Shown here piece by piece: positions 1-64,000 of a stretch of 64,000 bases of DNA (positions within the stretch are counted from its first letter, which is position 1; the number at the start of each line of letters is the position of its first letter). Origin of the DNA: an uncultured Planctomycetaceae bacterium (GTDB lineage: Bacteria > Planctomycetota > Phycisphaerae > SM23-33); contig CAZSBS010000001.1 in assembly GCA_964605095.1 (NCBI GenBank), positions 4,790-68,789 on the forward strand. Reading direction: 5' to 3'. A program made the position numbers and the translations under genes. The notes under the pieces were generated by a model. The model was not told the origin of the DNA. It worked only from the letters and a program-made list of their open reading frames with translations, and made no database searches.

Positions 1-1
1 G

Positions 2-1774
2 GCGGTCTTCTGCGGGGTTGGCGGCGTCGAGGCCCAGAGCGAGACCGTCTGGCGCCAGGCCGAACATTACCGTGTGCCGCGCCTGTGCTTCATCAACAAG
101 ATGGACCGGATCGGGGCGGACTTCGAGATGGTTGTCAGTAAGATTCGCGAGCGCCTGGCCGCCAACCCGATAGTGATGCAAATCCCTATGGGCAGCGGAG
201 ATGACTTCGTCGGCCAGATCGATCTGCTTGCCCGCAAGGCATATTTCTACGATCCGGCCGAGATCGCCACCACCCTGCGCGTCGAGTGCATTCCGGACGA
301 ATACGCCGACCACGCGGAACTCGCCCGCCACGACCTTATCGAGCAGGCCGCGGAGTACGACGACGACCTGATGGCCAAGTTCATCGAGGATAAGCCCGTC
401 GAGGCCGAGGATCTCCTGCGGGCGCTGCGGATCGGCACGATCCACAACAAGTGCCAGCCGGTCTTCTGCGGCTCGGCCCTGCGGCACATGGGCGTCCGCC
501 CGCTGCTTGACGCGGTGGTCCACCTGCTGCCCAGCCCGCTCGACGTGCCACCGGTTCAAGGCCACGCCTCCCTGACAAGCCAGGAGGCAATCACCCGCCG
601 TTGCGACCCGGAGGAGCCGTTCTCGGCCCTGGTCTTCAAGATCACCTCGGACCAGCACGGCGACCTGAGTTTCATCCGCGTTTACAGCGGCACGCTGCTG
701 CCGGGCACCCGTGTCCTCAACAGCACGCGGAACATCAAGGAGAACATCACCCGCCTGTGGGAGATGCATGCCAAGCAGCGCAACCGCCGTGACGACGCCA
801 AGGCGGGCGACATCGTGGCGGTAGTGGGGCTAAAGGGCTCATTGACGGGCGACACGCTGTGCGACACGCGGCACCAGATCGTGCTGGAGCGGCTGGAGTT
901 CCCGGAGCCGGTGATCACCATGTCCATCGAACCGCGGACCAACGCCGAGAAGCAGCGGATGGTCGACGCCCTCAACACGCTGCGGCGTGAGGATCCGACG
1001 TTCAAGTACAATTACAACCCCGAGACCGGCCAGACCACCATCAGTGGGATGGGTGAGTTGCACCTGGAGATTATTCACCATAAGTTGATGCGTGACATGG
1101 GCTTGGATGTCCGCGTCGGCAAGCCGTCGGTGGCGTACAAAGAGACCATTCGCGCAGCGGCCCAGGCGGAGGGGCGGTTCATCCACCAGACCGGCGGGCG
1201 AGGCCAGTTCGCCGTGGTCCAACTCCGGCTGGAGCCGTACACGCCGGCAGCCGGGACCGAGCCGATCATCTTCGAGGACAAGACCAAGGGCGGGGTGATC
1301 CCGCGTGAGTTTGTCGCAGCCGTAGCCGAGGGCGTCAACGACGCGGCGACTTCAGGCCCGCTGGCTGGCTACCCTATGCTGAACATCCGGGCGACGCTGC
1401 TGGACGGCGAGACGCATCCTGTTGACAGTTCTGCACTTGCGTTCCAGCAGGCGGCGGTGATGGCCTTTCGGGAAGCCAGCGAGCAGGCCCACCCGATTTT
1501 CCTGGAGCCGATCATGCTCTTGCAGGTGACGGTTCCGGATGAATATCTCGGCGCGGTTACGGGCGACCTGAACAGCCGGCGCGCCGCGATTCGGGAAATG
1601 GAACAGCGTGGTTCGTTCCGGGTTCTTTCAGCCGATGCGCCGCTGGCTGAGATGTTCGGCTACTCGACCCAGTTGCGGTCTTTGACGCAGGGTCGGGGCA
1701 CCAGCACGATGGAGCCGCGGACATACGCGGCCGTGCCGGCACAGGTTGCCGAGAGCATTTTGAAGTATTATTAG
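2..1774 (+). CDS. fusA: elongation factor G, 5'-truncated at window edge
   Basis: In-frame translation from pos 2 (AVFCGVGGVEAQSETVWRQAEHYRVPRLCFINKMDRIGADF...) continues the EF-G G-domain into domains II-V; stop at 1774; ORF track 74..1774 is the same frame. Confidence 0.93.
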   Translation, partial: AVFCGVGGVEAQSETVWRQAEHYRVPRLCFINKMDRIGADFEMVVSKIRERLAANPIVMQIPMGSGDDFVGQIDLLARKAYFYDPAEIATTLRVECIPDEYADHAELARHDLIEQAAEYDDDLMAKFIEDKPVEAEDLLRALRIGTIHNKCQPVFCGSALRHMGVRPLLDAVVHLLPSPLDVPPVQGHASLTSQEAITRRCDPEEPFSALVFKITSDQHGDLSFIRVYSGTLLPGTRVLNSTRNIKENITRLWEMHAKQRNRRDDAKAGDIVAVVGLKGSLTGDTLCDTRHQIVLERLEFPEPVITMSIEPRTNAEKQRMVDALNTLRREDPTFKYNYNPETGQTTISGMGELHLEIIHHKLMRDMGLDVRVGKPSVAYKETIRAAAQAEGRFIHQTGGRGQFAVVQLRLEPYTPAAGTEPIIFEDKTKGGVIPREFVAAVAEGVNDAATSGPLAGYPMLNIRATLLDGETHPVDSSALAFQQAAVMAFREASEQAHPIFLEPIMLLQVTVPDEYLGAVTGDLNSRRAAIREMEQRGSFRVLSADAPLAEMFGYSTQLRSLTQGRGTSTMEPRTYAAVPAQVAESILKYY

Positions 1775-1837
1775 TGCTCGAAGATGGGCTTTTTTGCCCA
1801 ACTTGCGGAAAAACTTAAGAAAATTCGGCACAGGTAA

Positions 1838-1865
1838 TTGACAGACCGCGAAAAAACCGTAGATT
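1838..1865 (+). promoter_or_regulatory. candidate sigma70-like promoter TTGACA-16nt-TAGATT upstream of rpsJ
   Basis: ttgaca at 1838-1843 and tagatt at 1860-1865 in the 150-bp fusA-rpsJ spacer, preceded by small hairpin tgggcttttttgccca (1785-1800). Confidence 0.3.
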
Positions 1866-1924
1866 AAGACGACTCGGCGCTATCGAGTGATGTTCCCGTT
1901 ATTATCGGACTGGAGTCTTTCTCC

Positions 1925-2233
1925 ATGACGCAGGACAAGATACGAATAAGAATGGAAGCCTACGATCACCGGGCTCTTGATTCCTCGGCGAAGGAGATAG
2001 TGGATCACGCCGAGCGGACGGGTGCCCGAGTTTGCGGGCCGATCCCACTGCCGACGCGGATCGAGCGGTACACGGTGCTTCGAAGCCCGTTCGTGGACAA
2101 GAAGTCCCGCGAGCAGTTCGAGATGCGGACGCACAAGCGGATCATTGACATTTACGAGCCGACCGTTCGGACCATCGAGGCGTTGAACCGCCTGATCGTC
2201 CCGGCCGGCGTGTTCATCAAGATCAAGGCCTAG
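1925..2233 (+). CDS. rpsJ: 30S ribosomal protein S10
   Basis: 102 aa, [19 protein letters not shown]... canonical S10; first gene of S10 operon order. Confidence 0.95.
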
Positions 2234-2235
2234 GT

Positions 2236-2901
2236 GTGACCATGCAGCCTGCGATTCTGGGCAAAAAAATTGGCATGACGCAGGTCTACGACGACGGCGG
2301 GGTATTGCACCCCGTGACGGTCGTCCAGGCCGGCCCGTGCAGCGTCCTTCAGGTCAAGAGCGCCAAGACGGACGGATACGAGTCCGTCCAACTCGGCTTT
2401 GGGGACGTAAAGGCTCACCGTGCGACCAAGCCGCAGATCGGGCACGCCGCCAAGGCGAAGTCCGGCCCCAAGCAGTTCGTTCGGGAGGCTCGCCTGACAG
2501 TTCCGGCCGACGGGGTCGAGGCGGGCCAGAGCATCACAGTGGATGCCTTCGACGGCGTCGTTTTCGTGGACGTCATCGGCACGACCAAGGGTCGCGGCTT
2601 CCAGGGCGGCATGAAGCGTTACGGATTCAAGGGCCTCGGCGCCAGCCACGGCGTGGAGCGCAAGCACCGCAGCCCTGGCTCGATTTGCTCTCACGGCACC
2701 AACCGCGGCACTGGCGCGAAGGTTCGCAAGGGCAAGAGGATGGCTGGGCACATGGGAGCGGCCAGGCAGACCAGCCGAAACCATCGGCTCATCGGAGTTG
2801 ACAAGGAAAACAACCTTCTGTTGATCAAGGGCGCGTTGCCCGGCGCAAACGGCGGGTTCCTGTTCATTCGCAAGAGCAAGACGGCCAAGGCCGGCGCATA
2901 G
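2236..2901 (+). CDS. rplC: 50S ribosomal protein L3
   Basis: 221 aa, ...GKKIGMTQVYDDGG...; position after rpsJ. Confidence 0.95.
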   Translation: MTMQPAILGKKIGMTQVYDDGGVLHPVTVVQAGPCSVLQVKSAKTDGYESVQLGFGDVKAHRATKPQIGHAAKAKSGPKQFVREARLTVPADGVEAGQSITVDAFDGVVFVDVIGTTKGRGFQGGMKRYGFKGLGASHGVERKHRSPGSICSHGTNRGTGAKVRKGKRMAGHMGAARQTSRNHRLIGVDKENNLLLIKGALPGANGGFLFIRKSKTAKAGA

Positions 2902-2909
2902 TTCACGGG

Positions 2910-3545
2910 ATGGCAACAATGTTGGAAGTTCCAGTATACGACATCGAAGGCAAGCAGGTTGAGACGCTCCAGGTCGACGAGAACGACTTTGGCGGCTTCG
3001 TCAACGAGGACCTGCTCAAGCAGGCCATCGTGGCTTACCACGCCAACAAGCGGCAGGGATCGGCGTCCGGCCTGACTCGCGGCATGGTCGCGGGCTCGAC
3101 AGCCAAGGCCTTCAAGCAGAAGGGCACCGGCCGGGCCAGGCGAGGCGACATGCGGACGCCGCTCATTCGCGGCGGCGGCAACGCCTTTGCCAAGGCGCCT
3201 CGCGACTTCCGCAAGAAGCTGCCCCGCAAGATGCGCCGGCGGGCACTTCAGTCGGCGATCCTGGCCAAGATGCTCGGGCAGGACCTCATGGTCCTCAAGG
3301 GCCTGGCTGTCAGCGAGCCCAAGACCAAGACCCTCGTCGGAATCCTCAAGAACCTCAAGATCAACCGCTCCTGCCTTCTCGCCCTGGCCGATCGCGACCA
3401 CAACGTTCACCTCAGCTCACGGAACATCGCGGACCTCACCGTTCGCACGGCCGGCGAGCTCAACGCGTTCGACGTGGTCACCCGCCAGAAGATGATTGTC
3501 ACGAGCGAGGCCATGAGTGCCCTTTCGACTCGGGAGTCTGAGTGA
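2910..3545 (+). CDS. rplD: 50S ribosomal protein L4
   Basis: 211 aa; operon position; L4-like composition. Confidence 0.92.
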   Translation: MATMLEVPVYDIEGKQVETLQVDENDFGGFVNEDLLKQAIVAYHANKRQGSASGLTRGMVAGSTAKAFKQKGTGRARRGDMRTPLIRGGGNAFAKAPRDFRKKLPRKMRRRALQSAILAKMLGQDLMVLKGLAVSEPKTKTLVGILKNLKINRSCLLALADRDHNVHLSSRNIADLTVRTAGELNAFDVVTRQKMIVTSEAMSALSTRESE

Positions 3546-3835
3546 TGAAGAAGGACAAAACCTACACCGTGGTCATCAAGCCGCTGGTGACCGAGAAGGG
3601 CACCTTCCAGGCGACGGCGATGAACGCATATCCGTTCGAAGTGGCCACGTGGGCCAATAAGACCCAGATCAAGCTGGCAATAGAGCACATTTACAACGTG
3701 AAGGTCCTGTCAGTGCGGACGTCGTTTCGTCACGGCAAGCCGCGGCGGACCCGCACTAACCGCATGAGCGCGACCAAGCACTGGAAGAAGGCTGTTGTGG
3801 TTCTCCACGGGGAATACCACATCGACCTGTTCTAG
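3542..3835 (+). CDS. rplW: 50S ribosomal protein L23
   Basis: 97 aa; 4-bp overlap with rplD; L23-like. Confidence 0.92.
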
Positions 3836-3855
3836 CAAACCGCGGGACGAGCACG

Positions 3856-4710
3856 ATGGCAATAAAAACATACAAACCGACATCGGCAGGCCGGCGGAAC
3901 AGCACGGTCAACACGCACGAGGAAGTGACCACCACCACTCCCGAGAAGTCGCTGCTCCGCCCGCAGAAGAAGCACGGCGGGCGCAACTTCAGCGGCAAGA
4001 TCACCTGTCGGCACAAGGGCGGCGGCAACAAGCAGCACTACCGCCTGATCGACTTTAAGCGGACCAAGGATGCTCAGGCAGCGGAGGTCATGACGATCGA
4101 GTACGATCCCAACCGCACATGCCACATCGCCCTGGTCCGATACCCCGACGGCGAGAAGCGATACATCCTTGCCCCGCAGGGCCTTAAGGTCGGCAGCAAG
4201 CTCTATTCCGGCGACGACGGCGTCGAGCCGAGGCTGGGCAACTGCATGCCCCTGGCGAAGATCCCCGCCGGCTTGGAAGTACACAACATCGAGATGATTC
4301 CCGGCCAGGGCGGCAAGATGGTTCGCACGGCTGGGGCCGCGGCGCGCTTGGCGGCCAAGGATGCCGGGATGGCCCACCTGGTGCTGCCGTCTGGCGAGAC
4401 CCGCATGGTCAACGCCAAGTGCCGCGCGACGATCGGCCGCGTGGGCAACATGGAAAACCAGGGCGTTCGTGTTGGCAAGGCTGGGCGGAACCGTCACCGT
4501 GGCGTTCGGCCGTCGGTTCGCGGCTCCGCGATGAACCCGGTCGCACACCCGATGGGTGGCGGCGAGGGTCGGCGCAGCGGCGGGCGTCACCCGACCAGCC
4601 CGACGGGCAAGCTTTCCAAGGGCGGCAAGACGCGCAATCGCCGCAAGACTTCCAGCAGGCTTATCATGCGGCGCCGCAAAAATGGTCGCGGTTTGCAACT
4701 GGTTCTGTAA
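3856..4710 (+). CDS. rplB: 50S ribosomal protein L2
   Basis: 284 aa with conserved L2 C-terminal region (...[19 protein letters not shown]...). Confidence 0.95.
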
Positions 4711-4728
4711 CGCAGGAGCGAGCAGGCA

Positions 4729-5007
4729 ATGACTCGTAGCGCAAAAAAAGGTCCATACGTGGACGAGAAGCTTTACAAGAAGGTCCAACTGGCCGAGGAG
4801 CGTGGCCAGAGGGATCCGATCAAGACCTGGGCCAGGGCTTGCACGATTGTGCCGGAGTTTATCGGCCGAAACTTCCTGGTCCACAACGGCAAGATGTTCC
4901 ACAAGGTGTTCGTCACCGAGGACATGGTCGGGCACAAGCTTGGAGAGTTCAGCCCGACACGGATGTTCCGTGGCCACAGTGGCGGTCGAAGGGCCGCGGC
5001 CAAGTAA
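4729..5007 (+). CDS. rpsS: 30S ribosomal protein S19
   Basis: 92 aa, [15 protein letters not shown]... canonical S19. Confidence 0.95.
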
Positions 5008-5022
5008 GCTTAGGCGCCGCTC

Positions 5023-5379
5023 TTGCGAATGACAATGGAGCAAGCAATGGCTTGGAGAGCAATACATAAATACGCCCGCATCAGCCCCCGTAAGGTGCGG
5101 CTGGTTGCGGACCTGATTCGCGGACGTGGCGTTCAGGACGCCCTTAACCTCCTGAAGTTCAGCCCTAACAGGGCGGCGGTCATGGTCTCGAAGGTCCTGA
5201 CCAGCGCGATCGCCAACGCCAACGAGGCCGAGGCCAACGTGGAGGACCTGATCGTCGACCGGGCGTTCGTGGACGAGGGTCCGACGATCAAACGGTTTCA
5301 GCCCAAGGACCGTGGCAGGGCGAATCCGATCATGAAACGCACCAGCCACATTACCGTCGTGGTCGAGCAGGAAGAATAA
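5023..5379 (+). CDS. rplV: 50S ribosomal protein L22 (true start may be 5038 or 5047)
   Basis: 118 aa, ...[24 protein letters not shown]... L22 signature. Confidence 0.92.
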
Positions 5380-5407
5380 GCCGCTAGGCAAGCACAACGA
5401 GGCAGGT

Positions 5408-6244
5408 ATGGGTCAGAAAGTATCACCAATCGGATTCAGGACTGGCATAACGCTCGGCTGGAAGAGCCGCTGGTTCGCTCCCAAGAGCAACTTCGGCGAG
5501 TTCCTGGTCGAGGACGCCAAGATCCGAAAATTCGTGGACGCCAAGCTCAACCGCCAGCCGCCCTACGCGGCCGTCAGCGAGATCCAGATCGAGCGGACCC
5601 GCGAAGAAGTGAAGATCTTCCTGAAGACCGCCCGCCCTGGCTTGGTCATCGGCCCCAAGGGCGCGGAAGTGGACAAGCTTCGAGGTGCTCTGGAGAACCT
5701 GACCAACCGGCGCGTGAGCATCAACATCATCGAGATCAAGAACCCCGACCTCGACGCGCAGTTGGTGGCCGAGGGAATCGCCGAACAGCTCAAGCGGCGG
5801 ACCAGCTTCCGCCGGGCGATGAAGATGCGTGCCGAGACGACGATGCAGGCCGGCGCTCGCGGCGTGAAGATCACGGTTTCAGGCCGGCTCGGCGGGGCGG
5901 AGATGAGCCGCACCGAGACGCAGTTGACAGGTTCGATTCCGCTTCACACGCTGGACGCCGACGTTGACTACGGCTTTACGCCTTGCGTGACGACTTACGG
6001 CACTATCGGCGTGAAGGTGTGGATTTATCGCGGCAAGTTCGGTGAGGAGCCGCTGGTTGTCAAGCCGGAAGACCGGCCCGGCGGCGCTCGCGGGCGTCGT
6101 GGGCCGGGCCGAGGTTTCGGCGGTCCCGGTGGCCCCGGTGGCCGCGGCGGTGCCGGTGGTCGTCGTGGCCCAGGTGGGCCGAGGAGCGATCGGCCACAGG
6201 GCCAGGCAGGTGGCGCCCAGCCGGCGACCGGCTCCGAGGCGTAA
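5408..6244 (+). CDS. rpsC: 30S ribosomal protein S3 with ~58-aa Gly/Arg-rich C-terminal tail
   Basis: 278 aa, MGQKVSPIGFR...KH-domain region; tail RPGGARGRRGPGRGFGGPGGPGGRGGAGGRRGPGGPR. Confidence 0.94.
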   Translation: MGQKVSPIGFRTGITLGWKSRWFAPKSNFGEFLVEDAKIRKFVDAKLNRQPPYAAVSEIQIERTREEVKIFLKTARPGLVIGPKGAEVDKLRGALENLTNRRVSINIIEIKNPDLDAQLVAEGIAEQLKRRTSFRRAMKMRAETTMQAGARGVKITVSGRLGGAEMSRTETQLTGSIPLHTLDADVDYGFTPCVTTYGTIGVKVWIYRGKFGEEPLVVKPEDRPGGARGRRGPGRGFGGPGGPGGRGGAGGRRGPGGPRSDRPQGQAGGAQPATGSEA

Positions 6245-6292
6245 ACGGAAGATTCAGGCAATACGTTTCAGGTATAGATCACAGGTGCCATT

Positions 6293-6712
6293 ATGGCGTT
6301 GATGCCCAAAAGAATTAAGCATCGCAAGCAGATGCGAGGCAAGATCCGAGGCGAAGCGACTCGCGGCAACACGGTCGCCTTCGGGGACTTCGGGATTCAG
6401 ACGAAGGATCCGGGCTGGATTACCGGCCGGCAACTCGAGGCTGGGCGTGTCGCGGCGACTCACTACCTCCACCGTGAGGGCCGCGTGTACATTCGGGTTT
6501 TCCCGGACAAGCCCGTCAGCGCCAAGCCTCTGGAGACCCGCATGGGCAAGGGTAAGGGCGAGCCGGAGGCCTGGGTGGCGGTTGTAAAGCCAGGCACGGT
6601 CCTCTTCGAGGTAGGCGGCGTGGACGAGGTGACAGCCAAAGGCGCGCTTCGTAGGATTGCCGCGAAGATGCCCGTGCGTTGCCGAATGGCCTACCGTCGG
6701 CACGGTTTGTAA
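6293..6712 (+). CDS. rplP: 50S ribosomal protein L16
   Basis: 139 aa, M(A)[10 protein letters not shown]... canonical L16. Confidence 0.94.
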
Positions 6713-6724
6713 GGAAACGCAGCG

Positions 6725-6931
6725 ATGAAGGTGAAAGATATTCGCCAGTTGAGCGACGAGGAACTTGGGATGGAACTGGAGCGTGTCCGTCGGCACCTGT
6801 TCGACGTTCGCACCCAGGCCGTCACCGAGAAACTGGAAGACCCCAGCATGCTTACCAAGGCCAGGAAAGACATTGCGATGATCCTGACGGTCATGCGTGA
6901 GCGGCAACTTTCGGCTGAGGCCAAGGGCTAA
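6725..6931 (+). CDS. rpmC: 50S ribosomal protein L29
   Basis: 68 aa; operon position after rplP. Confidence 0.9.
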   Translation: MKVKDIRQLSDEELGMELERVRRHLFDVRTQAVTEKLEDPSMLTKARKDIAMILTVMRERQLSAEAKG

Positions 6932-6940
6932 CGGGACAAA

Positions 6941-7246
6941 GTGATGGCAGAACAACAGAAACAAGCTGGCGCTCGCAGGCAGATCAAGACGGGAACCGTC
7001 ATGTCGGCCAAGGGCGAGAAGACAATTCTGGTGCAGATCAGCAGCATGGTTAAGCATCCGGTGTACGGCAAGTACATCAAGCAGCGGACGAAGCTTGCCG
7101 CTCACGACCCGCTCAACGACGCGAAGGTCGGCGACGTGGTGGACATCGGGCTTTGTCGGCGAATGAGCAAGACCAAGAGTTGGCGGTTGGTTCGGATCGT
7201 CCGTCGCGGCGATTCGCCCATGGCCACAGGCGTGAAAGAGGAATAG
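6941..7246 (+). CDS. rpsQ: 30S ribosomal protein S17 (short C-terminal extension)
   Basis: 101 aa, ...[30 protein letters not shown]... S17. Confidence 0.93.
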
Positions 7247-7250
7247 GACC

Positions 7251-7637
7251 GTGATCCAGCAGGAAACGCGAATGGCAGTGGCTGATAACACGGGCGCCCG
7301 GGTTGTCTACTGCATCAGGGTTCTGGGCGGCTCGACGCATCGCGGCAATTTCACGCGGCGTACGGCCTCGCTGGGCGACATCATCGTCTGCTCGGTCAAG
7401 AAAGCCCAGTCCGGCGGCGAGGTCAAGCCGGGCGACATCGTAAAGTGCGTCGTCGTGCGGACCACCACTGCGGTCCGGCGATCCGACGGAAGTTACGTGA
7501 AGTTCGACAACAACGCGGCCGTAATCATCGACGCCAACAACAACCCGCGTGGTACGCGGATTTTTGGAGCCGTCGCCCGCGAGTTGCGCGAGAAGAACTT
7601 CATGAAGATAGTTTCTCTTGCGGCCGAGGTGGTGTGA
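7251..7637 (+). CDS. rplN: 50S ribosomal protein L14
   Basis: 128 aa, [17 protein letters not shown]... canonical L14. Confidence 0.95.
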
Positions 7638-7639
7638 GT

Positions 7640-7978
7640 ATGGCAATGCACGTTAAGAAAGGCGACACGGTGGTCGTGATCGCCGGTGACGACAGGGGCA
7701 AGACCGGCGAGATCATTCGTGTCGACGCCGCCAAGGGCAAGGTCCTGATCCAGGGCGTTAACCGGGTGTACCGTCACCTTCGCCCCAGCCGCCAGCACCC
7801 CCAGGGCGGCCGCATTCAGAAGGAGATGCCGATAAACATCTCGAATGTTCTGCCTCTGGACCCCAAGACGAACCAGGCGACGCGGGTGGGTTTCCGCACA
7901 GGTTCGGACGGCGCCAAGCAGCGCTACGCCAAGAAGAGCGGCGAGACGCTCGGGACCGTAAAGAAAGTAACAAGGTAA
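7640..7978 (+). CDS. rplX: 50S ribosomal protein L24
   Basis: ATG at 7640 immediately after rplN stop; MAMHVKKGDTVVVIAGDDRGKTGEII... (KOW motif); hidden in track inside longer ORF 7445..7978. Confidence 0.92.
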   Translation: MAMHVKKGDTVVVIAGDDRGKTGEIIRVDAAKGKVLIQGVNRVYRHLRPSRQHPQGGRIQKEMPINISNVLPLDPKTNQATRVGFRTGSDGAKQRYAKKSGETLGTVKKVTR

Positions 7979-7979
7979 G

Positions 7980-8534
7980 GTGCAGTCAATGCAGGCACGC
8001 CTTCACGAAAAGTACACTAAGGATGTGGCGCCGGGCCTGGTGTCGCGGTTTGGTTACACCAACCCGATGTCCGTGCCGAGGCTCGGCAAGATCGTGGTCT
8101 CGATGGGCATCGGCGACGCGCAGACGAACCAGGCTCGCCTGGAAATGGCCGTCAAGCACTTGGCCCAGATTACCGGCCAGCAGCCGGTGACGGTCAAGGC
8201 CAAGAAGTCCATCAGCAACTTCAAGCTTCGCGAGGGCTATCCTGTCGGCGTGAAGGTCACCCTGCGTGGCAAGCGGATGTGGGAGTTCCTGGACCGGCTG
8301 ATCAGCCTGGCCATTCCGCGTGTCAAGGACTTCCGCGGGCTCAACGCCTCGGGTTTCGACGGGCGTGGCAACTACAACATGGGCCTGGCTGAGCAGAGCG
8401 TCTTTCCGGAGATCGATACGGCAAGCCTGACCAGCACGCAGGGCATGAACATCGCCATGCAGACCACGGCCAGGACCGACGAAGAAGCGAGAGAACTGCT
8501 GAGCGGCCTGGGCATGCCGTTCCGCAAGAATTAA
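7980..8534 (+). CDS. rplE: 50S ribosomal protein L5
   Basis: 184 aa; L5-like; operon position. Confidence 0.93.
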   Translation: MQSMQARLHEKYTKDVAPGLVSRFGYTNPMSVPRLGKIVVSMGIGDAQTNQARLEMAVKHLAQITGQQPVTVKAKKSISNFKLREGYPVGVKVTLRGKRMWEFLDRLISLAIPRVKDFRGLNASGFDGRGNYNMGLAEQSVFPEIDTASLTSTQGMNIAMQTTARTDEEARELLSGLGMPFRKN

Positions 8535-8552
8535 ACAGAAGGTGCTTGAGGC

Positions 8553-8738
8553 ATGGCAACCAAAGCGCAAGTAGTAAAATCAAATAAGAAGCCGAAGTTC
8601 TCCACGAGGATCATCCGGCGCTGCCAGCTTTGCGGCCGGCCGCGAAGCGTTTACCAGAAGTTCCGCATTTGCCGCATCTGCCTGCGGACGCTGGCGAACG
8701 AAGGCAAGATCCCCGGGATGAGGAAGGCAAGCTGGTAA
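8553..8738 (+). CDS. rpsN: 30S ribosomal protein S14 type Z (zinc-ribbon form)
   Basis: 61 aa with CQLCGRP...CRIC two CxxC pairs. Confidence 0.93.
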
Positions 8739-8755
8739 CGTAAGGAAGCTAGACT

Positions 8756-9154
8756 ATGAGTCTGTCCGACCCAATTGCCGACATGTTGACCCGAGTCCGC
8801 AATGCATACCGCGTGCGGCAGCAGGTGGTCAACATCCGGGCGTCGAAGATCTGCGAGGGCATCAGCCGGGTGCTCAAGGACGAAGGGTACATAGCCGACT
8901 ATGCCCGCGTCGAGGACGGCAAGCAGGGCATCCTGCGGGTGTACCTGAAGTACGGCCCTCGCGGCGAGAAGGTGATGGTCGAGCTCAATCGAGTCAGCAC
9001 TCCAGGCCGGCGGGTGTATTGCGACGTGGAGCGTCTGCCTCGCCCGCTTGGCGGGATGGGAATCTCGATTATCTCGACGTCAAGGGGCGTCATGAGCGAT
9101 CGGCAGTGCCGCCAGGAGAACGTCGGCGGCGAAGTCCTCTGTACCGTCTGCTAA
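8756..9154 (+). CDS. rpsH: 30S ribosomal protein S8
   Basis: 132 aa, MSLSDPIADMLTRVRNA... canonical S8. Confidence 0.95.
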   Translation: MSLSDPIADMLTRVRNAYRVRQQVVNIRASKICEGISRVLKDEGYIADYARVEDGKQGILRVYLKYGPRGEKVMVELNRVSTPGRRVYCDVERLPRPLGGMGISIISTSRGVMSDRQCRQENVGGEVLCTVC

Positions 9155-9309
9155 GCTGCATGCATCAGCGTGCAGCTAGAGCAGGAGAAAGTAGAGAGTG
9201 GAAACAGAAATCGAGCCCGCAATTGAGGCTGGAGCAGTTTCCTTGCGGTCTACTCTCTCCTCTGAGAACTGAAAAAGAGCGCGAAGGCGGCGTAAAGCGG
9301 AATATTGAT

Positions 9310-9891
9310 ATGTCACGCATAGGAAAACAACCTGTTTCCATCCCCGACGGCATAAAGGTCGCCATCAAGGACCGCTGTGTTTCCGTCGAGGGGCCCCTGG
9401 GAAAACTCCAGTGGACGCACCGGCCTGAAATCGAGGTCCAACTCAGCCCCGACGGCAAGAGCATCGTGGTCAGCCGCAAGAGCGAGGACCGGCTCAGCCG
9501 GAGCCTTCACGGCCTGACGCGCAGCCTGATCGCGAACATGGTTCTGGGCTGCAAGACGGGTTATCTAAAGGCGATGGAGATTTACGGCGTCGGCTACGGC
9601 GTTCAGTGCCAGGCCGGCAAGTTGACGTTGAACGTGGGCAAGAGCCATCCGGTGGTGTTCGATGTCCCGGCGGGCCTGACTGTGGAAGTGCAGACTCCGC
9701 AAGCCCGCGGAGAGACCGAGCCGGCACGGTTTACCGTCAAGGGCCCCGACAAGCAGGCCGTAGGCGAGTTGGCGGCCCGTGTCCGCAAAAGCCGTCCGCC
9801 GGAGCCTTACAAGGGCAAGGGCGTCCGGTATGCGGGCGAGTACATTCGTCGCAAGACTGGCAAGGCCTTTGCGGGTGCCGGCGGCGCCTGA
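9310..9891 (+). CDS. rplF: 50S ribosomal protein L6
   Basis: ATG at 9310; MSRIGKQPVSIPDGIKV... canonical L6 (193 aa); track shows it only as part of spurious 9019..9891 ORF. Confidence 0.92.
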   Translation: MSRIGKQPVSIPDGIKVAIKDRCVSVEGPLGKLQWTHRPEIEVQLSPDGKSIVVSRKSEDRLSRSLHGLTRSLIANMVLGCKTGYLKAMEIYGVGYGVQCQAGKLTLNVGKSHPVVFDVPAGLTVEVQTPQARGETEPARFTVKGPDKQAVGELAARVRKSRPPEPYKGKGVRYAGEYIRRKTGKAFAGAGGA

Positions 9892-9932
9892 TCCAGAGTA
9901 CGCCTGGTGGCGGTTTAGCAGGATCCAAGATC

Positions 9933-10301
9933 ATGAAGCCAAGTGTCAAGAAACATGTTCGGCGGCTGCGGCGCAAGAGCCACGTTCGCAAGACGGTCTC
10001 CGGGACGCCAGACAGGCCCCGGCTGACCATCTTCCGCAGCCAGAAGAACATCTACGTGCAGATAGTGGACGACATGGCCGGACGGACGCTGGTGGCCGCG
10101 TCCAGCCAGGAAAAGCCCCTGCGGGAGAAGCTGACCCGCGGCGGCAACAGGGCCGCGGCCGAGGCGGTCGGGACCTTCCTGGCGGAAAAGGCGGTTCAGG
10201 CCGGCATAAAGAAGGTCGTCTTCGACCGCAACGGTTACCCGTTCCACGGGCGCATCAAGGAACTGGCCGAAGCCGCCCGCAAAGGCGGGCTGGAGTTTTA
10301 A
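9933..10301 (+). CDS. rplR: 50S ribosomal protein L18
   Basis: ATG at 9933; 122 aa MKPSVKKHVRRLRRKSHVRKTVSGTPDRPRLTIFRSQKNIYVQIVDD... L18; embedded in track ORF 9606..10301. Confidence 0.92.
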   Translation: MKPSVKKHVRRLRRKSHVRKTVSGTPDRPRLTIFRSQKNIYVQIVDDMAGRTLVAASSQEKPLREKLTRGGNRAAAEAVGTFLAEKAVQAGIKKVVFDRNGYPFHGRIKELAEAARKGGLEF

Positions 10302-10316
10302 ACAGGAGCACGCATC

Positions 10317-10835
10317 GTGGCGCTTGAAAGACGTCCAAGCCGTAGAGGTCGCGAAGATTTCGCCGAAGAGGGCGGACTGGAAGACAATGTCGTCCAGATC
10401 TACCGCTGCTCGAAGGTCGTAAAGGGTGGCCGGCGGTTTAGCTTCGCGGCGCTCGTCGTCGTCGGAGACCGCAACGGCACCGTCGGCATCGGCTACGGAA
10501 AGGCCAAGGAAGTGCCCGTCGCAGTCGAGAAGGGCATTGCCGACGCCAAGAAAAACATGCAGATCCTGCGCCTGAAGGGCCGGAGTATTCCGCACAAGGT
10601 CATCGGCAAGCACGGCGCCAGTTCCGTGGTGCTGGTCCCGGCCTCGGATGGCACGGGCGTGATTGCCGGCAAGAAGCTCCGCCCGCTGTTGGAGTTGGCA
10701 GGTATACACGACGTTTTGACAAAGGCCTACGGCTCGACCTCGGCCAAGAACCTGCTCAAGGCGGGGCTCAAGGCCCTCAAGCAGCTTCGAACCGCCGAGG
10801 ACATCGCCGAACTGCGAGGAGTGATCTTCTCATGA
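10317..10835 (+). CDS. rpsE: 30S ribosomal protein S5
   Basis: 172 aa; S5-like; operon position. Confidence 0.93.
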   Translation: MALERRPSRRGREDFAEEGGLEDNVVQIYRCSKVVKGGRRFSFAALVVVGDRNGTVGIGYGKAKEVPVAVEKGIADAKKNMQILRLKGRSIPHKVIGKHGASSVVLVPASDGTGVIAGKKLRPLLELAGIHDVLTKAYGSTSAKNLLKAGLKALKQLRTAEDIAELRGVIFS

Positions 10836-11278
10836 AACTCGACGATATCCTCAGCGCAGCCGGGAAGTACAAGGCCCGCACCCGCGTCGGCCGAGGCACA
10901 GGCTCCGGCCAGGGCAAGACGTCAGGCCGGGGCAGCAAGGGCTACCACTCGCGTCCGGGCAGCAACCGCGCCTTCGGCTTCGAGGGCGGGCAAAACCCGA
11001 TGCTCAAGCGCATCCCCAAGCGTGGCTTCAGCAACGAGAATTTCCGGGTGGAATACGAGGTCGTCAACCTTGCGTGCCTCCAGGAAAAGTTCGAAGACGG
11101 CGCCCGCGTTGACGCCGCCGCCCTTGTCAAGGCCCGGCTGATAAGTGGCCCGGCCGCACTTGTGAAAATCCTCGGCACCGGCGAGTTGACCAAGAAGCTC
11201 ACCGTGGCCGCCAAGAAGTTCTCGAAGTCCGCCGCCGAGAAGATCGCGCAGGCTGGCGGATCGGTGGAGTTGGTATAG
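10832..11278 (+). CDS. rplO: 50S ribosomal protein L15
   Basis: 148 aa Gly/Arg-rich N-terminus typical of L15; 4-bp overlap with rpsE. Confidence 0.92.
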   Translation: MKLDDILSAAGKYKARTRVGRGTGSGQGKTSGRGSKGYHSRPGSNRAFGFEGGQNPMLKRIPKRGFSNENFRVEYEVVNLACLQEKFEDGARVDAAALVKARLISGPAALVKILGTGELTKKLTVAAKKFSKSAAEKIAQAGGSVELV

Positions 11279-11315
11279 CGAGCAGTCCGGCATGTGCCGA
11301 TAAGGATTCGCGAAT

Positions 11316-12913
<1,598 letters not shown>

Positions 12914-12914
<1 letters not shown>

Positions 12915-13582
12915 TGAGCATGAGAATTGTGCTGATGGGTCCTCCAGGCGCGGGCAAGGGCACGCAGGCCAAGCGGCTTGTGGATAAGTTCGGCTTCGTG
13001 CATCTGTCCAGCGGCGACATCTTCCGGGCTGAGAAGGCCGGCGGATCGGACCTGGGCCGGAAACTGGCTGAGTACATGAATGCCGGCAAGCTTGTCCCGG
13101 ACGACGTCGTCGTGGAGATGATGGCCAAGGCCATCACCGCCGCGGATTCGCGCGGCGCAGGGCTGATGCTCGACGGGTTCCCGCGGACGGTCCCCCAGGC
13201 CGAGGCGTTGGATAAGCAGTTGTCGGCGGCTGGCAAACCGCTGGACGGCGTGGTGGTGATAACCTGCGACGACGAGCCGATCGTGTCGCGGATAACAGGG
13301 CGGCGTAGCTGCCCCAAGTGCGGGCGCGTTTACCACGTGAAGTACATGCCGCCCAAGAACGACAAAATGTGCGATGACTGTGCGGGCACCAAGCTGGTGC
13401 AGCGGTTGGATGACAAAGAAGAAGTTGTCCGCGACCGGCTTAAGGCTTATTATGGCCAAACTCAACCAGTGGTCGGGTACTATCGTGAGTCCGGCAAGGT
13501 CAAGGTCGTCGAGGTTGACGGCAACGGTTCGCCTGACAGCGTGACAGCCTCGCTGGCTGAGGCAGTTGGTGCTCTGGGCTAG
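12914..13582 (+). CDS. adk: adenylate kinase (zinc-lid form); start may be ATG 12920
   Basis: MRIVLMGPPGAGKGTQA P-loop; lid CPKCGRVYH...CDDC; ATG overlaps secY TGA. Confidence 0.93.
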
Positions 13583-13601
13583 GCGCCGGGATGGCGAGAT
13601 T

Positions 13602-14381
13602 GTGGCTATAAGGCTTAAAACGCCGGAGCAGATAGAGAAGATGCGGCTGGCTGGGCGGCTGGTGCATGATGTGCTCCAGCAGCTCGGAAAGCTGGCGGCT
13701 CCGGGCGTCACGACGCTGGAGCTTGACAAGGAAGCCGAGCGGCTGACGCTAGCCGCCGGTGCCCAGTGCCTGTTCAAGGGCGTGCCCGGGCGGTATGGCG
13801 CCGGGCCGTTTCCGGGCGCTACCTGCATCTCGATAAACGAGCAGGTGGTGCATGGGATACCGTCGCCGCGGAAGATTCGCGACGGCGACATAGTCAGCAT
13901 CGACTTTGGCGTGCGGCTGAACGGATGGTGCGGCGATGCGGCCGACACGTTTATTGTCGGCGAGGCGCCGACGGACGTGCGGCGGCTGGTTGGCGTGACG
14001 CGGAACTCTCTGGCGATCGCGTTGGAGATGGTCCGGCCTGGCGAGAAGTGGTCTAATATCGCCCGGGCCATGCAGGAATATGTAGAAAGCGAAGGTTTCG
14101 CCGTGGTTCGCGAGTTTGTTGGCCACGGCATTGGCACGGAGATGCACGAGGACCCGAAGGTCCCGAATTTCGTCTCTCCGGAGTTGCGTGCCAGGGACAT
14201 CGTGTTGAAGGAAGGTATGGTCCTGGCGATCGAGCCTATGGTGAACATGGGCTCCTGTGCGGTTGAGTTGGCGGCTGACCGGTGGACGGTTGTGACCAAG
14301 GATCGTCGGCCATCGGCCCATTACGAGCATAGCGTCGCGGTTCGCTCCGGCGGGGCCGATGCGCTTACCGACGGACGGTAA
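13602..14381 (+). CDS. map: methionine aminopeptidase type I (GTG start 13602 inferred; track ORF begins 13566)
   Basis: (M)AIRLKTPEQIEKMRLAGRLVHDVL...; metal ligands pattern D..D..H..E..E consistent; avoids overlap with adk. Confidence 0.85.
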   Translation: MAIRLKTPEQIEKMRLAGRLVHDVLQQLGKLAAPGVTTLELDKEAERLTLAAGAQCLFKGVPGRYGAGPFPGATCISINEQVVHGIPSPRKIRDGDIVSIDFGVRLNGWCGDAADTFIVGEAPTDVRRLVGVTRNSLAIALEMVRPGEKWSNIARAMQEYVESEGFAVVREFVGHGIGTEMHEDPKVPNFVSPELRARDIVLKEGMVLAIEPMVNMGSCAVELAADRWTVVTKDRRPSAHYEHSVAVRSGGADALTDGR

Positions 14382-14399
14382 GGTCCAGCGAGGTGTGAA

Positions 14400-14513
14400 A
14401 TGAAAGTTCGCTCATCAGTAAAGCGGATGTGTGAGAATTGCAAGGTGATCAGGCGTCGCGGGATAGTGCGCGTGATCTGCACGAACCCCAAGCACAAGCA
14501 GCGCCAGGGATAA
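14400..14513 (+). CDS. rpmJ: 50S ribosomal protein L36
   Basis: 37 aa [37 protein letters not shown]; below ORF-track length cutoff. Confidence 0.92.
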
Positions 14514-14535
14514 CAACCTGGGCAGGAGAGAGCGT

Positions 14536-14919
14536 ATGCCACGTGTGGCAGGTGTTGACATTCCTAACGACAAGCCGACGCTTTATGCGTTGCAGTACAT
14601 TTACGGCATCGGCAAGAAGTTCGCCTCTGATATCTGCAAGAAGGCCCAGGTGGAGCCGACCCGTCGAGCCAAGGAGCTGACGGAAGGCGAGCTCTCGAAG
14701 ATTGCTGGTGTTCTGGACAGCGATTACGTGATCGAGGGCCAGCTTCGCCGGCAGATATCACAGAACATTTCGCGTCTGCGCGACATAGGCTGCTATCGCG
14801 GGTTCCGCCATCGCCGCGGGTTGCCGGTTCGCGGGCAGCGCACGAAGACCAACGCCCGGACCCGCAAGGGCCCGCGAAAGACGGTTGCCGGCAAGAAGTC
14901 GGTCAAGGAGATGCGGTAA
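14536..14919 (+). CDS. rpsM: 30S ribosomal protein S13
   Basis: 127 aa [26 protein letters not shown]... Confidence 0.95.
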
Positions 14920-14922
14920 GCC

Positions 14923-15306
14923 ATGGCCCAGACACGCAAAGTCAAGAAGGTCCGTCGCAACGTCGCCCGCGGCGTGGTGTATATCAAGGCGACTTTCAAC
15001 AACACGCTGGTCGCCATCACCGACACCAGCGGCGACACGTTGGCGACCGCCTCGGGCGGGACGATTGGTTTCAAGGGTTCCCGCAAGAGCACGCCGTTCG
15101 CGGCGACGCGGGCTGCTCGCACCGCGGCCGACAAGGCCAAGAAAATGGGCCTCCACGAGGTGGAGGTCCGGGTCAACGGCCCCGGCAGCGGCCGGGAAAG
15201 CGCGATAAGCGCGCTCCAGGCGGCAGGGTTGAAGATCCTGTCGATCGAGGACGTGACCCCAATACCGCACAATGGTTGCCGCCCGCGCAAGAGACGCCGC
15301 GTGTAG
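14923..15306 (+). CDS. rpsK: 30S ribosomal protein S11
   Basis: 127 aa; S11-like ...[25 protein letters not shown]... Confidence 0.95.
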
Positions 15307-15340
15307 GCTGCGTAACAAGGCTTAAGGAGCATAACTAACG

Positions 15341-15973
15341 ATGGGACGCTATACGGGACCTGTTTGCAGGCGATGCCGCCGCGAGGGGATCAAACTGATG
15401 CTCAAGGGCACGCGGTGCGAAACCGCCAAGTGCCCGATGGAGCGCCAGTGGCGTTCCTCGCCGCCCGGCCAGCATAGCTGGCATCGCGGCAGAGGCAGCG
15501 AGTACCGCCTGCGCCTGCGCGAGAAGCAGAAGGTCAAACGATATTACGGAGTCTTCGAGCGCCAGTTCATGCGCTACTTCCATCGCGCCGAGCGCCAGAA
15601 GGGCAACACGGGCGCTGCCCTGCTGAGCCTGCTGGAGCGGCGGCTGGACAACGTCTTCTGCAAGCTGGGCTTCGCGCCGTCGCGGGCCAGCGCCCGCCAG
15701 ACCATCAGCCACGGGCACGTCCACGTAAACGGCAGGCCCGTCAGCGTGTCCAGCTACCTGGTCAAGGTTGGCGACAAGATTGCGATCAAGGATTCCGAGC
15801 GGTCAAAGAAGCTCGTACGCGTCTGGCTGGAAGAGCTTGGTGAGCCGCACTTGCAGAACTGGCTCAAGCTCGACCTGACCAAGCTTGAAGCGGAGATACT
15901 GGCCGTCCCGACTCGCGAGGACGTCCAGATCCCCGTAGAGGAACAGCTCATCGTGGAGCTCTGCGGCCAGTAA
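15341..15973 (+). CDS. rpsD: 30S ribosomal protein S4
   Basis: 210 aa MGRYTGPVCRRCRREG... zinc-finger N-term and S4 domain. Confidence 0.95.
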   Translation: MGRYTGPVCRRCRREGIKLMLKGTRCETAKCPMERQWRSSPPGQHSWHRGRGSEYRLRLREKQKVKRYYGVFERQFMRYFHRAERQKGNTGAALLSLLERRLDNVFCKLGFAPSRASARQTISHGHVHVNGRPVSVSSYLVKVGDKIAIKDSERSKKLVRVWLEELGEPHLQNWLKLDLTKLEAEILAVPTREDVQIPVEEQLIVELCGQ

Positions 15974-16037
15974 GCCGCAGCCGGATGGCCAAACGGCACC
16001 AACTGTAGAATGCCCCGAAGGATACGGAGATAGGCGA

Positions 16038-17057
16038 ATGCGAATCAGGTGGCGCGGTCTGGAATTGCCCACGCGGGTTGTGAACGATCAAGAGGTGTCC
16101 ACGCCGATGTACGGGAGGTTCTCTATAGAACCTTTCGAACGCGGCTTCGGCATCACCGTGGGAAACTCAATCAGGCGGATTCTGCTCAGCAGCCTTCAAG
16201 GCGCGGCGATCACCAGCATCAAGATCGTCGGGGCCGAGCACGAGTTCACCAGCCTGCCCGGAGTGCTGGAGGATGTCACCGACATCATCCTTAACATCAA
16301 GAACCTCGTGGTCAAGAGCCACAATGAGGAGCCCAGGGCCCTGCGCCTGCACAGCGAGGTCAAGGGCCCCGTCAAGGCTGGAATGATCGAGTGTGATCCG
16401 TCGATCGAGATAATCAACAGGGACCTCGTGCTGGCGACGCTGACCGACAACGTCCCGTTCAACATGGAACTGATCGCCGAGACCGGGCGCGGGTTCCTGC
16501 CGGCCGATGAAATGATCGACCCCGACTCCGACCAGGAGGCCGGGCGGATTTTCGTCGATGCGTCGTTCTCGCCGGTTACCCGGGTGCGATACCGCACCGA
16601 GGACACCCGCGTCGGCCAGAGGACCAACTACGACCGCCTGGTGATGGAGATCTGGACCAACGGCACGATCACGCCGGAGATGGCGATGGTCGAGGCGGGC
16701 AAGATTCTCCGCAAGCACCTCAACCCGTTCGTCCAGTACTTCGAGCTCGGCGAGCAGATCGTCGAGTCCGGCACGCCCGAGGTGGTGCAGGATGTGGATA
16801 CCGAACTGGACCGCAAGCTTCACATGCCGACCCACGAGTTGGAACTTTCGGTCCGCGCCAACAACTGCCTCGAGGCAGTCAAGATCGAGTTCGTCGGGCA
16901 ACTGGTCCAGTTGGCCGAGGTGGACCTGCTGAAGATCCGCAGTTTCGGCAAGACATCCCTCCGCGAGATCAAGAGGAAGCTCCAGGACATCGGGCTGTCG
17001 CTGGGGATGACCGTGAAGTTCGATATCCCCGTGCCGGAGATTCCGGACGACGAATAG
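16038..17057 (+). CDS. rpoA: DNA-directed RNA polymerase alpha subunit
   Basis: 339 aa ...FSIEPFERGFGITVGNSIRRILLSSLQGAAITSIKI... alpha NTD and CTD. Confidence 0.94.
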   Translation: MRIRWRGLELPTRVVNDQEVSTPMYGRFSIEPFERGFGITVGNSIRRILLSSLQGAAITSIKIVGAEHEFTSLPGVLEDVTDIILNIKNLVVKSHNEEPRALRLHSEVKGPVKAGMIECDPSIEIINRDLVLATLTDNVPFNMELIAETGRGFLPADEMIDPDSDQEAGRIFVDASFSPVTRVRYRTEDTRVGQRTNYDRLVMEIWTNGTITPEMAMVEAGKILRKHLNPFVQYFELGEQIVESGTPEVVQDVDTELDRKLHMPTHELELSVRANNCLEAVKIEFVGQLVQLAEVDLLKIRSFGKTSLREIKRKLQDIGLSLGMTVKFDIPVPEIPDDE

Positions 17058-17103
17058 CCCACGGGCAACCGGGAAAACCGACAAATAAGAAAGTCCCCAG
17101 ATT

Positions 17104-17688
17104 ATGCGTCATCGTGTTTCAGGCAGAAACCTCAGCCGCAGCAGCAGCCATCGCAGTTCGCTGCGTCGTAACATGGCCGCGTCACTTTTCCAGTACGGCG
17201 CGATTCGCACCACAGCCCCAAAGGCCAAGGAGCTGCGCCGCTTCGTCGAGAAGCTCATTACGCACGCCAAGAAGAACACGCTTCACGCCCGGCGGATGGT
17301 GATCTCCGCGCTGGGCCGCGACAGGGCCATGTTCGGCGTCGACGAGGAGCGGATGGACAAGACCATCGTGCAGAAGCTCTTCGACGAGATCGCCCCGAGT
17401 TATGCCGAGCGCCCCGGCGGGTACACCCGCATCATCCGCCTGGCTGAACGGCGGATCGGCGACGCCGGCGAGCAGGTGATACTCCAGTTGGTTGAGGAAG
17501 GCAAGGCCGCCCCGACCGCCGCGGCCGCCGGCACATCACGCCGCCGACGCCGCGCCACCAAACGCCACGCAGCCGCCACCGACGCTGCCGCCCAAACCGC
17601 CCAGGCCACAACCGCCAAGGCCGATGAGGCACAGGCGGAGGAAGCACCAGCCGATGAGGCCGACGCCGGCGAGAAGACTCAAGAGTAA
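17104..17688 (+). CDS. rplQ: 50S ribosomal protein L17 with ~60-aa Ala/Thr/Glu-rich C-terminal tail
   Basis: 194 aa MRHRVSGRNLSRSSSHRSSLRRNMAASLF... L17 core then low-complexity tail. Confidence 0.93.
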   Translation: MRHRVSGRNLSRSSSHRSSLRRNMAASLFQYGAIRTTAPKAKELRRFVEKLITHAKKNTLHARRMVISALGRDRAMFGVDEERMDKTIVQKLFDEIAPSYAERPGGYTRIIRLAERRIGDAGEQVILQLVEEGKAAPTAAAAGTSRRRRRATKRHAAATDAAAQTAQATTAKADEAQAEEAPADEADAGEKTQE

Positions 17689-17712
17689 CAAGAACAGCCT
17701 TTCGTACTAACA

Positions 17713-17805
17713 GGCGGCAGCCATGGCGCTGCCGAGATCGAAACACACGGCGGCTTGGGATGCCCGCAAGGGCGAGTGAATCCCAAGCCGCCGTTCTATT
17801 GCGTT
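17713..17805 (+). terminator. two stem-loops downstream of rplQ; second followed by T-rich run
   Basis: cggcagc-catggc-gctgccg (17715-17734) and acggcggcttggga-20nt-tcccaagccgccgt (17747-17794) then tctattgcgtttgt. Confidence 0.5.
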
Positions 17806-17894
17806 TGTAGTGACGCCGTAAGGCGTTATGTTTATTTGCAATGTCTGCCGCGCGAGGTCCATTCGGGTCGCGCATAACGCCGGCCTGGGCGATG

Positions 17895-18290
17895 TCAGAT
17901 GATTCCCACGGGCACGGCGTCCACGTCCTGGGCAAGGGGTGTGGTTTGCTTGCAGAGGCACAGGACCGCTCCCTGGCCGATGGGCATCTTCAATCGCTCC
18001 AGGGCCTTGAACGGCTCAACCAACTCTCGTCTGGGACTGGCCGTCTTCTTCACCTCGGCCGGATAGAAGACCTGGTCCTGCTGGAACAGGAAATCGACTT
18101 CTGTTCCATCCCGGTCACGGTAGTAATAGAGTTGAGGCGTCTTGCCGCGGTGCCACCAGCTCTTGAGCAATTCACATAGCACGTGCGTCTCAAGGATGGC
18201 TCCGGACATGGCCACGATCAGCCTTGATGACCTGAAGGAATTGCTTACCGTCGAGTCGATCTTGCTGTATCTGAAGGACAAACTCAGCAA
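17895..18290 (-). pseudogene. DUF4143-family (AAA+ ATPase-associated) C-terminal gene fragment
   Basis: 131-aa ORF ...GAILETHVLCELLKS...LYYYRDRDGTEVDFLF...PAEVKKTASP... resembles only the C-terminal DUF4143 domain; no ATPase N-domain; abuts inverted-repeat element. Confidence 0.45.
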
Positions 18291-18310
18291 GACCGCCGGC
18301 TAGCCTCTCT

Positions 18311-18578
18311 AGCCCCGTTCACGGGGCTTCGCCCCCGCGACAGCGGGGGTCTAGACCAGGCCTTTTAGGCCTGGGTAGGCGTCTACGCGCCACCCCTTCT
18401 TTTTGTTTTTCCCTTAGCCCGCTTCAGCGGGCTTACAGGCTCTCGAAAGCCTTCAGGCTAAAGCCGCGCAGAAAGCACGCCGAGGCGTGCTAAACAGAAA
18501 CAACAGGGGTGGGCTGACTCCCCAGGGCTGGAAGCCCTGGTCTATACCCCTTCGGGGCGAAGCCCCGTGAACGGGGCT
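18311..18578. repeat. 268-bp element bounded by ~45-bp imperfect terminal inverted repeats, internal perfect hairpins (MITE-like or structured RNA)
   Basis: left agccccgttcacggggcttcgcccc...ggggtctagaccagg vs right cctggtctataccccttcggggcgaagccccgtgaacggggct; internal gcacgccgaggcgtgc, ccagggctggaagccctgg, caggccttttaggcctg. Confidence 0.55.
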
Positions 18579-18636
18579 GAAAAGCATGGCGGCTAGGGCG
18601 GGAATCTGGTATAAACTTACGCATCATGCATAGGGC

Positions 18637-19113
18637 ATGATGCTGGTCCGGCTTTTCAGGCTCCGAGAAAGTTCCGCTTTGGCGCAAAGGCCCATGAGAG
18701 ACCCCAACTGCATATTCTGCAAGATTATCGACGGTAAGATTCCTGCCGTGAAGGTTCTGGAAACGCCCGAGTTCCTGGCCTTCATGGACATTGGCCCGCT
18801 TGCCGAGGGGCATGTGCTGCTGATCCCGGCTGGGCATTATGAGACGATCGACCAGATGCCGGCCGAGCTGGCCGGGGCAATGCTGGCCCAACTGCCGCGG
18901 CTGGTTCGCGGCGTCCGGGCCGCGACGCTCTGCCAGGGCGTGAACATCCTCCAGAACAACGGCGCAGTCGCCCACCAGGAAGTCATGCACGTACACTTCC
19001 ACATCATCCCCCGCAAGGCCGGCGACGCGTTCAGGTTCAACTGGCCGGCTGGGAAATATCCCCATGGGCGGATCGAGGAGATTGCCGAAGCTATCCGCCA
19101 GAAGCTGGATTGA
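18637..19113 (+). CDS. HIT-family (histidine triad) hydrolase; likely start Met 18694
   Basis: ...CIFCKIIDGKIPA... and HVHFHIIPR histidine-triad motif. Confidence 0.85.
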   Translation: MMLVRLFRLRESSALAQRPMRDPNCIFCKIIDGKIPAVKVLETPEFLAFMDIGPLAEGHVLLIPAGHYETIDQMPAELAGAMLAQLPRLVRGVRAATLCQGVNILQNNGAVAHQEVMHVHFHIIPRKAGDAFRFNWPAGKYPHGRIEEIAEAIRQKLD

Positions 19114-19172
19114 TTGGTCGGGTAGCGCCGGCGGTGCGTGGCACGCCCGTAAGCGACCGCTAATCGGAAAGG

Positions 19173-19356
19173 CAATCTCGAATCTCGAAATACGAAACAA
19201 ATCCCAAATTCCAAATTCAAATGTTCAAAACGCCGGGAGATGGCGTCATACTTGCCTGTGAGGGATCTGAGCGCCGCCTTGGAGCTTTTGTTTTGGTTTT
19301 TGTATTTTGAGATTGTTTCGGATTTCGTGCTTCGGATTTCGGATTTTTCTGTTTCG
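19173..19356. repeat. long imperfect inverted repeat of simple-sequence arms (A/C-rich then G/T-rich)
   Basis: caatctcgaatctcgaaatacgaaacaaatcccaaattccaaattcaaatgttcaaaac ... cttttgttttggtttttgtattttgagattgtttcggatttcgtgcttcggatttcggattttt. Confidence 0.6.
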
Positions 19357-19369
19357 CAAGGAGCAACAT

Positions 19370-20017
19370 ATGCGCATCTGGACAAATGCAGGCAGGATCG
19401 CGGCCCTGGCCGTCGCGTCGGCAGCCTTGGTGCTGGGCGGGTGTGATAAGTACGGTGCCGGCCGGTCCGGCAGCTTCCCGGTGGTGGATATCGTTACCTC
19501 GGCCGGGACAATCCGGGCCGAGCTCTGGCCTGACAAGGCCCCGAATACCGTCGCCAACTTCCTCCAATACGCCGATGGGGGGTTCTACGACAACACGATC
19601 TTCCATCGGTGCATCGTTGGGTTCATGATCCAGGGCGGGGGGCTTACGCCGGACTGGAAGGAAAAGCCCGCCCGGGCCGCCATCCGCAACGAGGCGGACA
19701 GCGGCCTGCGGAACGTTCGCGGCACGCTGTCGATGGCCCGCACAAGCGATCCTCACAGCGCCACCTGCCAGTTCTTCATCAACACGGCCGACAACTCCAA
19801 GCTCGACCACGAGGGTAAAACCGACGCAGGCTGGGGCTACTGCGTGTTCGGGCAGGTCACATCCGGCATGGAGGTTGTCGACGCCATCGTACAAGCCCCG
19901 ACGGTGGGTCCCGAGCAGAACGGTCGGCCCGCCAAGCCCGTGGTTATCAAGTCTATCCGGCGCGTGGGCGGCCCGAAGCCCGCCCCGGCCAAGGCCAAGG
20001 CGGGCAGTAAGGGATAG
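19370..20017 (+). CDS. cyclophilin-type peptidyl-prolyl isomerase, lipoprotein (periplasmic)
   Basis: RBS aaggag 19358; MRIWTNAGRIAALAVASAALVLGGC lipobox; ...FHRCIVGFMIQGGG... cyclophilin core. Confidence 0.88.
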   Translation: MRIWTNAGRIAALAVASAALVLGGCDKYGAGRSGSFPVVDIVTSAGTIRAELWPDKAPNTVANFLQYADGGFYDNTIFHRCIVGFMIQGGGLTPDWKEKPARAAIRNEADSGLRNVRGTLSMARTSDPHSATCQFFINTADNSKLDHEGKTDAGWGYCVFGQVTSGMEVVDAIVQAPTVGPEQNGRPAKPVVIKSIRRVGGPKPAPAKAKAGSKG

Positions 20018-20132
20018 CTATTGTTTCCTGCTCGCCGAAGCGAGCAGGCCTGCCGGCTTCGCCTTCCCCGGCGCGCCGGGGCGGCAAGCCCGGCTACCGT
20101 CTACCGTCTACTGATGACCAAGAAAGGACTAC

Positions 20133-20633
20133 ATGCTGATAACGATCCAGACATCCGAAGGGACCATCAAGGCCGAGCTCGACGAGGAGAAGGCCCCCGT
20201 AACGGTTGAAAACTTCATGCTTTACGTAGACGATGGCCAGTATGACGGCACGATCTTCCACCGCGTGATCCCCAGTTTCATGATCCAGGGCGGCGGATTC
20301 TTGCCCGACATGAAGCAGAAGCCCACCAAGGCGCCGATCCGCAACGAGGCCGGCAACGGTCTGACCAACGACCGTGGCACGCTGGCGATGGCGAGGACCA
20401 GCGTTGTCGACAGCGCCACCAGCCAGTTCTTCATCAACACCGCCGACAATGGTTTCCTCAACCACCGCGGCGAGACGCCAGACGCCTTCGGCTACGCGGT
20501 GTTCGGTAAGGTCGTCGATGGCATGGACGTGGTTGACCGCATCGAGAAGCTGCCCACCGGCCGGGCCGGGCACCACGACGACGTGCCCGTCAAGCCGGTG
20601 GTGATCCAGTCCATCCGGCGGGCCGAGGACTAA
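20133..20633 (+). CDS. cyclophilin-type peptidyl-prolyl isomerase (cytoplasmic, PpiB-like)
   Basis: 166 aa ...[15 protein letters not shown]... Confidence 0.9.
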
Positions 20634-20776
20634 GCGCCGCGCCCGACGGCGAAACATCCGCATCCCGGGCGCGACTTATCCCGCGAGTCCGGCGGCGGCG
20701 ATTCGGCAATGCCTGTTCAGCCAAGCAGTTGCCTTCGGTCGTAGGTTTGTGTACGATCTTCGCTCAAGGAGGCAGG

Positions 20777-21178
20777 ATGGCCACGAAAAAGCAAACAACC
20801 GGCACCTTGCAAGACAGATGCGCCTGTGAAGGCGGGAGCTTGGATCGGCTTATCCAACCGGCGGTCCTGGCAGCCTTGGCCAAAGAACCCCTTCATGGCT
20901 ACGCGCTGGTTATGCGCCTCAGCGAAATGCCGACGTTCGCAGGGCAGTCGCCCGACACGTCGGGGGTCTATCGCGTGCTGACCTGGCTTGAGTCGCGCGG
21001 CATGGTCACCTCTTCCTGGGACACGTCAAGTTCCGGACCGGCGAAGAAGACCTACCATATCACTGACAAAGGGCGCCTATGCCTTCGCACCTGGGTGAAG
21101 ACTCTCCGCGGATACTCCCTGGCAATCGAGGAACTCATCGAGATCACCAGCCAGGCCGCCAGCCGCGGCAAGGGCTGA
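20777..21178 (+). CDS. PadR-family transcriptional regulator
   Basis: ...PLHGYALVMRLSE...SGVYRVLTWLESRGMV...KKTYHITDKGR winged-helix PadR pattern. Confidence 0.7.
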   Translation: MATKKQTTGTLQDRCACEGGSLDRLIQPAVLAALAKEPLHGYALVMRLSEMPTFAGQSPDTSGVYRVLTWLESRGMVTSSWDTSSSGPAKKTYHITDKGRLCLRTWVKTLRGYSLAIEELIEITSQAASRGKG

Positions 21179-21368
21179 GAACGGATCGCCCGGCTGAGGT
21201 CTGTTTGCTCATTGGCCAGGGGTTTTCCAGCTTGACAGTTTTCAGACCGCCAGTAGGATTGCGGCGGTAGCTGACACTCTCCTGTATATGAGGCCATCCT
21301 ATATCGGCCCTGGAAGCCCGCAGGAGTTGGCTGCCAACAGGTGTGAGCGCTTACAGGAAGGTCAAAGC

Positions 21369-22829
21369 ATGATGATAAGGCGGGGTGTTTGGCGGGCGGC
21401 CTGGGCTTCCGTAATCCTCCCAGTGATGCTTCTCTCGTCAACCTGCCTGGCTGCGGCCAATGGCGCCACGACGGCTCCAGCCGGTGAGGCAGCCAAGCCA
21501 GCCGAGACGCCGGGTTCGGTCGGGAAGCCTTCGACCGAGCCGCACGACTGGTTCAAGCCTCTCAAGGATATTCCCGCTGGGCCTGGCCTTCTCAGCGTGG
21601 ACATGAACGTTCGGACGCGCTACGAGTGGCAGGACAATTTCAACATCAAGGGCTACGGCACGGACACCAGGGACGACCTGCTGATGATGCGTACTCAGTT
21701 GGGCCTGGACTATCGCCTTGTGTGCCCGTCGGGCGCGACTGCCCCGCACTTCTACGTGCAGGCTCAGGACAGCCGGTACTGGCTCAGCGAGCTGGCGCGG
21801 GATGGTTTTCCGACCAACTGCCCGCATTTCGACCAGTTCGACCTCCGCCAGGCGTACGCCGAGTGGCGGCGTATCGCCGGCAGCCCGGTAGGCTTCAAAG
21901 TCGGGCGGCAGTCGATATTCTATCGCGATAAGCGGGTTTTTGGCCCAGGGGACTGGGGCAACGTGGGCGGGTACTGGTGGGACGCTGCCAAGCTCTACAT
22001 CGAGACAGAGGCCGTGGACGTTGACCTGATCTACGGCAAGAGGATCATCAGCGAGCAGACACGCTTCAACGACGAGTGGTACGACTTCGACATGGCCGCC
22101 GCATACGTCCAGATCAAGAACCTCCCGTTCATACTGGACCTCTTCTACCTGCTCAAGTACGACGACGAGGGGAAGGTTTCCGGCGAGACGGGCACGGGCG
22201 ACGAGAAACGCCACACCTTCGGCCTGCACGCCGAGGGCAAAGTCGAGCGGTGGGATTACGCGACGACCCTGGCCTGGCAGACCGGCGAGATTGGGCCCGA
22301 CGAGATCTGCGCGTTCGGCGGTAATGCGGGCGCCGGCTACACGTTCGACGCCCCATGGAAGCCGCGCGTCGGCGCGGCCTTCGCCTACGCCTCCGGCGAC
22401 CGTAAGCCTCATGACGGCAGGTCTAACACCTTCGACGGCATGTTCGCAGGCGTGGGAGGAGTCTACGGGTGGATGAACCTCGTCTCGTTGAAGAATATCG
22501 AGGACTACGAGATCAAGTTCAGCGTTCAGCCGTGCAAGAATCTGACCTTGGCGATGGAGTACCACATATTCCACTTGGCCTCAGACACGGACGGTTGGTA
22601 CTGGTGCAATGGCAAGAGCATCCGCCGAGACTCCGGCGGCGACAGTGGAAACAACATCGGCAACGAGATCGACATTTACGCGAAGTGGAAGATCTGCGCG
22701 AACCTGGAATTGCAGGCCGGCTACAGCCATTTCTGCGCCGGCTCGTTTGTAAGCGGCACCAGCCCCAACAAAATGGGCGGCAACGACAACGCCGATTGGG
22801 TCTACACCCAGTTGACCTTCAAGTTCTGA
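21369..22829 (+). CDS. outer-membrane beta-barrel protein (alginate-export/porin-like), signal peptide, C-terminal Phe
   Basis: MMIRRGVWRAAWASVILPVMLLSSTCLAAANG signal; alternating amphipathic strands; ends ...YTQLTFKF. Confidence 0.6.
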   Translation: MMIRRGVWRAAWASVILPVMLLSSTCLAAANGATTAPAGEAAKPAETPGSVGKPSTEPHDWFKPLKDIPAGPGLLSVDMNVRTRYEWQDNFNIKGYGTDTRDDLLMMRTQLGLDYRLVCPSGATAPHFYVQAQDSRYWLSELARDGFPTNCPHFDQFDLRQAYAEWRRIAGSPVGFKVGRQSIFYRDKRVFGPGDWGNVGGYWWDAAKLYIETEAVDVDLIYGKRIISEQTRFNDEWYDFDMAAAYVQIKNLPFILDLFYLLKYDDEGKVSGETGTGDEKRHTFGLHAEGKVERWDYATTLAWQTGEIGPDEICAFGGNAGAGYTFDAPWKPRVGAAFAYASGDRKPHDGRSNTFDGMFAGVGGVYGWMNLVSLKNIEDYEIKFSVQPCKNLTLAMEYHIFHLASDTDGWYWCNGKSIRRDSGGDSGNNIGNEIDIYAKWKICANLELQAGYSHFCAGSFVSGTSPNKMGGNDNADWVYTQLTFKF

Positions 22830-22842
22830 AAACGGGCAAGGT

Positions 22843-24021
22843 GTGACCATGAGACACATGACAAGGGCTATGCGGGTTTGGCTGTTTGCCTTTCTGGCGG
22901 CGGTCCTTGCCACCCCAGGCTGCCGCGACCAAAGCACCACAAGTAAAAGCAATTCGGTACCCGCAACCATAAAGGTGGGCCACGCGGGACACGACCACCA
23001 GCTCGCGTTGTACGTCGCAGCCCTCGAGGGCGAGAGGTTCCGGCAGCGAGGTTGCCCGTACCTCCGCGAGGTTAAGCAGTTCGAGATCTACGACCTCGTC
23101 GAGGGCGAGAAGGTTCTGGCCAGATTGCAGTTCATCAAGATGGGCGGTGGGAGTAATATTCCGGCCGCCCTGAGCCGTGGCGAGATCGATATCGGCTTTG
23201 GCGGGGTCACGTCGGCCGCCAAGTTCGCCGACGAGGGTCAGCCATTCAAGATCATCTGCCCGCTTCAGACCGACGGCGACATGCTCGTGATGCACAAGGA
23301 CTCTCCGGTGACCGACTGGGCGTCGTTTGTAGCGGCCGCCAGGTCCGGACCCAGGCCGCTACGGATCGGTTACAAGGCCCCGATGGCCGTGGCAAAGGCG
23401 GTATTCGAGGGCGGCCTGCTTGCCGAGGGCGTGAGTTTCGGGCCGAGCCTCGACGAAGGCCAAACTGGCGTGATAATGGTCAACTTCGGCTCGGAAAAAG
23501 GCCCCATCCCCTTGCTGGACAGCAAGTCGCTCGACGGGTTCGTCATGAACCAGCCCGGCCCCGCCCTGGCCGTCAACAAGGGCGTTGGCAAGATCATCTG
23601 CCACCTTCGCGATCTTCCCCCGGCCGGCAAGTGGATTGACCATCCCTGCTGCTGTGTGATGACACGCGAGCAGACAATTGCGTCGAGTCCAGAGGCGATC
23701 AAGGCCCTGCTCAAGACGATCCACCTCGGCACCCGGGAGATTCGCGACAATGTCGAGCTCGGCATCGACTGCGCCCACCGCTGGGCGAAGTATCCGCTGG
23801 AGGTCGAGAAGGCATCCGTACCGACTGTGACTTACGTCAGCGAGCCGTCGGAGACGTGGATCGAGGGCCTCAAGACCTGGCTGCCGATTGCGCAGAGTCA
23901 GAACTACTTCACGGGCAAGTACAAACAGGCCTCCGGCGAGCAGTTCGTGCAGGACCTCTGCTCGCTTGATCTCTGTCGCCAGGCTGCGGCGGAACTGCGA
24001 GATAAGGGCCTGCTCAAGTAG
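22843..24021 (+). CDS. ABC transporter substrate-binding lipoprotein (NMT1/SsuA/NrtA-like)
   Basis: 392 aa, lipobox LATPGC; adjacent permease and ATPase. Confidence 0.7.
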   Translation: MTMRHMTRAMRVWLFAFLAAVLATPGCRDQSTTSKSNSVPATIKVGHAGHDHQLALYVAALEGERFRQRGCPYLREVKQFEIYDLVEGEKVLARLQFIKMGGGSNIPAALSRGEIDIGFGGVTSAAKFADEGQPFKIICPLQTDGDMLVMHKDSPVTDWASFVAAARSGPRPLRIGYKAPMAVAKAVFEGGLLAEGVSFGPSLDEGQTGVIMVNFGSEKGPIPLLDSKSLDGFVMNQPGPALAVNKGVGKIICHLRDLPPAGKWIDHPCCCVMTREQTIASSPEAIKALLKTIHLGTREIRDNVELGIDCAHRWAKYPLEVEKASVPTVTYVSEPSETWIEGLKTWLPIAQSQNYFTGKYKQASGEQFVQDLCSLDLCRQAAAELRDKGLLK

Positions 24022-24038
24022 CCGGTGACGAAAGCACT

Positions 24039-24884
24039 ATGGCCGTGCCGTTGTCAAAGACGCTTAAGAAACTTGCACTGGGCGCCATCGTCCCGCTGGC
24101 GATCCTGGCACTCTGGCACTGGGCGTCTTCGGCGAGCGTTGTCGTCCCTTCGATCTCGCGGGTGGCTGACGTGTTGGCACACCCACTCCGCAGGCCGCCC
24201 GACCTCGACGCCACCAGCCTGGCTGACGGACTGACCGTCAGCGTGCTCCGGGTCGCCCTGGGCTTCGGCTTGGCGGCCCTGACGGCCATCCCGGCCGGGC
24301 TGCTCATCGGGCGGTGCGCCGCCGCCAGGGCGATTTTTCAGCCGACTATTTCCGCGGCGATGTCCATCAGCCCCATCGCCTGGATGCCTATCGCGATCAT
24401 AACCTTCGGTCTGGCAAGCCCGGCTACCGTAGCTTACGGCGACGGCGCGTGGCGCCACGATGTGCTGGACCAACTCCGCTTCGCCGTCGTTGCCGTGATC
24501 TGGCTGGCGTCGTTTTTCCCGATCGTTGTCAACACGGCCGCGGGCGCCGGCGGGGTCAAACAAGCCCACTTGGAGGCGGCGCGGGTGCTGGGTGCGAGTC
24601 GGAGGGCGCTGCTGACGAAGGTCGTCATTCCTTCGGCCGTGCCGTCAATTGTGACCGGGCTGCGGCTTGGCGCGGGAATCGCCTGGCGGGTGATCGTGGC
24701 GGCGGAGATCTTTCCGGGCACGCGCAGTGGGCTCGGCTACATGATCGCCACGTCTCACGAGCAGGCCAGCTACGAGTACGCCTTCGCGGCCATCATCGTC
24801 ATCGGGGCCATCGGCATCAGCCTGGACGGCGTCTTTCGCCTCCTGGCCAGCCGCGTCGGCCACTGGCAGAGCAAGGAAAGGTGA
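24039..24884 (+). CDS. ABC transporter permease (SsuC/TauC/NrtB family)
   Basis: 281 aa, 6 TM segments, EAA-like loop ...GASRRALLTKVVIPSAVPSIVTGLRLGAGIAW... Confidence 0.85.
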   Translation: MAVPLSKTLKKLALGAIVPLAILALWHWASSASVVVPSISRVADVLAHPLRRPPDLDATSLADGLTVSVLRVALGFGLAALTAIPAGLLIGRCAAARAIFQPTISAAMSISPIAWMPIAIITFGLASPATVAYGDGAWRHDVLDQLRFAVVAVIWLASFFPIVVNTAAGAGGVKQAHLEAARVLGASRRALLTKVVIPSAVPSIVTGLRLGAGIAWRVIVAAEIFPGTRSGLGYMIATSHEQASYEYAFAAIIVIGAIGISLDGVFRLLASRVGHWQSKER

Positions 24885-24886
24885 CC

Positions 24887-25648
24887 ATGCCGGAGCCAGA
24901 CGAGGCCATCCGCTTCGAGTCTGTCAGCAAGTGTTTCCTCGCGCCCGTCCGTGGCGAGGTCTGGGCACTGCGGGACATCGACCTGGCCTGCGAGGCCGGC
25001 AAGTTAACCTGCGTTCTCGGACCCTCCGGGTGCGGCAAGACGACGCTGCTTCGCATCGCGGCAGGGCTTGACCAGCCGACGTCGGGGCAGGTGCTGGTGA
25101 ATTGCCGCTGCCGTGCAGGCCGGCCCGGGCTGGTCAGCCAGGAAGGCGACCTGCTGCCCTGGCGAAGGGCACTGGCGAACGTTTTGCTCGGGCTGGAAGT
25201 CCAAAGCGTGCCCAGGGCTCAGAGGAAAGCCCGGGCAAGGGCCGCGCTGCGGCGAGTCGGGCTGGGAGAGGAACTCGAGGAGTGCTTCCCCCACGAGCTG
25301 TCCGGCGGGATGAGGCAGCGGGTCGCCATCGCCCGCGCCCTTTGCCCCAACCCCAGGATCATCTTGATGGATGAACCTTTCGCCAGCCTGGACGAGCCCA
25401 TGCGATACAGGCTCCAGGAAGAGCTGCTGGCCCTGTGGGCCCAAGACCCGCGGACCATCGTGTTCGTCACGCACAGCATTGAGGAGGCGGTCTTCCTGGC
25501 CGACCGAATCGTCATCCTGGCCGAAGGCCGAAAAGTCCGGGAGTTCGCCATTGAGTTGCCGCGCCCGCGCGATCGCCTCGCTGCGGAGTTCGCACGACTG
25601 CTCTTGGACGTCCGACGAAGCGTGGCAATTAGAGCATTTCACGCTTGA
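24887..25648 (+). CDS. ABC transporter ATP-binding protein
   Basis: ATG 24887 (track ORF starts spuriously at 24314); Walker A GPSGCGKTT, signature LSGGMRQR, Walker B IILMDEP. Confidence 0.9.
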   Translation: MPEPDEAIRFESVSKCFLAPVRGEVWALRDIDLACEAGKLTCVLGPSGCGKTTLLRIAAGLDQPTSGQVLVNCRCRAGRPGLVSQEGDLLPWRRALANVLLGLEVQSVPRAQRKARARAALRRVGLGEELEECFPHELSGGMRQRVAIARALCPNPRIILMDEPFASLDEPMRYRLQEELLALWAQDPRTIVFVTHSIEEAVFLADRIVILAEGRKVREFAIELPRPRDRLAAEFARLLLDVRRSVAIRAFHA

Positions 25649-25857
25649 ATGTATCCGCACGACTGGAACCAATTGCGGGCGTCGGAGCCGAACACTTCCT
25701 GCAGCGCGACCTTGATGGCTGCCAAGAGAGCCTCCCATGTTCGGGCCTGGCTTTTTGTAGGAACGTTTCGATTTTAGACCACATCGATTCGCCAAAGCCT
25801 TGACTGTTTACTGGTTCCCGGCATAAGATAGTCGTTAGTCTGCAAGAGCGACTGGCG

Positions 25858-27447
25858 TTGTTGGCGAAGTTTCCGTCGTTGGCGTCGTTGAAAAACTCTC
25901 ATCGAGCGAGCCTTATGGACTGGTCGGACCTGGTAAGCACGATCTTCATGACGATTTACACCTTCAGCCTCGTGATGGTGTCGGCTTACGGTCTGCACAG
26001 GTACGTGATCGTCTATCTTTATTACAAGAACCGTCGCAAGGCCCCTCAGGCGCCGGGCCGGTTCGAAGACCTGCCGCCAGTGACGGTCCAGCTTCCGATG
26101 TACAATGAGCAGCACGTGGCGCGGCGGATCATCGAAGGCGCCTGCCGCATCGACTACCCCAAAGACAAGCTCCAGATACAGGTGCTTGACGACAGTATCG
26201 ACGAGACCTGTCAGTACGCCCAGGCCGCGGTGAGCGAGGCTCGGGCCAAGGGGTTCGACATCGAGTACATCCACCGCGGCGACCGCACCGGCTACAAGGC
26301 CGGGGCGCTGGAGAACGGCCTCAAGACCGCCAAGGGCGAGTTCGTCACGATCTTCGACGCCGACTTCGTGCCCGCGACGGACATCCTCCAGCGGTCGATC
26401 CACTACTTCACCGATCCCAAGGTCTGCGTCGTCCAGACGCGGTGGGATCACATCAACCGCAACGACAACATGCTGACCCGCACCCAGGCCATCCTTCTGG
26501 ACGGGCACTTCGCCATCGAGCACGTGGCACGCAATCGCAGCAACCGGTTCATGAGCTTCAACGGCACGGCTGGAACGTGGCGGAGAACGGCAATCGCCGA
26601 TGCCGGCGGCTGGCAGCACGACACGCTGACGGAGGACTTGGATCTTTCCTACCGCGCGCAGATGCGTGGCTGGAAGTTCGTCTTTCTGCCGGAGTTGACG
26701 GCCCCGGCTGAGCTGCCGCCGGAGATGACGGCCTTCAAGGCCCAGCAGTTCCGCTGGACCAAGGGCGGTGCGCAGACCACCATCAAATTGCTGCCCAAGG
26801 TTCTGCTCAGCAAACTGCCGCTGAAGGTCAAGATCGAGGCGTTTTTCCACCTGACCGGCTTCACGATGCACATATACATGTTTACGCTTGTGGTGCTGAT
26901 GTACCCGGCGATGGTCCTCCAAACCGTTCCGCTGGAGAGCGGCTCGATGTGGCGTGGCGTGTTCGACCTGGGTGTGTTCACCTTGGCAACGCTGTCGGCC
27001 AGCGTGTTCTACGTCGCCAGCCAGATCGAGTTGTTCGGCAACTGGCGGCAGGTTGTCAAATACTTGCCCGTGCTGATGGCGGTAGGGGTGGGCCTTAGCG
27101 TCTCAAACGCCAAGGCGGTCCTGGAGGCGGTCTTTGGCCGGAAAAGCGAGTTCATCCGCACGCCCAAGTACGGCGGGTGCTCCACGGGCCTGCACCTGTC
27201 CGCGCCGCTGTCCAGCCGCGGCCGAAAGAAAAGAAGCCTGCTCCCGTACGTCGAACTGCTGTTCGGCGTCTACATGGCCGGCTGCACGATCCACAGCCTG
27301 ATGCACATAAAGGCGGCGCTGACGGCGCCGTTCCTGGTGATCTTCACGTTCGGCTTCTTCTACGTGGCGGTAACGAGCTTCATTTCCCAGCGGGTTGTTG
27401 CCCCCGCGGCGTCGGCTGAGCCGGCAGCGGCGCCGGCACGCGACTGA
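25858..27447 (+). CDS. family-2 glycosyltransferase, cellulose-synthase-like processive type (start may be 25918)
   Basis: DDS, DAD and QQFRWTKG (QxxRW) motifs; N- and C-terminal TM segments. Confidence 0.85.
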   Translation: MLAKFPSLASLKNSHRASLMDWSDLVSTIFMTIYTFSLVMVSAYGLHRYVIVYLYYKNRRKAPQAPGRFEDLPPVTVQLPMYNEQHVARRIIEGACRIDYPKDKLQIQVLDDSIDETCQYAQAAVSEARAKGFDIEYIHRGDRTGYKAGALENGLKTAKGEFVTIFDADFVPATDILQRSIHYFTDPKVCVVQTRWDHINRNDNMLTRTQAILLDGHFAIEHVARNRSNRFMSFNGTAGTWRRTAIADAGGWQHDTLTEDLDLSYRAQMRGWKFVFLPELTAPAELPPEMTAFKAQQFRWTKGGAQTTIKLLPKVLLSKLPLKVKIEAFFHLTGFTMHIYMFTLVVLMYPAMVLQTVPLESGSMWRGVFDLGVFTLATLSASVFYVASQIELFGNWRQVVKYLPVLMAVGVGLSVSNAKAVLEAVFGRKSEFIRTPKYGGCSTGLHLSAPLSSRGRKKRSLLPYVELLFGVYMAGCTIHSLMHIKAALTAPFLVIFTFGFFYVAVTSFISQRVVAPAASAEPAAAPARD

Positions 27448-27502
27448 CCTTTCCGGACGTCATGACGTCGGGCTTTCGCCCCGACGCCTCTTCTAATGGC
27501 AA

Positions 27503-27584
27503 TGCGAGAGGCGGGACTCGAACCCGCACCCCTTTCGGGACCAGGACCTAAACCTGGCGCGTCTGCCAATTCCGCCACCCTCGC
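27503..27584 (-). tRNA. tRNA-Leu (anticodon TAG), type II with long variable arm
   Basis: rc: GCGAGGGTGGCGGAATTGGCAGACGCGCCAGGTTTAGGTCCTGGTCCCGAAAGGGGTGCGGGTTCGAGTCCCGCCTCTCGCA; TPsiC-loop TTCGAGT; anticodon loop TTTAGGT. Confidence 0.85.
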
Positions 27585-27661
27585 GCGACCGCTGCCGCTC
27601 ACGGCGGAACATTGTCGCTTATAGAACTTATAGAAAAAGCCGGCCCGCCTTGCCAGCGTAT

Positions 27662-27706
27662 TCCGCCTTTTCCAGGTTCCGCCTTTTCCAGGTTCCGCCT
27701 TGTCTT
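27662..27706. repeat. tandem direct repeat of 16-mer ccgccttttccaggtt (2.7 copies)
   Basis: ttccgccttttccaggttccgccttttccaggttccgccttgtc in 690-bp noncoding region. Confidence 0.7.
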
Positions 27707-28151
27707 TTCCGTCGTTTCCCGAGTTCCGAGGGGCCTCCAGGGCTTCATTGTCCCCTGAAACTTGCAAAAACCCGACAATAAGAACGAGAATTACCATTGT
27801 CTTACACGGGGCGCCACGTTATGATTAGGTTAAGAGGCTGGATGTTTGGCTGCTCAGGCTTGATGGCAGGCCGGTTGCGTGAGCACATCGTCGGTGGCCC
27901 TGCGGCGCCGTACGAAAATATAAGTGAATGTTCGAATCTGGTTCTAGCTCTCCGGGCGAGCCGTTTCCAGGCTTGCCCAAGCGGGTCCACATCGGGCGGC
28001 CGCAAGGCGCCTTGGCCCGTCATGCCGATGGAGTACGTCTGGGCGATTTGGCCCGGCCGTACGTTTGCAAAGTGCCGCGTGCTCGGGTAATGCCTCCGGC
28101 GGGAGCACAGTTGCTTTTCCGTCGCGGCGCGAAGGTCGGGCATTGGCTCTC

Positions 28152-28276
28152 TTTTGCCGATTGCAACGGGCGCGACAGGCAGGTGGAAATGCGGTTCTCC
28201 GACAGGCCAGGCCTTTCGTGTCGGTAGGGACGCCCCGTTGCCGACGCCGAGGCCGCAGCGATGAGGAGATGCAATC
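28152..28276 (+). promoter_or_regulatory. conserved leader upstream of vWA paralog 1 (copy 1 of duplicated ~130-nt leader)
   Basis: ~80% identity over ~130 nt with 29527..29657 incl. shared RBS context gcgatgaggagatgcaaNcATGACC. Confidence 0.5.
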
Positions 28277-29491
28277 ATGACCATTGATTTCCGATGCGAA
28301 AACTGCGGGAAGCTGTTGAGTGTCGACGATCAGACCGGCAGCGCGGCGCGATGTCCGCATTGCCGCAAGAAAGTCACGGTCCCGGCCGCCCTGGCCGCAT
28401 TGCCCCGTCCGCACGTGCCGCCCACCGCCAGGTGCGCCACTGCTGGCTTGCCCGCCGTCGCGCAGGCGTCTGGCCAGGCTGATGGCCGGCCGGGGGAGCA
28501 AGAGCCCGTCGAGGGCGAGGCCGTCGCCGGCGCCATGGCCACGGCCATGCCATGGGTAATCAGCGCCTTCATGCACCTGGGCGTGTTCCTGGTCATGATC
28601 TTCTTCGTCATGGTGACGGTGGTCACCAAGATTCCGATTACTATCGACATACCTGAGGGGGTGAATGTCCATGAGAATCCTGGGGGCGTGATGAACCCCA
28701 AGACCGAGACGGTCTCCAAGATCGAAAGTGATCGACGGAGAGTCGTCAAGCGGGACGACCCCAAGCGGGAGGAACAGGTCGAGAGGGGCAAGACCGGCAA
28801 GAGGGTTGATCTTCTTGCTCCCTCGTCGGGTGGTGCCCGGGGCGGGGCGGCCGAATTGGGCCTGGACAACAGCGACGCGACGGGGGGGCCAGAGAGCACG
28901 TTCATCGGCGGTGGCGGCAGCGGTTTCCACATCGTGTTTGTGGTTGACCGTTCTGGCTCGATGGCTCCGACTTTCGAGCGAGTCAGGTTCGAGATGCTCA
29001 AGACCATCGCCCACTTTAAGAAGGAACAGGACTTTACGATCATCCTCTTCTCCGACAACCAGTACATCGAAGGGCCGCAGAAGCGCCTGGTCTTGGCGAC
29101 TGATGAGATCAAGGACGCGGCGACCGATTTTCTCAAGGACATAACCGCCAGCAACACGACCACGGTTTTACCAGCCCTGAAACGCGCGTTCGAGGTCCTC
29201 AAGTATGCCGACAAGGAGAAACCCGGCCGGCTCGTTTACCTGCTGAGCGACGGCGACTTTGCGGGCATGTCCGGCGGCTCGACATACACCGGCGCCGATG
29301 GCAGGGTCCTTAACGGCAACGAGGCCGTGGTCCAGTGGCTGCGGGACAACAACCCCAAGGATGAGGCGAAGGGCAGGATGCACGTTCACACGTTCCTCTA
29401 CCTCAGCAAAGACGAAGAGGCCATGAAGGTAATGAGAACCATCGCCCATGAGAACGGCGGGTGGTTCAAGCCAATTAGCGCCGATGAGTGA
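28277..29491 (+). CDS. zinc-ribbon / single-TM / periplasmic vWA-domain protein (paralog 1)
   Basis: FRCENCGKLL...CPHCRKKV C4 ribbon; TM WVISAFMHLGVFLVMIFFVMVTVV; vWA MIDAS VFVVDRSGSM...TT...LLSDGDF. Confidence 0.85.
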   Translation: MTIDFRCENCGKLLSVDDQTGSAARCPHCRKKVTVPAALAALPRPHVPPTARCATAGLPAVAQASGQADGRPGEQEPVEGEAVAGAMATAMPWVISAFMHLGVFLVMIFFVMVTVVTKIPITIDIPEGVNVHENPGGVMNPKTETVSKIESDRRRVVKRDDPKREEQVERGKTGKRVDLLAPSSGGARGGAAELGLDNSDATGGPESTFIGGGGSGFHIVFVVDRSGSMAPTFERVRFEMLKTIAHFKKEQDFTIILFSDNQYIEGPQKRLVLATDEIKDAATDFLKDITASNTTTVLPALKRAFEVLKYADKEKPGRLVYLLSDGDFAGMSGGSTYTGADGRVLNGNEAVVQWLRDNNPKDEAKGRMHVHTFLYLSKDEEAMKVMRTIAHENGGWFKPISADE

Positions 29492-29505
29492 TTCCGAGAA
29501 AACGC

Positions 29506-29661
29506 ATGTGTCAGACAAATGACTTTTTTGCCGATTGCCACCAGCGCGACGGGCTGGTAAAAATACGGTTCTCTGACAGGCAAGGGCTTTTGGCTTTTGT
29601 GTCGGCCGGGATGCCCCGTAGCCGACGGCGCCAGCGCAGCGATGAGGAGATGCAAGCATGA
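29506..29661 (+). CDS. 51-codon upstream ORF in leader of paralog 2; stop overlaps main ATG (ATGA)
   Basis: MCQTNDFFADCHQRDGLVKIRFSDRQGLLAFVSAGMPRSRRRQRSDEEMQA; homologous in-frame to 5' end of gene 30890 (MRQTTVIFAGICLAGG). Confidence 0.4.
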   Translation: MCQTNDFFADCHQRDGLVKIRFSDRQGLLAFVSAGMPRSRRRQRSDEEMQA

Positions 29662-30875
29662 CCGTTGATTTCCGATGCGAGAACTGCGGGAAGATGTTGA
29701 GTGTCGACGATCAGCCCGGCAACGCGGTTCGTTGTCCACATTGCCGCAAGAAAGTCACGGTGCCCGCGGTCCTGGCCGCGTTGCCCCGTCCGCACGTGCC
29801 CCCGAACGCCAGGCATGCCGGCTCTCATTCCGGCGGGCAGTCGCAAGGCCAGGCCGATGGCGAGCAGGACGAGCAGGGCGAGGAAGAGCCCGAAGAGGAG
29901 GGCCAGGCTGTAATGGGCGCCATGGCAACGATCATGCCCTGGGTCATCAGCGTCTTCCTGCACTTGGGCGTGTTCCTGGTCATGCTCTTCTTCGTCATGG
30001 TCGTGGTGAACACCAAGATTCCGCCGGAGATCATCATTCCGGACGCCGCGCTGAGCCTGGACAATCCCGGCGGCGTGATGGACCCCAAGACCGCGACGGT
30101 TTCCAAGAGCGAGAATGATCGGCGGACGGTCGTCAAGCGGTACACCAAGCGGGAGGACCAGGTCGACAAGGGCAAGACCGAGCAGACGGTTCAGCTTCTC
30201 GCGGCCTCATCGGACGGCGCTCACGGCGGCGCGGCCGACCTGGGCCTGACCAACAGTGACGCCGCCGGCGGACCCAAGAGCCGGTTCTTCGGCTCCGGCG
30301 GCAACGCATACCACATCGCGTACGTGGTGGACCGTTCGGGCTCGATGGCCCCGACGTTCGAGCAAGTCCGTATCGAGATGCTCAAGTCCATCAGCGGCCT
30401 TAAGGCGGTGCAGGACTTCACGATCATCCTTTTCTCCGACAACCAGTTCATCGAGGGTCCGCAGAAGCGGCTGGTCTCGGCGGAGCTTGAGAACAAGCTC
30501 GCGGCGAACAATTTCCTCAAGGACATAACCGCCCAGAGTTCGACCACGGTTTTGCCGGCCCTGAAGCGGGCGTTCCAGGTCCTCAAGTATGCCGACGCCA
30601 GCAAGCCAGGCCGGCTGGTTTACCTGCTGAGCGACGGCGACTTCGCGGGCATGTCCGGCGGCTCGACGTACACCAGCGCCGACGGCAGGGCCCTTAACGG
30701 CAACGAGGCCGTGATTCAGTGGCTGCGGGACAACAACCCCAAGGATGAGAAGAAGGGGCTGGTTCACGTCAACACGTTCCTCTACCTCAACAAGGACGAG
30801 GACGCCATGAAGGTAATGAAAACCATCGCCAAAGAGAACGCCGGCCGGTTCAAGCTCATCAGCTCCGACGAGTGA
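29658..30875 (+). CDS. zinc-ribbon / single-TM / periplasmic vWA-domain protein (paralog 2)
   Basis: 405 aa, ~70% identical to paralog 1; same C4 ribbon, TM and MIDAS motifs. Confidence 0.85.
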   Translation: MTVDFRCENCGKMLSVDDQPGNAVRCPHCRKKVTVPAVLAALPRPHVPPNARHAGSHSGGQSQGQADGEQDEQGEEEPEEEGQAVMGAMATIMPWVISVFLHLGVFLVMLFFVMVVVNTKIPPEIIIPDAALSLDNPGGVMDPKTATVSKSENDRRTVVKRYTKREDQVDKGKTEQTVQLLAASSDGAHGGAADLGLTNSDAAGGPKSRFFGSGGNAYHIAYVVDRSGSMAPTFEQVRIEMLKSISGLKAVQDFTIILFSDNQFIEGPQKRLVSAELENKLAANNFLKDITAQSSTTVLPALKRAFQVLKYADASKPGRLVYLLSDGDFAGMSGGSTYTSADGRALNGNEAVIQWLRDNNPKDEKKGLVHVNTFLYLNKDEDAMKVMKTIAKENAGRFKLISSDE

Positions 30876-30889
30876 TTCCGGGAGATAGC

Positions 30890-31963
30890 ATGCGTCAGAC
30901 AACTGTCATTTTCGCGGGGATATGCCTGGCCGGCGGGCTGGCCTTTGCGGACTCGCTGACCATCAACAACCTCCCGTATGACAATGTGCGCGTCACCGAC
31001 GTTTCCAAAGGCACGATAACCTACGAGCTTAGCGGGCGCAGGTACGACAAGCCTCTGGCCGAAGTCAGCCGCGTGGTGCTGAGCGGCCAGAGGGACTTCA
31101 ACAAGGCCGAGGACGCCTTCAAGGCCGGCAAGTTTGCCGATGCCGTCGCGGCCTACACCGAGGCTGAAAAGTCCACCGATAAGCTCGACTGGCTGCGTCG
31201 GCTGATCCGCTATCGCCGCATTCCCGCGGCCGACGCGGCGAAAATGCCGGGCCAGGCCGTCGCGGACTGGTTGAGCGTCGTCGACGACGCCGGTGCCAGC
31301 CGGGCCGTGATAGCCATGGCCCCGGAAGCGGTCGCCCCCAAGGGCTCGCCCGATAACGCCTTGGCGATGGAGCTGCTGAAAAAACGCCTCGGCAAGGGCG
31401 ATCCGATATTCCGCGCCAAGGTCAAGGACCTGCTGCTTAATCTCTATGCTGCCGAGGACCTCAAAGACAAGGCGATGCTGCTCCAGGGCGAAGGGCCGGC
31501 CACCGCCCCCGGCGGCGAGCAGGCGCCCCCGCCGCTGGTGGTCTCGGTCGAGCAGGTCTCCAGGCAGTTGCAGGAGGCCGCCAGCCAGATCAAGCTCGGC
31601 CAGTACGACGCCGCGGCTGAGAGCATAAAGGCGAAGCTTAACCGGTTTACCAGCAGTGAGCTTCCAGGCGCGCTGGTGCTTCGGGGCAAGGCGCTTCAGT
31701 TGTCATACGAGAAGGGCGGCTCCAAGGATGTCAAGAAGCTCAAGGAGGCTGGGCTGTGCTTCATGCGCGTTGCGGCATGTTGCGACCCTACCACCCCGCA
31801 GGTGCCGGAGGCCCTTTACCTCGCGGCGATGGTCGAGCGTGTACTGGGCAACCATGTCGCGGCCGCCAATGCGATGCGGATGTTGATCGCCCGGTACGCC
31901 GCGAGCGAGTGGGCCCAGAGGGCCCAGACCGCGTTGGGCGGTGCCGCCGGGCCGGAGAAGTAA
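30890..31963 (+). CDS. secreted alpha-helical protein of unknown function
   Basis: RBS ggaga 30881; signal peptide MRQTTVIFAGICLAGGLAFA; Ala/Lys-rich helical composition. Confidence 0.65.
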   Translation: MRQTTVIFAGICLAGGLAFADSLTINNLPYDNVRVTDVSKGTITYELSGRRYDKPLAEVSRVVLSGQRDFNKAEDAFKAGKFADAVAAYTEAEKSTDKLDWLRRLIRYRRIPAADAAKMPGQAVADWLSVVDDAGASRAVIAMAPEAVAPKGSPDNALAMELLKKRLGKGDPIFRAKVKDLLLNLYAAEDLKDKAMLLQGEGPATAPGGEQAPPPLVVSVEQVSRQLQEAASQIKLGQYDAAAESIKAKLNRFTSSELPGALVLRGKALQLSYEKGGSKDVKKLKEAGLCFMRVAACCDPTTPQVPEALYLAAMVERVLGNHVAAANAMRMLIARYAASEWAQRAQTALGGAAGPEK

Positions 31964-32085
31964 GAGTTGCCGCGCGGTTTTTGGGACTATCGAGTACAAT
32001 CCCCGGCCGGGCCGGCCAGGGTTGAAAAGGACACTTAAGGCAGGCAGCGAGACAGGAACCCTGTAGAACAGAGGAGATCGAGAGC

Positions 32086-32763
32086 ATGTGGGATTTTCAA
32101 TGGGCGACATTGGCGCAGATACAGCCCTCCGGCAATCTGGACTACTTCGAGATGCTGGTCTGGCCGGGCGGCGGGAGTATCGGCATTCTGCTGTGGCTGT
32201 TGAGCGTCGTGCTGGTTGCGCTGTGCATCCAGTTCTTCATCACGATCCGCCAGGGCAACATCATGCCCGACCTGGTCAAGCAGCAGATACAGACTCTTTT
32301 CGACAATAAGCAGTACCGCGAAGCGATCGAGGTGACGGCCACCGAGCCGAGCATGCTCAGCTACGTGGTTCATGCGGCGCTATCAGAGGCGGCGCACGGA
32401 TACGCCTCGATGGAGCGCGCCATGGAAGAGTCGGCCGAGGAAAAAAGCTCGGGCATGCTCCGCAAGATCGAGTGGCTGAATCTGCTGGGCAACATCAGCC
32501 CGATGCTTGGCCTGTTGGGAACCGTCTGGGGCATGATCCTGGCCTTCATGGCGATCGTCGCGGCCAAGGGCATCCCCTCGCCGGACGCGCTGGCTAAATC
32601 GATCGGCATCGCGCTGGTGACGACCCTGCTGGGCCTTATGGTGGCGATTCCGGCGCTAGGGGTCTTTGCCATTCTGCGCAACCGCATCGATGCGCTGAGC
32701 AACCAGGTGATCATGCAGTCGCAGGAGTTGATTTCGACGTTTCGCCCGGCCCCCAAGGGCTGA
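32086..32763 (+). CDS. MotA/TolQ/ExbB-family proton-channel stator subunit
   Basis: 225 aa; three TM helices; C-terminal MotA_ExbB region ...ISPMLGLLGTVWGMILAFMAI... Confidence 0.85.
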   Translation: MWDFQWATLAQIQPSGNLDYFEMLVWPGGGSIGILLWLLSVVLVALCIQFFITIRQGNIMPDLVKQQIQTLFDNKQYREAIEVTATEPSMLSYVVHAALSEAAHGYASMERAMEESAEEKSSGMLRKIEWLNLLGNISPMLGLLGTVWGMILAFMAIVAAKGIPSPDALAKSIGIALVTTLLGLMVAIPALGVFAILRNRIDALSNQVIMQSQELISTFRPAPKG

Positions 32764-32814
32764 TCGGCGCGGGCGTCATTAGACATTGCAGTCGCCAGGA
32801 CGGGTAAGGAGTAC

Positions 32815-33375
32815 ATGACAATGGCAACGAAAAAGTTTCGTTCATGCAGTGACGTCGGGTTCAACATGACCCCCATGATCGACTGCACGTTCCAGTTGAT
32901 CATCTTCTTCATCCTTGTCGGCCAGGTTGCCAACGAAACCTATGCCAAGAACGTGAAGCTCGTCAGGCCGGTCGACAGCCAGGCCATACCGTCGTCGGTG
33001 GCCAAGTTCACCAACAAGGTGACGGTGAACGTTGTCTCGGCCGCGGCCGGGGAGTTGAACCCGGACCCTGCCACGGCTTCGGAGTTGAAGTTCTACCAGA
33101 TTCTCACCGTGAAGTACCATGTCGGCGAGATTGACCGGATGATCGACGTAATCAAGAAACTCAGGAGCGACTACGAGAAGCAATTCGGCACGACCGTTTC
33201 GCCAACGGCAGGCGCAGGCGGCAAGGAAGGCGATGACAACCGGATGTTCTTCCTTGAGATCCGTGCCGACGAGCGCGTCAACTGGCAGGATGTGGCGCCC
33301 GTCATCCGTGCCGGCGTCGAGGCCGGCATCAACAAGATGAACATCACCGCCCTGACGGCACGGATCGGAGACTAA
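32815..33375 (+). CDS. ExbD/TolR-family protein (paralog 1)
   Basis: N-terminal MTPMIDCTFQLIIFFILV single TM typical of ExbD/TolR. Confidence 0.75.
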   Translation: MTMATKKFRSCSDVGFNMTPMIDCTFQLIIFFILVGQVANETYAKNVKLVRPVDSQAIPSSVAKFTNKVTVNVVSAAAGELNPDPATASELKFYQILTVKYHVGEIDRMIDVIKKLRSDYEKQFGTTVSPTAGAGGKEGDDNRMFFLEIRADERVNWQDVAPVIRAGVEAGINKMNITALTARIGD

Positions 33376-33376
33376 C

Positions 33377-33883
33377 ATGGCTATTACAGCAAACAAACCG
33401 GTGGAAGGCGACGAGACAGTCCACCATGTATCGCCCAGCAAGGAAAAGGACAAGCCGAAGGCGAGCATGCAGCCGCCGATGACGCCGATGATCGACGTCA
33501 CGTTCCAGTTGCTGCTGTTCTTCATCCTCACGTTCGAGTTCCGCGAGTCGGAAGGCATGATCCCGGGCACGCTGCCGAACAAGGGCTCCATTGCCCAGTC
33601 GGTCACCGACACTCCGCCGCCGGACCCGATCCAGATCCGCGTGATCCCCTCGGCAAACAAGGAAACCGCCAGCTACGAGATGACCGGAATCGGCGTGGCG
33701 ATTGCGACCCCGCACGATCTCGGTGAGCTTCTCAAGCAGCGGCGGGAGCAGATAGGCAGCACGGAAGTGCCCATAGTGATATTTCCCAGCCAGGACGTGC
33801 CCTGGGGGTTCGTCGTCGAGGCGTTCAACCAGGCCAAGAGGGCGAATTTCCAGAAGATCGGTTTTGCCCAGCAGATAATGTGA
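33377..33883 (+). CDS. ExbD/TolR-family protein (paralog 2)
   Basis: ...QPPMTPMIDVTFQLLLFFILTFEF... ; C-term ...VPWGFVVEAFNQAKRANFQKIGFAQ. Confidence 0.78.
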   Translation: MAITANKPVEGDETVHHVSPSKEKDKPKASMQPPMTPMIDVTFQLLLFFILTFEFRESEGMIPGTLPNKGSIAQSVTDTPPPDPIQIRVIPSANKETASYEMTGIGVAIATPHDLGELLKQRREQIGSTEVPIVIFPSQDVPWGFVVEAFNQAKRANFQKIGFAQQIM

Positions 33884-33985
33884 CTTATCCGCGCCGGGCG
33901 GGTGATGCCGCGGCAGGCTGGGCATGAGAAGAATGAGCGACATCGCCCGTTTGGATGGCGAAAGGCTCTGCCAAGGGAGACTATC

Positions 33986-34492
33986 ATGGCGATTTCTACA
34001 AGCAGGACGGTAGAAGGCGACGAGAAAGTCCACCATAAGGCGCCCGCCGGAAAGCCAAAGGGCTCAGCCAACCTCCAGCCGCCCATGACCCCGATGATCG
34101 ACGTGACGTTCCAACTGCTGCTGTTCTTCCTGCTGACCTGCGAGTTCCGAGAGTCCGAAGGGGCGATACCCGGCACGCTGCCCCGGATCGACAATGGGCT
34201 GGTTGTTAGGCCTCCAGTTCCGCCCCAGTCGGACCCGATCGAGATCCGGCTGCGTCCCTCCGCCGACCGGCAGTCGGCAAGTTACCAACTGACCGGAGTG
34301 GCCACGGTTATCACGAGCGTCCGTGAGTTGGGCGACCTGCTCCGGGTTCGCCAGGAGCAGCTTGGCAGCGGGGAGGTGCCGGTGGTGATATACCCCAACC
34401 CGGATGTGCCCTGGGGGTTTGTCGTTGAGGCGTTCAACCAGGCCAAGAGGGCGAGGTTCAGCAAGATCGGCTTTGCCCAGGGAATACTGTAA
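33986..34492 (+). CDS. ExbD/TolR-family protein (paralog 3, recent duplicate of paralog 2)
   Basis: ATG 33986; ...QPPMTPMIDVTFQLLLFFLLTCEF...VPWGFVVEAFNQAKRARFSKIGFAQ near-identical blocks to paralog 2. Confidence 0.78.
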   Translation: MAISTSRTVEGDEKVHHKAPAGKPKGSANLQPPMTPMIDVTFQLLLFFLLTCEFRESEGAIPGTLPRIDNGLVVRPPVPPQSDPIEIRLRPSADRQSASYQLTGVATVITSVRELGDLLRVRQEQLGSGEVPVVIYPNPDVPWGFVVEAFNQAKRARFSKIGFAQGIL

Positions 34493-34545
34493 GCCAGCCG
34501 GTCCGCGGCGGGCAAGTGATAAGCTAGAGCGAGTGTGAGATAGGT

Positions 34546-37500
34546 ATGACGAAGATTCGCATCGGCCTGCCCAAGCTGGCTGCAATCGGCATAATCGCGG
34601 TGGCGAGCCTGTCGTGCGCGGCTGTGGCGCAAGAAAAGAAGATACCCAGCGCCTACGAGCAACTGCCGATAGACAGGCTCATCAAGCAGCTTTCGCAGTT
34701 GGGGATGACCGAACTGTTGCAGGCCATCGAGGACGATATTCCGGCCGAGGACAAGTCCTTCCGGGCTCTGACGCTCCGCGGCCGCGTCCGCATGGGTCAG
34801 GCCAACGCCATGGCCAAGCCGGAAGACCAGAACGCGAAGATGGACGAGGCCATCGTGATTCTGCGTGCCGCGGTTAAGAAGGGCCAAGAGGAGGACAGCG
34901 CCGACGCCGGCGACCAGCTCGAGTTGTATCGGGTCATGTTGGAGTTGGCGACGGCGGAGGGGCGGTACCGCATTGAAAGCCCGCACATTCTCCGCCTGCG
35001 AATGCTGCTGGGCAACGACGCCGACCGCAAGATTATACTCCGATTCACCAAGGAGGCCGTGGAACTGTCCTACATCCTTGAGGACAAGATCTCCCGCGCG
35101 CTTACGGGGTTGCGGTCGAACATGGGCGATTACATGCGATACGGACCCGCAATGGAGGACCTCCAGCGGGAGATGCGCTACAACTCCGGATGGATCCGCC
35201 TGCACCGCGCCATGGCCCTGCCAGCCGGGAGCGAGCGGGCTGAACTCTGCCGCAACGTCATCGCCGACATGAAGGAGTTCTCCGAAGACCCCGACAGCGG
35301 CGTTATGGGCTGGGCCATGTTTGCCACGGGAGCCGCCCAACGCATGCTGGGCAATTGGGCCGATGCCGATGATGTGCTCAAGAAGGTCGCCGAAAACCCC
35401 AACGAGGACAAGGAACTGCGCCAGCGGGCGTGGTTCGAACGGGTTCGAAACTGCATCGACGAGGGTGCCGACGCGAAGATCGACCGCGCCCTGGCTGATT
35501 TCGAGGCCGGCTCCCTGGCCATCTGGGGCGAGGAAAAACGGGTCATCGTCGATCTGCGTCTGGTGCTGCTGCGGAGCTATCGAGTCGAGTTGGCGGCAGT
35601 CAAGGAAACCAACGCCGCCAAGAGGAAGGCCCTGTTCGCCCAGGCCCAGGCCGAACTGCTGAAGTTCGTCGAGAAGTACGCCGACCGCCCGGACCTGATC
35701 AGGCCCTTCCTTGAAATGGTCAATACCAAGTTCGCGGGCGACGACGACCTGACCAACGCTAGCGCCATCGTCTGCATGGCAAGGGCCTATGCCAAGCTCG
35801 CCAGCGAGAAGCCCCAGGACAAGGCCGAGGGGGAAAAGCTCCTGCTGAGGGTGCTGAATCACAAGGACCTCGACAACCCCAAGATCGCCCAGGCTATCGA
35901 GCCCGGTGTGCTCTACGAGCTTGCCTTCATAATGAACCAGCGCAAGCTCAACGTCGAGGCGTCCAAGTACTTCGTCAGGCTTGCCCGCAAGTATCCCAAG
36001 CACGACCTGGCCGAGAAGTCAGCCATGTTCGCGGTCCGAAGCCTCTACGGCGTTTTAGCCGAACGCCAGGAAAAGGGCGAGGAGATTTCCCCGAGCCTTC
36101 GCCTGGAATACATCCGCGCCCTGGAAACGTTGCTGGGAAACTGGTCAACCGCGAAAGACGCCGTCAAGTGGAACTTCGACCTTGCCGCCCAGTGCATCAA
36201 GCTGGCCGGGCAGTCCGAGGAACCAGCCGTCAAGTTCTACTGGCAGGTCCGGGCAATCGCCGCCAACGAGAAGATCCCCCTGGCGATGCTGGAGTACATG
36301 GAGGCTCAGCATGCCGCCCTGGAAATGCGATACCAGATCGTGCTGAACCGCGACGAGTTGGCCGAGGTGCTCGGCGGCGGCCCCGAGCGGCTCAAGCAGT
36401 CTCTGGGCCGGCTGGCCGAGACGCTTGTGGAGCTGGACAACGTCGTCCTGCCGCCGGAGGCGTCCGCGACGTCGGCCCCGGCCGAGGACGCCGAGGTGAA
36501 GGTCTCCGCGGAAGCCCGCGACAAGAAGATCACCGAGACGGGCAAGCTGCTCAACGACAGCCTCAAGACGTACTCGGACCCGACAGCCCTTGTCGAGCAA
36601 CTCAAGAAGTACTCCGTCGACGCCCTGGCCGAGAGCAAGAAGGCGGCTGAGAAGGCCGCGTCGGTTGGGGGCGAGGAGAAGGCGCAGTTCCAGGCCAACG
36701 CCGATGGGCTCAAGGAGTGGTCCGCCCAGGCCGAATACCAGGCCGCTGTCATCAAGTACGAGCAGTTTCCCAAACTGCTCTCCAAGGACAATGCCGAGGG
36801 GCGACAGAAGATCGAACAGGAGGCCCTGGGGGATCTGCGGGCGCTGATAGCCAGGCTGACGGCCGAGGGAAAGTCCAATGGCGCCTCGGCCCGCGAGCAT
36901 TCGCCGGTCCTGCCGATGGCCCACGAGTTCGAGATACGCAAGCTCATCGAACTCGGGCGGACCGACGAGGCGATCGCCAAGATCCAGGATTTCAAGAAGT
37001 CCTTCCCCGATCAGGCCAAGCAACTTATTCAGTTGCTGGTCCAGCAGATTCAGGAGCAGATCATCCGGCTGGAGAAGCGCCTCAAGAGTGCCGTGACCCA
37101 GGCCCAGGCCGATGAGGTCCGCCAGGCGCTGGATCGCTACCAGACGGCTTACGTGAACTTCGCCAAGGACCTGTATGACCCCGTGGCAGGCAAGCCTCTC
37201 AAACTGCCTGAGTTGGAAGCCATGCGGCGCGATCTGCGGGCACTGGAGCAGAAGCGCGATTTTGACGGCCTGTTGGCAAAGGCCCAGGGCCTGCCCGCTC
37301 TGGCGGCCGAGAACGACGTGAAGCTCGAGGACCTCAAGGGCAAGGAAGTGCTGGATAGCTGGATTGCCGGCGCAAAGGCGCCGGGCGCCGACCGCAACAA
37401 CATCCTGCCCAAGCTGGCCGCGGCCACGATGAACATGGTGCTGAACATCCGCGACGTTGTCATGGAACGCTACGGACTCGTCCAGATGTACGCCGACTCG

Positions 37501-38226
37501 CTTCTGAACAGGGGCAAGGCCGAACATTTGGCCAAGCGGGACGACTCGTCCAAGGCTGCCTACAAGGAGGCCCTGGACCTGTTCAAGAAGTGCTTCGATC
37601 TGGACGACGCCTGCCGCAAGGGCGAGGCTGCATGGCTGGCCAAGAAGTACAGCCCGTTCATCGAGGACGTCAAGGCCAACGCCAAGAGCATGGGCGCCGT
37701 CAGCAGGATGGTCGAGGCCTTCCGGAAGGAGTTGAAGGACGCCGAGCAGATCCAGGCCATGTCCGCGGACATGTCGTCGATGGAGTATGCCGATAAGTAT
37801 GTCCGCGGCGCAGCCAATCAGCAGCAGGAGCAGGAGCGGCTGCCGCGTGCGGTGGAGATGCTGGTTCGCGGGTGGAACAACCTGGTGCGGACATTGCAGA
37901 ACCAGACCATTATTGACCACCTGAACATTATCGGCATGGCCCGGGCGCAGCGTGGGCTGGGCAACTATGGCGAGGCAATGGCGCTGTATCGCCGTTACAC
38001 CGAGGGTCTCCCCAGAGACAAGTTCCCCTCGAAATACTGGCATGCCGAACTGGAGCGGTGCCAGTGCAACCTGGACGGCTACCTGAGCAACCCCGAGGCC
38101 ATGAAGAACTTGGTGATCCAGATAAACTCCCTGAGGATCAAGGACAAGGAAATGGGAGGCATGGCTGCCGAGTTTGAGCAGATAAAGAAGACGGCAGGCG
38201 GCAAGGCCGGCCAGGGCGGCAAGTGA
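34546..38226 (+). CDS. 1226-aa secreted all-alpha (TPR/coiled-coil-like) protein of unknown function
   Basis: signal peptide MTKIRIGLPKLAAIGIIAVASLSCAAVA; uninterrupted ORF with protein-like K/E/A/L composition; antisense ORFs are GC-artifacts. Confidence 0.8.
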   Translation: MTKIRIGLPKLAAIGIIAVASLSCAAVAQEKKIPSAYEQLPIDRLIKQLSQLGMTELLQAIEDDIPAEDKSFRALTLRGRVRMGQANAMAKPEDQNAKMDEAIVILRAAVKKGQEEDSADAGDQLELYRVMLELATAEGRYRIESPHILRLRMLLGNDADRKIILRFTKEAVELSYILEDKISRALTGLRSNMGDYMRYGPAMEDLQREMRYNSGWIRLHRAMALPAGSERAELCRNVIADMKEFSEDPDSGVMGWAMFATGAAQRMLGNWADADDVLKKVAENPNEDKELRQRAWFERVRNCIDEGADAKIDRALADFEAGSLAIWGEEKRVIVDLRLVLLRSYRVELAAVKETNAAKRKALFAQAQAELLKFVEKYADRPDLIRPFLEMVNTKFAGDDDLTNASAIVCMARAYAKLASEKPQDKAEGEKLLLRVLNHKDLDNPKIAQAIEPGVLYELAFIMNQRKLNVEASKYFVRLARKYPKHDLAEKSAMFAVRSLYGVLAERQEKGEEISPSLRLEYIRALETLLGNWSTAKDAVKWNFDLAAQCIKLAGQSEEPAVKFYWQVRAIAANEKIPLAMLEYMEAQHAALEMRYQIVLNRDELAEVLGGGPERLKQSLGRLAETLVELDNVVLPPEASATSAPAEDAEVKVSAEARDKKITETGKLLNDSLKTYSDPTALVEQLKKYSVDALAESKKAAEKAASVGGEEKAQFQANADGLKEWSAQAEYQAAVIKYEQFPKLLSKDNAEGRQKIEQEALGDLRALIARLTAEGKSNGASAREHSPVLPMAHEFEIRKLIELGRTDEAIAKIQDFKKSFPDQAKQLIQLLVQQIQEQIIRLEKRLKSAVTQAQADEVRQALDRYQTAYVNFAKDLYDPVAGKPLKLPELEAMRRDLRALEQKRDFDGLLAKAQGLPALAAENDVKLEDLKGKEVLDSWIAGAKAPGADRNNILPKLAAATMNMVLNIRDVVMERYGLVQMYADSLLNRGKAEHLAKRDDSSKAAYKEALDLFKKCFDLDDACRKGEAAWLAKKYSPFIEDVKANAKSMGAVSRMVEAFRKELKDAEQIQAMSADMSSMEYADKYVRGAANQQQEQERLPRAVEMLVRGWNNLVRTLQNQTIIDHLNIIGMARAQRGLGNYGEAMALYRRYTEGLPRDKFPSKYWHAELERCQCNLDGYLSNPEAMKNLVIQINSLRIKDKEMGGMAAEFEQIKKTAGGKAGQGGK

Positions 38227-38314
38227 TCCGGCGCCGGAGAACATTGCCGGACAGATGTTTGAAAACCAGCGGTTGACGCGGGATTGCCTGATACTATACT
38301 GGCGCGGACAAAAC

Positions 38315-38388
38315 GGCGGCGTAGCCAAGCGGACCAAGGCGACGGATTGCAAATCCGTTATTCGTGGGTTCGAATCCCACCGCCGCCT
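38315..38388 (+). tRNA. tRNA-Cys (anticodon GCA)
   Basis: GGCGGCGTAGCCAAGCGGACCAAGGCGACGGATTGCAAATCCGTTATTCGTGGGTTCGAATCCCACCGCCGCCT; 7-bp acceptor stem, TTCGAAT T-loop. Confidence 0.88.
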
Positions 38389-38424
38389 GTTGATAGCCCT
38401 TAAGGCTTTTATCCGAGGTGAATT

Positions 38425-39681
38425 ATGCTGAAGCACGCGTATCTTTCCATGCTGTGCTGCCTCTTGCTGGCTTGCGGTTATTGCTTTGCCGAGAAAAAGC
38501 AGATCAAGCTCAAGAGCGGCGAGACCATCATTGGCGAGGTTGTCGAGCAGACTCCCGAGGGGATAAAAGTCAAGCGCCCCCTGGCGACGGTGTTCTATCC
38601 GAAGGACCAGATCGTCTCGATCGAGCCGGTATACGACGTTAAGGAAGATTACGCGAATCGTCTGTCCAAGCTCAAGAAGGACGACTTCGAGGGCCAGTTG
38701 GCACTTGGGCAGTGGGCCTTGGAGAACAAGCTCTATCCCGAGGCCGTCAAGCACCTTGAAGAGGCCGTGAAGCTCAAGAACGAGGAGCGCGCCCGCTTGC
38801 TGCTTCGCCAGGCCCAGGCCAGGCTCGAGGATGCCGAGAAAGCCAAGGAGACTCCCTCCAAGGGCGGCGACAAGTCGGGGTCCTCGGCAGGCGGCGATGG
38901 TGCCACGTTCAGCATGAAGCAAATGGTCAGCGACGATGACATCCAGCGGATTCGCATGGCGGAACTCTCGGATGACGACCGGGTGAAAGTCGAGTTTCGC
39001 AAGGACGTGGTCGACAGGTTCTTGGAGCAGGTTCGTGGGCGGGGCAAATTCGCGGAGGAAACCGACGTCGCCAAGTTCCGCCGCCTGCCGGCCTTGCGCC
39101 AGGCCAAGATCATCATCGAGGAAGTCGGCCCCGGCGACCCACTCAGGAACGACATCATCATCAAGTCGGACCCGGCTTCAATGCGCGAGTTCCACTCGGG
39201 CGTCTGGCGGTGGGTTTCGACCAGTTGTGCCGCGGCGACCTGTCACGGCTCGGCCAAGGGTCAGGGCGGGCTGAAGCTCTGGAACGTTACCGCCCGAAGC
39301 GACAACGTGGACTACACCAACTTCCTGATCCTCGACGCGTTTCACACCAAGGGCGGCCTTCAGGTGATCCGGCGCGATGAGCCGGAAGAGTCGCTGCTGT
39401 TGCAGTTCGGCCTGCCGGACAACCAGGCCAAGCACCGTCATCCGAAGGAGAAACGCCCGCCGTTTTCCAGCAAGACCTCGCCGCTCTACAAGCAGACGCT
39501 GGATTGGATTCTGTCTTTGAAGCGCCCGCTGCACCCGGAGTACGGCCTCAAGAGCATTCCGCCGCACGTGATGAAGCGAATCGACCCGTTGTTCGGGCTG
39601 CCCACTTCACCGGTGCCCAAGGATAAGGGCGCCAAGGACAAGTCTGGCAAGTCTGATAAGTCAAGCAAGCCGCCTTTCTGA
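38425..39681 (+). CDS. secreted protein with C-terminal PSCyt1-like (planctomycete cytochrome-c-like) region carrying a CX4CH motif
   Basis: signal peptide MLKHAYLSMLCCLLLACGYCFA; ...WRWVSTSCAAATCHGSAKGQGGLKLWN... Confidence 0.55.
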   Translation: MLKHAYLSMLCCLLLACGYCFAEKKQIKLKSGETIIGEVVEQTPEGIKVKRPLATVFYPKDQIVSIEPVYDVKEDYANRLSKLKKDDFEGQLALGQWALENKLYPEAVKHLEEAVKLKNEERARLLLRQAQARLEDAEKAKETPSKGGDKSGSSAGGDGATFSMKQMVSDDDIQRIRMAELSDDDRVKVEFRKDVVDRFLEQVRGRGKFAEETDVAKFRRLPALRQAKIIIEEVGPGDPLRNDIIIKSDPASMREFHSGVWRWVSTSCAAATCHGSAKGQGGLKLWNVTARSDNVDYTNFLILDAFHTKGGLQVIRRDEPEESLLLQFGLPDNQAKHRHPKEKRPPFSSKTSPLYKQTLDWILSLKRPLHPEYGLKSIPPHVMKRIDPLFGLPTSPVPKDKGAKDKSGKSDKSSKPPF

Positions 39682-39712
39682 ACCGTGCGGCTTTCCTGGC
39701 CGCGGCGAGGCT

Positions 39713-40378
39713 TTGGCGATGGAGCAGATTCAATACGCCTTCGTGGCTGTGCTGGTCGGCGTGCTGGTCGCCGCCAGCGTTTCTTTCGCGGTGATGGGCC
39801 TGGGCAAGGTTCTTCGGCGTCGCCGGTTGGCTCGCGACGCCCACCAGCGCGGGCTGAGGTTCTTTCCTGACGATCCTTACGACGTGCCGAGGCGTTATGC
39901 GGACTTCGCGGTGATATCCTCCGGGCACAGCCCGTGCGCTAACAACGTAACTGCCGGCGGGATAGTCGGCAGGACGGTGCGAGCATTCGATTTTCGCTGC
40001 GAGTTGGGCCACGGAACTCGCAGGCTCACGCGGCGCTATAGCGTGGCCATTGCCGAGACTCGCCTGAGTCAGCCGAGCCTGCTGATGTGGCACACGGGCG
40101 ACGGCGAGTTGGCCCCGCTGGCGGCAAGGGATGTCCAGGGCCGGGTCGGACAGTGGAGTTTCCGCGGGTCGCGGGAGTTGGCTGAGACTGTCGAGGCCGC
40201 GTGCCGACATCTCGGCCCGGCCCAGCCGAGCGTCGAGATTCGCGGCTCGGTCGTCCTGATAGCCGTGTCGGTGCGGCGGGCCATTCGCCAGTACGCCCTT
40301 GCCTTGGACGAAGTTTCGGGCATTATAGAGGCCCTGGACGGCCCCCGTGGCCCCAGGCCACCCGCGGTGGGGGCCTGA
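39713..40378 (+). CDS. hypothetical membrane-anchored protein
   Basis: 221 aa; N-terminal TM FVAVLVGVLVAASVSFAVMGL; coding-like GC3. Confidence 0.5.
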   Translation: MAMEQIQYAFVAVLVGVLVAASVSFAVMGLGKVLRRRRLARDAHQRGLRFFPDDPYDVPRRYADFAVISSGHSPCANNVTAGGIVGRTVRAFDFRCELGHGTRRLTRRYSVAIAETRLSQPSLLMWHTGDGELAPLAARDVQGRVGQWSFRGSRELAETVEAACRHLGPAQPSVEIRGSVVLIAVSVRRAIRQYALALDEVSGIIEALDGPRGPRPPAVGA

Positions 40379-40549
40379 CCGTGGGCCGGGCCGCCGGGCA
40401 GTCGGCGAGAATCGAGAATATCGCGTCGAAGTTGTTGGACAAGATGTATGCAGGCCGTTGCAAACGGCCCTCCGGTGTGTTAGAAAGTTGCTTGCGAGAT
40501 TCCACTGGCCGTGCCAATGCCGGCTGCGGACATATTGGGAGAGGACATC

Positions 40550-42205
40550 GTGCAAAAGGACAAACGTTTCGGTTGCGTCGCGCTGAGCTTGGTCTGCCTG
40601 TCCGCGGCGCTACTCGCGGGATGCCGCAGCACCGCCAGCCCACTGGCAGAAGCCACCGCCCGCGCTGGTCGGCTCTATGATCGGGCGTGCAGCCTGCTTA
40701 ACGACACGCCCTACATGGTCCGCCAGCAGTATGCGCCCTTCGCCAAGCCGATCGAGCTGCCCTCGGATCCCAATGCGGCGGTAAAGCTGGTCCAGCTTAC
40801 CGCGCTGGGGCAGATCAACCCGCGGGCCGACAAGACGCTCAACGAGGCCATCGACGGCCTGACCAAGGCCCTGGCTGGGGCCGAAGGCCGGCCGGAGATC
40901 GAAAAAGTCAACGCGCAGGCTGTCTTGGCCCGGCTGTACGCTCTGCGCGGCTACCGCATGTCGATCGAGGCCGGCCTGAGGTGCCGACAGGCATGGGACC
41001 TCGCCGGCCTGGTGGAAAGCGACGCAGTCCGCATCAGCGGGTTGGGCAAGCGGATCGCCAGCTACGACCAGATCCTTAGCGTCACGGACGAGTCGCTCGG
41101 CAAGATGGCCGAGGCCGCCAAGACGCAGCAGTCGGCCGCCGAGGATAAGATCGCCGAGGCCAACACGAAAATCGCGGCCCTGGACAAGGAAGAGGCGGAC
41201 CTGAAGGCTGCAAACGTCACAATCTCCGAGGAGTCGCGAAAGCTTCTCACTGAAAGCCAGATTGCTGACCCGATCAAGGGCGTCGCGATTTATGACGAGG
41301 CCAAGACTAAGGAAGACAAGGCCAGCGTGAACTCCGCCCGCATAGCGCAGATCGAAGAGGCCATGCAGACCATCAAGTCACAGGTGGCGGAGTTCGAGGT
41401 GGTTCGGGTGGCCGCGGTTAATCAGGCGAAAGTGGCTGGCGATATGGCCGATACCCGCCAGAAGAGCCGCTCCGAAACCGATCAGGCGCGGAAGGCCCAG
41501 ATTGACAAGTTGACCGAGGCCCAGAAGCAGGCGGAGACGCTGGCGGGGCAGGTCGTCGAGGTATCCAAGGCCGCCGCCGCCGCCGAGGCCAAGGCCCTGG
41601 GCGACTACGACAAGGCTGTCAAGACCTACGAGACCTATGGGCAAATCACGGAATCGTACGCCAAGGATCCAGGCGCCGATGCCTTCCTCAAGCCCGACCC
41701 CGCCATTATTGCGATGCTTGGCGACGTGCAAATGGCGCGGGCGGACCTCAGGGTCCAGGCCCTCCTGCTTCAGCATCGCCTGCAAACCGTCGTCGCGGAG
41801 ACATCCGGCATATGGTCCAGCCTGCCGACGCAGAACACCACGCCCGCGGTTATCGGACAGATGAAGGATTACGTCCCCAATCCGGGCAAGCTTAAGGAAG
41901 ATGCCCAGCGCGACTTCAGTTGGGCCGCGAGGGCCTACGAGAAGGCCAAAGAGGCTGTTATTGACCCGAAGCTCAAGTGGGCCTACGTGCTCCAGCAGTC
42001 GGCCGCGAACGTCAGCCTCTACCGCCTGTCCGGCGACGCCGACGCCAAACAGAAGGCGACAGCGGAACTGGACTCCCTCGGCACAGAGGAAGCCTCGCCC
42101 CTGATCGCCCCAACGGCTGACGGTTTCCGCAAGCTGCTGGCCGCCCCGGCCCTGCTTGGCTCCGAGGCGCCTTTCAGCCCGGCGCCCACCCAGCCCGCGC
42201 CGTGA
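40550..42205 (+). CDS. coiled-coil lipoprotein of unknown function (GTG start after RBS gggagagga)
   Basis: (M)QKDKRFGCVALSLVCLSAALLAGC lipobox; long Ala/Lys/Glu-rich coiled-coil segments. Confidence 0.6.
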   Translation: MQKDKRFGCVALSLVCLSAALLAGCRSTASPLAEATARAGRLYDRACSLLNDTPYMVRQQYAPFAKPIELPSDPNAAVKLVQLTALGQINPRADKTLNEAIDGLTKALAGAEGRPEIEKVNAQAVLARLYALRGYRMSIEAGLRCRQAWDLAGLVESDAVRISGLGKRIASYDQILSVTDESLGKMAEAAKTQQSAAEDKIAEANTKIAALDKEEADLKAANVTISEESRKLLTESQIADPIKGVAIYDEAKTKEDKASVNSARIAQIEEAMQTIKSQVAEFEVVRVAAVNQAKVAGDMADTRQKSRSETDQARKAQIDKLTEAQKQAETLAGQVVEVSKAAAAAEAKALGDYDKAVKTYETYGQITESYAKDPGADAFLKPDPAIIAMLGDVQMARADLRVQALLLQHRLQTVVAETSGIWSSLPTQNTTPAVIGQMKDYVPNPGKLKEDAQRDFSWAARAYEKAKEAVIDPKLKWAYVLQQSAANVSLYRLSGDADAKQKATAELDSLGTEEASPLIAPTADGFRKLLAAPALLGSEAPFSPAPTQPAP

Positions 42206-42416
42206 CTTGGCCGGGCCAGGCCCCGGCGTAATTCATCCATGCACCACCCACCGGCTCCGGCCGCCGGGGCGCATGCGCCTTGGCCGCGAACCGGTGCCGA
42301 TTCCCTCGGAGAAGCCCTTGTCAACTTCAGCATCAGGGGGCATACTGTATAAATAACCGGTGGCGTTATCGGCTCGATTGGGCCCGGCCGTGGTCGTCGG
42401 ATGAGGGCGGCGCCGA

Positions 42417-44108
42417 ATGCGTAAGTATGCGAATAAGTCCATGGAGGCGCTGGCTGCGGAGTTGACCGCAGGCCTCAAGAGGCTCCGCAAGGGGTATGCG
42501 GACGCGGCCGAGGGGCTGCTTGAAATCCTCGACCCGCACAGGGAGTATCCTTACGAGTTCGTCGTCTATCGCCTGACGGGCTATCGCCCGCCGACGGGCA
42601 TCGCGGGCGAGCCGATGTCTTACAAGTCGCTGGGCGGGGACCTGCTCCTGCTCATCCTGGACATCTGCGACAGCACGAACCTGTCCACGGAGGACTATCC
42701 CGAGAGTGTCTACGACACGCCGGCGCTAGCGCAAAGGTTCAACGTTTCATCCAAGACGATCCAGCGATGGTGCCGCGGCGGGCTCGTGGCCAGGCGGCTT
42801 GTCTTTCCGGACGGGCGGCGGCGTGTGGCGTTCCTGGAAAGCTCCGTGCGGCGCTTCTCGCACGACCGGCGAGGGCAGCTCACCCGGTCAGGGCGGTTCA
42901 CGCAAATGACGGAGGGCCAGCGGCAGGACATCATCCGCCGCGCCCGGCGGATGGCGGAGTTTTGCCCATGCACCCTCAGCGACGTTGTGCGGCGTCTGGC
43001 CGGGCGGATCGGCAGGGCCAAGGAGACCATCCGCCACACCATCCGCAAGCATGACGCCGAGCATCCGGACCAGGCGATCTTCCCGCGGCTCGCCAGGGCG
43101 CGCAGGCTTAGCGACCAGGAGAAGCTCGCCATCTACCGCGGGTTCCTGCGAGGCGTGCCGGCCCAGGCCCTTGCAATGCGGTATCATCGCACCCGGGGCA
43201 GCGTCTATCGGGTCATCAACGACATGCGGGCCCAGCGCCTGCTCGAGCGCCCGATACGGTACGTCCACAACCCGCAGTTTGACCTGCCCAATGCCGACGA
43301 GCAGATCATCAACTCGGCCGCGGACGCCGGCTTTGCCGACGGGCATACGTCAGACGAGCTTGCCCACGCCGAGATGCCCAAGAACCTGCCGCCTTACCTC
43401 AAAACGCTCTACGAGGTCCCGCTGCTGTCGGCGGCGCAGGAGCGCGACCTGTTTCGGCTGTACAACTACCTCAAGTACAAGGCCGACAAACTCCGCGGCA
43501 AGCTGGACCTCAATCGCATACGCACCACGCAGCTTCGCGAGATCGAGCAACTTCTGCTCCAGGCCAACGTGGCCAAGAACAAAATGGTCCGCGCCAACCT
43601 CAGGCTGGTCGTCTCCATCGCCAAGAAACACGTTGGCGGCGTGCAGAACCTCTTCGAGCTCATAAGCGACGGCAATGTATCGCTGATGATGGCCGTCGAG
43701 AAGTTCGACTACTCTCGTGGCAACCGCTTCTCGACCTACGCCTCGTGGGCGATCATCCGCAATTTCGCCCGATCAGTGCCGCGGGAACGCTATCAACTCG
43801 ACCGTTTCGCCACCGGCCACGATGGTATCCTCGACGTCGCCGCGGGTATGCAGACTTATGACCCTAACGACGTCAACCCGTCAGAGTTGCGAGAGAGCAT
43901 CGACGTCGTCCTGGCGCAACTAAACCCGCGGGAACGGGCCGTACTTATCGAACATTACGGCCTGGACGAGCGCAACACGCCGTTCACGTTCGACCAACTC
44001 GGACGCCACATGGGCATCTCCAAGGAGCGAGTCCGCCAGATCGAAATCCAGGCCCTTAAGAAACTCCGAAGCATACTTCGCCCAAAGAGGGCGGACCTGA
44101 TGTGGTGA
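42417..44108 (+). CDS. sigma-70 family RNA polymerase sigma factor with ~325-aa N-terminal extension
   Basis: regions 2-4: ...LISDGNVSLMMAVEKFDYSRGNRFSTYASWAIIRNF... and ...FDQLGRHMGISKERVRQIEIQALKKLR; N-terminal part has HTH-like TPALAQRFNVSSKTIQRWCRGG. Confidence 0.85.
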   Translation: MRKYANKSMEALAAELTAGLKRLRKGYADAAEGLLEILDPHREYPYEFVVYRLTGYRPPTGIAGEPMSYKSLGGDLLLLILDICDSTNLSTEDYPESVYDTPALAQRFNVSSKTIQRWCRGGLVARRLVFPDGRRRVAFLESSVRRFSHDRRGQLTRSGRFTQMTEGQRQDIIRRARRMAEFCPCTLSDVVRRLAGRIGRAKETIRHTIRKHDAEHPDQAIFPRLARARRLSDQEKLAIYRGFLRGVPAQALAMRYHRTRGSVYRVINDMRAQRLLERPIRYVHNPQFDLPNADEQIINSAADAGFADGHTSDELAHAEMPKNLPPYLKTLYEVPLLSAAQERDLFRLYNYLKYKADKLRGKLDLNRIRTTQLREIEQLLLQANVAKNKMVRANLRLVVSIAKKHVGGVQNLFELISDGNVSLMMAVEKFDYSRGNRFSTYASWAIIRNFARSVPRERYQLDRFATGHDGILDVAAGMQTYDPNDVNPSELRESIDVVLAQLNPRERAVLIEHYGLDERNTPFTFDQLGRHMGISKERVRQIEIQALKKLRSILRPKRADLMW

Positions 44109-44122
44109 ACCGATTGCGGATT

Positions 44123-44140
44123 GTCCCGGCGCGCCGGGAC
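44123..44140 (+). terminator. perfect 18-bp palindrome hairpin just after sigma gene stop, flanked by ggattgcggattg direct repeats
   Basis: gtcccggcgcgccgggac; flanks cgattgcggattg / ggattgcggattgcggattg. Confidence 0.45.
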
Positions 44141-44339
44141 GGATTGCGGATTGCGGATTGTCCCTGGAGCAAGCTGACGTTCTGAACGCGACGCCTGATG
44201 GGAAATGGTTCTGAAGCCCAGGGACCCCTTGGGGGCAGGTAGCAATCCCTGGGTGCAGCGCAATCTTTCCGATCCGCGATCGACTAAAACGCGGAACCAA
44301 TCGCTCATGCGGTGCGTCAAACGGGCAGAGGTGGTGGTC

Positions 44340-45422
44340 ATGAAGCGATGGATTCTATATGTGGCCGGGATGGTGGCGGCAGGGTTTGTTCTTGGGGTCG
44401 TGCTTGGCAACGGGTTCTCGCAACCGTTGCCCGCGGCCGCCGCCGTGGGTGCGGCGGATCCCAATAACAAACCAGCCATGGCCGGCGGCGCCAGCCCGTC
44501 GGCCCAGCCCGCTGCCGCGCGCCCGCAGGCAACCCAGGCGCCAGCGCCGGTTCGAGACGCCCGCGCGCCTCAATCGCCGCTCCGGAAAGCGGCTTCCGCA
44601 AATGCCCCGACCGCTGCCGCCGCGGCCCCGGAATATCCCCCGGTCGAACTGGTCGCCGCCTGCGGCCGAAAGGCGGCGGAAATCCGCGGGCAGTATGGCG
44701 CCAAGCTCAACGTGGTCGCTCATCCGCCGTTCGTGATCGCCGGCGACATGAGCGTCTCACGGCTTGAATCCTACGCCAAGGCCTCCGTGGTTCGCCCGGC
44801 CAGGGCGATGTGGGCGGCCTATTTCGACAAGAAGCCCGACCAGGTGATAACCACTTTCCTTTTCGCCGGCCAGGACAACTACAAGCTGCACGCCCGCAAG
44901 GACTATCCCGACGGGGGCGCGCCGTATTACGGGTACTACAGCCCGGCGGGGCGGACGATGGTGATGAACATCAATACCGGCACGGGCACGCTGGTCCACG
45001 AGCTTACGCACGCGCTGATAGTCTACGATTTCCCGAATCTGCCGACGTGGTTCAACGAGGGGCTCGCCAGCCTGCACGAGCAGTGCAACGTCGAGGAAGA
45101 TGGCATCACGGGCCTGCCCAACTGGCGCCTGCCGGGCCTCCAGGCCGCCATCAGCGCCGGTAAGCTTCGCCCGCTGGTGGAGCTCGTAACCAGGCGGGAC
45201 TTCTACGGCCCGGCCCAGGGGATCAACTACGCCCAGGCCCGGTACTTCGTGATGTACATGCAGCACAAGGGGCTGCTGCGCGAGTTCTACCGCTACTTCC
45301 GCGGCCACGCCGATGGCGACGCCGCGGACGTCCGCGCGATCGAACACGTCTTCGGACGGAAGATCACGGAGATCGAGCCCGCCTTCATTGCGTGGGTCAA
45401 GACGCTCAAGTTCGAGCGGTAA
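44340..45422 (+). CDS. DUF1570-like putative zinc metallopeptidase (HEXXH), N-terminal TM, Ala/Pro-rich linker
   Basis: MKRWILYVAGMVAAGFVLGVVLG TM; ...TGTLVHELTHALIVYDF... HEXXH. Confidence 0.6.
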   Translation: MKRWILYVAGMVAAGFVLGVVLGNGFSQPLPAAAAVGAADPNNKPAMAGGASPSAQPAAARPQATQAPAPVRDARAPQSPLRKAASANAPTAAAAAPEYPPVELVAACGRKAAEIRGQYGAKLNVVAHPPFVIAGDMSVSRLESYAKASVVRPARAMWAAYFDKKPDQVITTFLFAGQDNYKLHARKDYPDGGAPYYGYYSPAGRTMVMNINTGTGTLVHELTHALIVYDFPNLPTWFNEGLASLHEQCNVEEDGITGLPNWRLPGLQAAISAGKLRPLVELVTRRDFYGPAQGINYAQARYFVMYMQHKGLLREFYRYFRGHADGDAADVRAIEHVFGRKITEIEPAFIAWVKTLKFER

Positions 45423-45490
45423 GGAAGAGGAAAGACAAGGCCTTACGCGGAGGACGCAGAGGAGAAGAAAGAGAAGAAGAGTAAGCAATG

Positions 45491-45585
45491 ATAAACGCAG
45501 ACCCACGGTCCCTTCGGGATAAACGCAGATGAAAACTATCCTCTCATCCGCGTTCATCCCGAAGGGACCGTGGGTCTGCGTTTAT
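45491..45585. terminator. 28-bp perfect inverted repeat (bidirectional terminator-like) between convergent genes, embedded in purine-rich/pyrimidine-rich symmetric flanks
   Basis: ataaacgcagacccacggtcccttcggg ... cccgaagggaccgtgggtctgcgtttat. Confidence 0.6.
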
Positions 45586-45619
45586 CGCTGCAGAGAACTC
45601 TTTAGTCTCTTATTTCTTG

Positions 45620-46507
45620 TTACTTGCCGGATCCTGCGGCGATTTCCTTGGCGGTGTCGTTGAAGAACTTCACGCACGCGGCCAGGTCGGCCAGGGTGAA
45701 CTGGTGCTCGTACTCGATGGAGAACACACCCTTGAAGCCCTGGGCGTGGAGTTCCGCCAGCACGGCCTTGACGTCGCCCTTGCCGGTGCCCCAGGGCACG
45801 TCATGGCCGTTTCCGAACTCGTTGAGATCCTTGAAGTGCAGGCTTACGATCCGGCCCTTGAGCATCTTGATGGCGTCAAGGGGCTTGATGTTGCGGCGCA
45901 TCCAGTGCCCGGTGTCGGAGCAGGAGCCTATGCGTTTGCTCTTGCCCTCGCAGGCGGCCAGGACCTTTTCCGGCGGCCAGGAGTTCGGGTGGTTGTGCAG
46001 GGCCGCGTTGATGCCGTACTCGTTGCAGAGCTTGTCGAGGAACGGCGGGGTGGATTCGGTAACGATGGTTTCCAGGCCCATTACCTTGGCCCAGTCGAAC
46101 AGCTTGCGGGCGTCGGCCTCGTTGCCCGGAATGCCCGTGACGCCGAAGTTCACCAGCGTGACGCCCTTTTCCTTGAGCTTGGCCTTGACGGCGGCGATGG
46201 TCTCCTTCTTCATTTCCGGGCCCATCTTTTCGTCGATGTCCTTGCTGACCTTTTGGCCCGGGTAGGCCTCGATGTACTTCACACCGATGGCGGCTGTCTT
46301 GTCGATGGCCTCGAAGAACGTCCCGCCGCGGAACGTGTATGCCTGCGTCGCCAGGCGCCAGCCGAGCTTCTCGGCGTCCGGCGAGCCCATGGCCTGGAAC
46401 GCCGGCCCTGGCACATCCTTCGCCGCATTCGCGACGGCGGTGCCGATAAACCACAATGCCGCGGCCAAAACAGCGCCAACTGCGATTCTGCTCTTGCTCA
46501 TCTTCAT
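45620..46507 (-). CDS. secreted sugar-phosphate isomerase/epimerase (xylose-isomerase-like TIM barrel)
   Basis: signal peptide MKMSKSRIAVGAVLAAALWFIGTAVANA; TIM-barrel family pattern ...FKGVFSIEYEH... Confidence 0.7.
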   Translation of the reverse strand: MKMSKSRIAVGAVLAAALWFIGTAVANAAKDVPGPAFQAMGSPDAEKLGWRLATQAYTFRGGTFFEAIDKTAAIGVKYIEAYPGQKVSKDIDEKMGPEMKKETIAAVKAKLKEKGVTLVNFGVTGIPGNEADARKLFDWAKVMGLETIVTESTPPFLDKLCNEYGINAALHNHPNSWPPEKVLAACEGKSKRIGSCSDTGHWMRRNIKPLDAIKMLKGRIVSLHFKDLNEFGNGHDVPWGTGKGDVKAVLAELHAQGFKGVFSIEYEHQFTLADLAACVKFFNDTAKEIAAGSGK

Positions 46508-46823
46508 TCTCCAGTAACGGTAGGTAAGTTAGGTCGAGGCCATCATATCAGCAGCTAGCCCGGCAGCACAATAGTGCGGGTGTTTCGCAATCCGCGCGGC
46601 GCGGATCATTCGCTTGCGGGTTCCACCAAGAGGCGGCATAGTGCAACCGAGCCGCGCCAACAAGGCTTGAACAGTCCGGCAGGTCAACAGGTTACGGCAG
46701 GCGAGCGGATTGTGTTTTGCGATGTCCGGGCGGATATTGTGGCCCGGGTGTTTCCTATGTTCCGCAGTTTTGCCGCCCGCCCGGCTTGGGCGGCGGTGGG
46801 TCCTTGATTAATGACGAGCAGAA

Positions 46824-47576
46824 ATGGCGAAATCCGATAAGGCAACCCCGCAGCTTTCCATCATCATTCCGGCCTACAACGAGGGCCGCAGGCTGGGTCC
46901 GGCCCTGGAGCAGATCAGGCGGCACTTCGAGTCGTCGGACATGTCGGCGGAGGTGATCGTTGTCGATGACGGCTCGTCGGACGACACGGCCGCGGTGGCT
47001 CTGGCGTTCGATCCCGGCCCGCTTGCGTTTCGGCTGATCCGCAACCGCACCAACCAGGGCAAGGGCTTCAGCGTGCGGCGGGGGATGCGCAAGGCAGCCG
47101 GGGCGATGATGCTCATGACTGATGCCGACCAGTCCACGCCGATCTACGAACTTGCCAAGGCCCTGCCGTATCTCAACGACGGCTTCGACGTGGTCATCGG
47201 CTCGCGCGACCTGGCCGAGTCGGTCATCTCCAAGCGCCAGCCGGGGTATCGCCACGGCCTGGGGCTGATAATGCGCGGCCTGCGGCGGATGCTGATGCTG
47301 CGGGACATCAAGGACACACAGTGCGGCTTCAAGCTTTTCAGCCGGCGTGCGGCGAAGGCGATTTTTCCTCGCGTGCGCGAGCGTGGCTTCGCGTTCGACT
47401 GCGAGGCGCTCCTGGTGGCCCGGCAGATGGGCTGCCGGATCAAGGAAATCGGCGTGCTGTGGTGCAACGACCCCGATAGCCGGGTGCGCCCGGTCCGCGA
47501 CTCGCTGGGCATGCTCATCGCCCTGGCGAGGATCCACTGGCGGATCAGGCATGTGAAGCATCCGCAGAATTGCTAG
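46824..47576 (+). CDS. family-2 glycosyltransferase (dolichyl/polyprenyl-phosphate mannose synthase-like)
   Basis: LSIIIPAYNE...VIVVDDGSSDDT...DADQS GT-A fold motifs. Confidence 0.8.
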   Translation: MAKSDKATPQLSIIIPAYNEGRRLGPALEQIRRHFESSDMSAEVIVVDDGSSDDTAAVALAFDPGPLAFRLIRNRTNQGKGFSVRRGMRKAAGAMMLMTDADQSTPIYELAKALPYLNDGFDVVIGSRDLAESVISKRQPGYRHGLGLIMRGLRRMLMLRDIKDTQCGFKLFSRRAAKAIFPRVRERGFAFDCEALLVARQMGCRIKEIGVLWCNDPDSRVRPVRDSLGMLIALARIHWRIRHVKHPQNC

Positions 47577-47914
47577 CCCCCGCCCAGAATTCCCTGTAGC
47601 GACACGATCAAAGGTGGCAGGTCCTCTTTCACCGTGCGTCGGAGCAAGTCCAGATCAATAACATCGTAGCCGTGAACGAGACGGTTCCGCATGCCGATAA
47701 TCTGAGGCCAGGGAATACCTGTGATTCTCTGCCGCGCCTCAGGCGAAACACGATTTGCCGCCTCTCCCACAATTTCCACCAGCCGTGTCAGCGCCAACTG
47801 AATCACGCGGTTTTGCCCCAAATCTTCCAGGCTCAAATCCCCCAACAACTCCGCCGCTTCGCGAGAGTGGCTGAGCATGTCCGTCAGGCTCACCCGGTCG
47901 TCATGCAGCGTCAT
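47573..47914 (-). CDS. HepT-like (DUF86) toxin of HepT/MNT toxin-antitoxin pair
   Basis: RNRLVHGY (Rx4HxY) motif; overlaps upstream MNT gene. Confidence 0.7.
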   Translation of the reverse strand: MTLHDDRVSLTDMLSHSREAAELLGDLSLEDLGQNRVIQLALTRLVEIVGEAANRVSPEARQRITGIPWPQIIGMRNRLVHGYDVIDLDLLRRTVKEDLPPLIVSLQGILGGG

Positions 47915-48236
47915 ACAACACCTCCGCTTCACCCAACACCCGGTCCCGGAAGAGCGGATTAAGCCCCCGGTACGTGTGTATTTCCGCCTTTCGCTCTAGG
48001 ATTCGGCTTAATTCAATCTCCATTCCCGCCAGAGCGATCATCCCTACTCCGCAATCCGGATCGAACTCCACCAGTAGGTCCACATCGCTCTCTGGCGAGA
48101 AATCGTCCCGCACGACCGACCCGAAGACCGCCAGCCGGCGAATTCGGTTGCGGCGGCAGAATTGGTCAATCTTCTCTTTCGATATCGATATCTTGACGCT
48201 CATGCCTGCATCTCCAGAAAGCACAGATAGCGGCAA
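47901..48236 (-). CDS. MNT-type nucleotidyltransferase antitoxin (start may be 48203)
   Basis: ...LAVFGSVVRDDFSPESDVDLLVEF... minimal nucleotidyltransferase motif GSxxR..D..SDxDL. Confidence 0.7.
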   Translation of the reverse strand: MPLSVLSGDAGMSVKISISKEKIDQFCRRNRIRRLAVFGSVVRDDFSPESDVDLLVEFDPDCGVGMIALAGMEIELSRILERKAEIHTYRGLNPLFRDRVLGEAEVLYDAA

Positions 48237-48391
48237 ACGTGCTGAAAATCAAGACTAAACGGACAGGCCTGCCTGCTGCCCATGGCCGAAGGCCGCAGCC
48301 CAACAAAAGGGCCGCGACCGGTTGATCCGATCGCGGCCCTTGTTTGCTTTTTGTGCGACGCCGAACTTTTTCGGGCCTTGGCCTGTCGGCC

Positions 48392-49801
48392 TCAGGCCTG
48401 GGCGGGCATATCGAGCTTCTTGCTCTGGAGGCCTATGGCGGCCAGGATGATGTAGAGCACGAAGCCGACGATGAAAGCCGCCACCGGCGGGCAGGGCACC
48501 TTGTCGGCGATGTCTTTCATGCGTTCTATGCGCCCGATGAACGGGGCGGCGCCGACGGCGAAGCCGACGATCCAGGAGATCCATCCAGCCATGTTGAACC
48601 CGGCTCGCGGGCCGGGCCACTTGCGGCCGGCCAGGAGGTAGTCGGCCATCATGGCGCCGCAGACCGGGCCGAATGAAGCGCCGATGAGGGTGAACACGTC
48701 GGCAGCCTGGCCGGCCCAGCCGCTGATGGCCAGGGCGATGGCGACGGCGGTGCCAATGCCGCAGGAGATCAGCGGGTTGACCTTCGGCAGGGTGGTCTTG
48801 AAGCTGTTTGCGGCGATGAAGGCTGAGAAGCAGGCAGCCGGGAAAGCCGCGATGGCCAGCAGGTACATGAACACTACCCCGACCTTGGAACCCATGATCG
48901 CGCCCATCATCTCAGTGGGATTGAGGCCCTTGAGGCCGGTCGGATACATTCCGTAGGCGCCGGCGACGATCAGCAGGGCCAGTCCGCCGGCGAAGATGGT
49001 GGAAAGCGCCACACCGAAGAGCCCACCGAGCTGGACATCCTTGCCGTTGCGGTTGTTCATGGCGATGTCAACGCCCGCTGCCCCGGCCGTCGCGAAGAAG
49101 CCGACGACGTAAGCGATCATCAGGGCGAAGATGGCGAACGTCGACAGCGGCGAGGCCGCCCCGGCCGCCTGGGCCGAGGTCACCAGGGCGTTGGCGTCGA
49201 ACTTGCCCAGCCCGCCGACCGTCGCGACGAAGAGCACTATCAGGATGACAAACGGGATCAGCGGCAGGAAGGTGGCCACGCGGGCGACGTACTTGATGCC
49301 CTTGAGGCCCATGAATGCCCCGAGGATGGCCCACAAGGCCGCCACGATCATGTGCGGCACCGAATTCATCGCGTCAGCGGCCTTCTCGAAAAAGGGCATG
49401 ACCAGCAGCAAAGCGGAGAAGTACGCGTTGACGGCGAGCCATCCGAACTGGAGCACGCCCATCAGGAAGCCCGGCATCAGGAACCCGCCCTGCACGCCGT
49501 AGGTGCTCGTGCCGACGATGTACAGCGGCAGGCCCGTCTTCATGCCCATCAAGCCCGGCACGAGGTAGAACAGGAAGTGGCAGATCAGTGCCGCCGCGAC
49601 GAGGGCCAGAATCGCCGTGCCCAGGCCGTGGGCCAGAAAGCCGCCGGGCGCCGCGCTGCTACCGAAGGGAACCTGCTGCCAGAAAACAAACCACAGCATG
49701 ATGCCCGCGTACGTCTGGGCCGTGCTCTTGTACCACGGCACCCTGGCAGTCATCGGCAGGGGCTTGGCTGACGCGACATAATCCGGCAAGTTCGAAGCCA
49801 T
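48392..49801 (-). CDS. NCS1-family nucleobase (cytosine/purine-like) permease; track ORF N-terminus to 49945 is likely spurious
   Basis: 12 TM; ...GMKTGLPLYIVGTSTYGVQGGFLMPGFLMGVLQFGWLAVNAYF... resembles CodB-type core. Confidence 0.55.
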   Translation of the reverse strand: MASNLPDYVASAKPLPMTARVPWYKSTAQTYAGIMLWFVFWQQVPFGSSAAPGGFLAHGLGTAILALVAAALICHFLFYLVPGLMGMKTGLPLYIVGTSTYGVQGGFLMPGFLMGVLQFGWLAVNAYFSALLLVMPFFEKAADAMNSVPHMIVAALWAILGAFMGLKGIKYVARVATFLPLIPFVILIVLFVATVGGLGKFDANALVTSAQAAGAASPLSTFAIFALMIAYVVGFFATAGAAGVDIAMNNRNGKDVQLGGLFGVALSTIFAGGLALLIVAGAYGMYPTGLKGLNPTEMMGAIMGSKVGVVFMYLLAIAAFPAACFSAFIAANSFKTTLPKVNPLISCGIGTAVAIALAISGWAGQAADVFTLIGASFGPVCGAMMADYLLAGRKWPGPRAGFNMAGWISWIVGFAVGAAPFIGRIERMKDIADKVPCPPVAAFIVGFVLYIILAAIGLQSKKLDMPAQA

Positions 49802-50179
49802 GCGTGTTCTCCTTAATTCAGGGCTTCCTACTACGACTGGTCGCTTGGCCAGTCGCTCCTGCGCCACCGCTACCGGCTTGGCGCCGCGCGGCGGCAAGCC
49901 ATAACACGATCCTGAACCGCGCCCAGGCCGCTGCGGAACCGCCAATTCACGTGCAAAACTCTTGCGATGTGCGGTTCGCCAACCGATCCGACGCGAACAG
50001 TCAGGCCAACGGGTGCCGGCCGGACTTGAAACAATCTACCAGAGGTCCATAACGTTCCGCAAGTCCCTATCCGGGCAAATCATCCGGCGAATTGTCGATT
50101 TCCCAGCCGGCGGCCTTCTTGACCAAGGCCGTCCAATAGCGAAATCGTCTTCCCATTCTACTGCGATTGGGTACTCTGT

Positions 50180-51433
50180 ATGCCCATGCAAGCGATTATA
50201 TACGAGGTCAATCCGGTGGGCTGGGCAACGTGCAAGTGGCTTCGGTACTTCTGGCCCGGATGCCTGCTTTCGCGGCTTGCGGGCCTGAGCCTCCGGCACG
50301 TCGAGCCGCCGAGCCTTCCCGCCGACGACTGGGTCCGCGTTCGGACCCTTATGGCAGGCATCTGCGGGACGGACCTGTCGCTGCTGGCCCAGAAGCAGCC
50401 GCCGAACTCGCTGCTCCAGGCGTTCAGTTCCATGCCGATGGTCCTCGGGCACGAGGCGCTCGGCGAGGTCGTCGAGGTCGGCCCGGCGGTCGATCGCACC
50501 TGGCTGGGTCGCCGCGTATGCGTCGATCCGACGCTTGCCTGTGAGGCCCGGGGCATCGCTCCGCCATGCCCGCGCTGCATGGAGGGGCTCTACGGCGCCT
50601 GCCAGAACTTCGGGGCTTCTGGCCTGGGGCGCTCGAAGCTGCCTCCGGGCACGAGCATCGGCTACAACAGCCGGACCGGAGGGGCGTTCGCGGAAAACTT
50701 CGTCGCCCACGTCAGCCAGCTCGTCGCCGTTCCCGAAGGCGTGCCCGACGAACAGGCCGTACTTACCGACCCGGTGGCGTGCAGCCTGCACGCGGTGCTA
50801 CGCCTGGACCTGTCCCGCGTACGCAACCTGCTTATCTACGGCACCGGCGTGCTGGGCCTGGGGGCGGTGGCGGCGCTGCGGGCCGTCGGCTATGCCGGCC
50901 GGATCGACACGCTCGACATCTGCGCGTACCTCGGGGCGCTGGCGGGGGCTTTCGGGGCCGACGAGATGCTCCATCTTCCTGGCGACAGCCGCGAGCGGTT
51001 CGAGATTATCGCCCGGCGCACGGGCGGCACCGTGCAGCGAGCCCGGTTCGGCAACTACATGCTCTCCGGCGGCTACGATGCTGTGATAGACTGCGTGGGC
51101 TCGAAGCGGTCCATAACCGAATCGCTCAAGTGGACCACCAGCCGCGGGCAGATGGTTATGCTGGCCACCGGTCACGGACGAGGCGTGGACCTCACGCCGA
51201 TCTGGTTCACCGAACTGACTGTTCTTGGTACCTACGGCCGGCAGATTGAGAACTGGCAGGGCAGGCGGATTGGAACGTACCAACTCGTGCATGAGTTGAT
51301 GGCCGTGGGAAAGCTGAACGTCTCGGCGATGCTGACGCACAAGTTCCCCCTGGCCGAGTACCGCAGGGCGCTGGAGACGGGCATGTACAAGTCCGCCCAC
51401 AAGGCGGTGAAGGTGGCTTTTGACATGCGGTGA
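50180..51433 (+). CDS. zinc-dependent alcohol/threonine dehydrogenase-like (MDR superfamily)
   Basis: ...MAGICGTDLS...GHEALGEVVEVG...; Cys cluster CPRC...C for structural zinc. Confidence 0.75.
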   Translation: MPMQAIIYEVNPVGWATCKWLRYFWPGCLLSRLAGLSLRHVEPPSLPADDWVRVRTLMAGICGTDLSLLAQKQPPNSLLQAFSSMPMVLGHEALGEVVEVGPAVDRTWLGRRVCVDPTLACEARGIAPPCPRCMEGLYGACQNFGASGLGRSKLPPGTSIGYNSRTGGAFAENFVAHVSQLVAVPEGVPDEQAVLTDPVACSLHAVLRLDLSRVRNLLIYGTGVLGLGAVAALRAVGYAGRIDTLDICAYLGALAGAFGADEMLHLPGDSRERFEIIARRTGGTVQRARFGNYMLSGGYDAVIDCVGSKRSITESLKWTTSRGQMVMLATGHGRGVDLTPIWFTELTVLGTYGRQIENWQGRRIGTYQLVHELMAVGKLNVSAMLTHKFPLAEYRRALETGMYKSAHKAVKVAFDMR

Positions 51434-51454
51434 ACGTGAGACAATGCCGAGCCG

Positions 51455-51617
51455 AATGTTCAATACTCAATGCTCAATGTTCAATGAAGAGCTCCTTGTA
51501 GCAGTAGGTTGGAGAGTCCGGATGAGCGGTAAGAACGCGTGAAACGGCTGATGCCAGTTGAACATTTGAGATTGAACATTGAATTGAGCATTGAACATTG
51601 AGCATTGGACATTCGAC
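51455..51617. repeat. inverted repeat built from caatgttcaatgctcaat units flanking ~70-bp spacer
   Basis: aatgttcaatactcaatgctcaatgttcaatg ... gttgaacatttgagattgaacattgaattgagcattgaacattgagcattggacattcgac. Confidence 0.65.
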
Positions 51618-51644
51618 AGGCACCATATAAGGAAGGCACGAATA

Positions 51645-52172
51645 ATGGCTAAGACCGTCATGAAGAAGGCAAAGCCAGTGTGTTCGGTCGGTGTGGTTAT
51701 GGGCAGTGACAGCGACCTGCCAGTCATGCAGCGGTGCCTGGAGACTCTGGAGTCGTTTGGCATCGGCTACGAGGTGCGGATAATCTCCGCCCATCGGACG
51801 CCGGAGATCGCCCACGAGTACGCCGTGACGGCGGCGGCAAGGGGCCTGAAGGTGCTGATAGCCGCGGCTGGAATGAGTGCGGCCCTTGGCGGGGTGTTGG
51901 CGGCCGGGACCACGTTGCCCGTTATCGGCGTGCCGATGGCCAGCGGGCCGCTTGCGGGCATGGACGCCGCCATTAGCACCATGCAGATGCCGCCCGGCGT
52001 GCCGGTCGCCTGCATGGCAATCGACAAGGCCGGGGCGACCAACGCCGGCATATTCGCCGCCCAGATTCTCGCCGTCGCCGACAAGTCCGTCGCGGCAAGG
52101 CTGGTGGAGTTCAAGAAAGACCAGGCCCGCAAGGTCGTAGATCAAGACCAAGCGCTGAAACCTAAGGCGTGA
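51645..52172 (+). CDS. purE: N5-carboxyaminoimidazole ribonucleotide mutase
   Basis: RBS aaggaagg; VGVVMGSDSDLPVM...IAAAGMSAALGGVLAAGTTLPVIGVP PurE signature. Confidence 0.9.
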   Translation: MAKTVMKKAKPVCSVGVVMGSDSDLPVMQRCLETLESFGIGYEVRIISAHRTPEIAHEYAVTAAARGLKVLIAAAGMSAALGGVLAAGTTLPVIGVPMASGPLAGMDAAISTMQMPPGVPVACMAIDKAGATNAGIFAAQILAVADKSVAARLVEFKKDQARKVVDQDQALKPKA

Positions 52173-52737
52173 TTATGCTCTTGCCCTTGCCGCCCGAAGG
52201 AGATACGGTCGGGTTTGCCGACTCCTCGGCCTGGCCGTCAGCCGCTGCGCCATCGGGATTGGGGTCCAGCTTCTCGCCGCCCTTGGCGGAGTTTGCGCTT
52301 ATCACGCAGGTGTTGGTGTTGTAATACCAGCTGGATGTGGAGTTGCGGGGTGGGGTGGTTTCTGTGCCGAATAGAACGGTCCCAGCCGTCCCGGCCGACG
52401 TGATGAACGGGTTTGTCGGCCAGTCCACCATGTACGGACCGCACGTGCCGTTGGGAGTGATCTTGCCGTCTGGGTTGGTCCGCCCGGTCAGGCGGGCCTG
52501 GAAGTTGGTCTTGTCCAGGTTGCCATCGGCGTCGAGGTGTGGCCCGTTTCCCCCATGGTGGACCTTGTAGACAAGTATTTGCCGGCGCATCATCTGGATG
52601 TCCGTTTCGATGGCCGATTCGCGGGCGTCATCCTGCGCGTTGACGATGTGCGGCACGATCATGGCCGCGAGAATCGCCAGCAGCATGATGACGATCATTA
52701 TCTCAATCAGTGTAAACCCGTGTTGGCGGTTTGTCAT
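52162..52737 (-). CDS. prepilin-type N-terminal cleavage/methylation domain protein (DUF1559-like pseudopilin)
   Basis: MTNRQHG/FTLIEIMIVIMLLAILAAMIVP class III signal; DUF1559-like C-terminus. Confidence 0.85.
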   Translation of the reverse strand: MTNRQHGFTLIEIMIVIMLLAILAAMIVPHIVNAQDDARESAIETDIQMMRRQILVYKVHHGGNGPHLDADGNLDKTNFQARLTGRTNPDGKITPNGTCGPYMVDWPTNPFITSAGTAGTVLFGTETTPPRNSTSSWYYNTNTCVISANSAKGGEKLDPNPDGAAADGQAEESANPTVSPSGGKGKSIITP

Positions 52738-52787
52738 ATTGGCGATCCCCTTATGTCCTGTCACTCAACGCCTGGAATCGATTTTCG

Positions 52788-53672
52788 TCATATCCGAATA
52801 GTGAACCGCTTTCCGTTGGCTGTCAGTTCCACTTCGTACTGGCCGATTTTCACTACTAGGGCGCCTTGTATGGTCTGGCCTTCCCTGTATAGTCCACCGT
52901 TGATCAGCGCCACGTTTCCGCCGGGGCCCCGCATTATCGCGGTGACGCGAAGTTTCGAGGGGTCCAGATTGTCCGAAGGCTCCGGCGCGGGTTTGGCTGG
53001 CGCGGTCGTGGCCGGTGGGGCGGCTGGCGCGGCGCTGGGCGGGGCCGAGGGCGGCTCGCCTGGCTGGGCTGGGTCAGTTGCGGGCGGGGTCGCCGAATCG
53101 CCCTGTTGCGGCCTGGCCGGAGATGGTTGACCGGTTTCGTCAGCCTGCGGCCCGGCCTTGGCCAGGCCCGCGGACTCGTCGGCCCGCTCATTCTGCCGGG
53201 CCTCCTGGAGCTTTCGCATCGCCGCCGTGAAGGCGTCCTTGACATTGCTCGCGACGATGCCGCCCTTGGTGCCGCCCTTTGCTGCGGCATTGTCACGGGC
53301 CTGGCTGTCAGTATTGTGCCCGTTGAGCGACGGGTCGGGCGCGGATCGCTCAGCCGCCGCTTGCATCTGCGCTGGCGTCATGGGCTTTTCTACATCTTGC
53401 ATCGACTCACCGGATGCGCTTGCCGGACCTACCTGCCCGGTGGACCGGCCCCAGAAATACCAGGCGGCGAAACACGCCGTCGCCACCAGTGCGAGCATCA
53501 GCAGCCTGGACGTCGGACGCCGCGGGCGGCGAGGTTCTTCAACCGTCGGCCTTGCGGGCGGGGGGACGTCGTCACCCTCAGGCATCATGACCGTCAGGTT
53601 GTTGAAGTAAGGCGAAGAGTTGCGGAGCTTGTCGCTCTCGGAACGCTTGAGCGCCTCGTTTATCAGGCTCAT
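52788..53672 (-). CDS. GspB/ExeB-like membrane protein with Pro/Ala-rich linker
   Basis: N-term cytoplasmic, TM LLMLALVATACFAAWYFW, Pro-rich PATDPAQPGEPPSAPPSAAPAAPPATTAP, C-terminal beta-rich domain; translationally coupled to exeA-like gene. Confidence 0.5.
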   Translation of the reverse strand: MSLINEALKRSESDKLRNSSPYFNNLTVMMPEGDDVPPPARPTVEEPRRPRRPTSRLLMLALVATACFAAWYFWGRSTGQVGPASASGESMQDVEKPMTPAQMQAAAERSAPDPSLNGHNTDSQARDNAAAKGGTKGGIVASNVKDAFTAAMRKLQEARQNERADESAGLAKAGPQADETGQPSPARPQQGDSATPPATDPAQPGEPPSAPPSAAPAAPPATTAPAKPAPEPSDNLDPSKLRVTAIMRGPGGNVALINGGLYREGQTIQGALVVKIGQYEVELTANGKRFTIRI

Positions 53673-54493
53673 CAGCCTGCCTCCTTAAGCTCGTTAAGCG
53701 CTAGCTGTACTATCCCGCGGTCTATCGTCGCGGTCCTGTAGACGTATCCGGCCAGCAGGGCCTTGTCGCTTATGGCGTTTATCATTCGCGGCGTGCCATT
53801 GGAGTACCTGAATATCTCGCGAACCGCGCCGTAATCGAAACGAACCGCGTTTTGGTCGCTGTCGTCCTGCCCCGCTATCTTCAAGCGGTGGCGGATATAC
53901 CCGGCCGTGTCCTCCGCGGACATCGTCTTGAGGTGATAACGGACGGTTATCCGCTGGGCCAACTGCCGCAGGGCGGGGTTGTTCAGCGTCGTGCGCAGCT
54001 CCGGCTGGCCTACAAGGACGATCTGCAACAGCTTCTGACGCTCCGTCTCGAGGTTGCTCAGAAGGCGGACCATCTCCAGGCCCTGGATCGTCATGTCCTG
54101 GGCCTCGTCGATTATCAGCACCGCGTCCTGCCCGTAAGAATTGATCCGCAGCAGGAACTCGTTGAGCAACTGGAGATACCCCAGGCGGTCCTTGCGATTG
54201 GTGTGGATGCCGAACTCGTCGACGATCGCGCGGATCATCTGCGTTTCGGTCAGCATCGGGTTTAGGATAAGGGCGGTCTGGCAGGTGTCGCCCAGTTCCT
54301 TGAGCAGCGCTCGGCAGAGTGTGGTCTTGCCCGCTCCGACCTCGCCGGTCAGGCAGATGAACCCCTTGCGTTGGCGTATTCCGTAGAGCAGGTGGTTCAT
54401 CGCCTCGCGATGCTGCTCCGTCAGGTACAGGTATCGCGGATCTGGTGTGATGGTGAAAGGCTCTTCCTGAAGCCGGTAGTAATCCCTGTACAT
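53672..54493 (-). CDS. ExeA/GspA-family AAA ATPase
   Basis: 273 aa; Walker A GEVGAGKTT; Walker B LIIDEAQ; ExeA-like flanks. Confidence 0.75.
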   Translation of the reverse strand: MYRDYYRLQEEPFTITPDPRYLYLTEQHREAMNHLLYGIRQRKGFICLTGEVGAGKTTLCRALLKELGDTCQTALILNPMLTETQMIRAIVDEFGIHTNRKDRLGYLQLLNEFLLRINSYGQDAVLIIDEAQDMTIQGLEMVRLLSNLETERQKLLQIVLVGQPELRTTLNNPALRQLAQRITVRYHLKTMSAEDTAGYIRHRLKIAGQDDSDQNAVRFDYGAVREIFRYSNGTPRMINAISDKALLAGYVYRTATIDRGIVQLALNELKEAG

Positions 54494-54753
54494 GGTCCTA
54501 TACCTTGCCTCTGCGGCATTGTGTGCCGGTCCCTGCTCCTTTCCAAAAGCGGCAGATGCCGCCGAACACCCGGCACCGGGTTAGCTCCATCATTCATTCG
54601 GCAGCCGGGAGGGTGTACTTAATCAACAAACCGGCAAAAACCACACCCCTCTGTCCAGTTTGACCGGCGGGGAAGAATCGTTTGCGCGCAGAAAAAGCCA
54701 CACTCGGATTCGCCCGACGATATAATGAATCGTAGCTTTCCAGGGAAGTCCCA

Positions 54754-55245
54754 ATGGGCGGCCGGCCAGCAACGAAAGCTCCGGCCAGATGGGACGCACT
54801 GGAGGCATTGGATAACATGCGGCGAATTATAGGATTAGCTTTGCTGATTGGCGTATTCCTGGGCGGTTACCACCTTGGCCGGCAAAAGGACAGCCCGGAC
54901 ATCGTCGGCTATGCGCGCCAGGCGGTGGTGGCTGTGGCGACCGTCGCCGGCGACATAGCCGAGTCATTCTCCACCAAAAACGCCGACCGCGGCGACCAGA
55001 CCGACCGCACCAGCCGTAGCGTAACACGCGCCGATAACCGCGCTGGTGTCGATCCCGCCGGCGACACGCGAGCCTATGTCAATCAGTACTACGCCCCCGG
55101 GCCCTCGCGCTACGCCCTGGCCGAGGACCAGCCGACGCCGTCCCAGGCGGATGCCCCGGCCGCCGCCCAGACGACAGCCCAGCCGGGCGTCGACTGGGTC
55201 GCCCGCGTCTGGCAGTCTCTCCAGCAGCCCAAACAAGAGAAATGA
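54754..55245 (+). CDS. hypothetical small membrane protein (start may be 54817)
   Basis: TM IIGLALLIGVFLGGYHL; coding-like GC3; tataat at 54722. Confidence 0.4.
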   Translation: MGGRPATKAPARWDALEALDNMRRIIGLALLIGVFLGGYHLGRQKDSPDIVGYARQAVVAVATVAGDIAESFSTKNADRGDQTDRTSRSVTRADNRAGVDPAGDTRAYVNQYYAPGPSRYALAEDQPTPSQADAPAAAQTTAQPGVDWVARVWQSLQQPKQEK

Positions 55246-55543
55246 AGCATTGATTCACGCTCCCGCCCGGGATGTGTTGTTTGCAGTTGTTTGCATAAGA
55301 CCATCAACCCCGCCAACGGAAGCCCCACATCCGATTCGACCTGAAAGTGTTATCCTGCCTTCGGGCCCCTTTCCCTCAGCCGGTCGTCATGCGTCGGCAG
55401 CCTAGCGCTATCGCCCGCGAGCTGATGGAAGTCCTTGCCAGAACTTCTTACAGAAAGACAGAAAGGCTTCACATAATAGCTTGCATACCTGTTCGTGTAG
55501 TATTACCATGCCTCCTATCTTATATCTTTGAAAGGAAACGAAT

Positions 55544-56272
55544 ATGCCACGGCCGAAGCTATCCAACATTCCTATTGAGACATTGAAGAAGGAACTAGAT
55601 CGCCGCATTGCCAGGGTTGAGGCACTCAAGGCCCAGCGCGACAAGCTGGACCGGGAGATAGCGAAACTAGAAGGGTTGGCGGTGCAAACTGTCAGTAAGC
55701 CGGGTCCCAAGCCGGGCCGCAAGCCGGGTCCGAAGCCGGGCCGCAAACGCGGCCCCAAGCCCGGCCGAAAGCCCAGGGCCGCCCGCGGCGGCGCCAAGCC
55801 GCTGGGACAGTACGTTCGTCAGGTTCTTGCCGGTGCGCCGGGCGGAATGAACATTGCCGCCATAGAAAAGGCCGTCATCGTCGCTGGTTATCAGACCAGG
55901 GCCGAGTCGATCTACAATCCCATCCTGAAGGTCATTCGCAAGGGCGGGTACAAGAAGGTCTCGCGCGGCGTGTACGCATTGAAGTCCGCGCTGACCGCCG
56001 CGAAGCCGGCAAAGAAGGCCGCGAAGAAGGCCCCCGCGCCCGCCAAGGCCAAGGGTGCTCGCAAACGCAAGAAATACGATCAGACAGCCGAGCAGTTCGT
56101 CCTCGGTCTCGTCAAGGACAAGGGCGATTCCTCGTCTGACATCAACAAGGCGTGGAAGGCTGCGGGCAGGACCGGCCGGGCCGACAACACGCTCAATAAG
56201 ATGCTCAAGGCCGGCAAGCTCAAGAGGCAGAAGATCGTGGGAACAAAGGGCAGCATGTACACCGTTGCCTGA
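55544..56272 (+). CDS. lysine-rich DNA-binding protein with AT-hook-like KPGRKPG repeats (histone-like)
   Basis: N-terminal coiled coil then GPKPGRKPGPKPGRKRGPKPGRKP; C-terminal Lys/Ala-rich tail; AT-rich upstream region. Confidence 0.6.
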   Translation: MPRPKLSNIPIETLKKELDRRIARVEALKAQRDKLDREIAKLEGLAVQTVSKPGPKPGRKPGPKPGRKRGPKPGRKPRAARGGAKPLGQYVRQVLAGAPGGMNIAAIEKAVIVAGYQTRAESIYNPILKVIRKGGYKKVSRGVYALKSALTAAKPAKKAAKKAPAPAKAKGARKRKKYDQTAEQFVLGLVKDKGDSSSDINKAWKAAGRTGRADNTLNKMLKAGKLKRQKIVGTKGSMYTVA

Positions 56273-56478
56273 GCCGAGTCGCCGCCGCGAGCGGCCACGG
56301 GCTCTCCCATAGCCAAACGTTGCCACCAAGCGGGCGGATGTCACTATCCGCCCGTTGGCATGCGCAATTGCACTTGCTGTGTGCTCATGTTCATCGGGTG
56401 TCGAACGGCATGTGGCTATTCGTCTTCGGGGCCTGTCGAGCACTTCCGGGAAACGCTCCAGCGGGCGATCGGGTTCTG

Positions 56479-57522
56479 TCAGGCGTTGTTTCCTTGTGCT
56501 TGGGCTTGTTCGGTGGGGCGCCTGGCGCCGGCTTTTCGGGCGACGAGGCGGACCGGGGCGTGGTAGGGGTTCTCGTGCGGTCGTTCGGCGGCGAACAAGC
56601 ACATGCCGCCCCAGCCCGCGCGGCAAGTTTCGCCCATGTCGCAGCCGGTGGATCGGCCCTGGGGTTGCATCGGGCGGACGCGGCGGCTGTAGGAGAACGC
56701 CCCCGGGCTTCGCCATATTTCGGCGAGCGTCTGGGTGTGCAGGTTGCCCTCGATGAACCGCTCGTCGGCGAGCGCCTGGCATCCCCTTACGTTGCCGGCG
56801 CTGTCGATGCCCACTCCGCGCAGTCCGGCCTGGCAGCCGATGTCGTTGGTCGCGTAGATGCTCATTTTGCCTTCGGCGCATTTTTCGGCGATGAATCGTG
56901 CTACCTCGGGCATCCGCCGGGGGCTAAGCGCTGGGTCCGACGGCGCGGCTTGGCTTGCCGCGGGCGCAGCGAACTGAATCTGCCAGAGTCCCACTCCCAG
57001 GCCCGCCAGCATGTCGTACATGGCGGGCAGGTCGCCGGCGTTGGATTCCAGCAGGCTCGTCACCACACCGACCGGGAACCCCTCGGCCCGTAGGCTGCCC
57101 ACCAGGTCACAGGCGCGCCGGAACGAGCCCGGCACGCCCCTGATGCTTTCGTGGCTGGCTTTCATGCCGTCAATGGCCACGCCGATGTTCGCCGGGCGGG
57201 CGCGGCGAAGCTGGTCGATCAGCTTCCGGCCGGACAGCAGGCCGTTGGTGATGACGTTCACCCGGACCTTGCCGTCGCCCAGCCGCCGGGCTATCCTGTC
57301 CCAGCCCTCGTACAGGAAGGCCTCCCCGCCGATAAGCGTAACCTGCCGGCAGCCCTGCTCGATAAGTTGCTCAGCCACTCGCAGGCATTCGTGCAAGGTC
57401 AACTCGCCCAGGGCGCTTGTGGCGCCGGGGGATTCGCAATTCAAGCACCGCATGTTGCAGCGCAGGGTCAGTTCCCAGACGCATTGCTCGATTTTGTATG
57501 GAAACTCGCTCATTGCGTACAT
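56479..57522 (-). CDS. radical SAM protein with C-terminal Cys-rich (SPASM-like) region; in-frame upstream extension to 57702 possible
   Basis: CNMRCLNC (Cx3Cx2C) near N-terminus; C-terminal cysteines ...GCQA...CDMGETC...C. Confidence 0.7.
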   Translation of the reverse strand: MYAMSEFPYKIEQCVWELTLRCNMRCLNCESPGATSALGELTLHECLRVAEQLIEQGCRQVTLIGGEAFLYEGWDRIARRLGDGKVRVNVITNGLLSGRKLIDQLRRARPANIGVAIDGMKASHESIRGVPGSFRRACDLVGSLRAEGFPVGVVTSLLESNAGDLPAMYDMLAGLGVGLWQIQFAAPAASQAAPSDPALSPRRMPEVARFIAEKCAEGKMSIYATNDIGCQAGLRGVGIDSAGNVRGCQALADERFIEGNLHTQTLAEIWRSPGAFSYSRRVRPMQPQGRSTGCDMGETCRAGWGGMCLFAAERPHENPYHAPVRLVARKAGARRPTEQAQAQGNNA

Positions 57523-57732
57523 GCTCCCAGGCGAAATGCCTCTAGAACAGAATTGTTTCCGGCCCTCTCGACGCGTCGTTCCGTCGCCCGGCAAGCCGCG
57601 CCCCGCCGTGGGCGGGCACATGAGTTGCAAACCGCCAGTAGATCTTAGTACTCTCCGGCCGATTTTGCCAAGAGGAATTGATGAATGAATTTGCCGGAGC
57701 ACTTGCGGGGCGAGGAATCGGGGCTGGCGGGA

Positions 57733-58155
57733 TCATTCCTCGCCGGCTGGTCTGCGGCGGAGGCGTTTGGTGTCGGAACGGGTGCGTTTGGTTTCGAGGC
57801 GTTTGGTTCGCGATGCGGCGGTGGGGGCGGTGGGCTTGCGGCATTTTGGTGGGCGGGCGGCCTGGCGGATGAGCTCGACGAGCCGCTCGATAGCGGCCTG
57901 GCGGTTGGCGGCCTGCGAGCGGGATTCGCGGGAGTCGAGGATCAGCTCTCCGTCGTCGGTCATGCGGGCGCCCGCGAGTTTGCCCAGGCGGGCCTTGACG
58001 GGCTCGGAAAGGCTTGGCGAGTTTCGCACGTCGAACCTCAACTGCACGGCCGTGGCGACCTTGTTGACGTGCTGGCCGCCGGGGCCGCCGGCGCGGATGA
58101 AGGACATGTGGATTTCGCTCTCGCCTATCGAGATGGATTGAGTTATCTGGATCAT
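57733..58155 (-). CDS. arfB: peptidyl-tRNA hydrolase ArfB (alternative ribosome-rescue factor B)
   Basis: MIQITQS...FIRAGGPGGQHVNKVATAVQLRFD GGQ motif; basic C-terminal tail. Confidence 0.85.
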   Translation of the reverse strand: MIQITQSISIGESEIHMSFIRAGGPGGQHVNKVATAVQLRFDVRNSPSLSEPVKARLGKLAGARMTDDGELILDSRESRSQAANRQAAIERLVELIRQAARPPKCRKPTAPTAASRTKRLETKRTRSDTKRLRRRPAGEE

Positions 58156-58170
58156 TCTTCCCAAGGCTCA

Positions 58171-58245
58171 CAGGACCCATGCCATAGGACCTACAAGACC
58201 TGTAGGACTCATAGGTCTCATAAGTCCCATAGGACCTATTCCATG
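58171..58245. repeat. simple-sequence block of ataggacct / aggtcctat-type palindromic units
   Basis: ccataggacctacaagacctgtaggactcataggtctcataagtcccataggacctattccatgg. Confidence 0.55.
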
Positions 58246-58255
58246 GGAGCATCTT

Positions 58256-59026
58256 TTACGTTTCAGCCTCCAACCCCCCGAAGCGGCGTTTTCTTCCCGC
58301 GTAGTCGCGCAGTGCCTTGTGGAGCTCTTCTTCGGTGAAGTCAGGCCAGTAGAGGTCGGTGACGTAGAACTCGGCGTATGACAGTTGCCAGAGCAGGAAG
58401 TTGCTGATTCTCAGTTCGCCGGAGGTTCGGATGAGCAGGTCCGGGTCGGGCACGCCGTGGGTGTCCAGCGACCGGGAGATGAGGTCCTCGTCGACGTCGT
58501 CGGGGGCGAGCTTGCCCTGTGCGACGGATCGTGCGATGTTGCGGATGGCGTCGGTCATCTCGACGCGGGCGGCGTAGTTCAGGGCCAGGCACAGGTACAT
58601 GCCCGTGCAGGCGGCGGTGGCTTCGGTGGAGGAGTCGATCTCGCGGAGCACGCCGTCGGGCAGGCCCGTGCGCCGGCCTATGTGGCGGAAGCGGATGTTA
58701 TGCTCCGACATCGTCTGGCGCTCGCGGGCGAGGTAGCGGGCGTAGAGGCTCATCAGGGCCGCGACTTCCTCAGCCGGGCGGTGCCAGTTCTCGATGGAGA
58801 AACTGTAGAGCGTAAGCGCGTCGAGCCCGATGTGGGCGGCCTCGGTCACGATTCTTCGGACGACCTCGGCCCCGGCAGCGTGCCCGGCTGTGCGAGGCAG
58901 GCCGCGCTGACGGGCCCATCGCCCGTTGCCGTCGAGGATGATGGCGACCGACCGCGGGATGTGCTCGACGCTCAACCCGAGCCTCGCGTGTGCGGCGGCG
59001 GTGGTTTGGGGCGTAACGCGGCTCAT
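58256..59026 (-). CDS. uppS: undecaprenyl-diphosphate synthase (cis-prenyltransferase)
   Basis: 256 aa; ...HIAIILDGNGRWA... and ...LTLYSFSIENWHRP..., ...RTSGELRISNFLLWQ... UppS signatures; track ORF N-terminus beyond 59026 spurious. Confidence 0.88.
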   Translation of the reverse strand: MSRVTPQTTAAAHARLGLSVEHIPRSVAIILDGNGRWARQRGLPRTAGHAAGAEVVRRIVTEAAHIGLDALTLYSFSIENWHRPAEEVAALMSLYARYLARERQTMSEHNIRFRHIGRRTGLPDGVLREIDSSTEATAACTGMYLCLALNYAARVEMTDAIRNIARSVAQGKLAPDDVDEDLISRSLDTHGVPDPDLLIRTSGELRISNFLLWQLSYAEFYVTDLYWPDFTEEELHKALRDYAGRKRRFGGLEAET

Positions 59027-60336
59027 TCCTTGAAGCCCCGGACCTGCGTGTTGTGGACGATTGTGGCCTCGCGGTCCGCCCCGACGCCGATGAATCCCAC
59101 GGGCCTGCCGATGAGGCCCTCGACGGCCTGGACGTACTCGCGGGCCTCGATGGGCAGATCCTCGAATCGTCGGGCGTCGGATATCTCCTGCTTCCAGCCC
59201 GGCAGGGTTTCGTAGACGCACTCGACGCCCTGAAGGGCCGTGGCGTCGAAGTCCAGCACGGCCTCTCCGGCGACGCGGTAGCCGGTGCATATTTTCAGTT
59301 CGTCGAATCCGCTGAGCACATCCAGCAGCGCCAGGGCCAGTTCGTTGGCGCCGGAGAGGTCCGCGGCGTACTTGACGGCGAATGCGTCGAACCATCCGCA
59401 GCGTCTGGGCCGGCCCGTGGTGGTGCCGTATTCGTGCCCCCGCTCGCGGATGCGGCAGCCGGAGGCGTTGTCCTGCTCGGTGGGCATAGGCCCGGCGCCG
59501 ACCCGCGTGGTGTAGGCCTTGACGAGCCCCACGACTCGCCCGACCGCCGACGGCGGCACGCCGGCGCCGGCGGGCACGCCGCAGGCCGTCACGGACGAGC
59601 TTGTTACGAACGGGTACGTGCCGTGATCGACATCCAGCAGGCTGCCCTGTCCGCCCTCGAAGAGGATCGGCTCGCGGACGGCGATGGCTCGGCGGAGCCT
59701 GGCGCCGGTGTTGGCGACCATGCCGGCAAGCTTTCGCCCGTAGTCGCAAAACTCCTGGACGATGGCTTCGACGTCCATCGGCTCGCTGGAGTAAAGGGCG
59801 GCGAAGGTGCGGTTCTTGATGTCGGCGATGCGGCGGATCTTCTCGCCCAGTTCGGCCTCATTCAGCAGATCGGCCACGCGGATGGCGGTCGATCGGCGGG
59901 CCTTGTCGGCGTAGCACGGGCCTATGCCGCGGGCGGTGGTGCCGATCTTGCCCTCGCCGAGGGAGCCTTCCGAGCCCGTGTCCTCGATTTTGTGCCACGG
60001 CATGACGACCTGGGCGGCGGCGCTTATCAGGAGGTTGCCGGGTCCGACGCTGACGCCGCGTTGCCGGAGGTGCTCGATCTCCTGCCAGGCGATGGTCGGG
60101 TCGAAGACCACGCCGTTGCCGATGACGTTCAGGACCTCCGGGCGGAGGATGCCGCAGGGGATCAGGTGCAGGGCGTACTTCTCGCCGCCGACGTGGACGG
60201 TGTGACCCGCGTTGGCGCCGCCGCAGAAGCGGACGACGTACTTGCAGACGCCCGAAAGGGCGTCAACCACCTTGCCTTTGCCCTCATCGCCCCACTGAAG
60301 GCCCACAACCGTGACGTTGACGTTCTGTGTGTCCAT
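59023..60336 (-). CDS. purA: adenylosuccinate synthetase
   Basis: MDTQNVNVTVVGLQWGDEGKGKVVD... P-loop and GNGVV...; 4-bp overlap with uppS. Confidence 0.9.
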   Translation of the reverse strand: MDTQNVNVTVVGLQWGDEGKGKVVDALSGVCKYVVRFCGGANAGHTVHVGGEKYALHLIPCGILRPEVLNVIGNGVVFDPTIAWQEIEHLRQRGVSVGPGNLLISAAAQVVMPWHKIEDTGSEGSLGEGKIGTTARGIGPCYADKARRSTAIRVADLLNEAELGEKIRRIADIKNRTFAALYSSEPMDVEAIVQEFCDYGRKLAGMVANTGARLRRAIAVREPILFEGGQGSLLDVDHGTYPFVTSSSVTACGVPAGAGVPPSAVGRVVGLVKAYTTRVGAGPMPTEQDNASGCRIRERGHEYGTTTGRPRRCGWFDAFAVKYAADLSGANELALALLDVLSGFDELKICTGYRVAGEAVLDFDATALQGVECVYETLPGWKQEISDARRFEDLPIEAREYVQAVEGLIGRPVGFIGVGADREATIVHNTQVRGFKE

Positions 60337-60493
60337 TACGCTACCATGAAAGGGGAGAAACTCCGCGGTCAACACAACCTGCTAAGGATAGCCCAAGCGG
60401 CGGGGCTGTCAAGTGGTTGGATTAAAACAGCCGGGAGCGCAGGGGCTCTCGCCAGGCCGCAAGCGACCGCCGCCGGTAAAGGATCCATTGGCA

Positions 60494-60794
60494 GACAAGG
60501 ACCAAATGACAAGCACCAAAATCCAAACAAGGACCAAGAAGATAAACAGCAAATCTCAAACAGGACAAAGAACCCCGGCGCCTTAAACCCCTAGGCCTTG
60601 CCGGGAGAGGTTTTTGACAGCCCGAAGGCCCGGGTCAGGGCGTCGCGGTTTGCCGAAGCCCTCTGGGCTGAGACACCATTGATGGGCGTCCTGTCTTTTC
60701 TTTGTTTCTTGTTTGGAATCTGCCTGCCGGCAGGTTTGCTGTTTTGCTGTTTGGTCCTTGTTTGTTCCTTGGTGCTTGCAACTTGGTCCTTGCC
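60494..60794. repeat. ~85-bp imperfect inverted repeat arms (A/C-rich vs G/T-rich) flanking ~110-bp GC-rich core
   Basis: gacaaggaccaaatgacaagcaccaaaatccaaacaaggaccaagaagataaacagcaaatc... vs rc of ...tttgctgttttgctgtttggtccttgtttgttccttggtgcttgcaacttggtccttgcc (~80% identical). Confidence 0.65.
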
Positions 60795-60974
60795 TAGAAG
60801 CGGCATCCCGCAGAGGTTTGTTGCACGCAACTTTGGATTTTGGCCACCCGTGCCGGCCCCGGCCGGGCGGCAAAAAAACTTGCTCGCGAAAAGGTGAAAT
60901 TGACTTTGTTCGCCCAGAGCGACTTGTATACAATACAGGCGTCGAATAATCATCTCTGCTTCAAGGAGTCGATC

Positions 60975-61241
60975 TTGGAAGCACCGCGCAGCAAGGCGAT
61001 GTTGTTAGGTTTGGGCCTGGACAATTATGACGGGCATACCCGCGTCACCCGCGGCGAGAACTTCCACCTGCTTGGCGGGTCGCAGGAGACCCACGAGGTC
61101 ATGCAGGACAAGTGCATCAGGTTTAACGAGAAGCTCCAGGCACGCGGCAAACACATGGGTGAGTTGGTGCGCCAGGAGTTTCTGGACATCGCGGCCGAGT
61201 GCGAGATGGCCGTCGCCACGCCGCGTCCCAGGCAGCCTTGA
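60975..61241 (+). CDS. hypothetical small protein (start uncertain: TTG 60975 after aaggag, or ATG 60999)
   Basis: ...MLLGLGLDNYDGHTRVTRGENFHLLGGSQETHEVMQDKCIRFNEKLQARGKHMGELVRQEFLDIAAECEMAVA; no family recognised. Confidence 0.35.
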   Translation: MEAPRSKAMLLGLGLDNYDGHTRVTRGENFHLLGGSQETHEVMQDKCIRFNEKLQARGKHMGELVRQEFLDIAAECEMAVATPRPRQP

Positions 61242-61398
61242 AACGGCCCCGGAAAAACATTTTTTTTGACTTGTCAGAAAACGCCAGAAGCTGCAAAATA
61301 TTGGTTGGCATATCGCATCGTCAGTAGTGGACAGGAGGTCCGGCAACACACCCAAGCGTTCCTGGGAGGGAACCTGGTTGTGCATATGGAGGCGGAGT

Positions 61399-61581
61399 AT
61401 GCGTGCATTTCGTCCGAGCCGGTTTGCGCCCGCGGAAGAATACGACGAGGATAACCAGCGGATCAAGGCCGCCAATCTCGAGCGCTACGTCAAGCGCGCC
61501 GAGAAGGGCACACCCCTCTTTGAAAGGGTGCGTTCAATGGCCGACATCAGGCGGGCTATCGATTTTTTCATGCGGGACTGA
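61399..61581 (+). CDS. hypothetical 60-aa protein
   Basis: RBS ggagg 61388; MRAFRPSRFAPAEEYDEDNQRIKAANLERYVKRAEKGTPLFERVRSMADIRRAIDFFMRD. Confidence 0.35.
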   Translation: MRAFRPSRFAPAEEYDEDNQRIKAANLERYVKRAEKGTPLFERVRSMADIRRAIDFFMRD

Positions 61582-61913
61582 GCTAGCAGGGCAGTGAACA
61601 AACTGTCTGTGCGCGTCCGGGCGTTTGCGGGTCCCCGGCCAGCCGCTGGACCGGTAGCGTTTTGGCCCGCCAAAGAGGCTGCGAACGCTCAGGTCGCAGT
61701 CTGGCGCCAAGGCGCAAACTCTTATTGCGGACTCGCTTCGGCACTGTCCTTCCCCCGTTTCCCGCTCGTTTTTTCGTTCCTGCCGATTCTTGTTATTGAC
61801 AAGTGGGTCCGCCTCCCGTAATAAGTTTCGAGCATAACGTATGCGCAGTGGCGGTCCTTGTCTCTCAGGCCACAGGGGTCGGATGGGCCGGATCGCCAAG
61901 GCGGCAGGAAAGG

Positions 61914-63221
61914 ATGAATCCAATGGATTTCACCAAAACCTTGTCGGGGCGAATGATTCCGCGGGCCATTCTGGCCGGCCTGTGCCTGGCTGGCGTCGCT
62001 GCTGGCGGACAGGAGCCAAACGCCCCGGCCCCCGCGGCAAACTGGCTGGAGGCCCTCGGTTCCCGCGAGTCCCTGACCGACGGCTTTGGTGGGGCAGCCC
62101 AGCCGCTCGAGGACCGGGGCATTCACTGGTGCCTGGCCGCGACGCAGGTCTACCAACTCAACCTCCACGGCGGCCAGGCCACGCACCGCCGGGCGGGGCG
62201 GTACGAAGGCAGCTACGACCTCGACCTCGAGTTCGACCTGGAGAAACTCGCCGCTCTTCGCGGCGGCAAGTTCTTCATGGGAGTCGAGGGAAGTTGGTCC
62301 GACGGGTTGGACGCATCGTCGATCGGCAGCCTTTTCGGCGTCAATGACGCCGCCGCCGGTGACGAGGCCGTCATGCTCAGCGAAGCATGGTACGAGCAGA
62401 GTTGGCTCGACGGGCGGATGTTGCTGCGCGTCGGCAAGGTGGACCTGACGGGCACGGTGCTGTGCCACAACTGCCCCGTGGCCTTCGACGGCAGCATGTA
62501 TGCCAACAACGAGACTGCCCAATTCCTCGATGGCGCCCTGGTAAACAACCCGACGATCCCGTTCCCGGACAATGGACTGGGCATGATGCTGCACACGGAG
62601 CCTCTGGAGGGGTTCTACATGTCGGCCGGCGTGGCCGACGCCCAGGGCGACGCCCGCGAAACCGGCTTCCGCACGGCCTTCCACGGGCCGGACAACTTCT
62701 TCGGGATATTCGAGACGGGCGTCGTTCCGCGTCTGGGCGGGATGGACGGCGCCTACCGCGCGGGCTTCTGGTACGATCCCCAGCCGAAGGACCGGCTGAC
62801 ACATGGAGTAAAGCGCGACGACATGGGCCTGTACGTCTCCTGCGACCAGATGGTCTACAAGGAGGTAAAGGACGACCCGAACGACAGCCAGGGCCTGGGC
62901 CTCTTCACTCGTTGGGGCTATGCCCATAGCGACGTGGCGGAGATCACGCACTTCTGGTCGGCGGGCGGGCAATACCAGGGCCTTCTGCCCGGCCGGGACA
63001 ACGACGTACTTGGCGTTGGTGTCGCCCAGGGCCTGCTTAGCGATTATGCCTCTCCGGCCGGGCGGGAAACCAACGAGACGGCCATCGAGGCCTACTATAA
63101 CGCGAGGGTCTGCCCCTGGCTGAACATCACGGGCGACGTGCAGTACATCATCCATCCCGGCGCCAATTCTGGCGAGGACGACGCCGTGGTAATTGGCGCA
63201 CGCGCGCAGATGAGTTTTTGA
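61914..63221 (+). CDS. carbohydrate-selective porin OprB family
   Basis: signal peptide MNPMDFTKTLSGRMIPRAILAGLCLAGVAAG; OprB-like beta-barrel; ends ...ARAQMSF. Confidence 0.7.
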   Translation: MNPMDFTKTLSGRMIPRAILAGLCLAGVAAGGQEPNAPAPAANWLEALGSRESLTDGFGGAAQPLEDRGIHWCLAATQVYQLNLHGGQATHRRAGRYEGSYDLDLEFDLEKLAALRGGKFFMGVEGSWSDGLDASSIGSLFGVNDAAAGDEAVMLSEAWYEQSWLDGRMLLRVGKVDLTGTVLCHNCPVAFDGSMYANNETAQFLDGALVNNPTIPFPDNGLGMMLHTEPLEGFYMSAGVADAQGDARETGFRTAFHGPDNFFGIFETGVVPRLGGMDGAYRAGFWYDPQPKDRLTHGVKRDDMGLYVSCDQMVYKEVKDDPNDSQGLGLFTRWGYAHSDVAEITHFWSAGGQYQGLLPGRDNDVLGVGVAQGLLSDYASPAGRETNETAIEAYYNARVCPWLNITGDVQYIIHPGANSGEDDAVVIGARAQMSF

Positions 63222-63296
63222 TGGCCGATAGGGCCGGCATTACCGCACTGTCCAGGAGAGCCCCACTCAATTTGGCTTGGTTCGGGACCGGGATTG

Positions 63297-63328
63297 TAGT
63301 ATTACGATATTTTGAGAACGTAATATTC
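63297..63328 (+). promoter_or_regulatory. dyad-symmetric candidate operator TATTACG-N12-CGTAATA upstream of cbiM
   Basis: agtattacgat attttgag aacgtaatatt, 22 bp upstream of cbiM ATG, overlapping -10-like taatat. Confidence 0.3.
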
Positions 63329-63349
63329 TCAGAGAAGAGGAGAGCAACG

Positions 63350-64000
63350 ATGCACATGGCTGACGCACTGATTTCGCCCGCGGTCGGCGGGACGATGTGG
63401 GCTGTTGCCGGCGGGCTGATCGGCTACAGCGCCCGGAAGATGCGGCACTGCCTCGACAGCAGCCGAGTTCCGCTGATGGGGGTGTTGGGCGCGTTCGTGT
63501 TCGCCGCCCAAATGGTGAACTTCTCCATTCCGGGCACCGGTTCCAGCGGGCACCTGGGCGGCGGGCTGTTGCTGGCGATCATGCTGGGTCCGCCAGCGGC
63601 GTTTATAACCATCGCATCCATCCTCACCGTGCAGGCGATGTTCTTCGCCGATGGCGGCCTGCTCGCGCTGGGATGCAACATCGTCAACATGGGCCTGATG
63701 CCATGCTTTATCGCGTATCCGCTGTTGTACCTGCCCCTGGTGGGCAAGAAGCCCACGCGGGGGCGCATCGCCCTGGCGGCGACAGTGGCGGCGGTGGTGG
63801 GCCTGCAACTCGGGGCACTGGGCGTGGTTTTCGAGACAACGATGTCGGGCATTTCCGATTTGCCGATCGGCAAGTTCATGCTCCTGATGCAGCCGATCCA
63901 TTTGGCGATCGGCCTGGTCGAGGGGCTGGTCACGACGGCGGTGGTGACCTTCATTTGGCAGGCCCGGCCGGAGGTGCTCGACCTTGCCGATTCTGTCGGC
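63350..64000 (+). CDS. cbiM: ECF-transporter substrate-specific component CbiM/NikM, 3'-truncated at window edge
   Basis: RBS agaagaggagag; MHMADALISPAVGGTMWAVAGGLIGYS... canonical CbiM N-terminus; ORF runs to window end (not in track). Confidence 0.8.
   Translation, partial: MHMADALISPAVGGTMWAVAGGLIGYSARKMRHCLDSSRVPLMGVLGAFVFAAQMVNFSIPGTGSSGHLGGGLLLAIMLGPPAAFITIASILTVQAMFFADGGLLALGCNIVNMGLMPCFIAYPLLYLPLVGKKPTRGRIALAATVAAVVGLQLGALGVVFETTMSGISDLPIGKFMLLMQPIHLAIGLVEGLVTTAVVTFIWQARPEVLDLADSVG

Follow-up and report, generated by a model that had tools for sequence, protein, structure and literature searches.

What is the cluster of hairpins at 18311-18578, and how did it come to lie between a ribosomal operon and a HIT-family gene in an uncultured planctomycete? 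The window (the whole 64,000-nucleotide stretch of DNA analysed) places it downstream of rpsD-rpoA-rplQ (+ strand) and a C-terminal fragment of a DUF4143 gene (- strand), and upstream of the HIT-family gene and two cyclophilin-type (Pro_isomerase) genes (+ strand); exact look-up of the HIT protein returned no record. The original prediction offered two answers, a MITE-like non-autonomous element or a structured sRNA. The reading favored here, with a probability of about 0.8, makes the element a non-autonomous derivative, without its gene, of a REPtron-like cassette: in the full form, a small Y1 (HUH, IS200-type) transposase gene sits between two mirror-image arms of four hairpins each. The element is REP/REPIN-like and derived from a Y1 cassette, and does not call for a new category.

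Much of the architecture is as first described. The element is bounded by terminal inverted repeats, the outermost 25 nt of which (18311-18335/18554-18578) are 100% complementary; this 25-mer is unique in the 64-kb window and had no match in any of 100 shuffles (0/100). Imperfect inverted-repeat blocks lie inside it, at 18346-18378/18518-18550 (82%) and 18390-18410/18492-18512 (76%). Eight local hairpins can be recognized in 18311-18578, and seven of them are perfect, in keeping with the perfect internal hairpins that had been pointed out: with a perfect hairpin defined as a stem of at least 7 bp and a loop of 3-6 nt, the 268-bp element holds 7 against ~39 in the remaining 63.7 kb, a density ~40-fold higher than in the rest of the window (Poisson p ~5e-10). 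Compared with shuffles, the fold of the whole element is extreme on both strands (z = -12 for the + strand, z = -10 for the - strand), and the claim that it has no coding capacity also holds, none that is plausible having been found.

Reading from the left, the outer terminal hairpin H1 (18311-18328, AGCCCCG-TTCA-CGGGGCT) is followed by H2 (18332-18349, CCCCCGC-GACA-GCGGGGG), both with perfect 7-bp stems, then by a TCTAGA tag with H3 (18350-18374, CCAGGCCT-TTT-AGGCCTGG, a perfect 8-bp stem), a pyrimidine-rich linker (18390-18412) and the inner hairpin H4 (18416-18433, AGCCCGC-TTCA-GCGGGCT, a perfect 7-bp stem). The linker is mirrored by a purine-rich tract at 18492-18512, and corresponds to the third inverted-repeat block. 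The right arm runs from the inner hairpin H5 (18474-18491, AGCACGCC-GA-GGCGTGCT, a perfect stem) through H6 with a TCTATA tag (18522-18546, CCAGGGCT-GGA-AGCCCTGG, a perfect 8-bp stem) and the short hairpin H7 (18547-18557, CCCC-TTC-GGGG, CCCCTTCGGGG) to the outer terminal hairpin H8 (18561-18578, AGCCCCG-TGAA-CGGGGCT, a perfect 7-bp stem). The left arm had been credited with an “extra” hairpin, but this is H2, and H7 is its shorter right-arm counterpart: it forms in the single-stranded DNA fold of the right arm, and the same position is occupied by CCGCC-TTCG-GCGG in other copies.

The element is a member of an old, dispersed, extragenic repeat family. Although only one copy lies in the window, additional copies do exist, at least 10 of them in the related MAG CAYOBS01. 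A search of one genome per species with a pattern made from the terminal hairpin and adjacent arm found nine loci in this MAG (“uncultured Planctomycetaceae”) and one in a Phycisphaerae MAG; full-length matches, at 68-79% identity and starting and stopping at the element ends, occur at 10 or more places in these loci. A metagenome scan for the 19-nt hairpin matched at least 120 contigs, with ~8 further full-length copies among the matches listed (some of them from sediment metagenomes). In three cases (L002, L012, L138) the contig stops inside the element, as is to be expected of a repeat. The copies that could be aligned are extragenic without exception (16/16), in tandem, convergent and divergent gene contexts. 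Copies in CAYOBS01 are mutually 58-82% identical, which argues for an old family; a tandem duplication in L013 is the only trace of recent activity. A plasmid collection searched by blastn gave no match to the element; a phage origin was considered and rejected, the terminal hairpin being present in only 3 of 2.9 million viral contigs, as short doublets. Many distant relatives that share the same H1 have GTAG preceding their third hairpin.

The outer limits of the family are blurred. In most other copies the inverted repeat reaches ~25 nt past H1/H8, as GTAC(G/C)TGTTTAGCGAC...TTC/AGCCCC, and in L067/L015 it runs at least 45 nt farther out; these outer modules are mosaic, differing between copies, which makes the boundaries of the mobile unit, and any target-site duplications, hard to settle. 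The target-site duplications looked for on the strength of the original prediction did not appear: around the 16 copies there is no consistent pattern of direct repeats, and short possible flanking repeats are found in a few (GAAGCGA in L007, GGsTACAG in L042).

Is it the long palindrome or the individual hairpins that have been kept? Covariation tests on the 16-copy alignment, with 500 shuffles, show that the conserved structure is that of the local hairpins. In these, 94.3% of cells are paired and compensatory change is seen at 9 pairs, and the values of all five measures are reached by 0/500 shuffles; the arm-to-arm rod does not stand out from the shuffles (111-383 of 500), and where a local stem has flipped, the corresponding long-range pair is broken. 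A long rod-like palindrome of RNA or DNA was rejected, its arm-to-arm pairs having no covariation above shuffles. The stem of H3 is 100% paired across the 16 copies, with two compensatory pairs (C-G to G-C and A-T to C-G), as is that of H6, where one pair is G-C in 10 copies and C-G in 6; both stems alternate between CCAGGCC/GGCCTGG and CCAGGGC/GCCCTGG, H3 independently of H6. The foot of H3, T(A/T/C)TAG(A/G), is conserved among copies, the position of H2 is taken in other copies by hairpins that differ in sequence and length and have compensatory pairs, and the pyrimidine and purine linkers keep their composition but not their sequence. H1 is invariant in 16/16 aligned copies, a figure that is biased because H1 served as the search key. 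The Y1 cassettes of related loci (see below) have a compensated H1 variant, AGGCCCG/CGGGCCT, and in L009 it is H8 that is doubly compensated (AGGCCGG/CCGGCCT), while its H1 is unchanged.

The two inner hairpins also differ from each other in an orderly way. The fourth pair of H5 is G·U/T on the + strand in 14/16 copies, with A-U and C-G variants among the others, and the fourth pair of H4 is A·C on the + strand, that is G·T on the - strand, in 10/16; for each arm, then, the intact strand is the one read outward from the centre. As single-stranded DNA folded by itself, each arm is a string of separate hairpins, and in L007 the inner hairpin is fully formed only on the outward-reading strand. 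The mirrored G·T/A·C asymmetry suggests arms that are recognized as DNA, each on its own strand, and the pattern fits recognition of the arms as folded single-stranded DNA rather than as parts of a single RNA.

What might do the recognizing is suggested by loci in which the arms are not empty. Clustering of the ORFs in the retrieved loci gave one family tied to the hairpin, a protein of 137-160 aa found at seven loci; the seven proteins adjoin the hairpin, in most loci are bracketed by copies of it, and match Pfam Y1_Tnp (PF01797, IS200-like) in 7/7 cases, with E = 7e-15 to 6e-23. Homologues of the protein led to three more Y1 loci: L145 (a Phycisphaerae MAG), L146 and L147/L148. The arms flank a ~150-aa Y1_Tnp gene in five independent loci (L096, L113, L145, L146, L147), and the order H1-H4, coding sequence, H5-H8 is common to L096, L145, L146 and L147, with a contig end cutting the downstream arm of L146 after the inner hairpin. 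In L096, for example, the left side consists of H1, H2, TTTAGA-H3, a pyrimidine tract, and H4 with TAC (the - strand stop codon); the right side, after the Y1 coding sequence, consists of the GGCTAAAGCC leader, H5, a purine tract, H6-TCTATAC, H7 and H8.

The margins of the missing gene can still be recognized in the gene-less copies. The Y1 stop codon TAA overlaps the inner hairpin in L096, L145, L146 and L147, with H4 of the Y1-bearing loci beginning at the last A of the stop codon (TA/AGCxCGC...); at the other end, the ribosome-binding site and ATG are directly preceded by GGCTAAAGCC in L096 and L145, and by GGCTTGAGCC in L147. When a profile of the gene-less copies was run on the Y1 loci with nhmmer, it matched L096 as two halves on either side of the coding sequence (model positions 21-157 at 3224-3363, 165-306 at 3826-3982), and was split in the same way in L145, L147 and L113 (at positions ~157/~165, around 450-480 nt of coding sequence). 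In the window copy, the relic of the transposase stop codon (TAA) is at 18433-18435 (- strand), collinear with that of L096, L145, L146 and L147. The deletion junction, placed by the nhmmer split and by sequence comparison where relatives have a Y1 coding sequence of ~460 nt, is at 18436-18455 (- strand) and contains a possible Shine-Dalgarno remnant, TGAAGG (18450-18455, - strand). Beyond it, at 18456-18465, lies the mini-palindrome GGCTAAAGCC, kept in 15/16 copies; in the relatives that have the gene, it falls within the 5' leader of Y1. The element is thereby shown to be the two mirror-image arms of a Y1 cassette, with the gene deleted and a ~20-nt linker remaining. The same short junction is common to almost all gene-less copies, which therefore descend from one deletion derivative that multiplied later, and which far outnumber the gene-bearing copies among the loci retrieved. 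Neither in the 64-kb window nor in the parts of MAG CAYOBS01 that were fetched did tblastn find a Y1 gene, which leaves any partner within the same genome hypothetical.

To which group of Y1 proteins does the partner belong? Against the model NF033573, “IS200/IS605 family transposase”, the partner proteins score 54.5-73.6 bits for a cut-off of 55; against NF047646, RayT, they score 17-22 bits for a cut-off of 80, and fail the model. Their best matches in the PDB are the IS608 and ISDra2 TnpA proteins. In an alignment of the seven, the HuH motif is DHIH/NHVH/THVH/DHAH, WQ is invariant, the Y motif is Y(V/M)RNQ(K/R)xHH (YVRNQKEHH, YMRNQRKHH etc.), in other words Y---Q--HH, the proteins are 137-156 aa long, and there is a conserved C-terminal DRLER tail. 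Compared at the motif level only with Table 1 of PMC6006769, the partner agrees with TnpA-Y1 subclass 1.2, whose motifs are given there as DH[IV]H, WQ and YIKNQKEHH, in proteins of ~148 aa with a conserved C-terminal domain. Two other assignments were rejected: TnpA-Y1 class 3 needs W[TA], YV[VI][AENY]EQ and a median length of 178 aa, where these proteins have WQ, YVRNQ..HH and ~150 aa, and an E. coli-type RayT (class-2 RAYT) is excluded by Y---Q--HH in place of Y---NP and by the scores below the NF047646 cut-off. Subclass 1.2 has been described as low-copy, not IS-like and “REP: no”, mostly from Cyanobacteria and Bacteroidetes (Quentin et al. 2018; PMC6006769), and as generally without terminal secondary structures (PMC6006769). 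Nearly every Y1 protein cluster found here was seen on a single contig, a hint that the gene may be single-copy in each genome.

The history of this particular copy can be followed through its neighbors. The AAA_14/DUF4143 fragment comprises the C-terminal 105 codons (17898-18212, - strand; Pfam DUF4143 match), 91% identical to residues 303-407 of an intact 407-aa gene in a related MAG. The element had been said to abut this fragment: the fragment is genuine, but the two do not touch, as homology stops at ~18212 and is followed by a 94-nt filler (18217-18310), which has no counterpart in the related MAG and replaces ~1.06 kb of it. Homology to both relatives restarts exactly at 18311; a clean deletion ending at the DUF4143 breakpoint (~18216) was rejected in view of the 94 nt of unrelated sequence before the element. 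On contig 16 of MAG CAYOBS01, rplQ is followed by three ORFs and the intact 407-aa AAA_14/DUF4143 gene (- strand), and the element starts 160 nt beyond, with 97% identity over the 71 nt up to the contig end. In L141/L142 a full-length element (89% identity by blastn) lies between rplQ and HIT without any DUF4143, in L142 at 68 nt downstream of rplQ and 185 nt upstream of HIT. Judged by its L17 homologues, the organism belongs with Phycisphaerae-like Planctomycetota; the identity of L17 to that of the window is 87% in MAG CAYOBS01 and 82% in L141/L142. As the same copy is found at the same locus in these relatives, it is orthologous in three lineages. The element had been thought to be inserted after the ribosomal operon terminator, and its position downstream of rplQ is confirmed; a recent insertion is contradicted by the orthologs in two related lineages.

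On the right flank, homology to L142 stops a few bases past 18578 and is picked up again in a conserved block shortly before HIT. L142, like many other copies, keeps the outer inverted-repeat segments GTAC...GCGAC; in the window copy these have thus been lost (~25 nt, both arms). Among the relatives found via L17 homologues, the element is present in L138 and L141/L142, the downstream genes differ in L140 and L143/L144, and none gives an empty site, or a filled-versus-empty pair that would show insertion directly. Aligned globally with L142, the element matches at 251/268 sites, compared with 492/580 for 4-fold degenerate positions in six flanking genes (Fisher p = 1.9e-4); the stems of the seven perfect hairpins, 102 nucleotides in all, contain 0/17 of the substitutions (p = 2.9e-4). 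With a rate below that of 4-fold sites and unchanged stems, this copy is therefore under constraint, concentrated on the stems, although part of that constraint could come from hairpin-templated repair or gene conversion rather than from selection for function.

How well do other explanations fare? One possibility is that the element is a structured non-coding RNA (an sRNA, a cis-regulatory element, a terminator or an mRNA-stabilising element), and the repeats a multi-copy RNA gene family. The very strong folding predicted for both strands, the stems conserved with compensatory changes, the change in the orthologous copy at less than the rate of synonymous sites, and the location of the L142 element so close behind rplQ could all be read in this way, and REPs elsewhere do act as RNA elements (PMC3733652). 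Against it, no Rfam family reaches its gathering threshold in the whole window or in 20 related loci, the best match (18100-18800, E up to 10) being to Acido-Lenti-1, RF01687, with 14.5 bits for a cut-off of 37 (E = 1.3); the two halves are split by a transposase coding sequence in at least five loci; the long-range helix is without covariation; in most copies one inner hairpin would contain A·C mismatches whichever strand was transcribed; and copies occur in every orientation relative to neighboring genes. An RNA family is accordingly judged improbable, and the sRNA half of the original prediction is abandoned on the combined grounds of the empty Rfam search, the ~460-nt coding sequence that splits the ancestral form, the lack of long-range covariation and the mirrored G·T/A·C pairs. 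Less credible still, indeed close to untenable, is a one-off structured spacer with neither family nor function: the single copy in the 64-kb window would suit it, but there are 10 or more copies in the related MAG, others in metagenomes, and an ortholog in two other lineages.

The remaining alternatives are mobile elements of other kinds. A classical MITE would depend on a DDE transposase acting on 25-bp terminal inverted repeats, and would leave target-site duplications. The element does have perfect terminal inverted repeats, and is small, non-coding and multi-copy, yet direct repeats are not consistently found around the 16 copies, no DDE transposase recurs beside it (Y1_Tnp is the only recurrent gene family tied to the hairpin), and the “TIR” is itself a hairpin whose stem is kept by compensatory change; the chances of this explanation are very slight. 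“MITE-like” was hence half right: the element is non-autonomous, as the multi-copy family and the gene-bearing arms indicate, but it is no classical MITE, since its partner is Y1/HUH (PF01797) rather than DDE, its TIRs are mirror-image arrays of REP-like hairpins, and there is no consistent target-site duplication. A closer competitor, which we consider unlikely but would not dismiss, keeps the Y1 enzyme and differs in its lifestyle: the element would be a miniature, PATE- or MITE-like derivative of an ordinary IS200-group insertion sequence, multi-copy and moving horizontally, and not of a low-copy domesticated RAYT-like gene. The partners do match NF033573 and fail RayT, the closest solved structures are those of IS608 and ISDra2 TnpA, and a distant relative, L077, has hairpins in direct orientation around its gene. 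But the arms mirror each other and are not a left end and a distinct right end on the same strand, the Y1 protein clusters are almost all confined to one contig each, Y---Q--HH with WQ is the signature of subclass 1.2, described as low-copy and not IS-like, and gene-less copies far exceed gene-bearing ones among the retrieved loci.

If the element is a gene-less derivative of a REPtron-like cassette, its copies were probably mobilized in trans by the cognate Y1 transposase, by analogy with TnpA-IS200 and TnpA-REP, both of which recognize hairpins in single-stranded DNA (PMC6006769, PMC8266576). On single-stranded DNA, such as that at replication forks, the Y1 enzyme would bind hairpins in their folded state, reading each arm on whichever strand keeps its hairpins intact, and would cut and rejoin beside the hairpin feet, leaving no target-site duplication. 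The route of excision is the awkward step: IS200/IS605 enzymes use two ends on the same strand, and the mirror-image arrangement of the arms counts against it here. The window copy is most likely an immobile relic, since both its arms are short of their outer ~25 nt and the 64 kb contain no Y1 gene. More speculatively, it may have been retained because stable hairpins are useful, or at least tolerated, between the ribosomal operon and HIT, for instance as a terminator or insulator.

The nearest parallels are with REPINs or BIMEs and the REPtron (Bertels & Rainey 2011, PMC3116915; Ton-Hoang/Corneloup, PMC8266576). Like these, the family has inverted, extragenic palindromic units in dispersed copies, no consistent target-site duplication and copies that persist for a long time, and in related loci, if not in the window, a cognate Y1/HUH gene lies between the inverted units. 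The partner here is not a class-2 RAYT, however (Y---Q--HH instead of Y---NP); with four different hairpins and their linkers to an arm, the whole measures 268-320 bp, where a REPIN has ~70-110 bp; the centre keeps relics of the transposase leader and stop codon; and the feet are T(A/T/C)TAG (TCTAG/TATAG/TTTAG), TTAG and TTC, while the foot of a REP is GT[AG]G. TIRYTs (Di Nocera et al. 2013, PMC3733652) resemble the family in that long terminal inverted repeats enclose a Y1 gene and also occur, in moderate abundance, as solo or dimeric TIRs elsewhere in the genome, but their proteins are mostly of subclass 2.1 with helix-turn-helix tails, and their TIRs share GGGG[AT][CG]A[CG] rather than being hairpin arrays. 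TnpA-Y1 class 3, known from Planctomycetes and Acidobacteria, is associated with several atypical hairpins, in up to ~600 copies in Solibacter, and has been seen as an intermediate between IS and REPtron (PMC6006769). It has in common with the present family the phylum and the several multi-copy hairpins flanking a gene, but the protein motifs do not match and the CnGA foot of class 3 was not seen.

With subclass 1.2 itself (PMC6006769) the partners share the HuH motif, WQ, Y(V/M)RNQ(K/R)xHH, length, C-terminal tail and apparently low copy number; they differ in that the genes lie between elaborate hairpin arms and have a derived repeat family, and in their hosts, which are Planctomycetota-like and other soil or sediment bacteria. 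A limited literature search, which is no proof of novelty, found no description of the repeat family or of subclass 1.2 REPs. It is conceivable, though we would put it at somewhat less than an even chance, that this is a previously unrecognized REPtron-like system of subclass 1.2, whose mirror-image four-hairpin arms gave rise to a long-lived, arms-only family, with the hairpins under selection and copies held at fixed loci for the benefit of the host. Miniatures of the IS200/IS605 type (PATE-like) and MITEs (Correia, Nezha, ERIC) offer a looser likeness, as short, non-coding, structured, multi-copy derivatives made by internal deletion. The ends of IS200/IS605 elements are dissimilar hairpins on one strand, without terminal inverted repeats, in contrast to the reverse-complementary arms described here; classical MITEs depend on DDE enzymes and leave target-site duplications; here neither was seen.

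RAYTs, with their REPs and REPINs, are better known than any other domesticated bacterial transposase that has persistent miniature partners, mainly from Proteobacteria and from class-2 Y1 proteins. In practical terms, the elements described here break metagenome assemblies, several contigs ending inside them, and they can be mistaken for structured RNAs. The pairing of arms and partner provides a concrete substrate and enzyme for the biochemistry of hairpin recognition, and in the element itself a gene-less derivative with unusually elaborate arms still shows its own origin. A Y1 group from the IS200 side, said to be without REPs, would here be showing a REP/RAYT-like lifestyle in a poorly studied phylum; if this is true, the REP/RAYT type of relationship between host and element extends to the IS200 side of the Y1 tree.

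The interval between rplQ and the element has been rearranged in each of the lineages compared (window 17689-18310, contig L138 of the related MAG 5694-9286, and L142, from a second related lineage, 836-902). In the MAG it holds three ORFs without a Pfam match together with an intact DUF4143 gene, whereas only the 3' third of DUF4143 is present in the window, and in L142 there is neither DUF4143 nor any of the three ORFs. The 60-nt left flanks of the element are alike in the MAG (L138 9380-9448) and L142, and the extra 3.8 kb therefore entered upstream of this block. In the window, the element is separated from the DUF4143 breakpoint by 94 nt (18217-18310) without counterpart in the MAG; this stretch carries a small plus-strand ORF of 31 aa (18208-18303; also listed as 18142-18303, 53 aa) with the sequence MATISLDDLKELLTVESILLYLKDKLSKTAG, which corresponds to a JGI gene call on contig L001.

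On the other side of the element, just upstream of the HIT gene, there is a perfect 9-bp hairpin, GCATCATGC-ATAGG-GCATGATGC (window 18621-18643), which overlaps the ATG (18637) of the longer HIT ORF. The sequence preceding it, GGCGGCTAGGGCGGGAATCTGGTATAAA, is shared as a conserved block with L142; hairpin and block may be a promoter or operator.

The sole sign of recent change in copy number comes from contig L013, where two copies of the element (2837-3134 and 3530-3839) are 95% identical to each other and have identical 60-nt left flanks, a pattern that identifies them as a tandem duplication of a unit of about 700 bp. Decay is represented at locus L096, where the region 3976-4478, adjoining the intact cassette with the IS200-like Y1 transposase gene, holds several hairpin modules in fragments as well as an incomplete second copy that lacks the gene. 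This incomplete copy retains ~20 nt from the 3' end of the Y1 coding region. The modules and the incomplete copy are decay intermediates, and they share their genome with an intact cassette. The outer ends also vary: in L067 (1663-2009) and its orthologue in L015 (2735-3067) the inverted repeat runs at least 45 nt past the core, with ATACGCATCCAGAATGA on either side, and this copy may be nested within another palindrome or bear a different outer module.

The 19-nt terminal hairpin AGCCCCGTTCACGGGGCTT is found in at least 120 contigs of soil, sediment and freshwater metagenomes (L018-L137; for example L053 3895, L032 1969, L093 1285 and L103 1310-1565). The usual order from it, among the matches listed, is H1, a short hairpin CCGCG..GCGG, and then GTAG or ATAG with a further hairpin, for instance GCCCGCCGTTCACGGCGGG; in the listed metagenome loci, inverted pairs span 66-289 bp. 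Short 66-bp doublets, in which two inverted terminal hairpins surround GGCTTAAGCC (L058 159-224; L114 404-469 and 3131-3196; L131 4218-4283 and 6199), have alike flanks on either side and are repeated inside single contigs; these doublets are REPIN-sized relatives. In viral sequences, the terminal hairpin occurs in only three of the 2.9 million contigs of IMG/VR (L150-L152), two of which carry it as short inverted doublets.

There is also some likeness to a described RNA motif. In a cmscan search, window 18521-18567 (H6-TCTATAC-H7) matched Acido-Lenti-1 (RF01687) with 14.5 bits, below the cut-off of 37; the two share a similar grammar, a hairpin followed by CUA..UA and then a UUCG hairpin. The Acido-Lenti-1 motif may itself be REP-like. 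The metagenome hairpins, with their recurring order, look like a far broader REP-like superfamily, with the 268-bp element as one branch.

Follow-up and report, generated by a model that had tools for sequence, protein, structure and literature searches.

Long intergenic hairpins with arms of short tandem units in a Phycisphaerae-like genome segment

Introduction

Several intergenic spacers of the 64-kb window (the whole stretch of DNA analysed here) are filled by long inverted repeats with low-complexity arms. The question raised by these loci is whether each hairpin is an invention of its own spacer, as the initial annotation of five of them implied, or a copy of a dispersed element, and what such elements may do to the transcription of neighbouring genes. 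The features considered are the following.

18300-18590, no strand: sixth element, absent from the earlier list, upstream of the HIT gene (mfe -178.1, z -11.6)
19172-19356, no strand: locus A (19173), HIT-cyclophilin spacer
20090-20111: second solitary array, (CCGTCTA)x3.1, TRF
44140-44160, no strand: solitary perfect heptamer array, (CGGATTG)x3, in an intergenic spacer, TRF
45417-45629, no strand: locus B (45423), spacer between convergent genes (mfe -118.6, z -12.8)
51445-51621, no strand: locus C (51455), ADH-like to purE spacer (z -4.9)
58160-58248, minus strand: locus D (58171), uppS-arfB spacer, hairpin of 9-nt units (TAGGACTCA)
60385-60412, minus strand: purA promoter-like site, TTGACA-16-TATCCT, between hairpin E and purA, from a consensus scan
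60481-60808, no strand: locus E (60494), purA divergent region (mfe -156.7, z -9.5)

Detection, folding and composition of the hairpins

The window was scanned for ungapped inverted repeats (scoring +1/-1.5, span up to 460 nt). The highest scores belong to 45490-45586 (38) and 60493-60795 (31.5), followed by 18311-18578 (25), 51453-51615 (23) and 19179-19334 (15.5); the maximum in the shuffled window was 17 (10 global and 10 100-nt-block dinucleotide shuffles). RNAfold z-scores were -12.8 for 45415-45635, -9.5 for 60480-60810, -4.9 for 51440-51625 and -11.6 for 18300-18590, and for 19165-19365 they were -1.3 on the plus and -2.6 on the minus strand. Locus D folds better as RNA of the minus strand, which is the gene strand (58150-58270, z -3.4, -45.4 kcal/mol), than of the plus strand (58150-58260, z -2.0, -30.4 kcal/mol). 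Inverted repeats are thus present at all the loci listed initially, and by their z-scores four of the five go beyond chance while locus A is borderline as a hairpin. Folding or pairing beyond that of shuffled sequence is found at loci B, C, E and (on the gene strand) D, as well as in the unlisted 18300-18590 element; locus A is a poor hairpin, but has clear paired 7-nt arrays. The recurrent intergenic design that had been proposed, in which a long imperfect hairpin has arms of low complexity and a centre richer in GC, is non-random when compared to shuffles. The window holds 18 canonical terminator-like sites where 16.9 are expected, which is no enrichment. No Rfam family matched the elements, and no published description of them was found in the literature.

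The elements occupy the spacers from the stop codon up to the ribosome-binding site. Their raised AT content was confirmed (spacer GC 0.45-0.55 against ~0.62 in the window), as were the simple-sequence arms, TRF giving period 7 at 19174, 19198, 19316, 51455 and 51558, period 9 at 58203 and periods 14/32 at 60494. All eight period-7 arrays detected by TRF in the window are intergenic, and the two solitary ones (44140-44160 and 20090-20111) show that 7-nt arrays exist unpaired too. An A/C-rich arm followed by a G/T-rich one, claimed for every locus, is found only at A and E. The arms of locus B are A/G-rich first (A+G.84) and then C/T, T-rich, and those of C and D have no strand asymmetry in composition. 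The general rule is an A-rich arm first and a T-rich arm second.

Organization of the individual elements

The 5′ arm of locus A (19173-19232; A.45, C.25) is composed of the 7-nt units AATCTCG and CAAATTC. It is followed by a GC-rich centre (19233-19282) and by a (TTTCGGA)n 3′ arm (19283-19356; T.55, G.24) that ends 13 nt before the cyclophilin ATG (19370). The 18300-18590 element is a GC-rich nested palindrome, each arm of which is itself made of small hairpins. Locus B lies between a peptidase-like gene (44205-45422, plus strand) and an AP_endonuc_2 gene (45620-46507, minus strand), whose stop codons both sit within its outermost pairs. Its outer arms, A/G-rich (45423-45484) and T/C-rich (45592-45627), enclose a near-perfect inner hairpin with 43-bp arms (45490-45532 and 45544-45586). 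The arms of locus C, (AATGYTC)n at 51453-51487 and (TTGAACA)n at 51556-51618, flank a multi-branched, GC-richer centre, and the purE ribosome-binding site is found 9 nt past its end. Locus D had been placed after arfB. Its spacer is the one that separates uppS from arfB, where on the minus strand it precedes arfB, and the base of its hairpin overlaps the arfB ribosome-binding site.

In locus E an A/C-rich arm (60493-60575; A.53, C.25) and a G/T-rich arm (60690-60795; T.48, G.25) surround a GC-rich centre (60576-60689). A 36-nt family motif (see below) is present in both arms, at 60502-60537 (plus strand) and 60751-60786 (minus strand), and the 3′ arm also holds a small palindrome with a T-run (60716-60737). 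The purA promoter-like site is kept in the related contigs L087, L089 and L091. Locus E lies upstream of it and, judging from this sequence, probably upstream of the purA transcription start, which would leave the hairpin outside the purA mRNA. In this divergent region, upstream of the promoter, there is no obvious need for a transcriptional stop.

Turnover among relatives

Syntenic relatives with 77-93% protein identity lack the hairpin of locus A, D or E in some cases, and in others the spacer holds an unrelated hairpin or the difference amounts to whole 7-nt units. The 18300-18590 element is retained with few changes in L219, whose HIT protein is 89% identical. Locus A is missing in relatives at 81% and 77% HIT identity; the HIT-cyclophilin spacers of L218 and L220, which lack the hairpin, are 48 and 25 nt long. 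The hairpin of locus C is identical across five independent assemblies. It differs by one 7-nt unit and few substitutions in L093, is represented by a 301-nt variant in L091 and by a 473-nt (GAATGCCAN)n hairpin in L087, where tandem duplications are mirrored in both arms; element sizes at one spacer range from 100 to 473 nt. Locus D is shared by L091. At 83% purA identity it is missing, and at 90-93% its place is taken by another family: an unrelated hairpin family occupies the uppS-arfB spacer of L087, L096, L093 and L089, and that of L097 has 5 nt and no hairpin. Locus E is missing in relatives at 92-93% identity (L087, L093 and L096 have no hairpin, L089 only a short remnant). Contigs often break at these elements, Logan contigs inside the hairpin.

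The hairpin-free spacers of 25-48 nt and 5 nt in relatives imply that hairpins arose between genes that stand close together and are probably co-transcribed, and the placement at operon boundaries that had been ascribed to the elements is doubtful for several loci. An efficient terminator gained between genes 5-48 nt apart would cut off the downstream gene, an observation that speaks against a stop role. Comparison of L093 with L096 revealed a ~300-nt insertion whose end is an inverted copy of its flank. The one filled/empty pair compared showed no target-site duplication, and we know of no transposase or parent insertion sequence for these elements.

Repeat families beyond the window

Inside the window the loci have no common primary sequence, as initially stated, apart from motif matches between A and E (four relaxed matches to the E-arm motif are found in locus A). 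This does not extend to related contigs, and the motifs are not locus-specific: A, B and E each belong to families with copies at non-orthologous sites. Locus A shares 58 nt with L188 (91%, 60 bits; shuffle maximum 26) and 34 nt with L123 (100%, 68 bits), both at non-orthologous sites. The core of locus B, AGCAATGATAAACGCAGA, is seen again in the uppS-arfB spacers of L087 and L093 and in L123, the last matching over 16 nt at 100%. Locus E matches the non-orthologous L089:2860-3110 at 36/42 nt (36 bits; highest of three shuffle sets 28).

Both arms of locus E match the 36-nt consensus CCAARTNNCAAGCACCAANNNNCAAANAAGNNCCAA (27 specified bases, nine free positions), a sequence present in at least 120 metagenome contigs (GC 0.32-0.67). 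A contig often has two copies in inverted order, and some have several; of 93 motif copies, 77 are accompanied by an inverted one. The motif-bearing contigs include Planctomycetota and one Omnitrophota contig, whose AroB shares 87% identity with a protein listed by NCBI under a Candidatus Omnitrophota MAG. The family with A/C-rich arms, to which loci E and A belong, is found in GC-rich contigs like this Phycisphaerae-like window and in the Omnitrophota contig. The 3′ arm of the family, although outside the search pattern, is likewise conserved, and the centres vary freely between copies. Among the hairpins of motif-bearing contigs, 96 of 153 have their strongest autocorrelation at a lag of 7 or 14, compared to 23 of 84 in unrelated genomes. 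The ratio of A-rich to T-rich 5′ arms is 75:0 in the family, 41:9 in other hairpins of the same contigs, 8:2 in the clade and 19:13 in unrelated genomes.

The 54 oriented family copies are distributed among (+,+) (19), convergent (15), (-,-) (11) and divergent (9) contexts, which does not differ clearly from a random arrangement. At the nine free motif positions, copies are 0.48 identical if they share a locus and 0.41 if they do not. Only one covarying pair was found in 57 hairpins; the arms hardly covary, so that sequence rather than pairing seems to be kept. In 57 family hairpins the pattern-strand RNA is slightly more stable than that of the opposite strand (-51.9 vs -48.5 kcal/mol, p=0.003).

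Comparison with known systems

The nearest described systems are inverted pairs of heptamer repeats, REP/REPIN sequences and MITEs. Heptamer arrays are reportedly part of a wider class, the long simple-sequence repeats treated by Mrazek in 2007. Intergenic arrays of GGGAATC are found in Xanthomonas and of GGGGAYT in Nostoc (Rehm et al. 2015, PMC4692102). Among those of Xanthomonas, 70-75 pairs lie close together on opposite strands, able to form stem-loops, and such pairs are under-represented between divergent genes (PMC4692102). The elements studied here share with those arrays the tandem 7-nt units, the over-representation in non-coding DNA and the variable unit number, and G-rich (GGGATGN)n arrays also occur in contigs of this analysis. 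They differ by their many unit vocabularies, by arms that are ordered mosaics rather than a single heptamer (one mosaic being conserved across contigs that include two phyla), by the nesting of arrays in layers around a GC-rich centre, and by A/C-rich arms that cannot form G-quadruplexes on the pattern strand. The TAACTGA heptamer direct repeats of Beggiatoaceae, cyanobacteria and Bacteroidetes (MacGregor 2015, PMC4679880) are similarly 7-nt intergenic units found few nucleotides from start codons, with a vocabulary common to distant phyla and a mechanism of transfer that is not known; unlike the present elements, they run as short direct arrays, and a single set in 170 is inverted (PMC4679880).

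The REP/BIME/REPIN sequences of proteobacteria are also families of dispersed extragenic palindromes that fill spacers and differ among close relatives, and the GC-rich 18300-18590 element resembles a cluster of small palindromes. Termination, protection of mRNA ends and protein binding are credited to them. REPs are described in PMC3733652 as GC-rich palindromes of 20-40 nt whose head, GTAG or CGTC, is conserved and which are linked to RAYT transposases. Such a head is not visible on reading the arm sequences here, and the arms are 35-100 nt long and made of AT-rich tandem units. Bacterial MITEs (Correia, ERIC/IRU, Nezha) are non-coding, multi-copy intergenic sequences of 100-400 nt with terminal inverted repeats, whose presence differs between strains and which may have conserved ends and variable interiors. 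The present elements agree with them in size (100-400 nt), inverted ends, intergenic position, copy number, variable presence and the possible combination of conserved ends with a variable interior, but have long tandem-unit arrays as ends, replace whole spacers instead of interrupting them, and left no target-site duplication at the site compared. The order of A-rich stretch, hairpin and T-rich stretch is that of bidirectional intrinsic terminators, and the C-rich, G-poor, structure-free arm of 60-80 nt with regular CC dinucleotides is like a rut site (PMC6144790). However, the stems are several times longer than those of intrinsic terminators, AT-rich rather than short and GC-rich, and lack a clean U-tract; copies stand in divergent spacers and between closely spaced genes.

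Origin and possible role of the elements

We give about an even chance to the view that these are dispersed, hypervariable intergenic hairpin repeats that mainly stop or insulate transcription in both directions, and not regulatory RNAs invented locus by locus. An element consists of mirror-image arrays of short tandem units, mostly of 7 nt, around a freer, GC-richer centre, so that either DNA strand, or RNA from either, can form a long hairpin. Elements would arrive at new spacers and vanish or be replaced within a clade whose housekeeping proteins are 77-93% identical, as the relatives partly show. Whole units are gained and lost, as expected of replication slippage, and at least one extension took the form of an inverted copy of neighbouring sequence, as expected of template switching. 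Whichever strand is read, the first arm is almost always A-rich and the second T-rich, and a transcript from either side would finish with a long hairpin whose 3′ arm is rich in U. A transcript of the A/C family would first expose a C-rich, G-poor stretch of A and C only, bases that cannot pair with each other; this composition and the spacing of its CC dinucleotides, ~14 nt apart, resemble what has been described of Rho loading sites, the rut rule asking for a C>G skew, single-stranded RNA of 60-80 nt and (YC)N9-13 spacing (PMC6144790). The first arm of many non-family hairpins is purine-rich and not C-rich, so the Rho-site idea cannot be general.

A less probable account, which still deserves some weight, is that of purpose-built two-way terminators, in which A/C arms load Rho, U-rich 3′ arms release the transcript and family likeness reflects a shared optimal design. 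It would fit the strong A-first, T-second bias, the extension of locus B from stop codon to stop codon across a convergent spacer, the agreement of the A/C arms with published rut rules (PMC6144790), the 15 kcal/mol by which locus D is more stable on the gene strand, and the presence in most relatives of some hairpin, even if unrelated in sequence, in the uppS-arfB and ADH-purE spacers. Yet loci A, D and E are dispensable in relatives, locus E stands in a divergent region upstream of a promoter, 9 of 54 family copies are in divergent spacers, size at a single spacer varies from 100 to 473 nt, and the perfect identity of 34 nt at non-orthologous loci points to copying rather than convergence. 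That identity, with the other near-identical stretches of 34-58 nt at non-orthologous sites, is also left unexplained if the hairpins are a functionless by-product of 7-nt slippage and quasi-palindrome template switching in place, with no copying between loci; nor would this account for a consensus of 27 specified bases common to 120 or more contigs, two phyla among them, with GC from 0.32 to 0.67. We regard it as rather improbable, in spite of the one-unit indel between the window and L093, the mirrored duplications in L087, the inverted flank copy ending the L093 insertion, the confinement of the elements to exactly the unconstrained space and the occurrence of solitary arrays. Heptamers are reported to be the commonest long simple-sequence repeats in prokaryotes, an abundance attributed to slippage (Mrazek 2007, as quoted in PMC4679880).

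The conserved, hardly covarying arm sequence, the free centres, the 7-bp periodicity, the occupation of all kinds of spacers independently of orientation and the position of locus E between divergent promoters would suit arrays of binding sites for a double-stranded DNA protein, flanking a centre and serving nucleoid organization or promoter control, the hairpin being incidental. Such sites would be comparable to the 7-bp heptad arrays on which the omega repressor of plasmid pSM19035, or plasmid centromere-binding proteins, assemble cooperatively. There is no candidate protein known, the many unit vocabularies differ by locus, most motif copies (77 of 93) are paired with an inverted one and binding to double-stranded DNA needs no consistent A-then-T order, all of which makes this reading a doubtful one. 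Stand-alone structured ncRNA genes, or cis-regulatory leaders with a long closing stem, are very unlikely: the folds are stable and the pattern strand is slightly favoured in the 57 family hairpins, but centres are unconserved between copies, covariation is almost nil, Rfam gave no match, presence varies in close relatives and the two strands fold about equally. Chance or an assembly artefact is scarcely credible. Locus A and the plus strand of D are within or near the shuffle range and contig ends are frequent at the elements, but four loci far exceed every shuffle, ENA and JGI assemblies give identical sequence, Logan contigs break inside the hairpin and the same elements are present in syntenic relatives.

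For dispersed hairpin repeats, it is mainly the consistent A-rich-then-T-rich arm order, together with the likeness to Rho sites, that suggests a role in stopping and insulating transcription. Their main effect on the host would be a bidirectional stop or insulation of transcription and the capping of RNA ends, as for REP/BIME sequences and some MITEs.

Inverted Repeats in the Intergenic Regions of the Window

The intergenic inverted repeats of the window belong to repeat families that are dispersed, hypervariable and built of short tandem units; at least one of these families is very widespread. The window, whose GC content is ~0.62, carries a purA gene nearest to those of uncultured Planctomycetota MAGs (73% and 67% identity), with Tepidisphaeraceae next; for both purA and HIT, the homologues whose source is named are from Phycisphaerae. 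The context of the five loci (A to E) and of a sixth element was read from Pfam matches and from genes called on identical contigs.

Inverted repeats and flanking genes (scores are those of an ungapped inverted-repeat scan)
17104-17688, rplQ
18300-18590, GC-rich element upstream of HIT (inverted repeat 18311-18578, score 25)
18637-19113, HIT gene
19172-19356, locus A (inverted repeat 19179-19334, score 15.5)
19370-20017, cyclophilin gene
44205-45422, + strand, peptidase-like gene, with locus B at its 3' side
45490-45586, inverted repeat of locus B, between the peptidase-like and AP_endonuc_2 genes (score 38)
45620-46507, - strand, AP_endonuc_2 gene
50180-51433, ADH-like gene
51453-51615, inverted repeat of locus C, between the ADH-like gene and purE (score 23)
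51645-52172, purE
57733-58155, - strand, arfB, with locus D between it and uppS
58256-59026, - strand, uppS
59023-60336, - strand, purA
60493-60795, inverted repeat of locus E, flanked by purA and by a small + strand hypothetical gene (score 31.5)

The scan covered the whole window, with global and block dinucleotide shuffles as control. The loci reported in the initial annotation come out on top, while the shuffles, global or block, scored 17 or less throughout, and RNAfold z-scores agree: the observation of a recurrent inverted-repeat architecture was largely right and the architecture is not due to chance. Among ~31 spacers folded, strong structure on at least one strand was found for the reported loci, the 18300-18590 element and a terminator-like hairpin after rplQ, and weaker structure at 20018-20132 (+ strand) and 56273-56478 (- strand). 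Folding bears out most of the loci, but not all equally: locus D is weak on the + strand, being 15 kcal/mol more stable as RNA of the - strand, which is that of its flanking genes, and locus A is a weak hairpin (z -1.3 and -2.6), yet its arms are clear 7-nt arrays of opposite composition. The element at 18300-18590, absent from the initial list, is a GC-rich nested palindrome (mfe -178 kcal/mol, z -11.6) whose long arms are themselves small hairpins, e.g., AGCCCCGTTCACGGGGCT. The shared design proposed for all loci, an A/C-rich arm followed by a G/T-rich one, holds for loci A and E only; locus B is A/G-rich then C/T-rich and loci C and D have no such asymmetry.

The arms are made of tandem units. 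TRF detects arrays of period 7 at 19174, 19198, 19316, 51455 and 51558 (the last with 8.3 copies), of period 9 at 58203 and of period 14/32 at 60494, and autocorrelation has its peaks at lag 7 or 14. The outer 5' arm of locus B has a period of 3/6/12, not 7. Since none of the eight period-7 arrays in the window lies within a gene, and intragenic arrays have periods in multiples of three, the arms are best described as mirror-image heptamer-type long simple-sequence repeats. Solitary perfect heptamer arrays are present at 44140 and 20090.

The Same Spacers in Relatives

Homologues of purA form a graded series, and syntenic contigs were compared at 93% (L087, L093), 92% (L096), 90% (L089), 89% (L091) and 83% (L097) identity. 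In the uppS-arfB spacer, hairpin D is common to the window and L091, a different nested hairpin (outer (GGGATGCAGG)n, inner (GATGAACGCA)n) occupies L087, L096, L093 and L089, and only 5 nt are found in L097. The ADH-purE spacer of L093 has a hairpin 91% identical to that of the window with one 7-nt unit fewer, that of L087 holds a hairpin of (GAATGCCAN)n, 473 nt long (mfe -250 kcal/mol), and that of L091 a 301-nt variant, the length of this spacer being 211, 301 or 473 nt according to the relative; the contigs with exactly matching proteins (L001-L006) have an identical sequence here. Upstream of purA, no hairpin is found in L087, L093 and L096, and all that L089 shows is a short segment similar to a single arm. 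Between the site of hairpin E and purA, a promoter-like sequence (TTGACA-16-TATCCT) is conserved. The HIT-cyclophilin spacer is 48 nt long at 81% HIT identity and 25 nt at 77%, and the 18300-type element is nearly unchanged in L219, a contig whose HIT protein is 89% identical. These comparisons establish that hairpins are gained, lost, replaced and resized inside a narrow clade. The nearest labelled genomes, L007 (73% purA identity) and L008 (67%), have no such hairpins near purA and are too distant to be informative.

A Widespread A/C-Rich Family

The initial annotation considered the arm motifs to be locus-specific. This view is not sustained: the elements belong to dispersed repeat families with copies in non-orthologous spacers. 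Locus E resembles a hairpin in the divergent 6PGD-GerE spacer of L089 over 36 of 42 nt, above all shuffles. An all-against-all comparison of hairpins from non-orthologous spacers yielded four aligned arms and from them a 36-nt consensus, which both arms of locus E fit and which defines the A/C-rich family. Its arms read CCAAATnnCAAGCACCAAATnnCAAAyAAGCwCCAA... and pair with an (ATTTGGN)n arm. The consensus is present in at least 120 metagenome contigs in one scan of the metagenome collection; among the matches listed, 131 copies in 118 contigs of GC content 0.32-0.67 were tabulated. In several contigs the motif occurs twice, either as an inverted pair spaced by 85-240 nt or at distinct sites, and in L158 (1145-1280) as a direct tandem array of three 50-nt units. 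Other direct arrays, of four overlapping 14-nt or 32-nt steps, are found in motif contigs L174 (5648-5707) and L175 (1706-1819). The AroB protein of a motif contig with GC content 0.45 shares 87% identity with a protein whose source is given by NCBI as a Candidatus Omnitrophota MAG, and the family is therefore found in at least one Omnitrophota contig besides GC-rich contigs like this Planctomycetota window.

Two sub-types are distinguished. In GC-rich contigs, the window among them, each arm carries the full motif and the GC-rich centre is large; in contigs of lower GC content the loop is short and the 3' arm consists simply of (ATTTGGN)n. The centres are unalignable in every pair of non-orthologous copies compared. 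Locus A is a diverged member whose 3' arm, CGAAATCCGAAGCACGAAATCCGAAACAA, follows the consensus except for CGAA in place of CCAA; near-identical copies of it are found in two contigs not syntenic with the window, L188 (58 nt at 91%) and L123 (34 nt at 100%). The core of locus B also recurs in L087, L093 and L123. Among the matches listed, an inverted partner lies no more than 450 nt away for 77 of 93 motif copies, and many family copies are enclosed, onion-like, in outer shells of other heptamer arrays, inverted or direct. The arms of several GC-rich copies (window 60716-60737, L151, L122) contain a small GC palindrome, CTGCCTGCCGGCAGGCAG or a sequence close to it, which on the T-rich arm resembles a canonical terminator. 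In L100, L121, L126 and L148 direct, not inverted, (GGGATGA)n arrays flank the A/C hairpin on both sides, which looks set inside a pre-existing array.

The 36-nt motif has no match in 2.9 million viral contigs and is absent from 80 loci of other phyla. A family hairpin had no BLAST match among plasmids or phages, although the low-complexity filter may hide one. Rfam 15 identified only two tRNAs in the window at the gathering threshold and, at E<=0.1 in 18 family loci, one tRNA and two chance matches to plant miRNA precursors, but no family. No paper on the A/C-rich hairpin family or its motif string was found in the open-access literature.

Arm Conservation, Arm Order and Possible Effects on Transcription

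Where the motif leaves the base free (nine positions), agreement between arms is 0.48 within a hairpin versus 0.41 between loci, and RNAalifold of 57 hairpins gives a weak consensus with a single covarying pair (both among the matches listed). Positions beyond the search pattern are conserved, including the whole 3' arm. Scant covariation together with this conservation suggests that the arm sequence itself is kept, pairing being a consequence. The two strands of family hairpins fold about equally, the pattern strand slightly better. In a tally of all hairpins scoring 16 or more, A-rich first arms outnumber T-rich ones by 75:0 in family copies and 41:9 in the other hairpins of motif contigs (both among the matches listed), by 8:2 in the clade of the window and by 19:13 in unrelated genomes. 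This order is a property of the element and not of the strand because the reverse complement keeps it. Hairpins with heptamer arms of another vocabulary were seen elsewhere: TGGGCGC in a Phycisphaerales MAG (L024:4391-4558, 8361-8466), GAATGAC in an unclassified bacterium of GC content 0.71 (L035:8560-8700, 9755-9861), and GTGACAG and CTGAAAA in an Acidobacteriota MAG (L047:3950-4049, 7304-7396). One Acidobacteriota hairpin has the reversed arm order, T-rich first.

Judging by composition and position, the most likely effect of the elements on their host would be that of a two-way transcription stop or insulator. An A-rich arm followed by a T-rich one is what is expected of a signal acting from either side, the hairpin arm made last being U-rich. 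It appears doubtful that this would be the reason for their existence, since elements are gained between closely spaced genes, occur in divergent regions and display little covariation. Intrinsic terminators have a short GC-rich stem and a small loop with a U-tract immediately behind; the long hairpins have U-rich 3' arms and lack a clean U-tract. A consensus terminator scan over 20 kb of the window found 18 sites for 16.9 expected, i.e., no excess, and flagged at the loci only the small palindrome in the 3' arm of locus E and a single site bordering locus B. Dependence on Rho is another possibility to weigh: rut sites are unstructured RNA stretches of 60-80 nt, rich in C and poor in G, whose YC dinucleotides are spaced by 9-13 nt (PMC6144790), a rule that the A/C family arms fit (the 5' arm of locus E has C.25, G.16 and CC about every 14 nt) and that loci B, C and D do not. 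As many other hairpins have purine-rich first arms (G-rich versus C-rich 26:15 for motif-less hairpins of motif contigs, among the matches listed), Rho sites could be at best a partial explanation. No paper on terminators of Planctomycetota or Omnitrophota, and no relevant one on hairpins of Planctomycetes, was found in the open-access literature.

The sole canonical-looking terminator near the loci is a perfect 15-bp stem after rplQ (17747-17794) followed by a moderately U-rich tail; a similar hairpin is found 3' of rplQ in the contig L218. Three other candidate functions were discarded: a promoter in the 3' arm of locus C (TTGGAC-15-TATAAG, the only candidate by eye), whose leader would have no ribosome-binding site; CsrA-type GGA motifs, which are found in some loci only and inside stems; and integron attC sites, the flanking genes being housekeeping genes in mixed orientation.

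Mechanism of Change and Class of Element

The indel of one 7-nt unit that distinguishes L093 from the window, and the broad spread of lengths, fit replication slippage. The L087 hairpin has a duplicated unit in both arms. Compared with L096, L093 contains a ~300-nt insertion whose end is an inverted copy of the upstream flank. No direct repeat is found at the L093 versus L096/L087 junctions, the sole filled/empty pair, where 5 nt are replaced; the flanks of relatives at loci A, D and E are too diverged to judge. An insertion ending in an inverted flank copy, with no target duplication, suggests template switching rather than cut-and-paste insertion. Some copying between loci is nevertheless required by the long near-identical stretches at unrelated sites.

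The elements share with MITEs terminal inverted repeats and dispersed copies, at non-orthologous sites and sometimes several per contig; nothing recurrent was seen in the flanks of the motif copies. REP/REPIN elements are described (PMC3733652) as 20-40-nt GC-rich palindromes with a conserved GTAG or CGTC head, whereas the arms here consist of tandem units rich in AT (arm GC 0.33-0.53), in which no such head was seen on reading by eye. Head-to-tail units of 5-11 nt repeated beyond the length expected by chance, enrichment in non-coding DNA, variation in unit number between close relatives and the proximity of two arrays on opposite strands are all features of inverted heptamer-array pairs found here. 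Heptamers are reported to be the commonest long simple-sequence repeats of prokaryotes (Mrazek 2007, as cited in PMC4679880), GGGAATC arrays form 70-75 inverted pairs in Xanthomonas (PMC4692102), and TAACTGA repeats are common to distant phyla with no known means of transfer (PMC4679880). Tentatively, the A/C-rich family may be an undescribed element of the PVC group whose arm sequences are kept by a dedicated trans-acting factor while its centre is free: either a mobile element of a new class, carried on a hairpin and ending in tandem units, or a new type of factor-dependent two-way transcription insulator of Planctomycetota and Omnitrophota.

Effects on Assembly and Gene Calls

Short-read assemblies break at the hairpins, and contigs start or end inside them (L003 and L006 start 61 nt before purE; also L219); the contigs of the closest HIT homologues are only ~1 kb long. 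Spurious calls in hairpin DNA include a 71-aa ORF inside locus E (L001:10771-10986) and an 85-aa ORF in L091 (7781-8038). The 133-aa ORF beside locus E (60840-61241) is probably over-extended, relatives having calls of 80-92 aa. As the elements break assemblies and attract spurious gene calls, MAG annotators should mask them.

Other repeats were noted. A perfect 16-nt tandem repeat (TTCCGCCTTTTCCAGG x2.6) at 27661-27701 lies in the spacer adjoining a tRNA gene (27503-27584). The tandem repeat at 55697-55801 (12/24/36 nt, AAGCCGGGCCGC) lies in a region of overlapping ORFs on the two strands and may correspond to a low-complexity, repetitive stretch of protein. A Tepidisphaeraceae MAG (L009:6743-7035, 8800-9248) has a different GC-rich multi-copy repeat, e.g., GGCCCTCTCCCTACCCTCTCCCGGGGTACCGGGCGAGGGGTTTGG, in long inverted pairs.

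Significance of the A/C-Rich Family

The recurrence of 7-nt repeats with the same vocabulary in distant bacteria is an old puzzle (cyanobacteria, Xanthomonas, Beggiatoaceae), for whose study the A/C-rich family offers a large, sequence-defined set. If its arms are recognized by a specific factor, they would point to a new protein or class of mobile element common to Planctomycetota and Omnitrophota. Should transcription in these bacteria normally be stopped or insulated by the elements, a gap would be closed, given that the 20 kb scanned showed no enrichment of canonical terminator-like sites.

Follow-up and report, generated by a model that had tools for sequence, protein, structure and literature searches.

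The gene cluster described here probably belongs, as judged from its sequence, to the recently predicted 'vWA force-transducer' class, with a TolQ/TolR-like motor and MIDAS-bearing vWA proteins as candidate transducers. The region 28152-38226 of the window (the whole 64,000-nucleotide stretch of DNA that was analysed) is likely the front of a larger module, comprising 11 genes or more and vertically inherited in Phycisphaerae-type Planctomycetota.

Gene content and extent of the cluster

Eight open reading frames were confirmed within 28277-38226 (Table 1), all on the plus strand and spaced by -4 to 166 bp, in agreement with a preliminary description that had proposed eight co-oriented, tightly spaced genes behind a 690-bp gap (692 bp when measured). 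Pfam and NCBIfam domain matches also agreed with the proposed two Zn-ribbon/TM/vWA proteins, one ExbB (TolQ-like) and three ExbD; a secreted TPR protein and a secreted helical protein of 1226 aa, here called the giant, make up the eight. Within the 64-kb window, none of the cluster's 11 products gave a Pfam or NCBIfam match to TonB_C, TonB_2, TolA, TolB or OmpA/Pal, and none of the first eight matched MotB, as had been claimed for TonB, TolA, Pal and the MotB domain, and the canonical TonB or TolA C-terminal domain that would mark an ordinary Ton/Tol locus is absent from the products.

Both proposed boundaries had to be revised. No gene begins at position 28152, which instead marks the beginning of a leader of about 130 nt that is duplicated ahead of vWA2 with 78% identity between the copies. 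The vWA1 leader is 84% identical to that of the related locus L001 over 160 nt. The leader matches no Rfam family and is not conserved in distant relatives. At the other end, the conserved unit continues past 38226 through a tRNA-Cys gene into three more genes, encoding proteins of 418, 221 and 564 aa. Of the two tRNA genes said to bracket the region, both were confirmed by ARAGORN and Rfam, but tRNA-Cys lies inside the conserved cluster: in each of the eight loci checked (the window and seven relatives) the giant precedes it and the 418-aa gene follows, and a promoter-like site beside the tRNA gene matches 10 of 12 consensus positions. The tRNA-Leu(TAG) gene, on the opposite strand, is a conserved neighbour, also located upstream of the vWA gene in L002, L005, L007 and L010.

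Several clusters have polysaccharide-related genes upstream, namely those for a GT2 synthase and AlgE-like porin (window), MBOAT and AlgX (L003), Bac_transf (L005), PEP-CTERM proteins (L010) and beta-helix proteins (P0120 contig). The conserved downstream neighbour, with the same position in L007 and L010, encodes a sigma-70-family protein that is RpoD-like, yet scores far under curated cut-offs, and is a candidate member of the system only.

Table 1. Coordinates of the cluster and of its conserved neighbours in the window.
Feature	Position	Strand	Remarks
tRNA-Leu(TAG)	27503..27584	-	conserved upstream neighbour
Upstream non-coding region, 692 bp	27585..28276	.	leader is its last ~130 nt
Leader, first copy	about 28149-28276		ahead of vWA1
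vWA1, 404 aa	28277..29491	+	Pfam VWA_2 2.3e-9
vWA1 membrane helix, aa 91-115	28547-28621		bears S96 and H100
vWA1 MIDAS motif	28943-28963		D224-x-S226-x-S228
Leader, second copy	about 29523-29657		ahead of vWA2
vWA2, 405 aa	29658..30875	+	Pfam VWA_2
vWA2 membrane helix, aa 93-117	29934-30008
vWA2 MIDAS motif	30327-30347
Secreted 363-aa protein	30872..31963	+	signal peptide, short conserved N-terminal segment, TPR-like helical region
ExbB/TolQ-like stator subunit, 225 aa	32086..32763	+	Pfam MotA_ExbB 1.7e-27
ExbD/TolR-like type A, 186 aa	32815..33375	+	Pfam ExbD 2.2e-12; membrane-helix Asp23
ExbD/TolR-like type B, 168 aa	33377..33883	+	Pfam ExbD 3.6e-15; membrane-helix Asp40
Second ExbD type B (ExbD-c)	33902..34492	+	Pfam ExbD 2.2e-14; true start likely ATG 33986
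Giant, secreted 1226-aa all-alpha TPR-containing solenoid	34546..38226	+	weak TPR matches
Promoter-like site	38273-38300		beside tRNA-Cys
tRNA-Cys(GCA)	38315..38388	+	embedded in cluster
Secreted 418-aa protein	38425..39681	+	small N-terminal domain, TPR-like helix pair, C-terminal domain
221-aa bitopic membrane protein	39713..40378	+	N-terminal helix, then Arg-rich stretch
564-aa helical lipoprotein	40511..42205	+	lipobox LLAGC, aa 34-38
Sigma-70-family protein	42417..44108	+	long HTH-rich N-terminal extension; Pfam Sigma70_r2, r4

Conservation and inheritance

Related loci were counted as informative if a Zn-ribbon vWA gene was followed by 2 kb or more of sequence. Of 23 such loci, 20 have the order vWA (one to three genes), ~360-aa gene, ExbB, type-A ExbD, type-B ExbD (one or two genes) and giant, which persists down to about 26% vWA identity. 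Judged by this shared gene order, the juxtaposition of the genes is not a matter of chance. Flanking genes common to the window and L007 (GT2 synthase, 73% identity; sigma factor, 61%) are far better conserved than the cluster proteins, and the cluster is therefore regarded as vertically inherited and not mobile.

The vWA proteins

The two vWA proteins have the same architecture and are 73% identical, and vWA2 is 83% identical to the product of the single vWA gene in L001. Both gave VWA_2/VWA and weak zinc ribbon matches in Pfam and NCBIfam. In vWA1 a C4 zinc ribbon (aa 1-36, with C7, C10, C26 and C29), placed in the cytoplasm, is followed by the membrane helix, a disordered linker of about 85 residues (approximately aa 118-204) and a vWA domain (aa 205-404) placed in the periplasm, the MIDAS site of which also includes T295 and D325.

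An alignment of 42 family members (36-81% identity, vWA1 numbering) showed C26, C29, M91, P92, S96, H100, G102, D224, S226 and S228 to be invariant, with the four zinc-ribbon cysteines either invariant or more than 90% conserved, and T295 and D325 likewise above 90%. The membrane-helix motif MPWV[IL]S-x3-H-x-G is present without exception (42/42). A conserved, strand-like motif, [IV]x[IV]P[DE], follows 5-10 residues past the helix. The AF2 monomer model comprises the zinc ribbon, a disordered segment, a helix (81-117), a second disordered stretch (124-199) and a vWA domain with pLDDT of about 90; in this monomer model the linker has pLDDT below 50 and forms no strand at the [IV]x[IV]P[DE] motif. 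When the vWA domain was compared with the PDB by Foldseek, the best matches were MIDAS-type adhesion vWA domains (E 2e-11 to 1e-7), the nearest solved folds being ITIH1, the SpaC pilus adhesin, anthrax-toxin receptors and integrin I domains. The MIDAS site, proposed earlier to be competent, is intact in the alignment.

The stator subunits

The ExbB protein has TolQ as its best match in NCBIfam and, by sequence, E. coli TolQ as its best in the PDB (6e-13). Both ring threonines are kept in the alignment with TolQ, and the TM3 Glu of TolQ/ExbB is replaced by Ile. The ExbD proteins represent two distinct orthologous lineages. Type A has an orthologue in every related cluster, while type-B orthologues have in common a cytoplasmic N-terminal tail with the motif H-[HY]-V..[SR]KK. 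The second type-B gene is a recent duplicate, 61% identical to the preceding one; a single type-B copy is found in L001, L005, L007 and L010, and two in L002, L003 and L012. The membrane-helix Asp is kept in all three ExbD proteins and in their orthologues.

Secreted, membrane and lipoprotein partners

The giant and the 363-aa protein had both been described as secreted and all-helical. This holds for the giant, which is helical throughout with no alpha/beta C-terminal domain, but the 363-aa protein begins with a segment that looks non-helical by sequence and is conserved among its orthologues. The latter, with signal peptides and at the same position, are found in L001, L003 (two copies), L005, L007, L010 and L012, and the protein gave weak, sub-threshold matches to YbgF/CpoB TPR (5.5e-7) and to BamD. 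A profile search with the giant retrieved 355 proteins among 1.84 billion, the named ones being from Phycisphaerae, and its length across the family is about 900-1280 aa; the giant represents a conserved, lineage-restricted orphan family.

The 418-aa gene follows the giant in L001, L002, L003, L005, L007, L010, L012 and L025. Its product shows a weak Lepto_7_Nterm match (1.9e-6), and its C-terminal domain, which contains a C-x4-C-H motif (aa 268-274), is PSCyt1-like (weak match, E 0.06). The 221-aa gene is conserved in L001, L002, L005, L010, L012 and L025; its product has no family match and no His-bearing helix, and by the positive-inside rule its C-terminal domain is probably cytoplasmic. 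The 564-aa lipoprotein, also without a family match, has homologues in L005 and L007, each with a canonical lipobox, and L001 and L012 show partial matches.

Proposed mechanism and role

From the genes and domains observed, the invariant motifs and the conserved synteny we infer a stoichiometry, a docking mode, a MIDAS partner and a physiological role. ExbB would form a pentameric proton channel, and one type-A and one type-B ExbD would form a heterodimeric plug or rotor with a proton-binding Asp in each membrane helix. The vWA proteins would dock on the outside of the stator, in the fashion of TonB and TolA, by the cytoplasm-proximal Ser-x3-His face of their helix, and the [IV]x[IV]P[DE] motif directly past the helix is a candidate 'motor box'. 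Proton flux would then exert a pull on the disordered linker and through it on the periplasmic vWA domain, whose intact MIDAS could grip an acidic residue of a partner. The likeliest partners are the co-conserved secreted scaffold (the giant solenoid and two TPR proteins, of 363 and 418 aa) and the 564-aa lipoprotein, which would constitute the part of the machine nearest to the outer membrane. The zinc ribbon, the type-B ExbD tail and the 221-aa membrane protein may provide the cytoplasmic input or anchoring face.

The preliminary description had likewise suggested a periplasm-spanning machine, driven by proton motive force, with vWA output and outside the Ton, Tol and Mot systems. As far as the sequence goes this suggestion stands, given the S-x3-H helix, the linker, the MIDAS, the co-conservation and the lack of a TonB or TolA C-terminal domain; that the vWA proteins are coupled to the neighbouring ExbB/ExbD stator is what we infer. 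A number of observations point against a force-transducer reading: the SHLS motif is only half kept (Ser and His are present, Leu is changed to Met and the second Ser to Val), ExbB is devoid of the TM3 Glu, the vWA protein of L012 is a lipoprotein, the vWA genes of L009, L016 and L024 have no motor genes nearby, and neither an outer-membrane beta-barrel nor a peptidoglycan-binding domain nor an identified MIDAS ligand is part of the cluster.

With regard to the role, we tentatively favour inner-outer membrane coupling and envelope integrity, as a stand-in for Tol-Pal in a phylum reported to be without Pal. Handling of surface polymers or adhesion, by analogy to Agl-Glt/Nfs, is a possible but doubtful second role, and for import, the third, there is a slim chance. 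In its most far-reaching form, which we regard as speculative and improbable, the module of 11-12 genes would be the replacement for Tol-Pal in Planctomycetota (Phycisphaerae). Among proton-driven trans-envelope machines it would make up a third class, in which the MIDAS vWA domain, not a TonB/TolA domain, bears force and a GltJ-like zinc ribbon wires the machine to the cytoplasm, and which would be required for outer-membrane tethering or constriction in division. Planctomycetota are not known to possess FtsZ.

Alternative explanations

The most probable alternative, although unlikely, contests the physiological role and not the force-transduction mechanism. According to this explanation the cluster and the Agl-Glt/Nfs 'core complex' are related or analogous. 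A motor of the TolQR type, its TolR pair heterodimeric, would drive bitopic transducers that bind to a secreted TPR pillar of about 1200 aa, and the machine would move or organise a surface adhesin or a polysaccharide coat and not be an outer-membrane tether. The parts lists are indeed parallel. In Myxococcus xanthus the TolQ-like AglR works with the heterologous TolR-like pair AglQ and AglS, GltG and GltJ are bitopic with one membrane helix each, and GltJ begins with a zinc ribbon (C5, C8, C28, C31) comparable to that of vWA1. GltD is an exported TPR 'central pillar' of about 1200 aa that binds the C-terminal domains of the transducers, GltE and GltC are exported TPR proteins, and CglB is a vWA/MIDAS adhesin. 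The Glt core complex (aglRQS with gltD, E, G and C) also occurs, with unknown function, in non-gliding bacteria, and the polysaccharide-related genes upstream of several clusters would fit such a role. However, these genes are common in Planctomycetota and their adjacency may be due to chance. The C-terminal domains of GltG and GltJ are TonB-C-like, and the vWA adhesin of that machinery is a lipoprotein of its own in the outer membrane, whereas the vWA domain here is tethered to the inner membrane and periplasmic, not surface-exposed. Pfam, NCBIfam, the PDB and the profile search with the giant revealed no sequence-level link to Agl-Glt components for the giant, for the TPR proteins or for the ribbon: there were no Glt-type family matches, the zinc ribbon matched only RpoP-type ribbons in the PDB, and the profile retrieved only the small Phycisphaerae family. 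Neither does the cluster contain GltA/B/H-type barrels, GYF, FHA or MglA-type elements.

It is distinctly unlikely that the vWA proteins are uncoupled from the stator and serve as membrane-anchored periplasmic scaffolds or ligand binders, with ExbB/ExbD energising a transducer encoded elsewhere. Besides the half-kept SHLS motif and the three loci with vWA genes but no motor genes nearby, this explanation is favoured by the lipoprotein-anchored vWA paralogues, which are able to replace the membrane-anchored form. In L012, a close relative (72-91% identity), the motor genes adjoin such a paralogue, without zinc ribbon or SxxxH helix, and others are found at unrelated loci, e.g. L011. On the other hand, the invariance of the membrane-helix motif would be unusual for a passive anchor, vWA and motor genes are adjacent in 20/23 loci, and published AF3 models of related proteins put the His at the TonB site (PMC12204202). 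The cluster also has no other candidate transducer, as the helix of the 221-aa protein bears no His and the soluble domain of this protein is probably on the cytoplasmic side.

An ordinary Ton or Tol-Pal locus with a TonB, TolA or Pal diverged past recognition is very improbable, even if the ExbB and ExbD proteins are bona fide family members nearest to TolQ and TolR and the C-terminal region of the 363-aa protein is weakly CpoB/YbgF TPR-like. Planctomycetes are reported to be without pal (PMC12204202, supplement), and TonB_C, TolA, TolB, OmpA and Pal matches are absent from the 11 products. Such a locus is already disfavoured by these missing domains and by the C-terminal fold, since a vWA fold, modelled with confidence, forms the end of the sole bitopic proteins that have a periplasmic domain, and the all-helical giant has no alpha/beta C-terminal domain.

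Bat (aerotolerance) operons pair membrane-anchored vWA proteins (BatA, BatB) in tandem with TPR proteins, and Zorya has MotAB-like stators. Nevertheless, it is extremely improbable that the locus is Bat-like, a MoxR-vWA system or, like Zorya, an anti-phage defence with a MotAB-like stator, as the MoxR AAA+ ATPase and DUF58 of the Bacteroides/Leptospira Bat operon (itself without ExbB/ExbD) are missing from the cluster along with BatA_N, nine products gave no PADLOC model match, and the genes are inherited vertically beside housekeeping genes and not in a variable island.

Comparison with known systems

The preferred reading, a TolQ/TolR-like motor acting on vWA transducers, has much in common with TonB-ExbB-ExbD and TolQ-TolR-TolA: a MotA/ExbB/TolQ channel with ring threonines, the Asp in the ExbD/TolR membrane helix, and a bitopic transducer in which a Ser-x3-His helix is combined with a periplasmic spacer that is long and flexible. 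A TPR protein, here weakly CpoB-like, is common to the Tol system with TolB, Pal and CpoB. The output is different, being a MIDAS vWA fold here and in TonB/TolA a C-terminal domain that binds by beta-strand addition. Furthermore, the cluster has two heterologous ExbD types instead of one, an ExbB without the TM3 Glu and an extra cytoplasmic zinc ribbon, and it is devoid of genes for TolB, Pal and TonB-dependent receptors.

The closest counterpart is a class known from computational prediction (PMC12204202, Mol Biol Evol 2025), seeded by Tichowtungia aerotolerans in PVC bacteria and with Planctomycetes among the listed taxa. In that study vWA proteins with an SHLS helix, adjoining TPR, tolQ and two tolR genes, and with two transducers per locus in Tichowtungia, were independently proposed to act by the same mechanism, and AF3 models placed the conserved His at the TonB/TolA site. 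The inner-membrane tether, the TonB/TolA-like helix with Ser and His, the disordered linker and the C-terminal vWA domain are common to both, and the [IV]x[IV]P[DE] motif is a candidate counterpart of the published motor box. In contrast, all members of the family described here have an N-terminal cytoplasmic C4 zinc ribbon and His100, where the published ones have His35 and zinc is never mentioned, and their genes lie upstream of the TPR and motor genes and not downstream. The locus, compared with the Tichowtungia loci by their published description, is probably a variant of the recently predicted vWA force-transducer systems and not, as first proposed, an undescribed system. To the published class it adds the zinc ribbon and, all absent from the published text, the secreted solenoid, the three further conserved genes (418, 221 and 564 aa), the embedded tRNA-Cys and the lipoprotein-anchored vWA paralogues.

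Extent and gene content of the cluster

An undescribed envelope system energised by the proton motive force and encoded by eight genes (28152-38226) had been proposed in the preliminary description. All eight plus-strand ORFs were present, the domain calls of vWA with zinc ribbon, ExbB and three ExbD were supported by Pfam and NCBIfam, and the gap 5' of the cluster, put at about 690 bp, measured 692 bp. The proposed boundaries stood only in part: the eight genes are indeed flanked by tRNA-Leu and tRNA-Cys, but the conserved unit runs three genes past tRNA-Cys. The two Zn-ribbon/TM/vWA proteins, vWA1 and vWA2, are 73% identical. As had been claimed for TonB, TolA, Pal and MotB, searches of the eight products with Pfam and NCBIfam found no TonB, TolA, TolB, Pal/OmpA or MotB domain, and an ordinary Ton/Tol locus was rejected because TonB, TolA, TolB and Pal domains are lacking. 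A Bat-like reading was likewise rejected, as the cluster has no MoxR, DUF58 or BatA_N domain, and so was a defence-system reading, with zero matches of PADLOC defence models to the cluster products.

Features of the cluster, its surroundings and related loci (positions refer to the window unless a locus is named; L numbers, related contigs; P numbers, individual related vWA proteins)
Feature	Position	Strand	Remarks
vWA1	28277-29491	+	404 aa; VWA_2/VWA, weak zinc ribbon (Pfam, NCBIfam)
vWA2	29658-30875	+	405 aa; VWA_2/VWA, weak zinc ribbon (Pfam, NCBIfam)
363-aa secreted protein	30872-31963	+	weak TPR signal (Pfam, NCBIfam)
ExbB	32086-32763	+	MotA_ExbB; TolQ best curated match (Pfam, NCBIfam)
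ExbD, first (type A)	32815-33375	+	ExbD (Pfam, NCBIfam)
ExbD, second (type B)	33377-33883	+	ExbD (Pfam, NCBIfam)
ExbD, third (type B)	33902-34492	+	ExbD (Pfam, NCBIfam); true start probably ATG 33986
Giant, 1226 aa	34546-38226	+	secreted, helical; weak TPR signal (Pfam, NCBIfam)
tRNA-Leu	27503-27584	-	5' flank of eight-gene set
tRNA-Cys	38315-38388	+	3' flank of eight-gene set
418-aa secreted protein	38425-39681	+	beyond tRNA-Cys; homologues at matching relative positions in related loci
221-aa membrane protein	39713-40378	+	beyond tRNA-Cys; homologues at matching relative positions in related loci
564-aa lipoprotein	40511-42205	+	canonical lipobox; homologues at matching relative positions in related loci
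Type-B ExbD tail motif	33377-33500, 33986-34100		also in type-B orthologues of L001-L007
C-x4-C-H-G motif	39226-39246		aa 268-274 of 418-aa protein; then GGLKL...YTNF...SLLL
Promoter-like site	38273-38300		precedes tRNA-Cys
tRNA-Cys(GCA) in relatives	L001 9053-9126; L002 14007-14080; L003 19793-19867; L005 17736-17809; L007 17138-17210; L010 16970-17045; L012 8991-9064		
Duplicated leader, ~130-160 nt	28149-28276, 29523-29657; L001 581-740		directly 5' of vWA genes
Sigma-70-family gene	42417-44108; L007 20417-21158; L010 21074-21143		3' of cluster
Tandem Zn-ribbon/TM/vWA genes	L009 10001-12344		
Lipoprotein-anchored vWA	L012 663-1442		directly upstream of 363-aa gene and motor genes
Lipoprotein-anchored vWA	L011 10001-10780		between cysS and ruvC
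AlgE-like porin; processive GT2 synthase-like gene	21288-22829; 25858-27447		GT2 also in L007
MBOAT and two AlgX genes	L003 2683-6993		upstream of cluster
Bac_transf and ParA/AAA_31-like gene	L005 2242-3746		upstream of cluster
PEP-CTERM proteins	L010 1357-4029		upstream of cluster
Three beta-helix proteins	contig of P0120		upstream of cluster
rpoA and ribosomal protein L17 gene	within 1-19000		apparent ribosomal-protein region

Conservation of gene order

The loci compared were contigs bearing vWA family members at 36-43% identity, two genome loci and metagenome contigs; the scan of genome contigs yielded two loci only, and contig look-ups and the metagenome scan supplied most of the gene context. 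The recurrent order was one to three vWA genes, one or two genes for a protein of about 360 aa, ExbB, type-A ExbD, one or two type-B ExbD, and a helical protein of 900-1280 aa. A gene-neighbourhood check, which had been suggested earlier, bore out the co-conservation of vWA and motor genes, the latter being found in 20 of the 23 informative loci, that is, those in which a Zn-ribbon vWA gene is followed by 2 kb or more of sequence. The exceptions were L009, L016 and L024. No motor genes followed the Zn-ribbon vWA gene in L016 and L024, and no ExbB/ExbD, TPR or giant genes were found less than 10 kb from the two tandem vWA genes of L009, in which the SxxxH helix is intact.

Flanking genes common to the window and L007 show much stronger conservation than do the proteins of the cluster (GT2 synthase-like 73%, sigma gene 61%), and rpoA and L17, farther upstream, are also among these common genes. 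The conserved order and the better-conserved flanks argue that the cluster is a chromosomal, vertically inherited module, neither a mobile island nor a chance juxtaposition. Judged by sequence, it is a real and strongly conserved envelope module. The close relative L001 has a single vWA gene and a single type-B ExbD; the duplications of both in the window are recent.

The Zn-ribbon/TM/vWA proteins

In an alignment of 42 sequences, 36-81% identical to vWA1, the ribbon cysteines C7, C10, C26 and C29 were invariant or more than 90% conserved, M91-P92-(W-V-I/L)-S96-x3-H100-x-G102 was invariant at the cytoplasmic end of the membrane helix, and an [IV]x[IV]P[DE] motif was conserved shortly past this helix. 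The MIDAS was complete, with D224-x-S226-x-S228 invariant and T295 and D325 more than 90% conserved. In the SHLS motif of TonB and TolA, contact with the motor is made by the Ser-x3-His of a single helix, at its cytoplasmic end; the vWA proteins have the Ser and His, the other two SHLS positions not being kept.

An AF2 model comprised a zinc ribbon (1-40), disorder (51-80), a helix (81-117), further disorder (124-199) and the vWA domain (205-404, pLDDT about 90). Among solved folds, those nearest to this domain are extracellular binding domains that depend on a MIDAS, namely ITIH1, the SpaC pilus adhesin, the calcium-channel alpha2-delta subunit, anthrax-toxin receptors, CLCA1 and integrin I domains. 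Among the matches listed in a PDB sequence search, the zinc ribbon hit archaeal RpoP/Rpo12-type ribbons only, and none was described as GltJ or ZitP. A profile of the zinc ribbon plus membrane helix, run to look for this module on other output domains, retrieved just 6 short fragments.

The vWA domain of the family is found, at 60-77% identity, in a 259-aa lipoprotein as well, where a LAAGC lipobox and a short linker precede it. One such gene is found in the closely related L012 (identities of 72-91% over the cluster), with no Zn-ribbon vWA gene within the 660 nt available upstream. Paralogues of this kind were P0051, P0057, P0091, P0103 and P0084, among which P0103 is fused to an FGE-sulfatase-like domain and P0084 to a repeat region. 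Lipoprotein-anchored paralogues and fusions together argue that the vWA domain acts in the periplasm on anchors of different kinds; since the lipoprotein form of L012 lies next to motor genes, motor coupling of the membrane-helix form is something that we only infer.

The stator

E. coli TolQ gave the best alignment for ExbB, with both ring threonines kept, but the TM3 glutamate of TolQ (GIAEAL) and ExbB is replaced by Ile in the cluster ExbB (TM3 at about aa 168-190) and its orthologues. The membrane-helix Asp is retained in every ExbD copy. The two types, A and B, form distinct orthologous lineages. Ahead of its membrane helix, type B has a conserved cytoplasmic tail motif at the N terminus, approximately H-[HY]-V-x-x-[SR]-K-K, which is absent from type A. 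Distinct lineages that all carry the Asp are consistent with a putative heterodimeric plug formed by A and B.

Other secreted and membrane components

The giant, all orthologues of which bear a signal peptide, was confidently modeled as an all-alpha solenoid (pLDDT 86) with local TPR matches only in the PDB. A profile search built on trimmed sequences placed it in a family of limited size, with 355 representatives (E<=1e-3) out of 1.84 billion, the named members being Phycisphaerae 'hypothetical proteins'. The 363-aa and 418-aa proteins have a common layout of signal peptide, small N-terminal segment and TPR-like region; profile similarity between the two was not significant, and profile-profile comparison of the 363-aa, 418-aa, 564-aa and giant families gave nothing significant (best probability 25%). 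Toward the C terminus of the 418-aa protein, C-x4-C-H-G...GGLKL is weakly reminiscent of planctomycete PSCyt1 (Pfam E 0.06), a cytochrome c domain that has CXXCH instead of CX4CH. The C-x4-C-H motif is conserved in 5 of 6 orthologues, the one in L005 being devoid of the first Cys and the His. An Arg-rich segment past the helix of the 221-aa protein implies a cytoplasmic domain.

tRNA genes, leader and neighboring genes

Co-oriented with its neighbors, tRNA-Cys(GCA) separates the giant gene from the 418-aa gene in each of the eight loci examined (window and seven relatives), a position kept despite flanking proteins diverged down to 23-40% identity. The promoter-like site preceding it in the window could also drive the three genes past it. 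tRNA-Leu(TAG) was found upstream on the opposite strand in 4 of the 7 relatives checked.

The leader copies of vWA1 and vWA2 share 78% identity, and that of vWA1 matches the L001 leader at 84%. The predicted fold is stable, with almost no covariation. A regulatory RNA was rejected, as Rfam returned no family, there was one compensatory pair among three sequences, and conservation was not found past close relatives; the leader is probably a leftover of the recent duplication, carrying promoter and RBS.

The sigma-70-family gene follows the cluster in all three loci extending far enough (window, L007, L010). Its product of about 560 aa, with regions 2 and 4 and an HTH-rich N-terminal extension of about 380 aa, is RpoD-like yet far under curated cut-offs, and the gene may be a cluster regulator or merely conserved synteny.

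Polysaccharide or surface-polymer genes recur just upstream of the cluster (window, L003, L005, L007, L010 and the P0120 contig), which could be coincidence in a phylum rich in such genes. At the place equivalent to the ribosomal-protein region of the window, L007 has a full spc/alpha ribosomal cluster, giving macro-synteny between the two.

Comparison with known systems

Two textbook routes carry inner-membrane energy to the outer membrane of diderms, Ton and Tol. A metal-dependent vWA 'grip' on a Ton/Tol-type motor would be a third output type, so far proposed computationally only. Systems of this kind were predicted, with Tichowtungia aerotolerans as seed, in Proteobacteria, Planctomycetes, Verrucomicrobia, Bacteroidetes and Rhodothermaeota (Mol Biol Evol 2025, PMC12204202). 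These vWA force transducers are tethered in the inner membrane, have an SHLS helix and end in a vWA domain after a disordered linker that holds a motor box, and AF3 models place a conserved His at the TonB/TolA site (PMC12204202). Its authors assign no function and note that deletion phenotypes had yet to be reported; according to the supplement, the Tichowtungia locus has two transducers and Planctomycetes have no pal. No other paper among those searched deals with vWA force-transducer systems. The mechanistic idea of the preliminary description, a vWA output on a machine energised by the proton motive force, was thus right yet already published, and the class cannot be called undescribed.

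The best explanation of the cluster is that it is a Phycisphaerae-type version of these predicted systems. The seed has its His at position 35, as opposed to position 100 in vWA1, and the text of PMC12204202 is silent on the zinc ribbon, giant, downstream genes and embedded tRNA. A heteromeric TolQR-like stator would pull the Zn-ribbon/TM/vWA proteins, whose MIDAS domain would grip a co-encoded scaffold, periplasmic or outer-membrane-proximal. Among putative roles we put Tol-Pal-like envelope coupling ahead of a surface role like that of Agl-Glt/Nfs, and import third. The cluster offers a clean example, deeply conserved and built of many components, from a phylum in which Pal is reportedly lacking. 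It adds to the class a cytoplasmic zinc ribbon, an orphan periplasmic solenoid of about 1200 aa, lipid-anchored vWA natural variants, a lipoprotein, a membrane protein whose soluble domain is cytoplasmic, and two further TPR proteins that are secreted. Were its role outer-membrane tethering or division, it would account for Planctomycetota managing without Tol-Pal.

The closest experimentally studied analogue is, by its parts, the Myxococcus Agl-Glt machinery with its 'core complex'. No sequence homology to the cluster proteins was found (families, PDB ribbon search, giant profile), but the parts lists, compared by sequence searches and descriptions, are strikingly parallel. Agl-Glt has a motor of AglR and the heterologous pair AglQ/AglS, the bitopic transducers GltG and GltJ, the latter with an N-terminal zinc ribbon, and as exported parts the TPR pillar GltD of about 1200 aa, the TPR proteins GltE and GltC, and the vWA adhesin CglB. 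If the role of the cluster were surface-polymer handling, it would connect to the still unexplained Agl-Glt 'core complex'.
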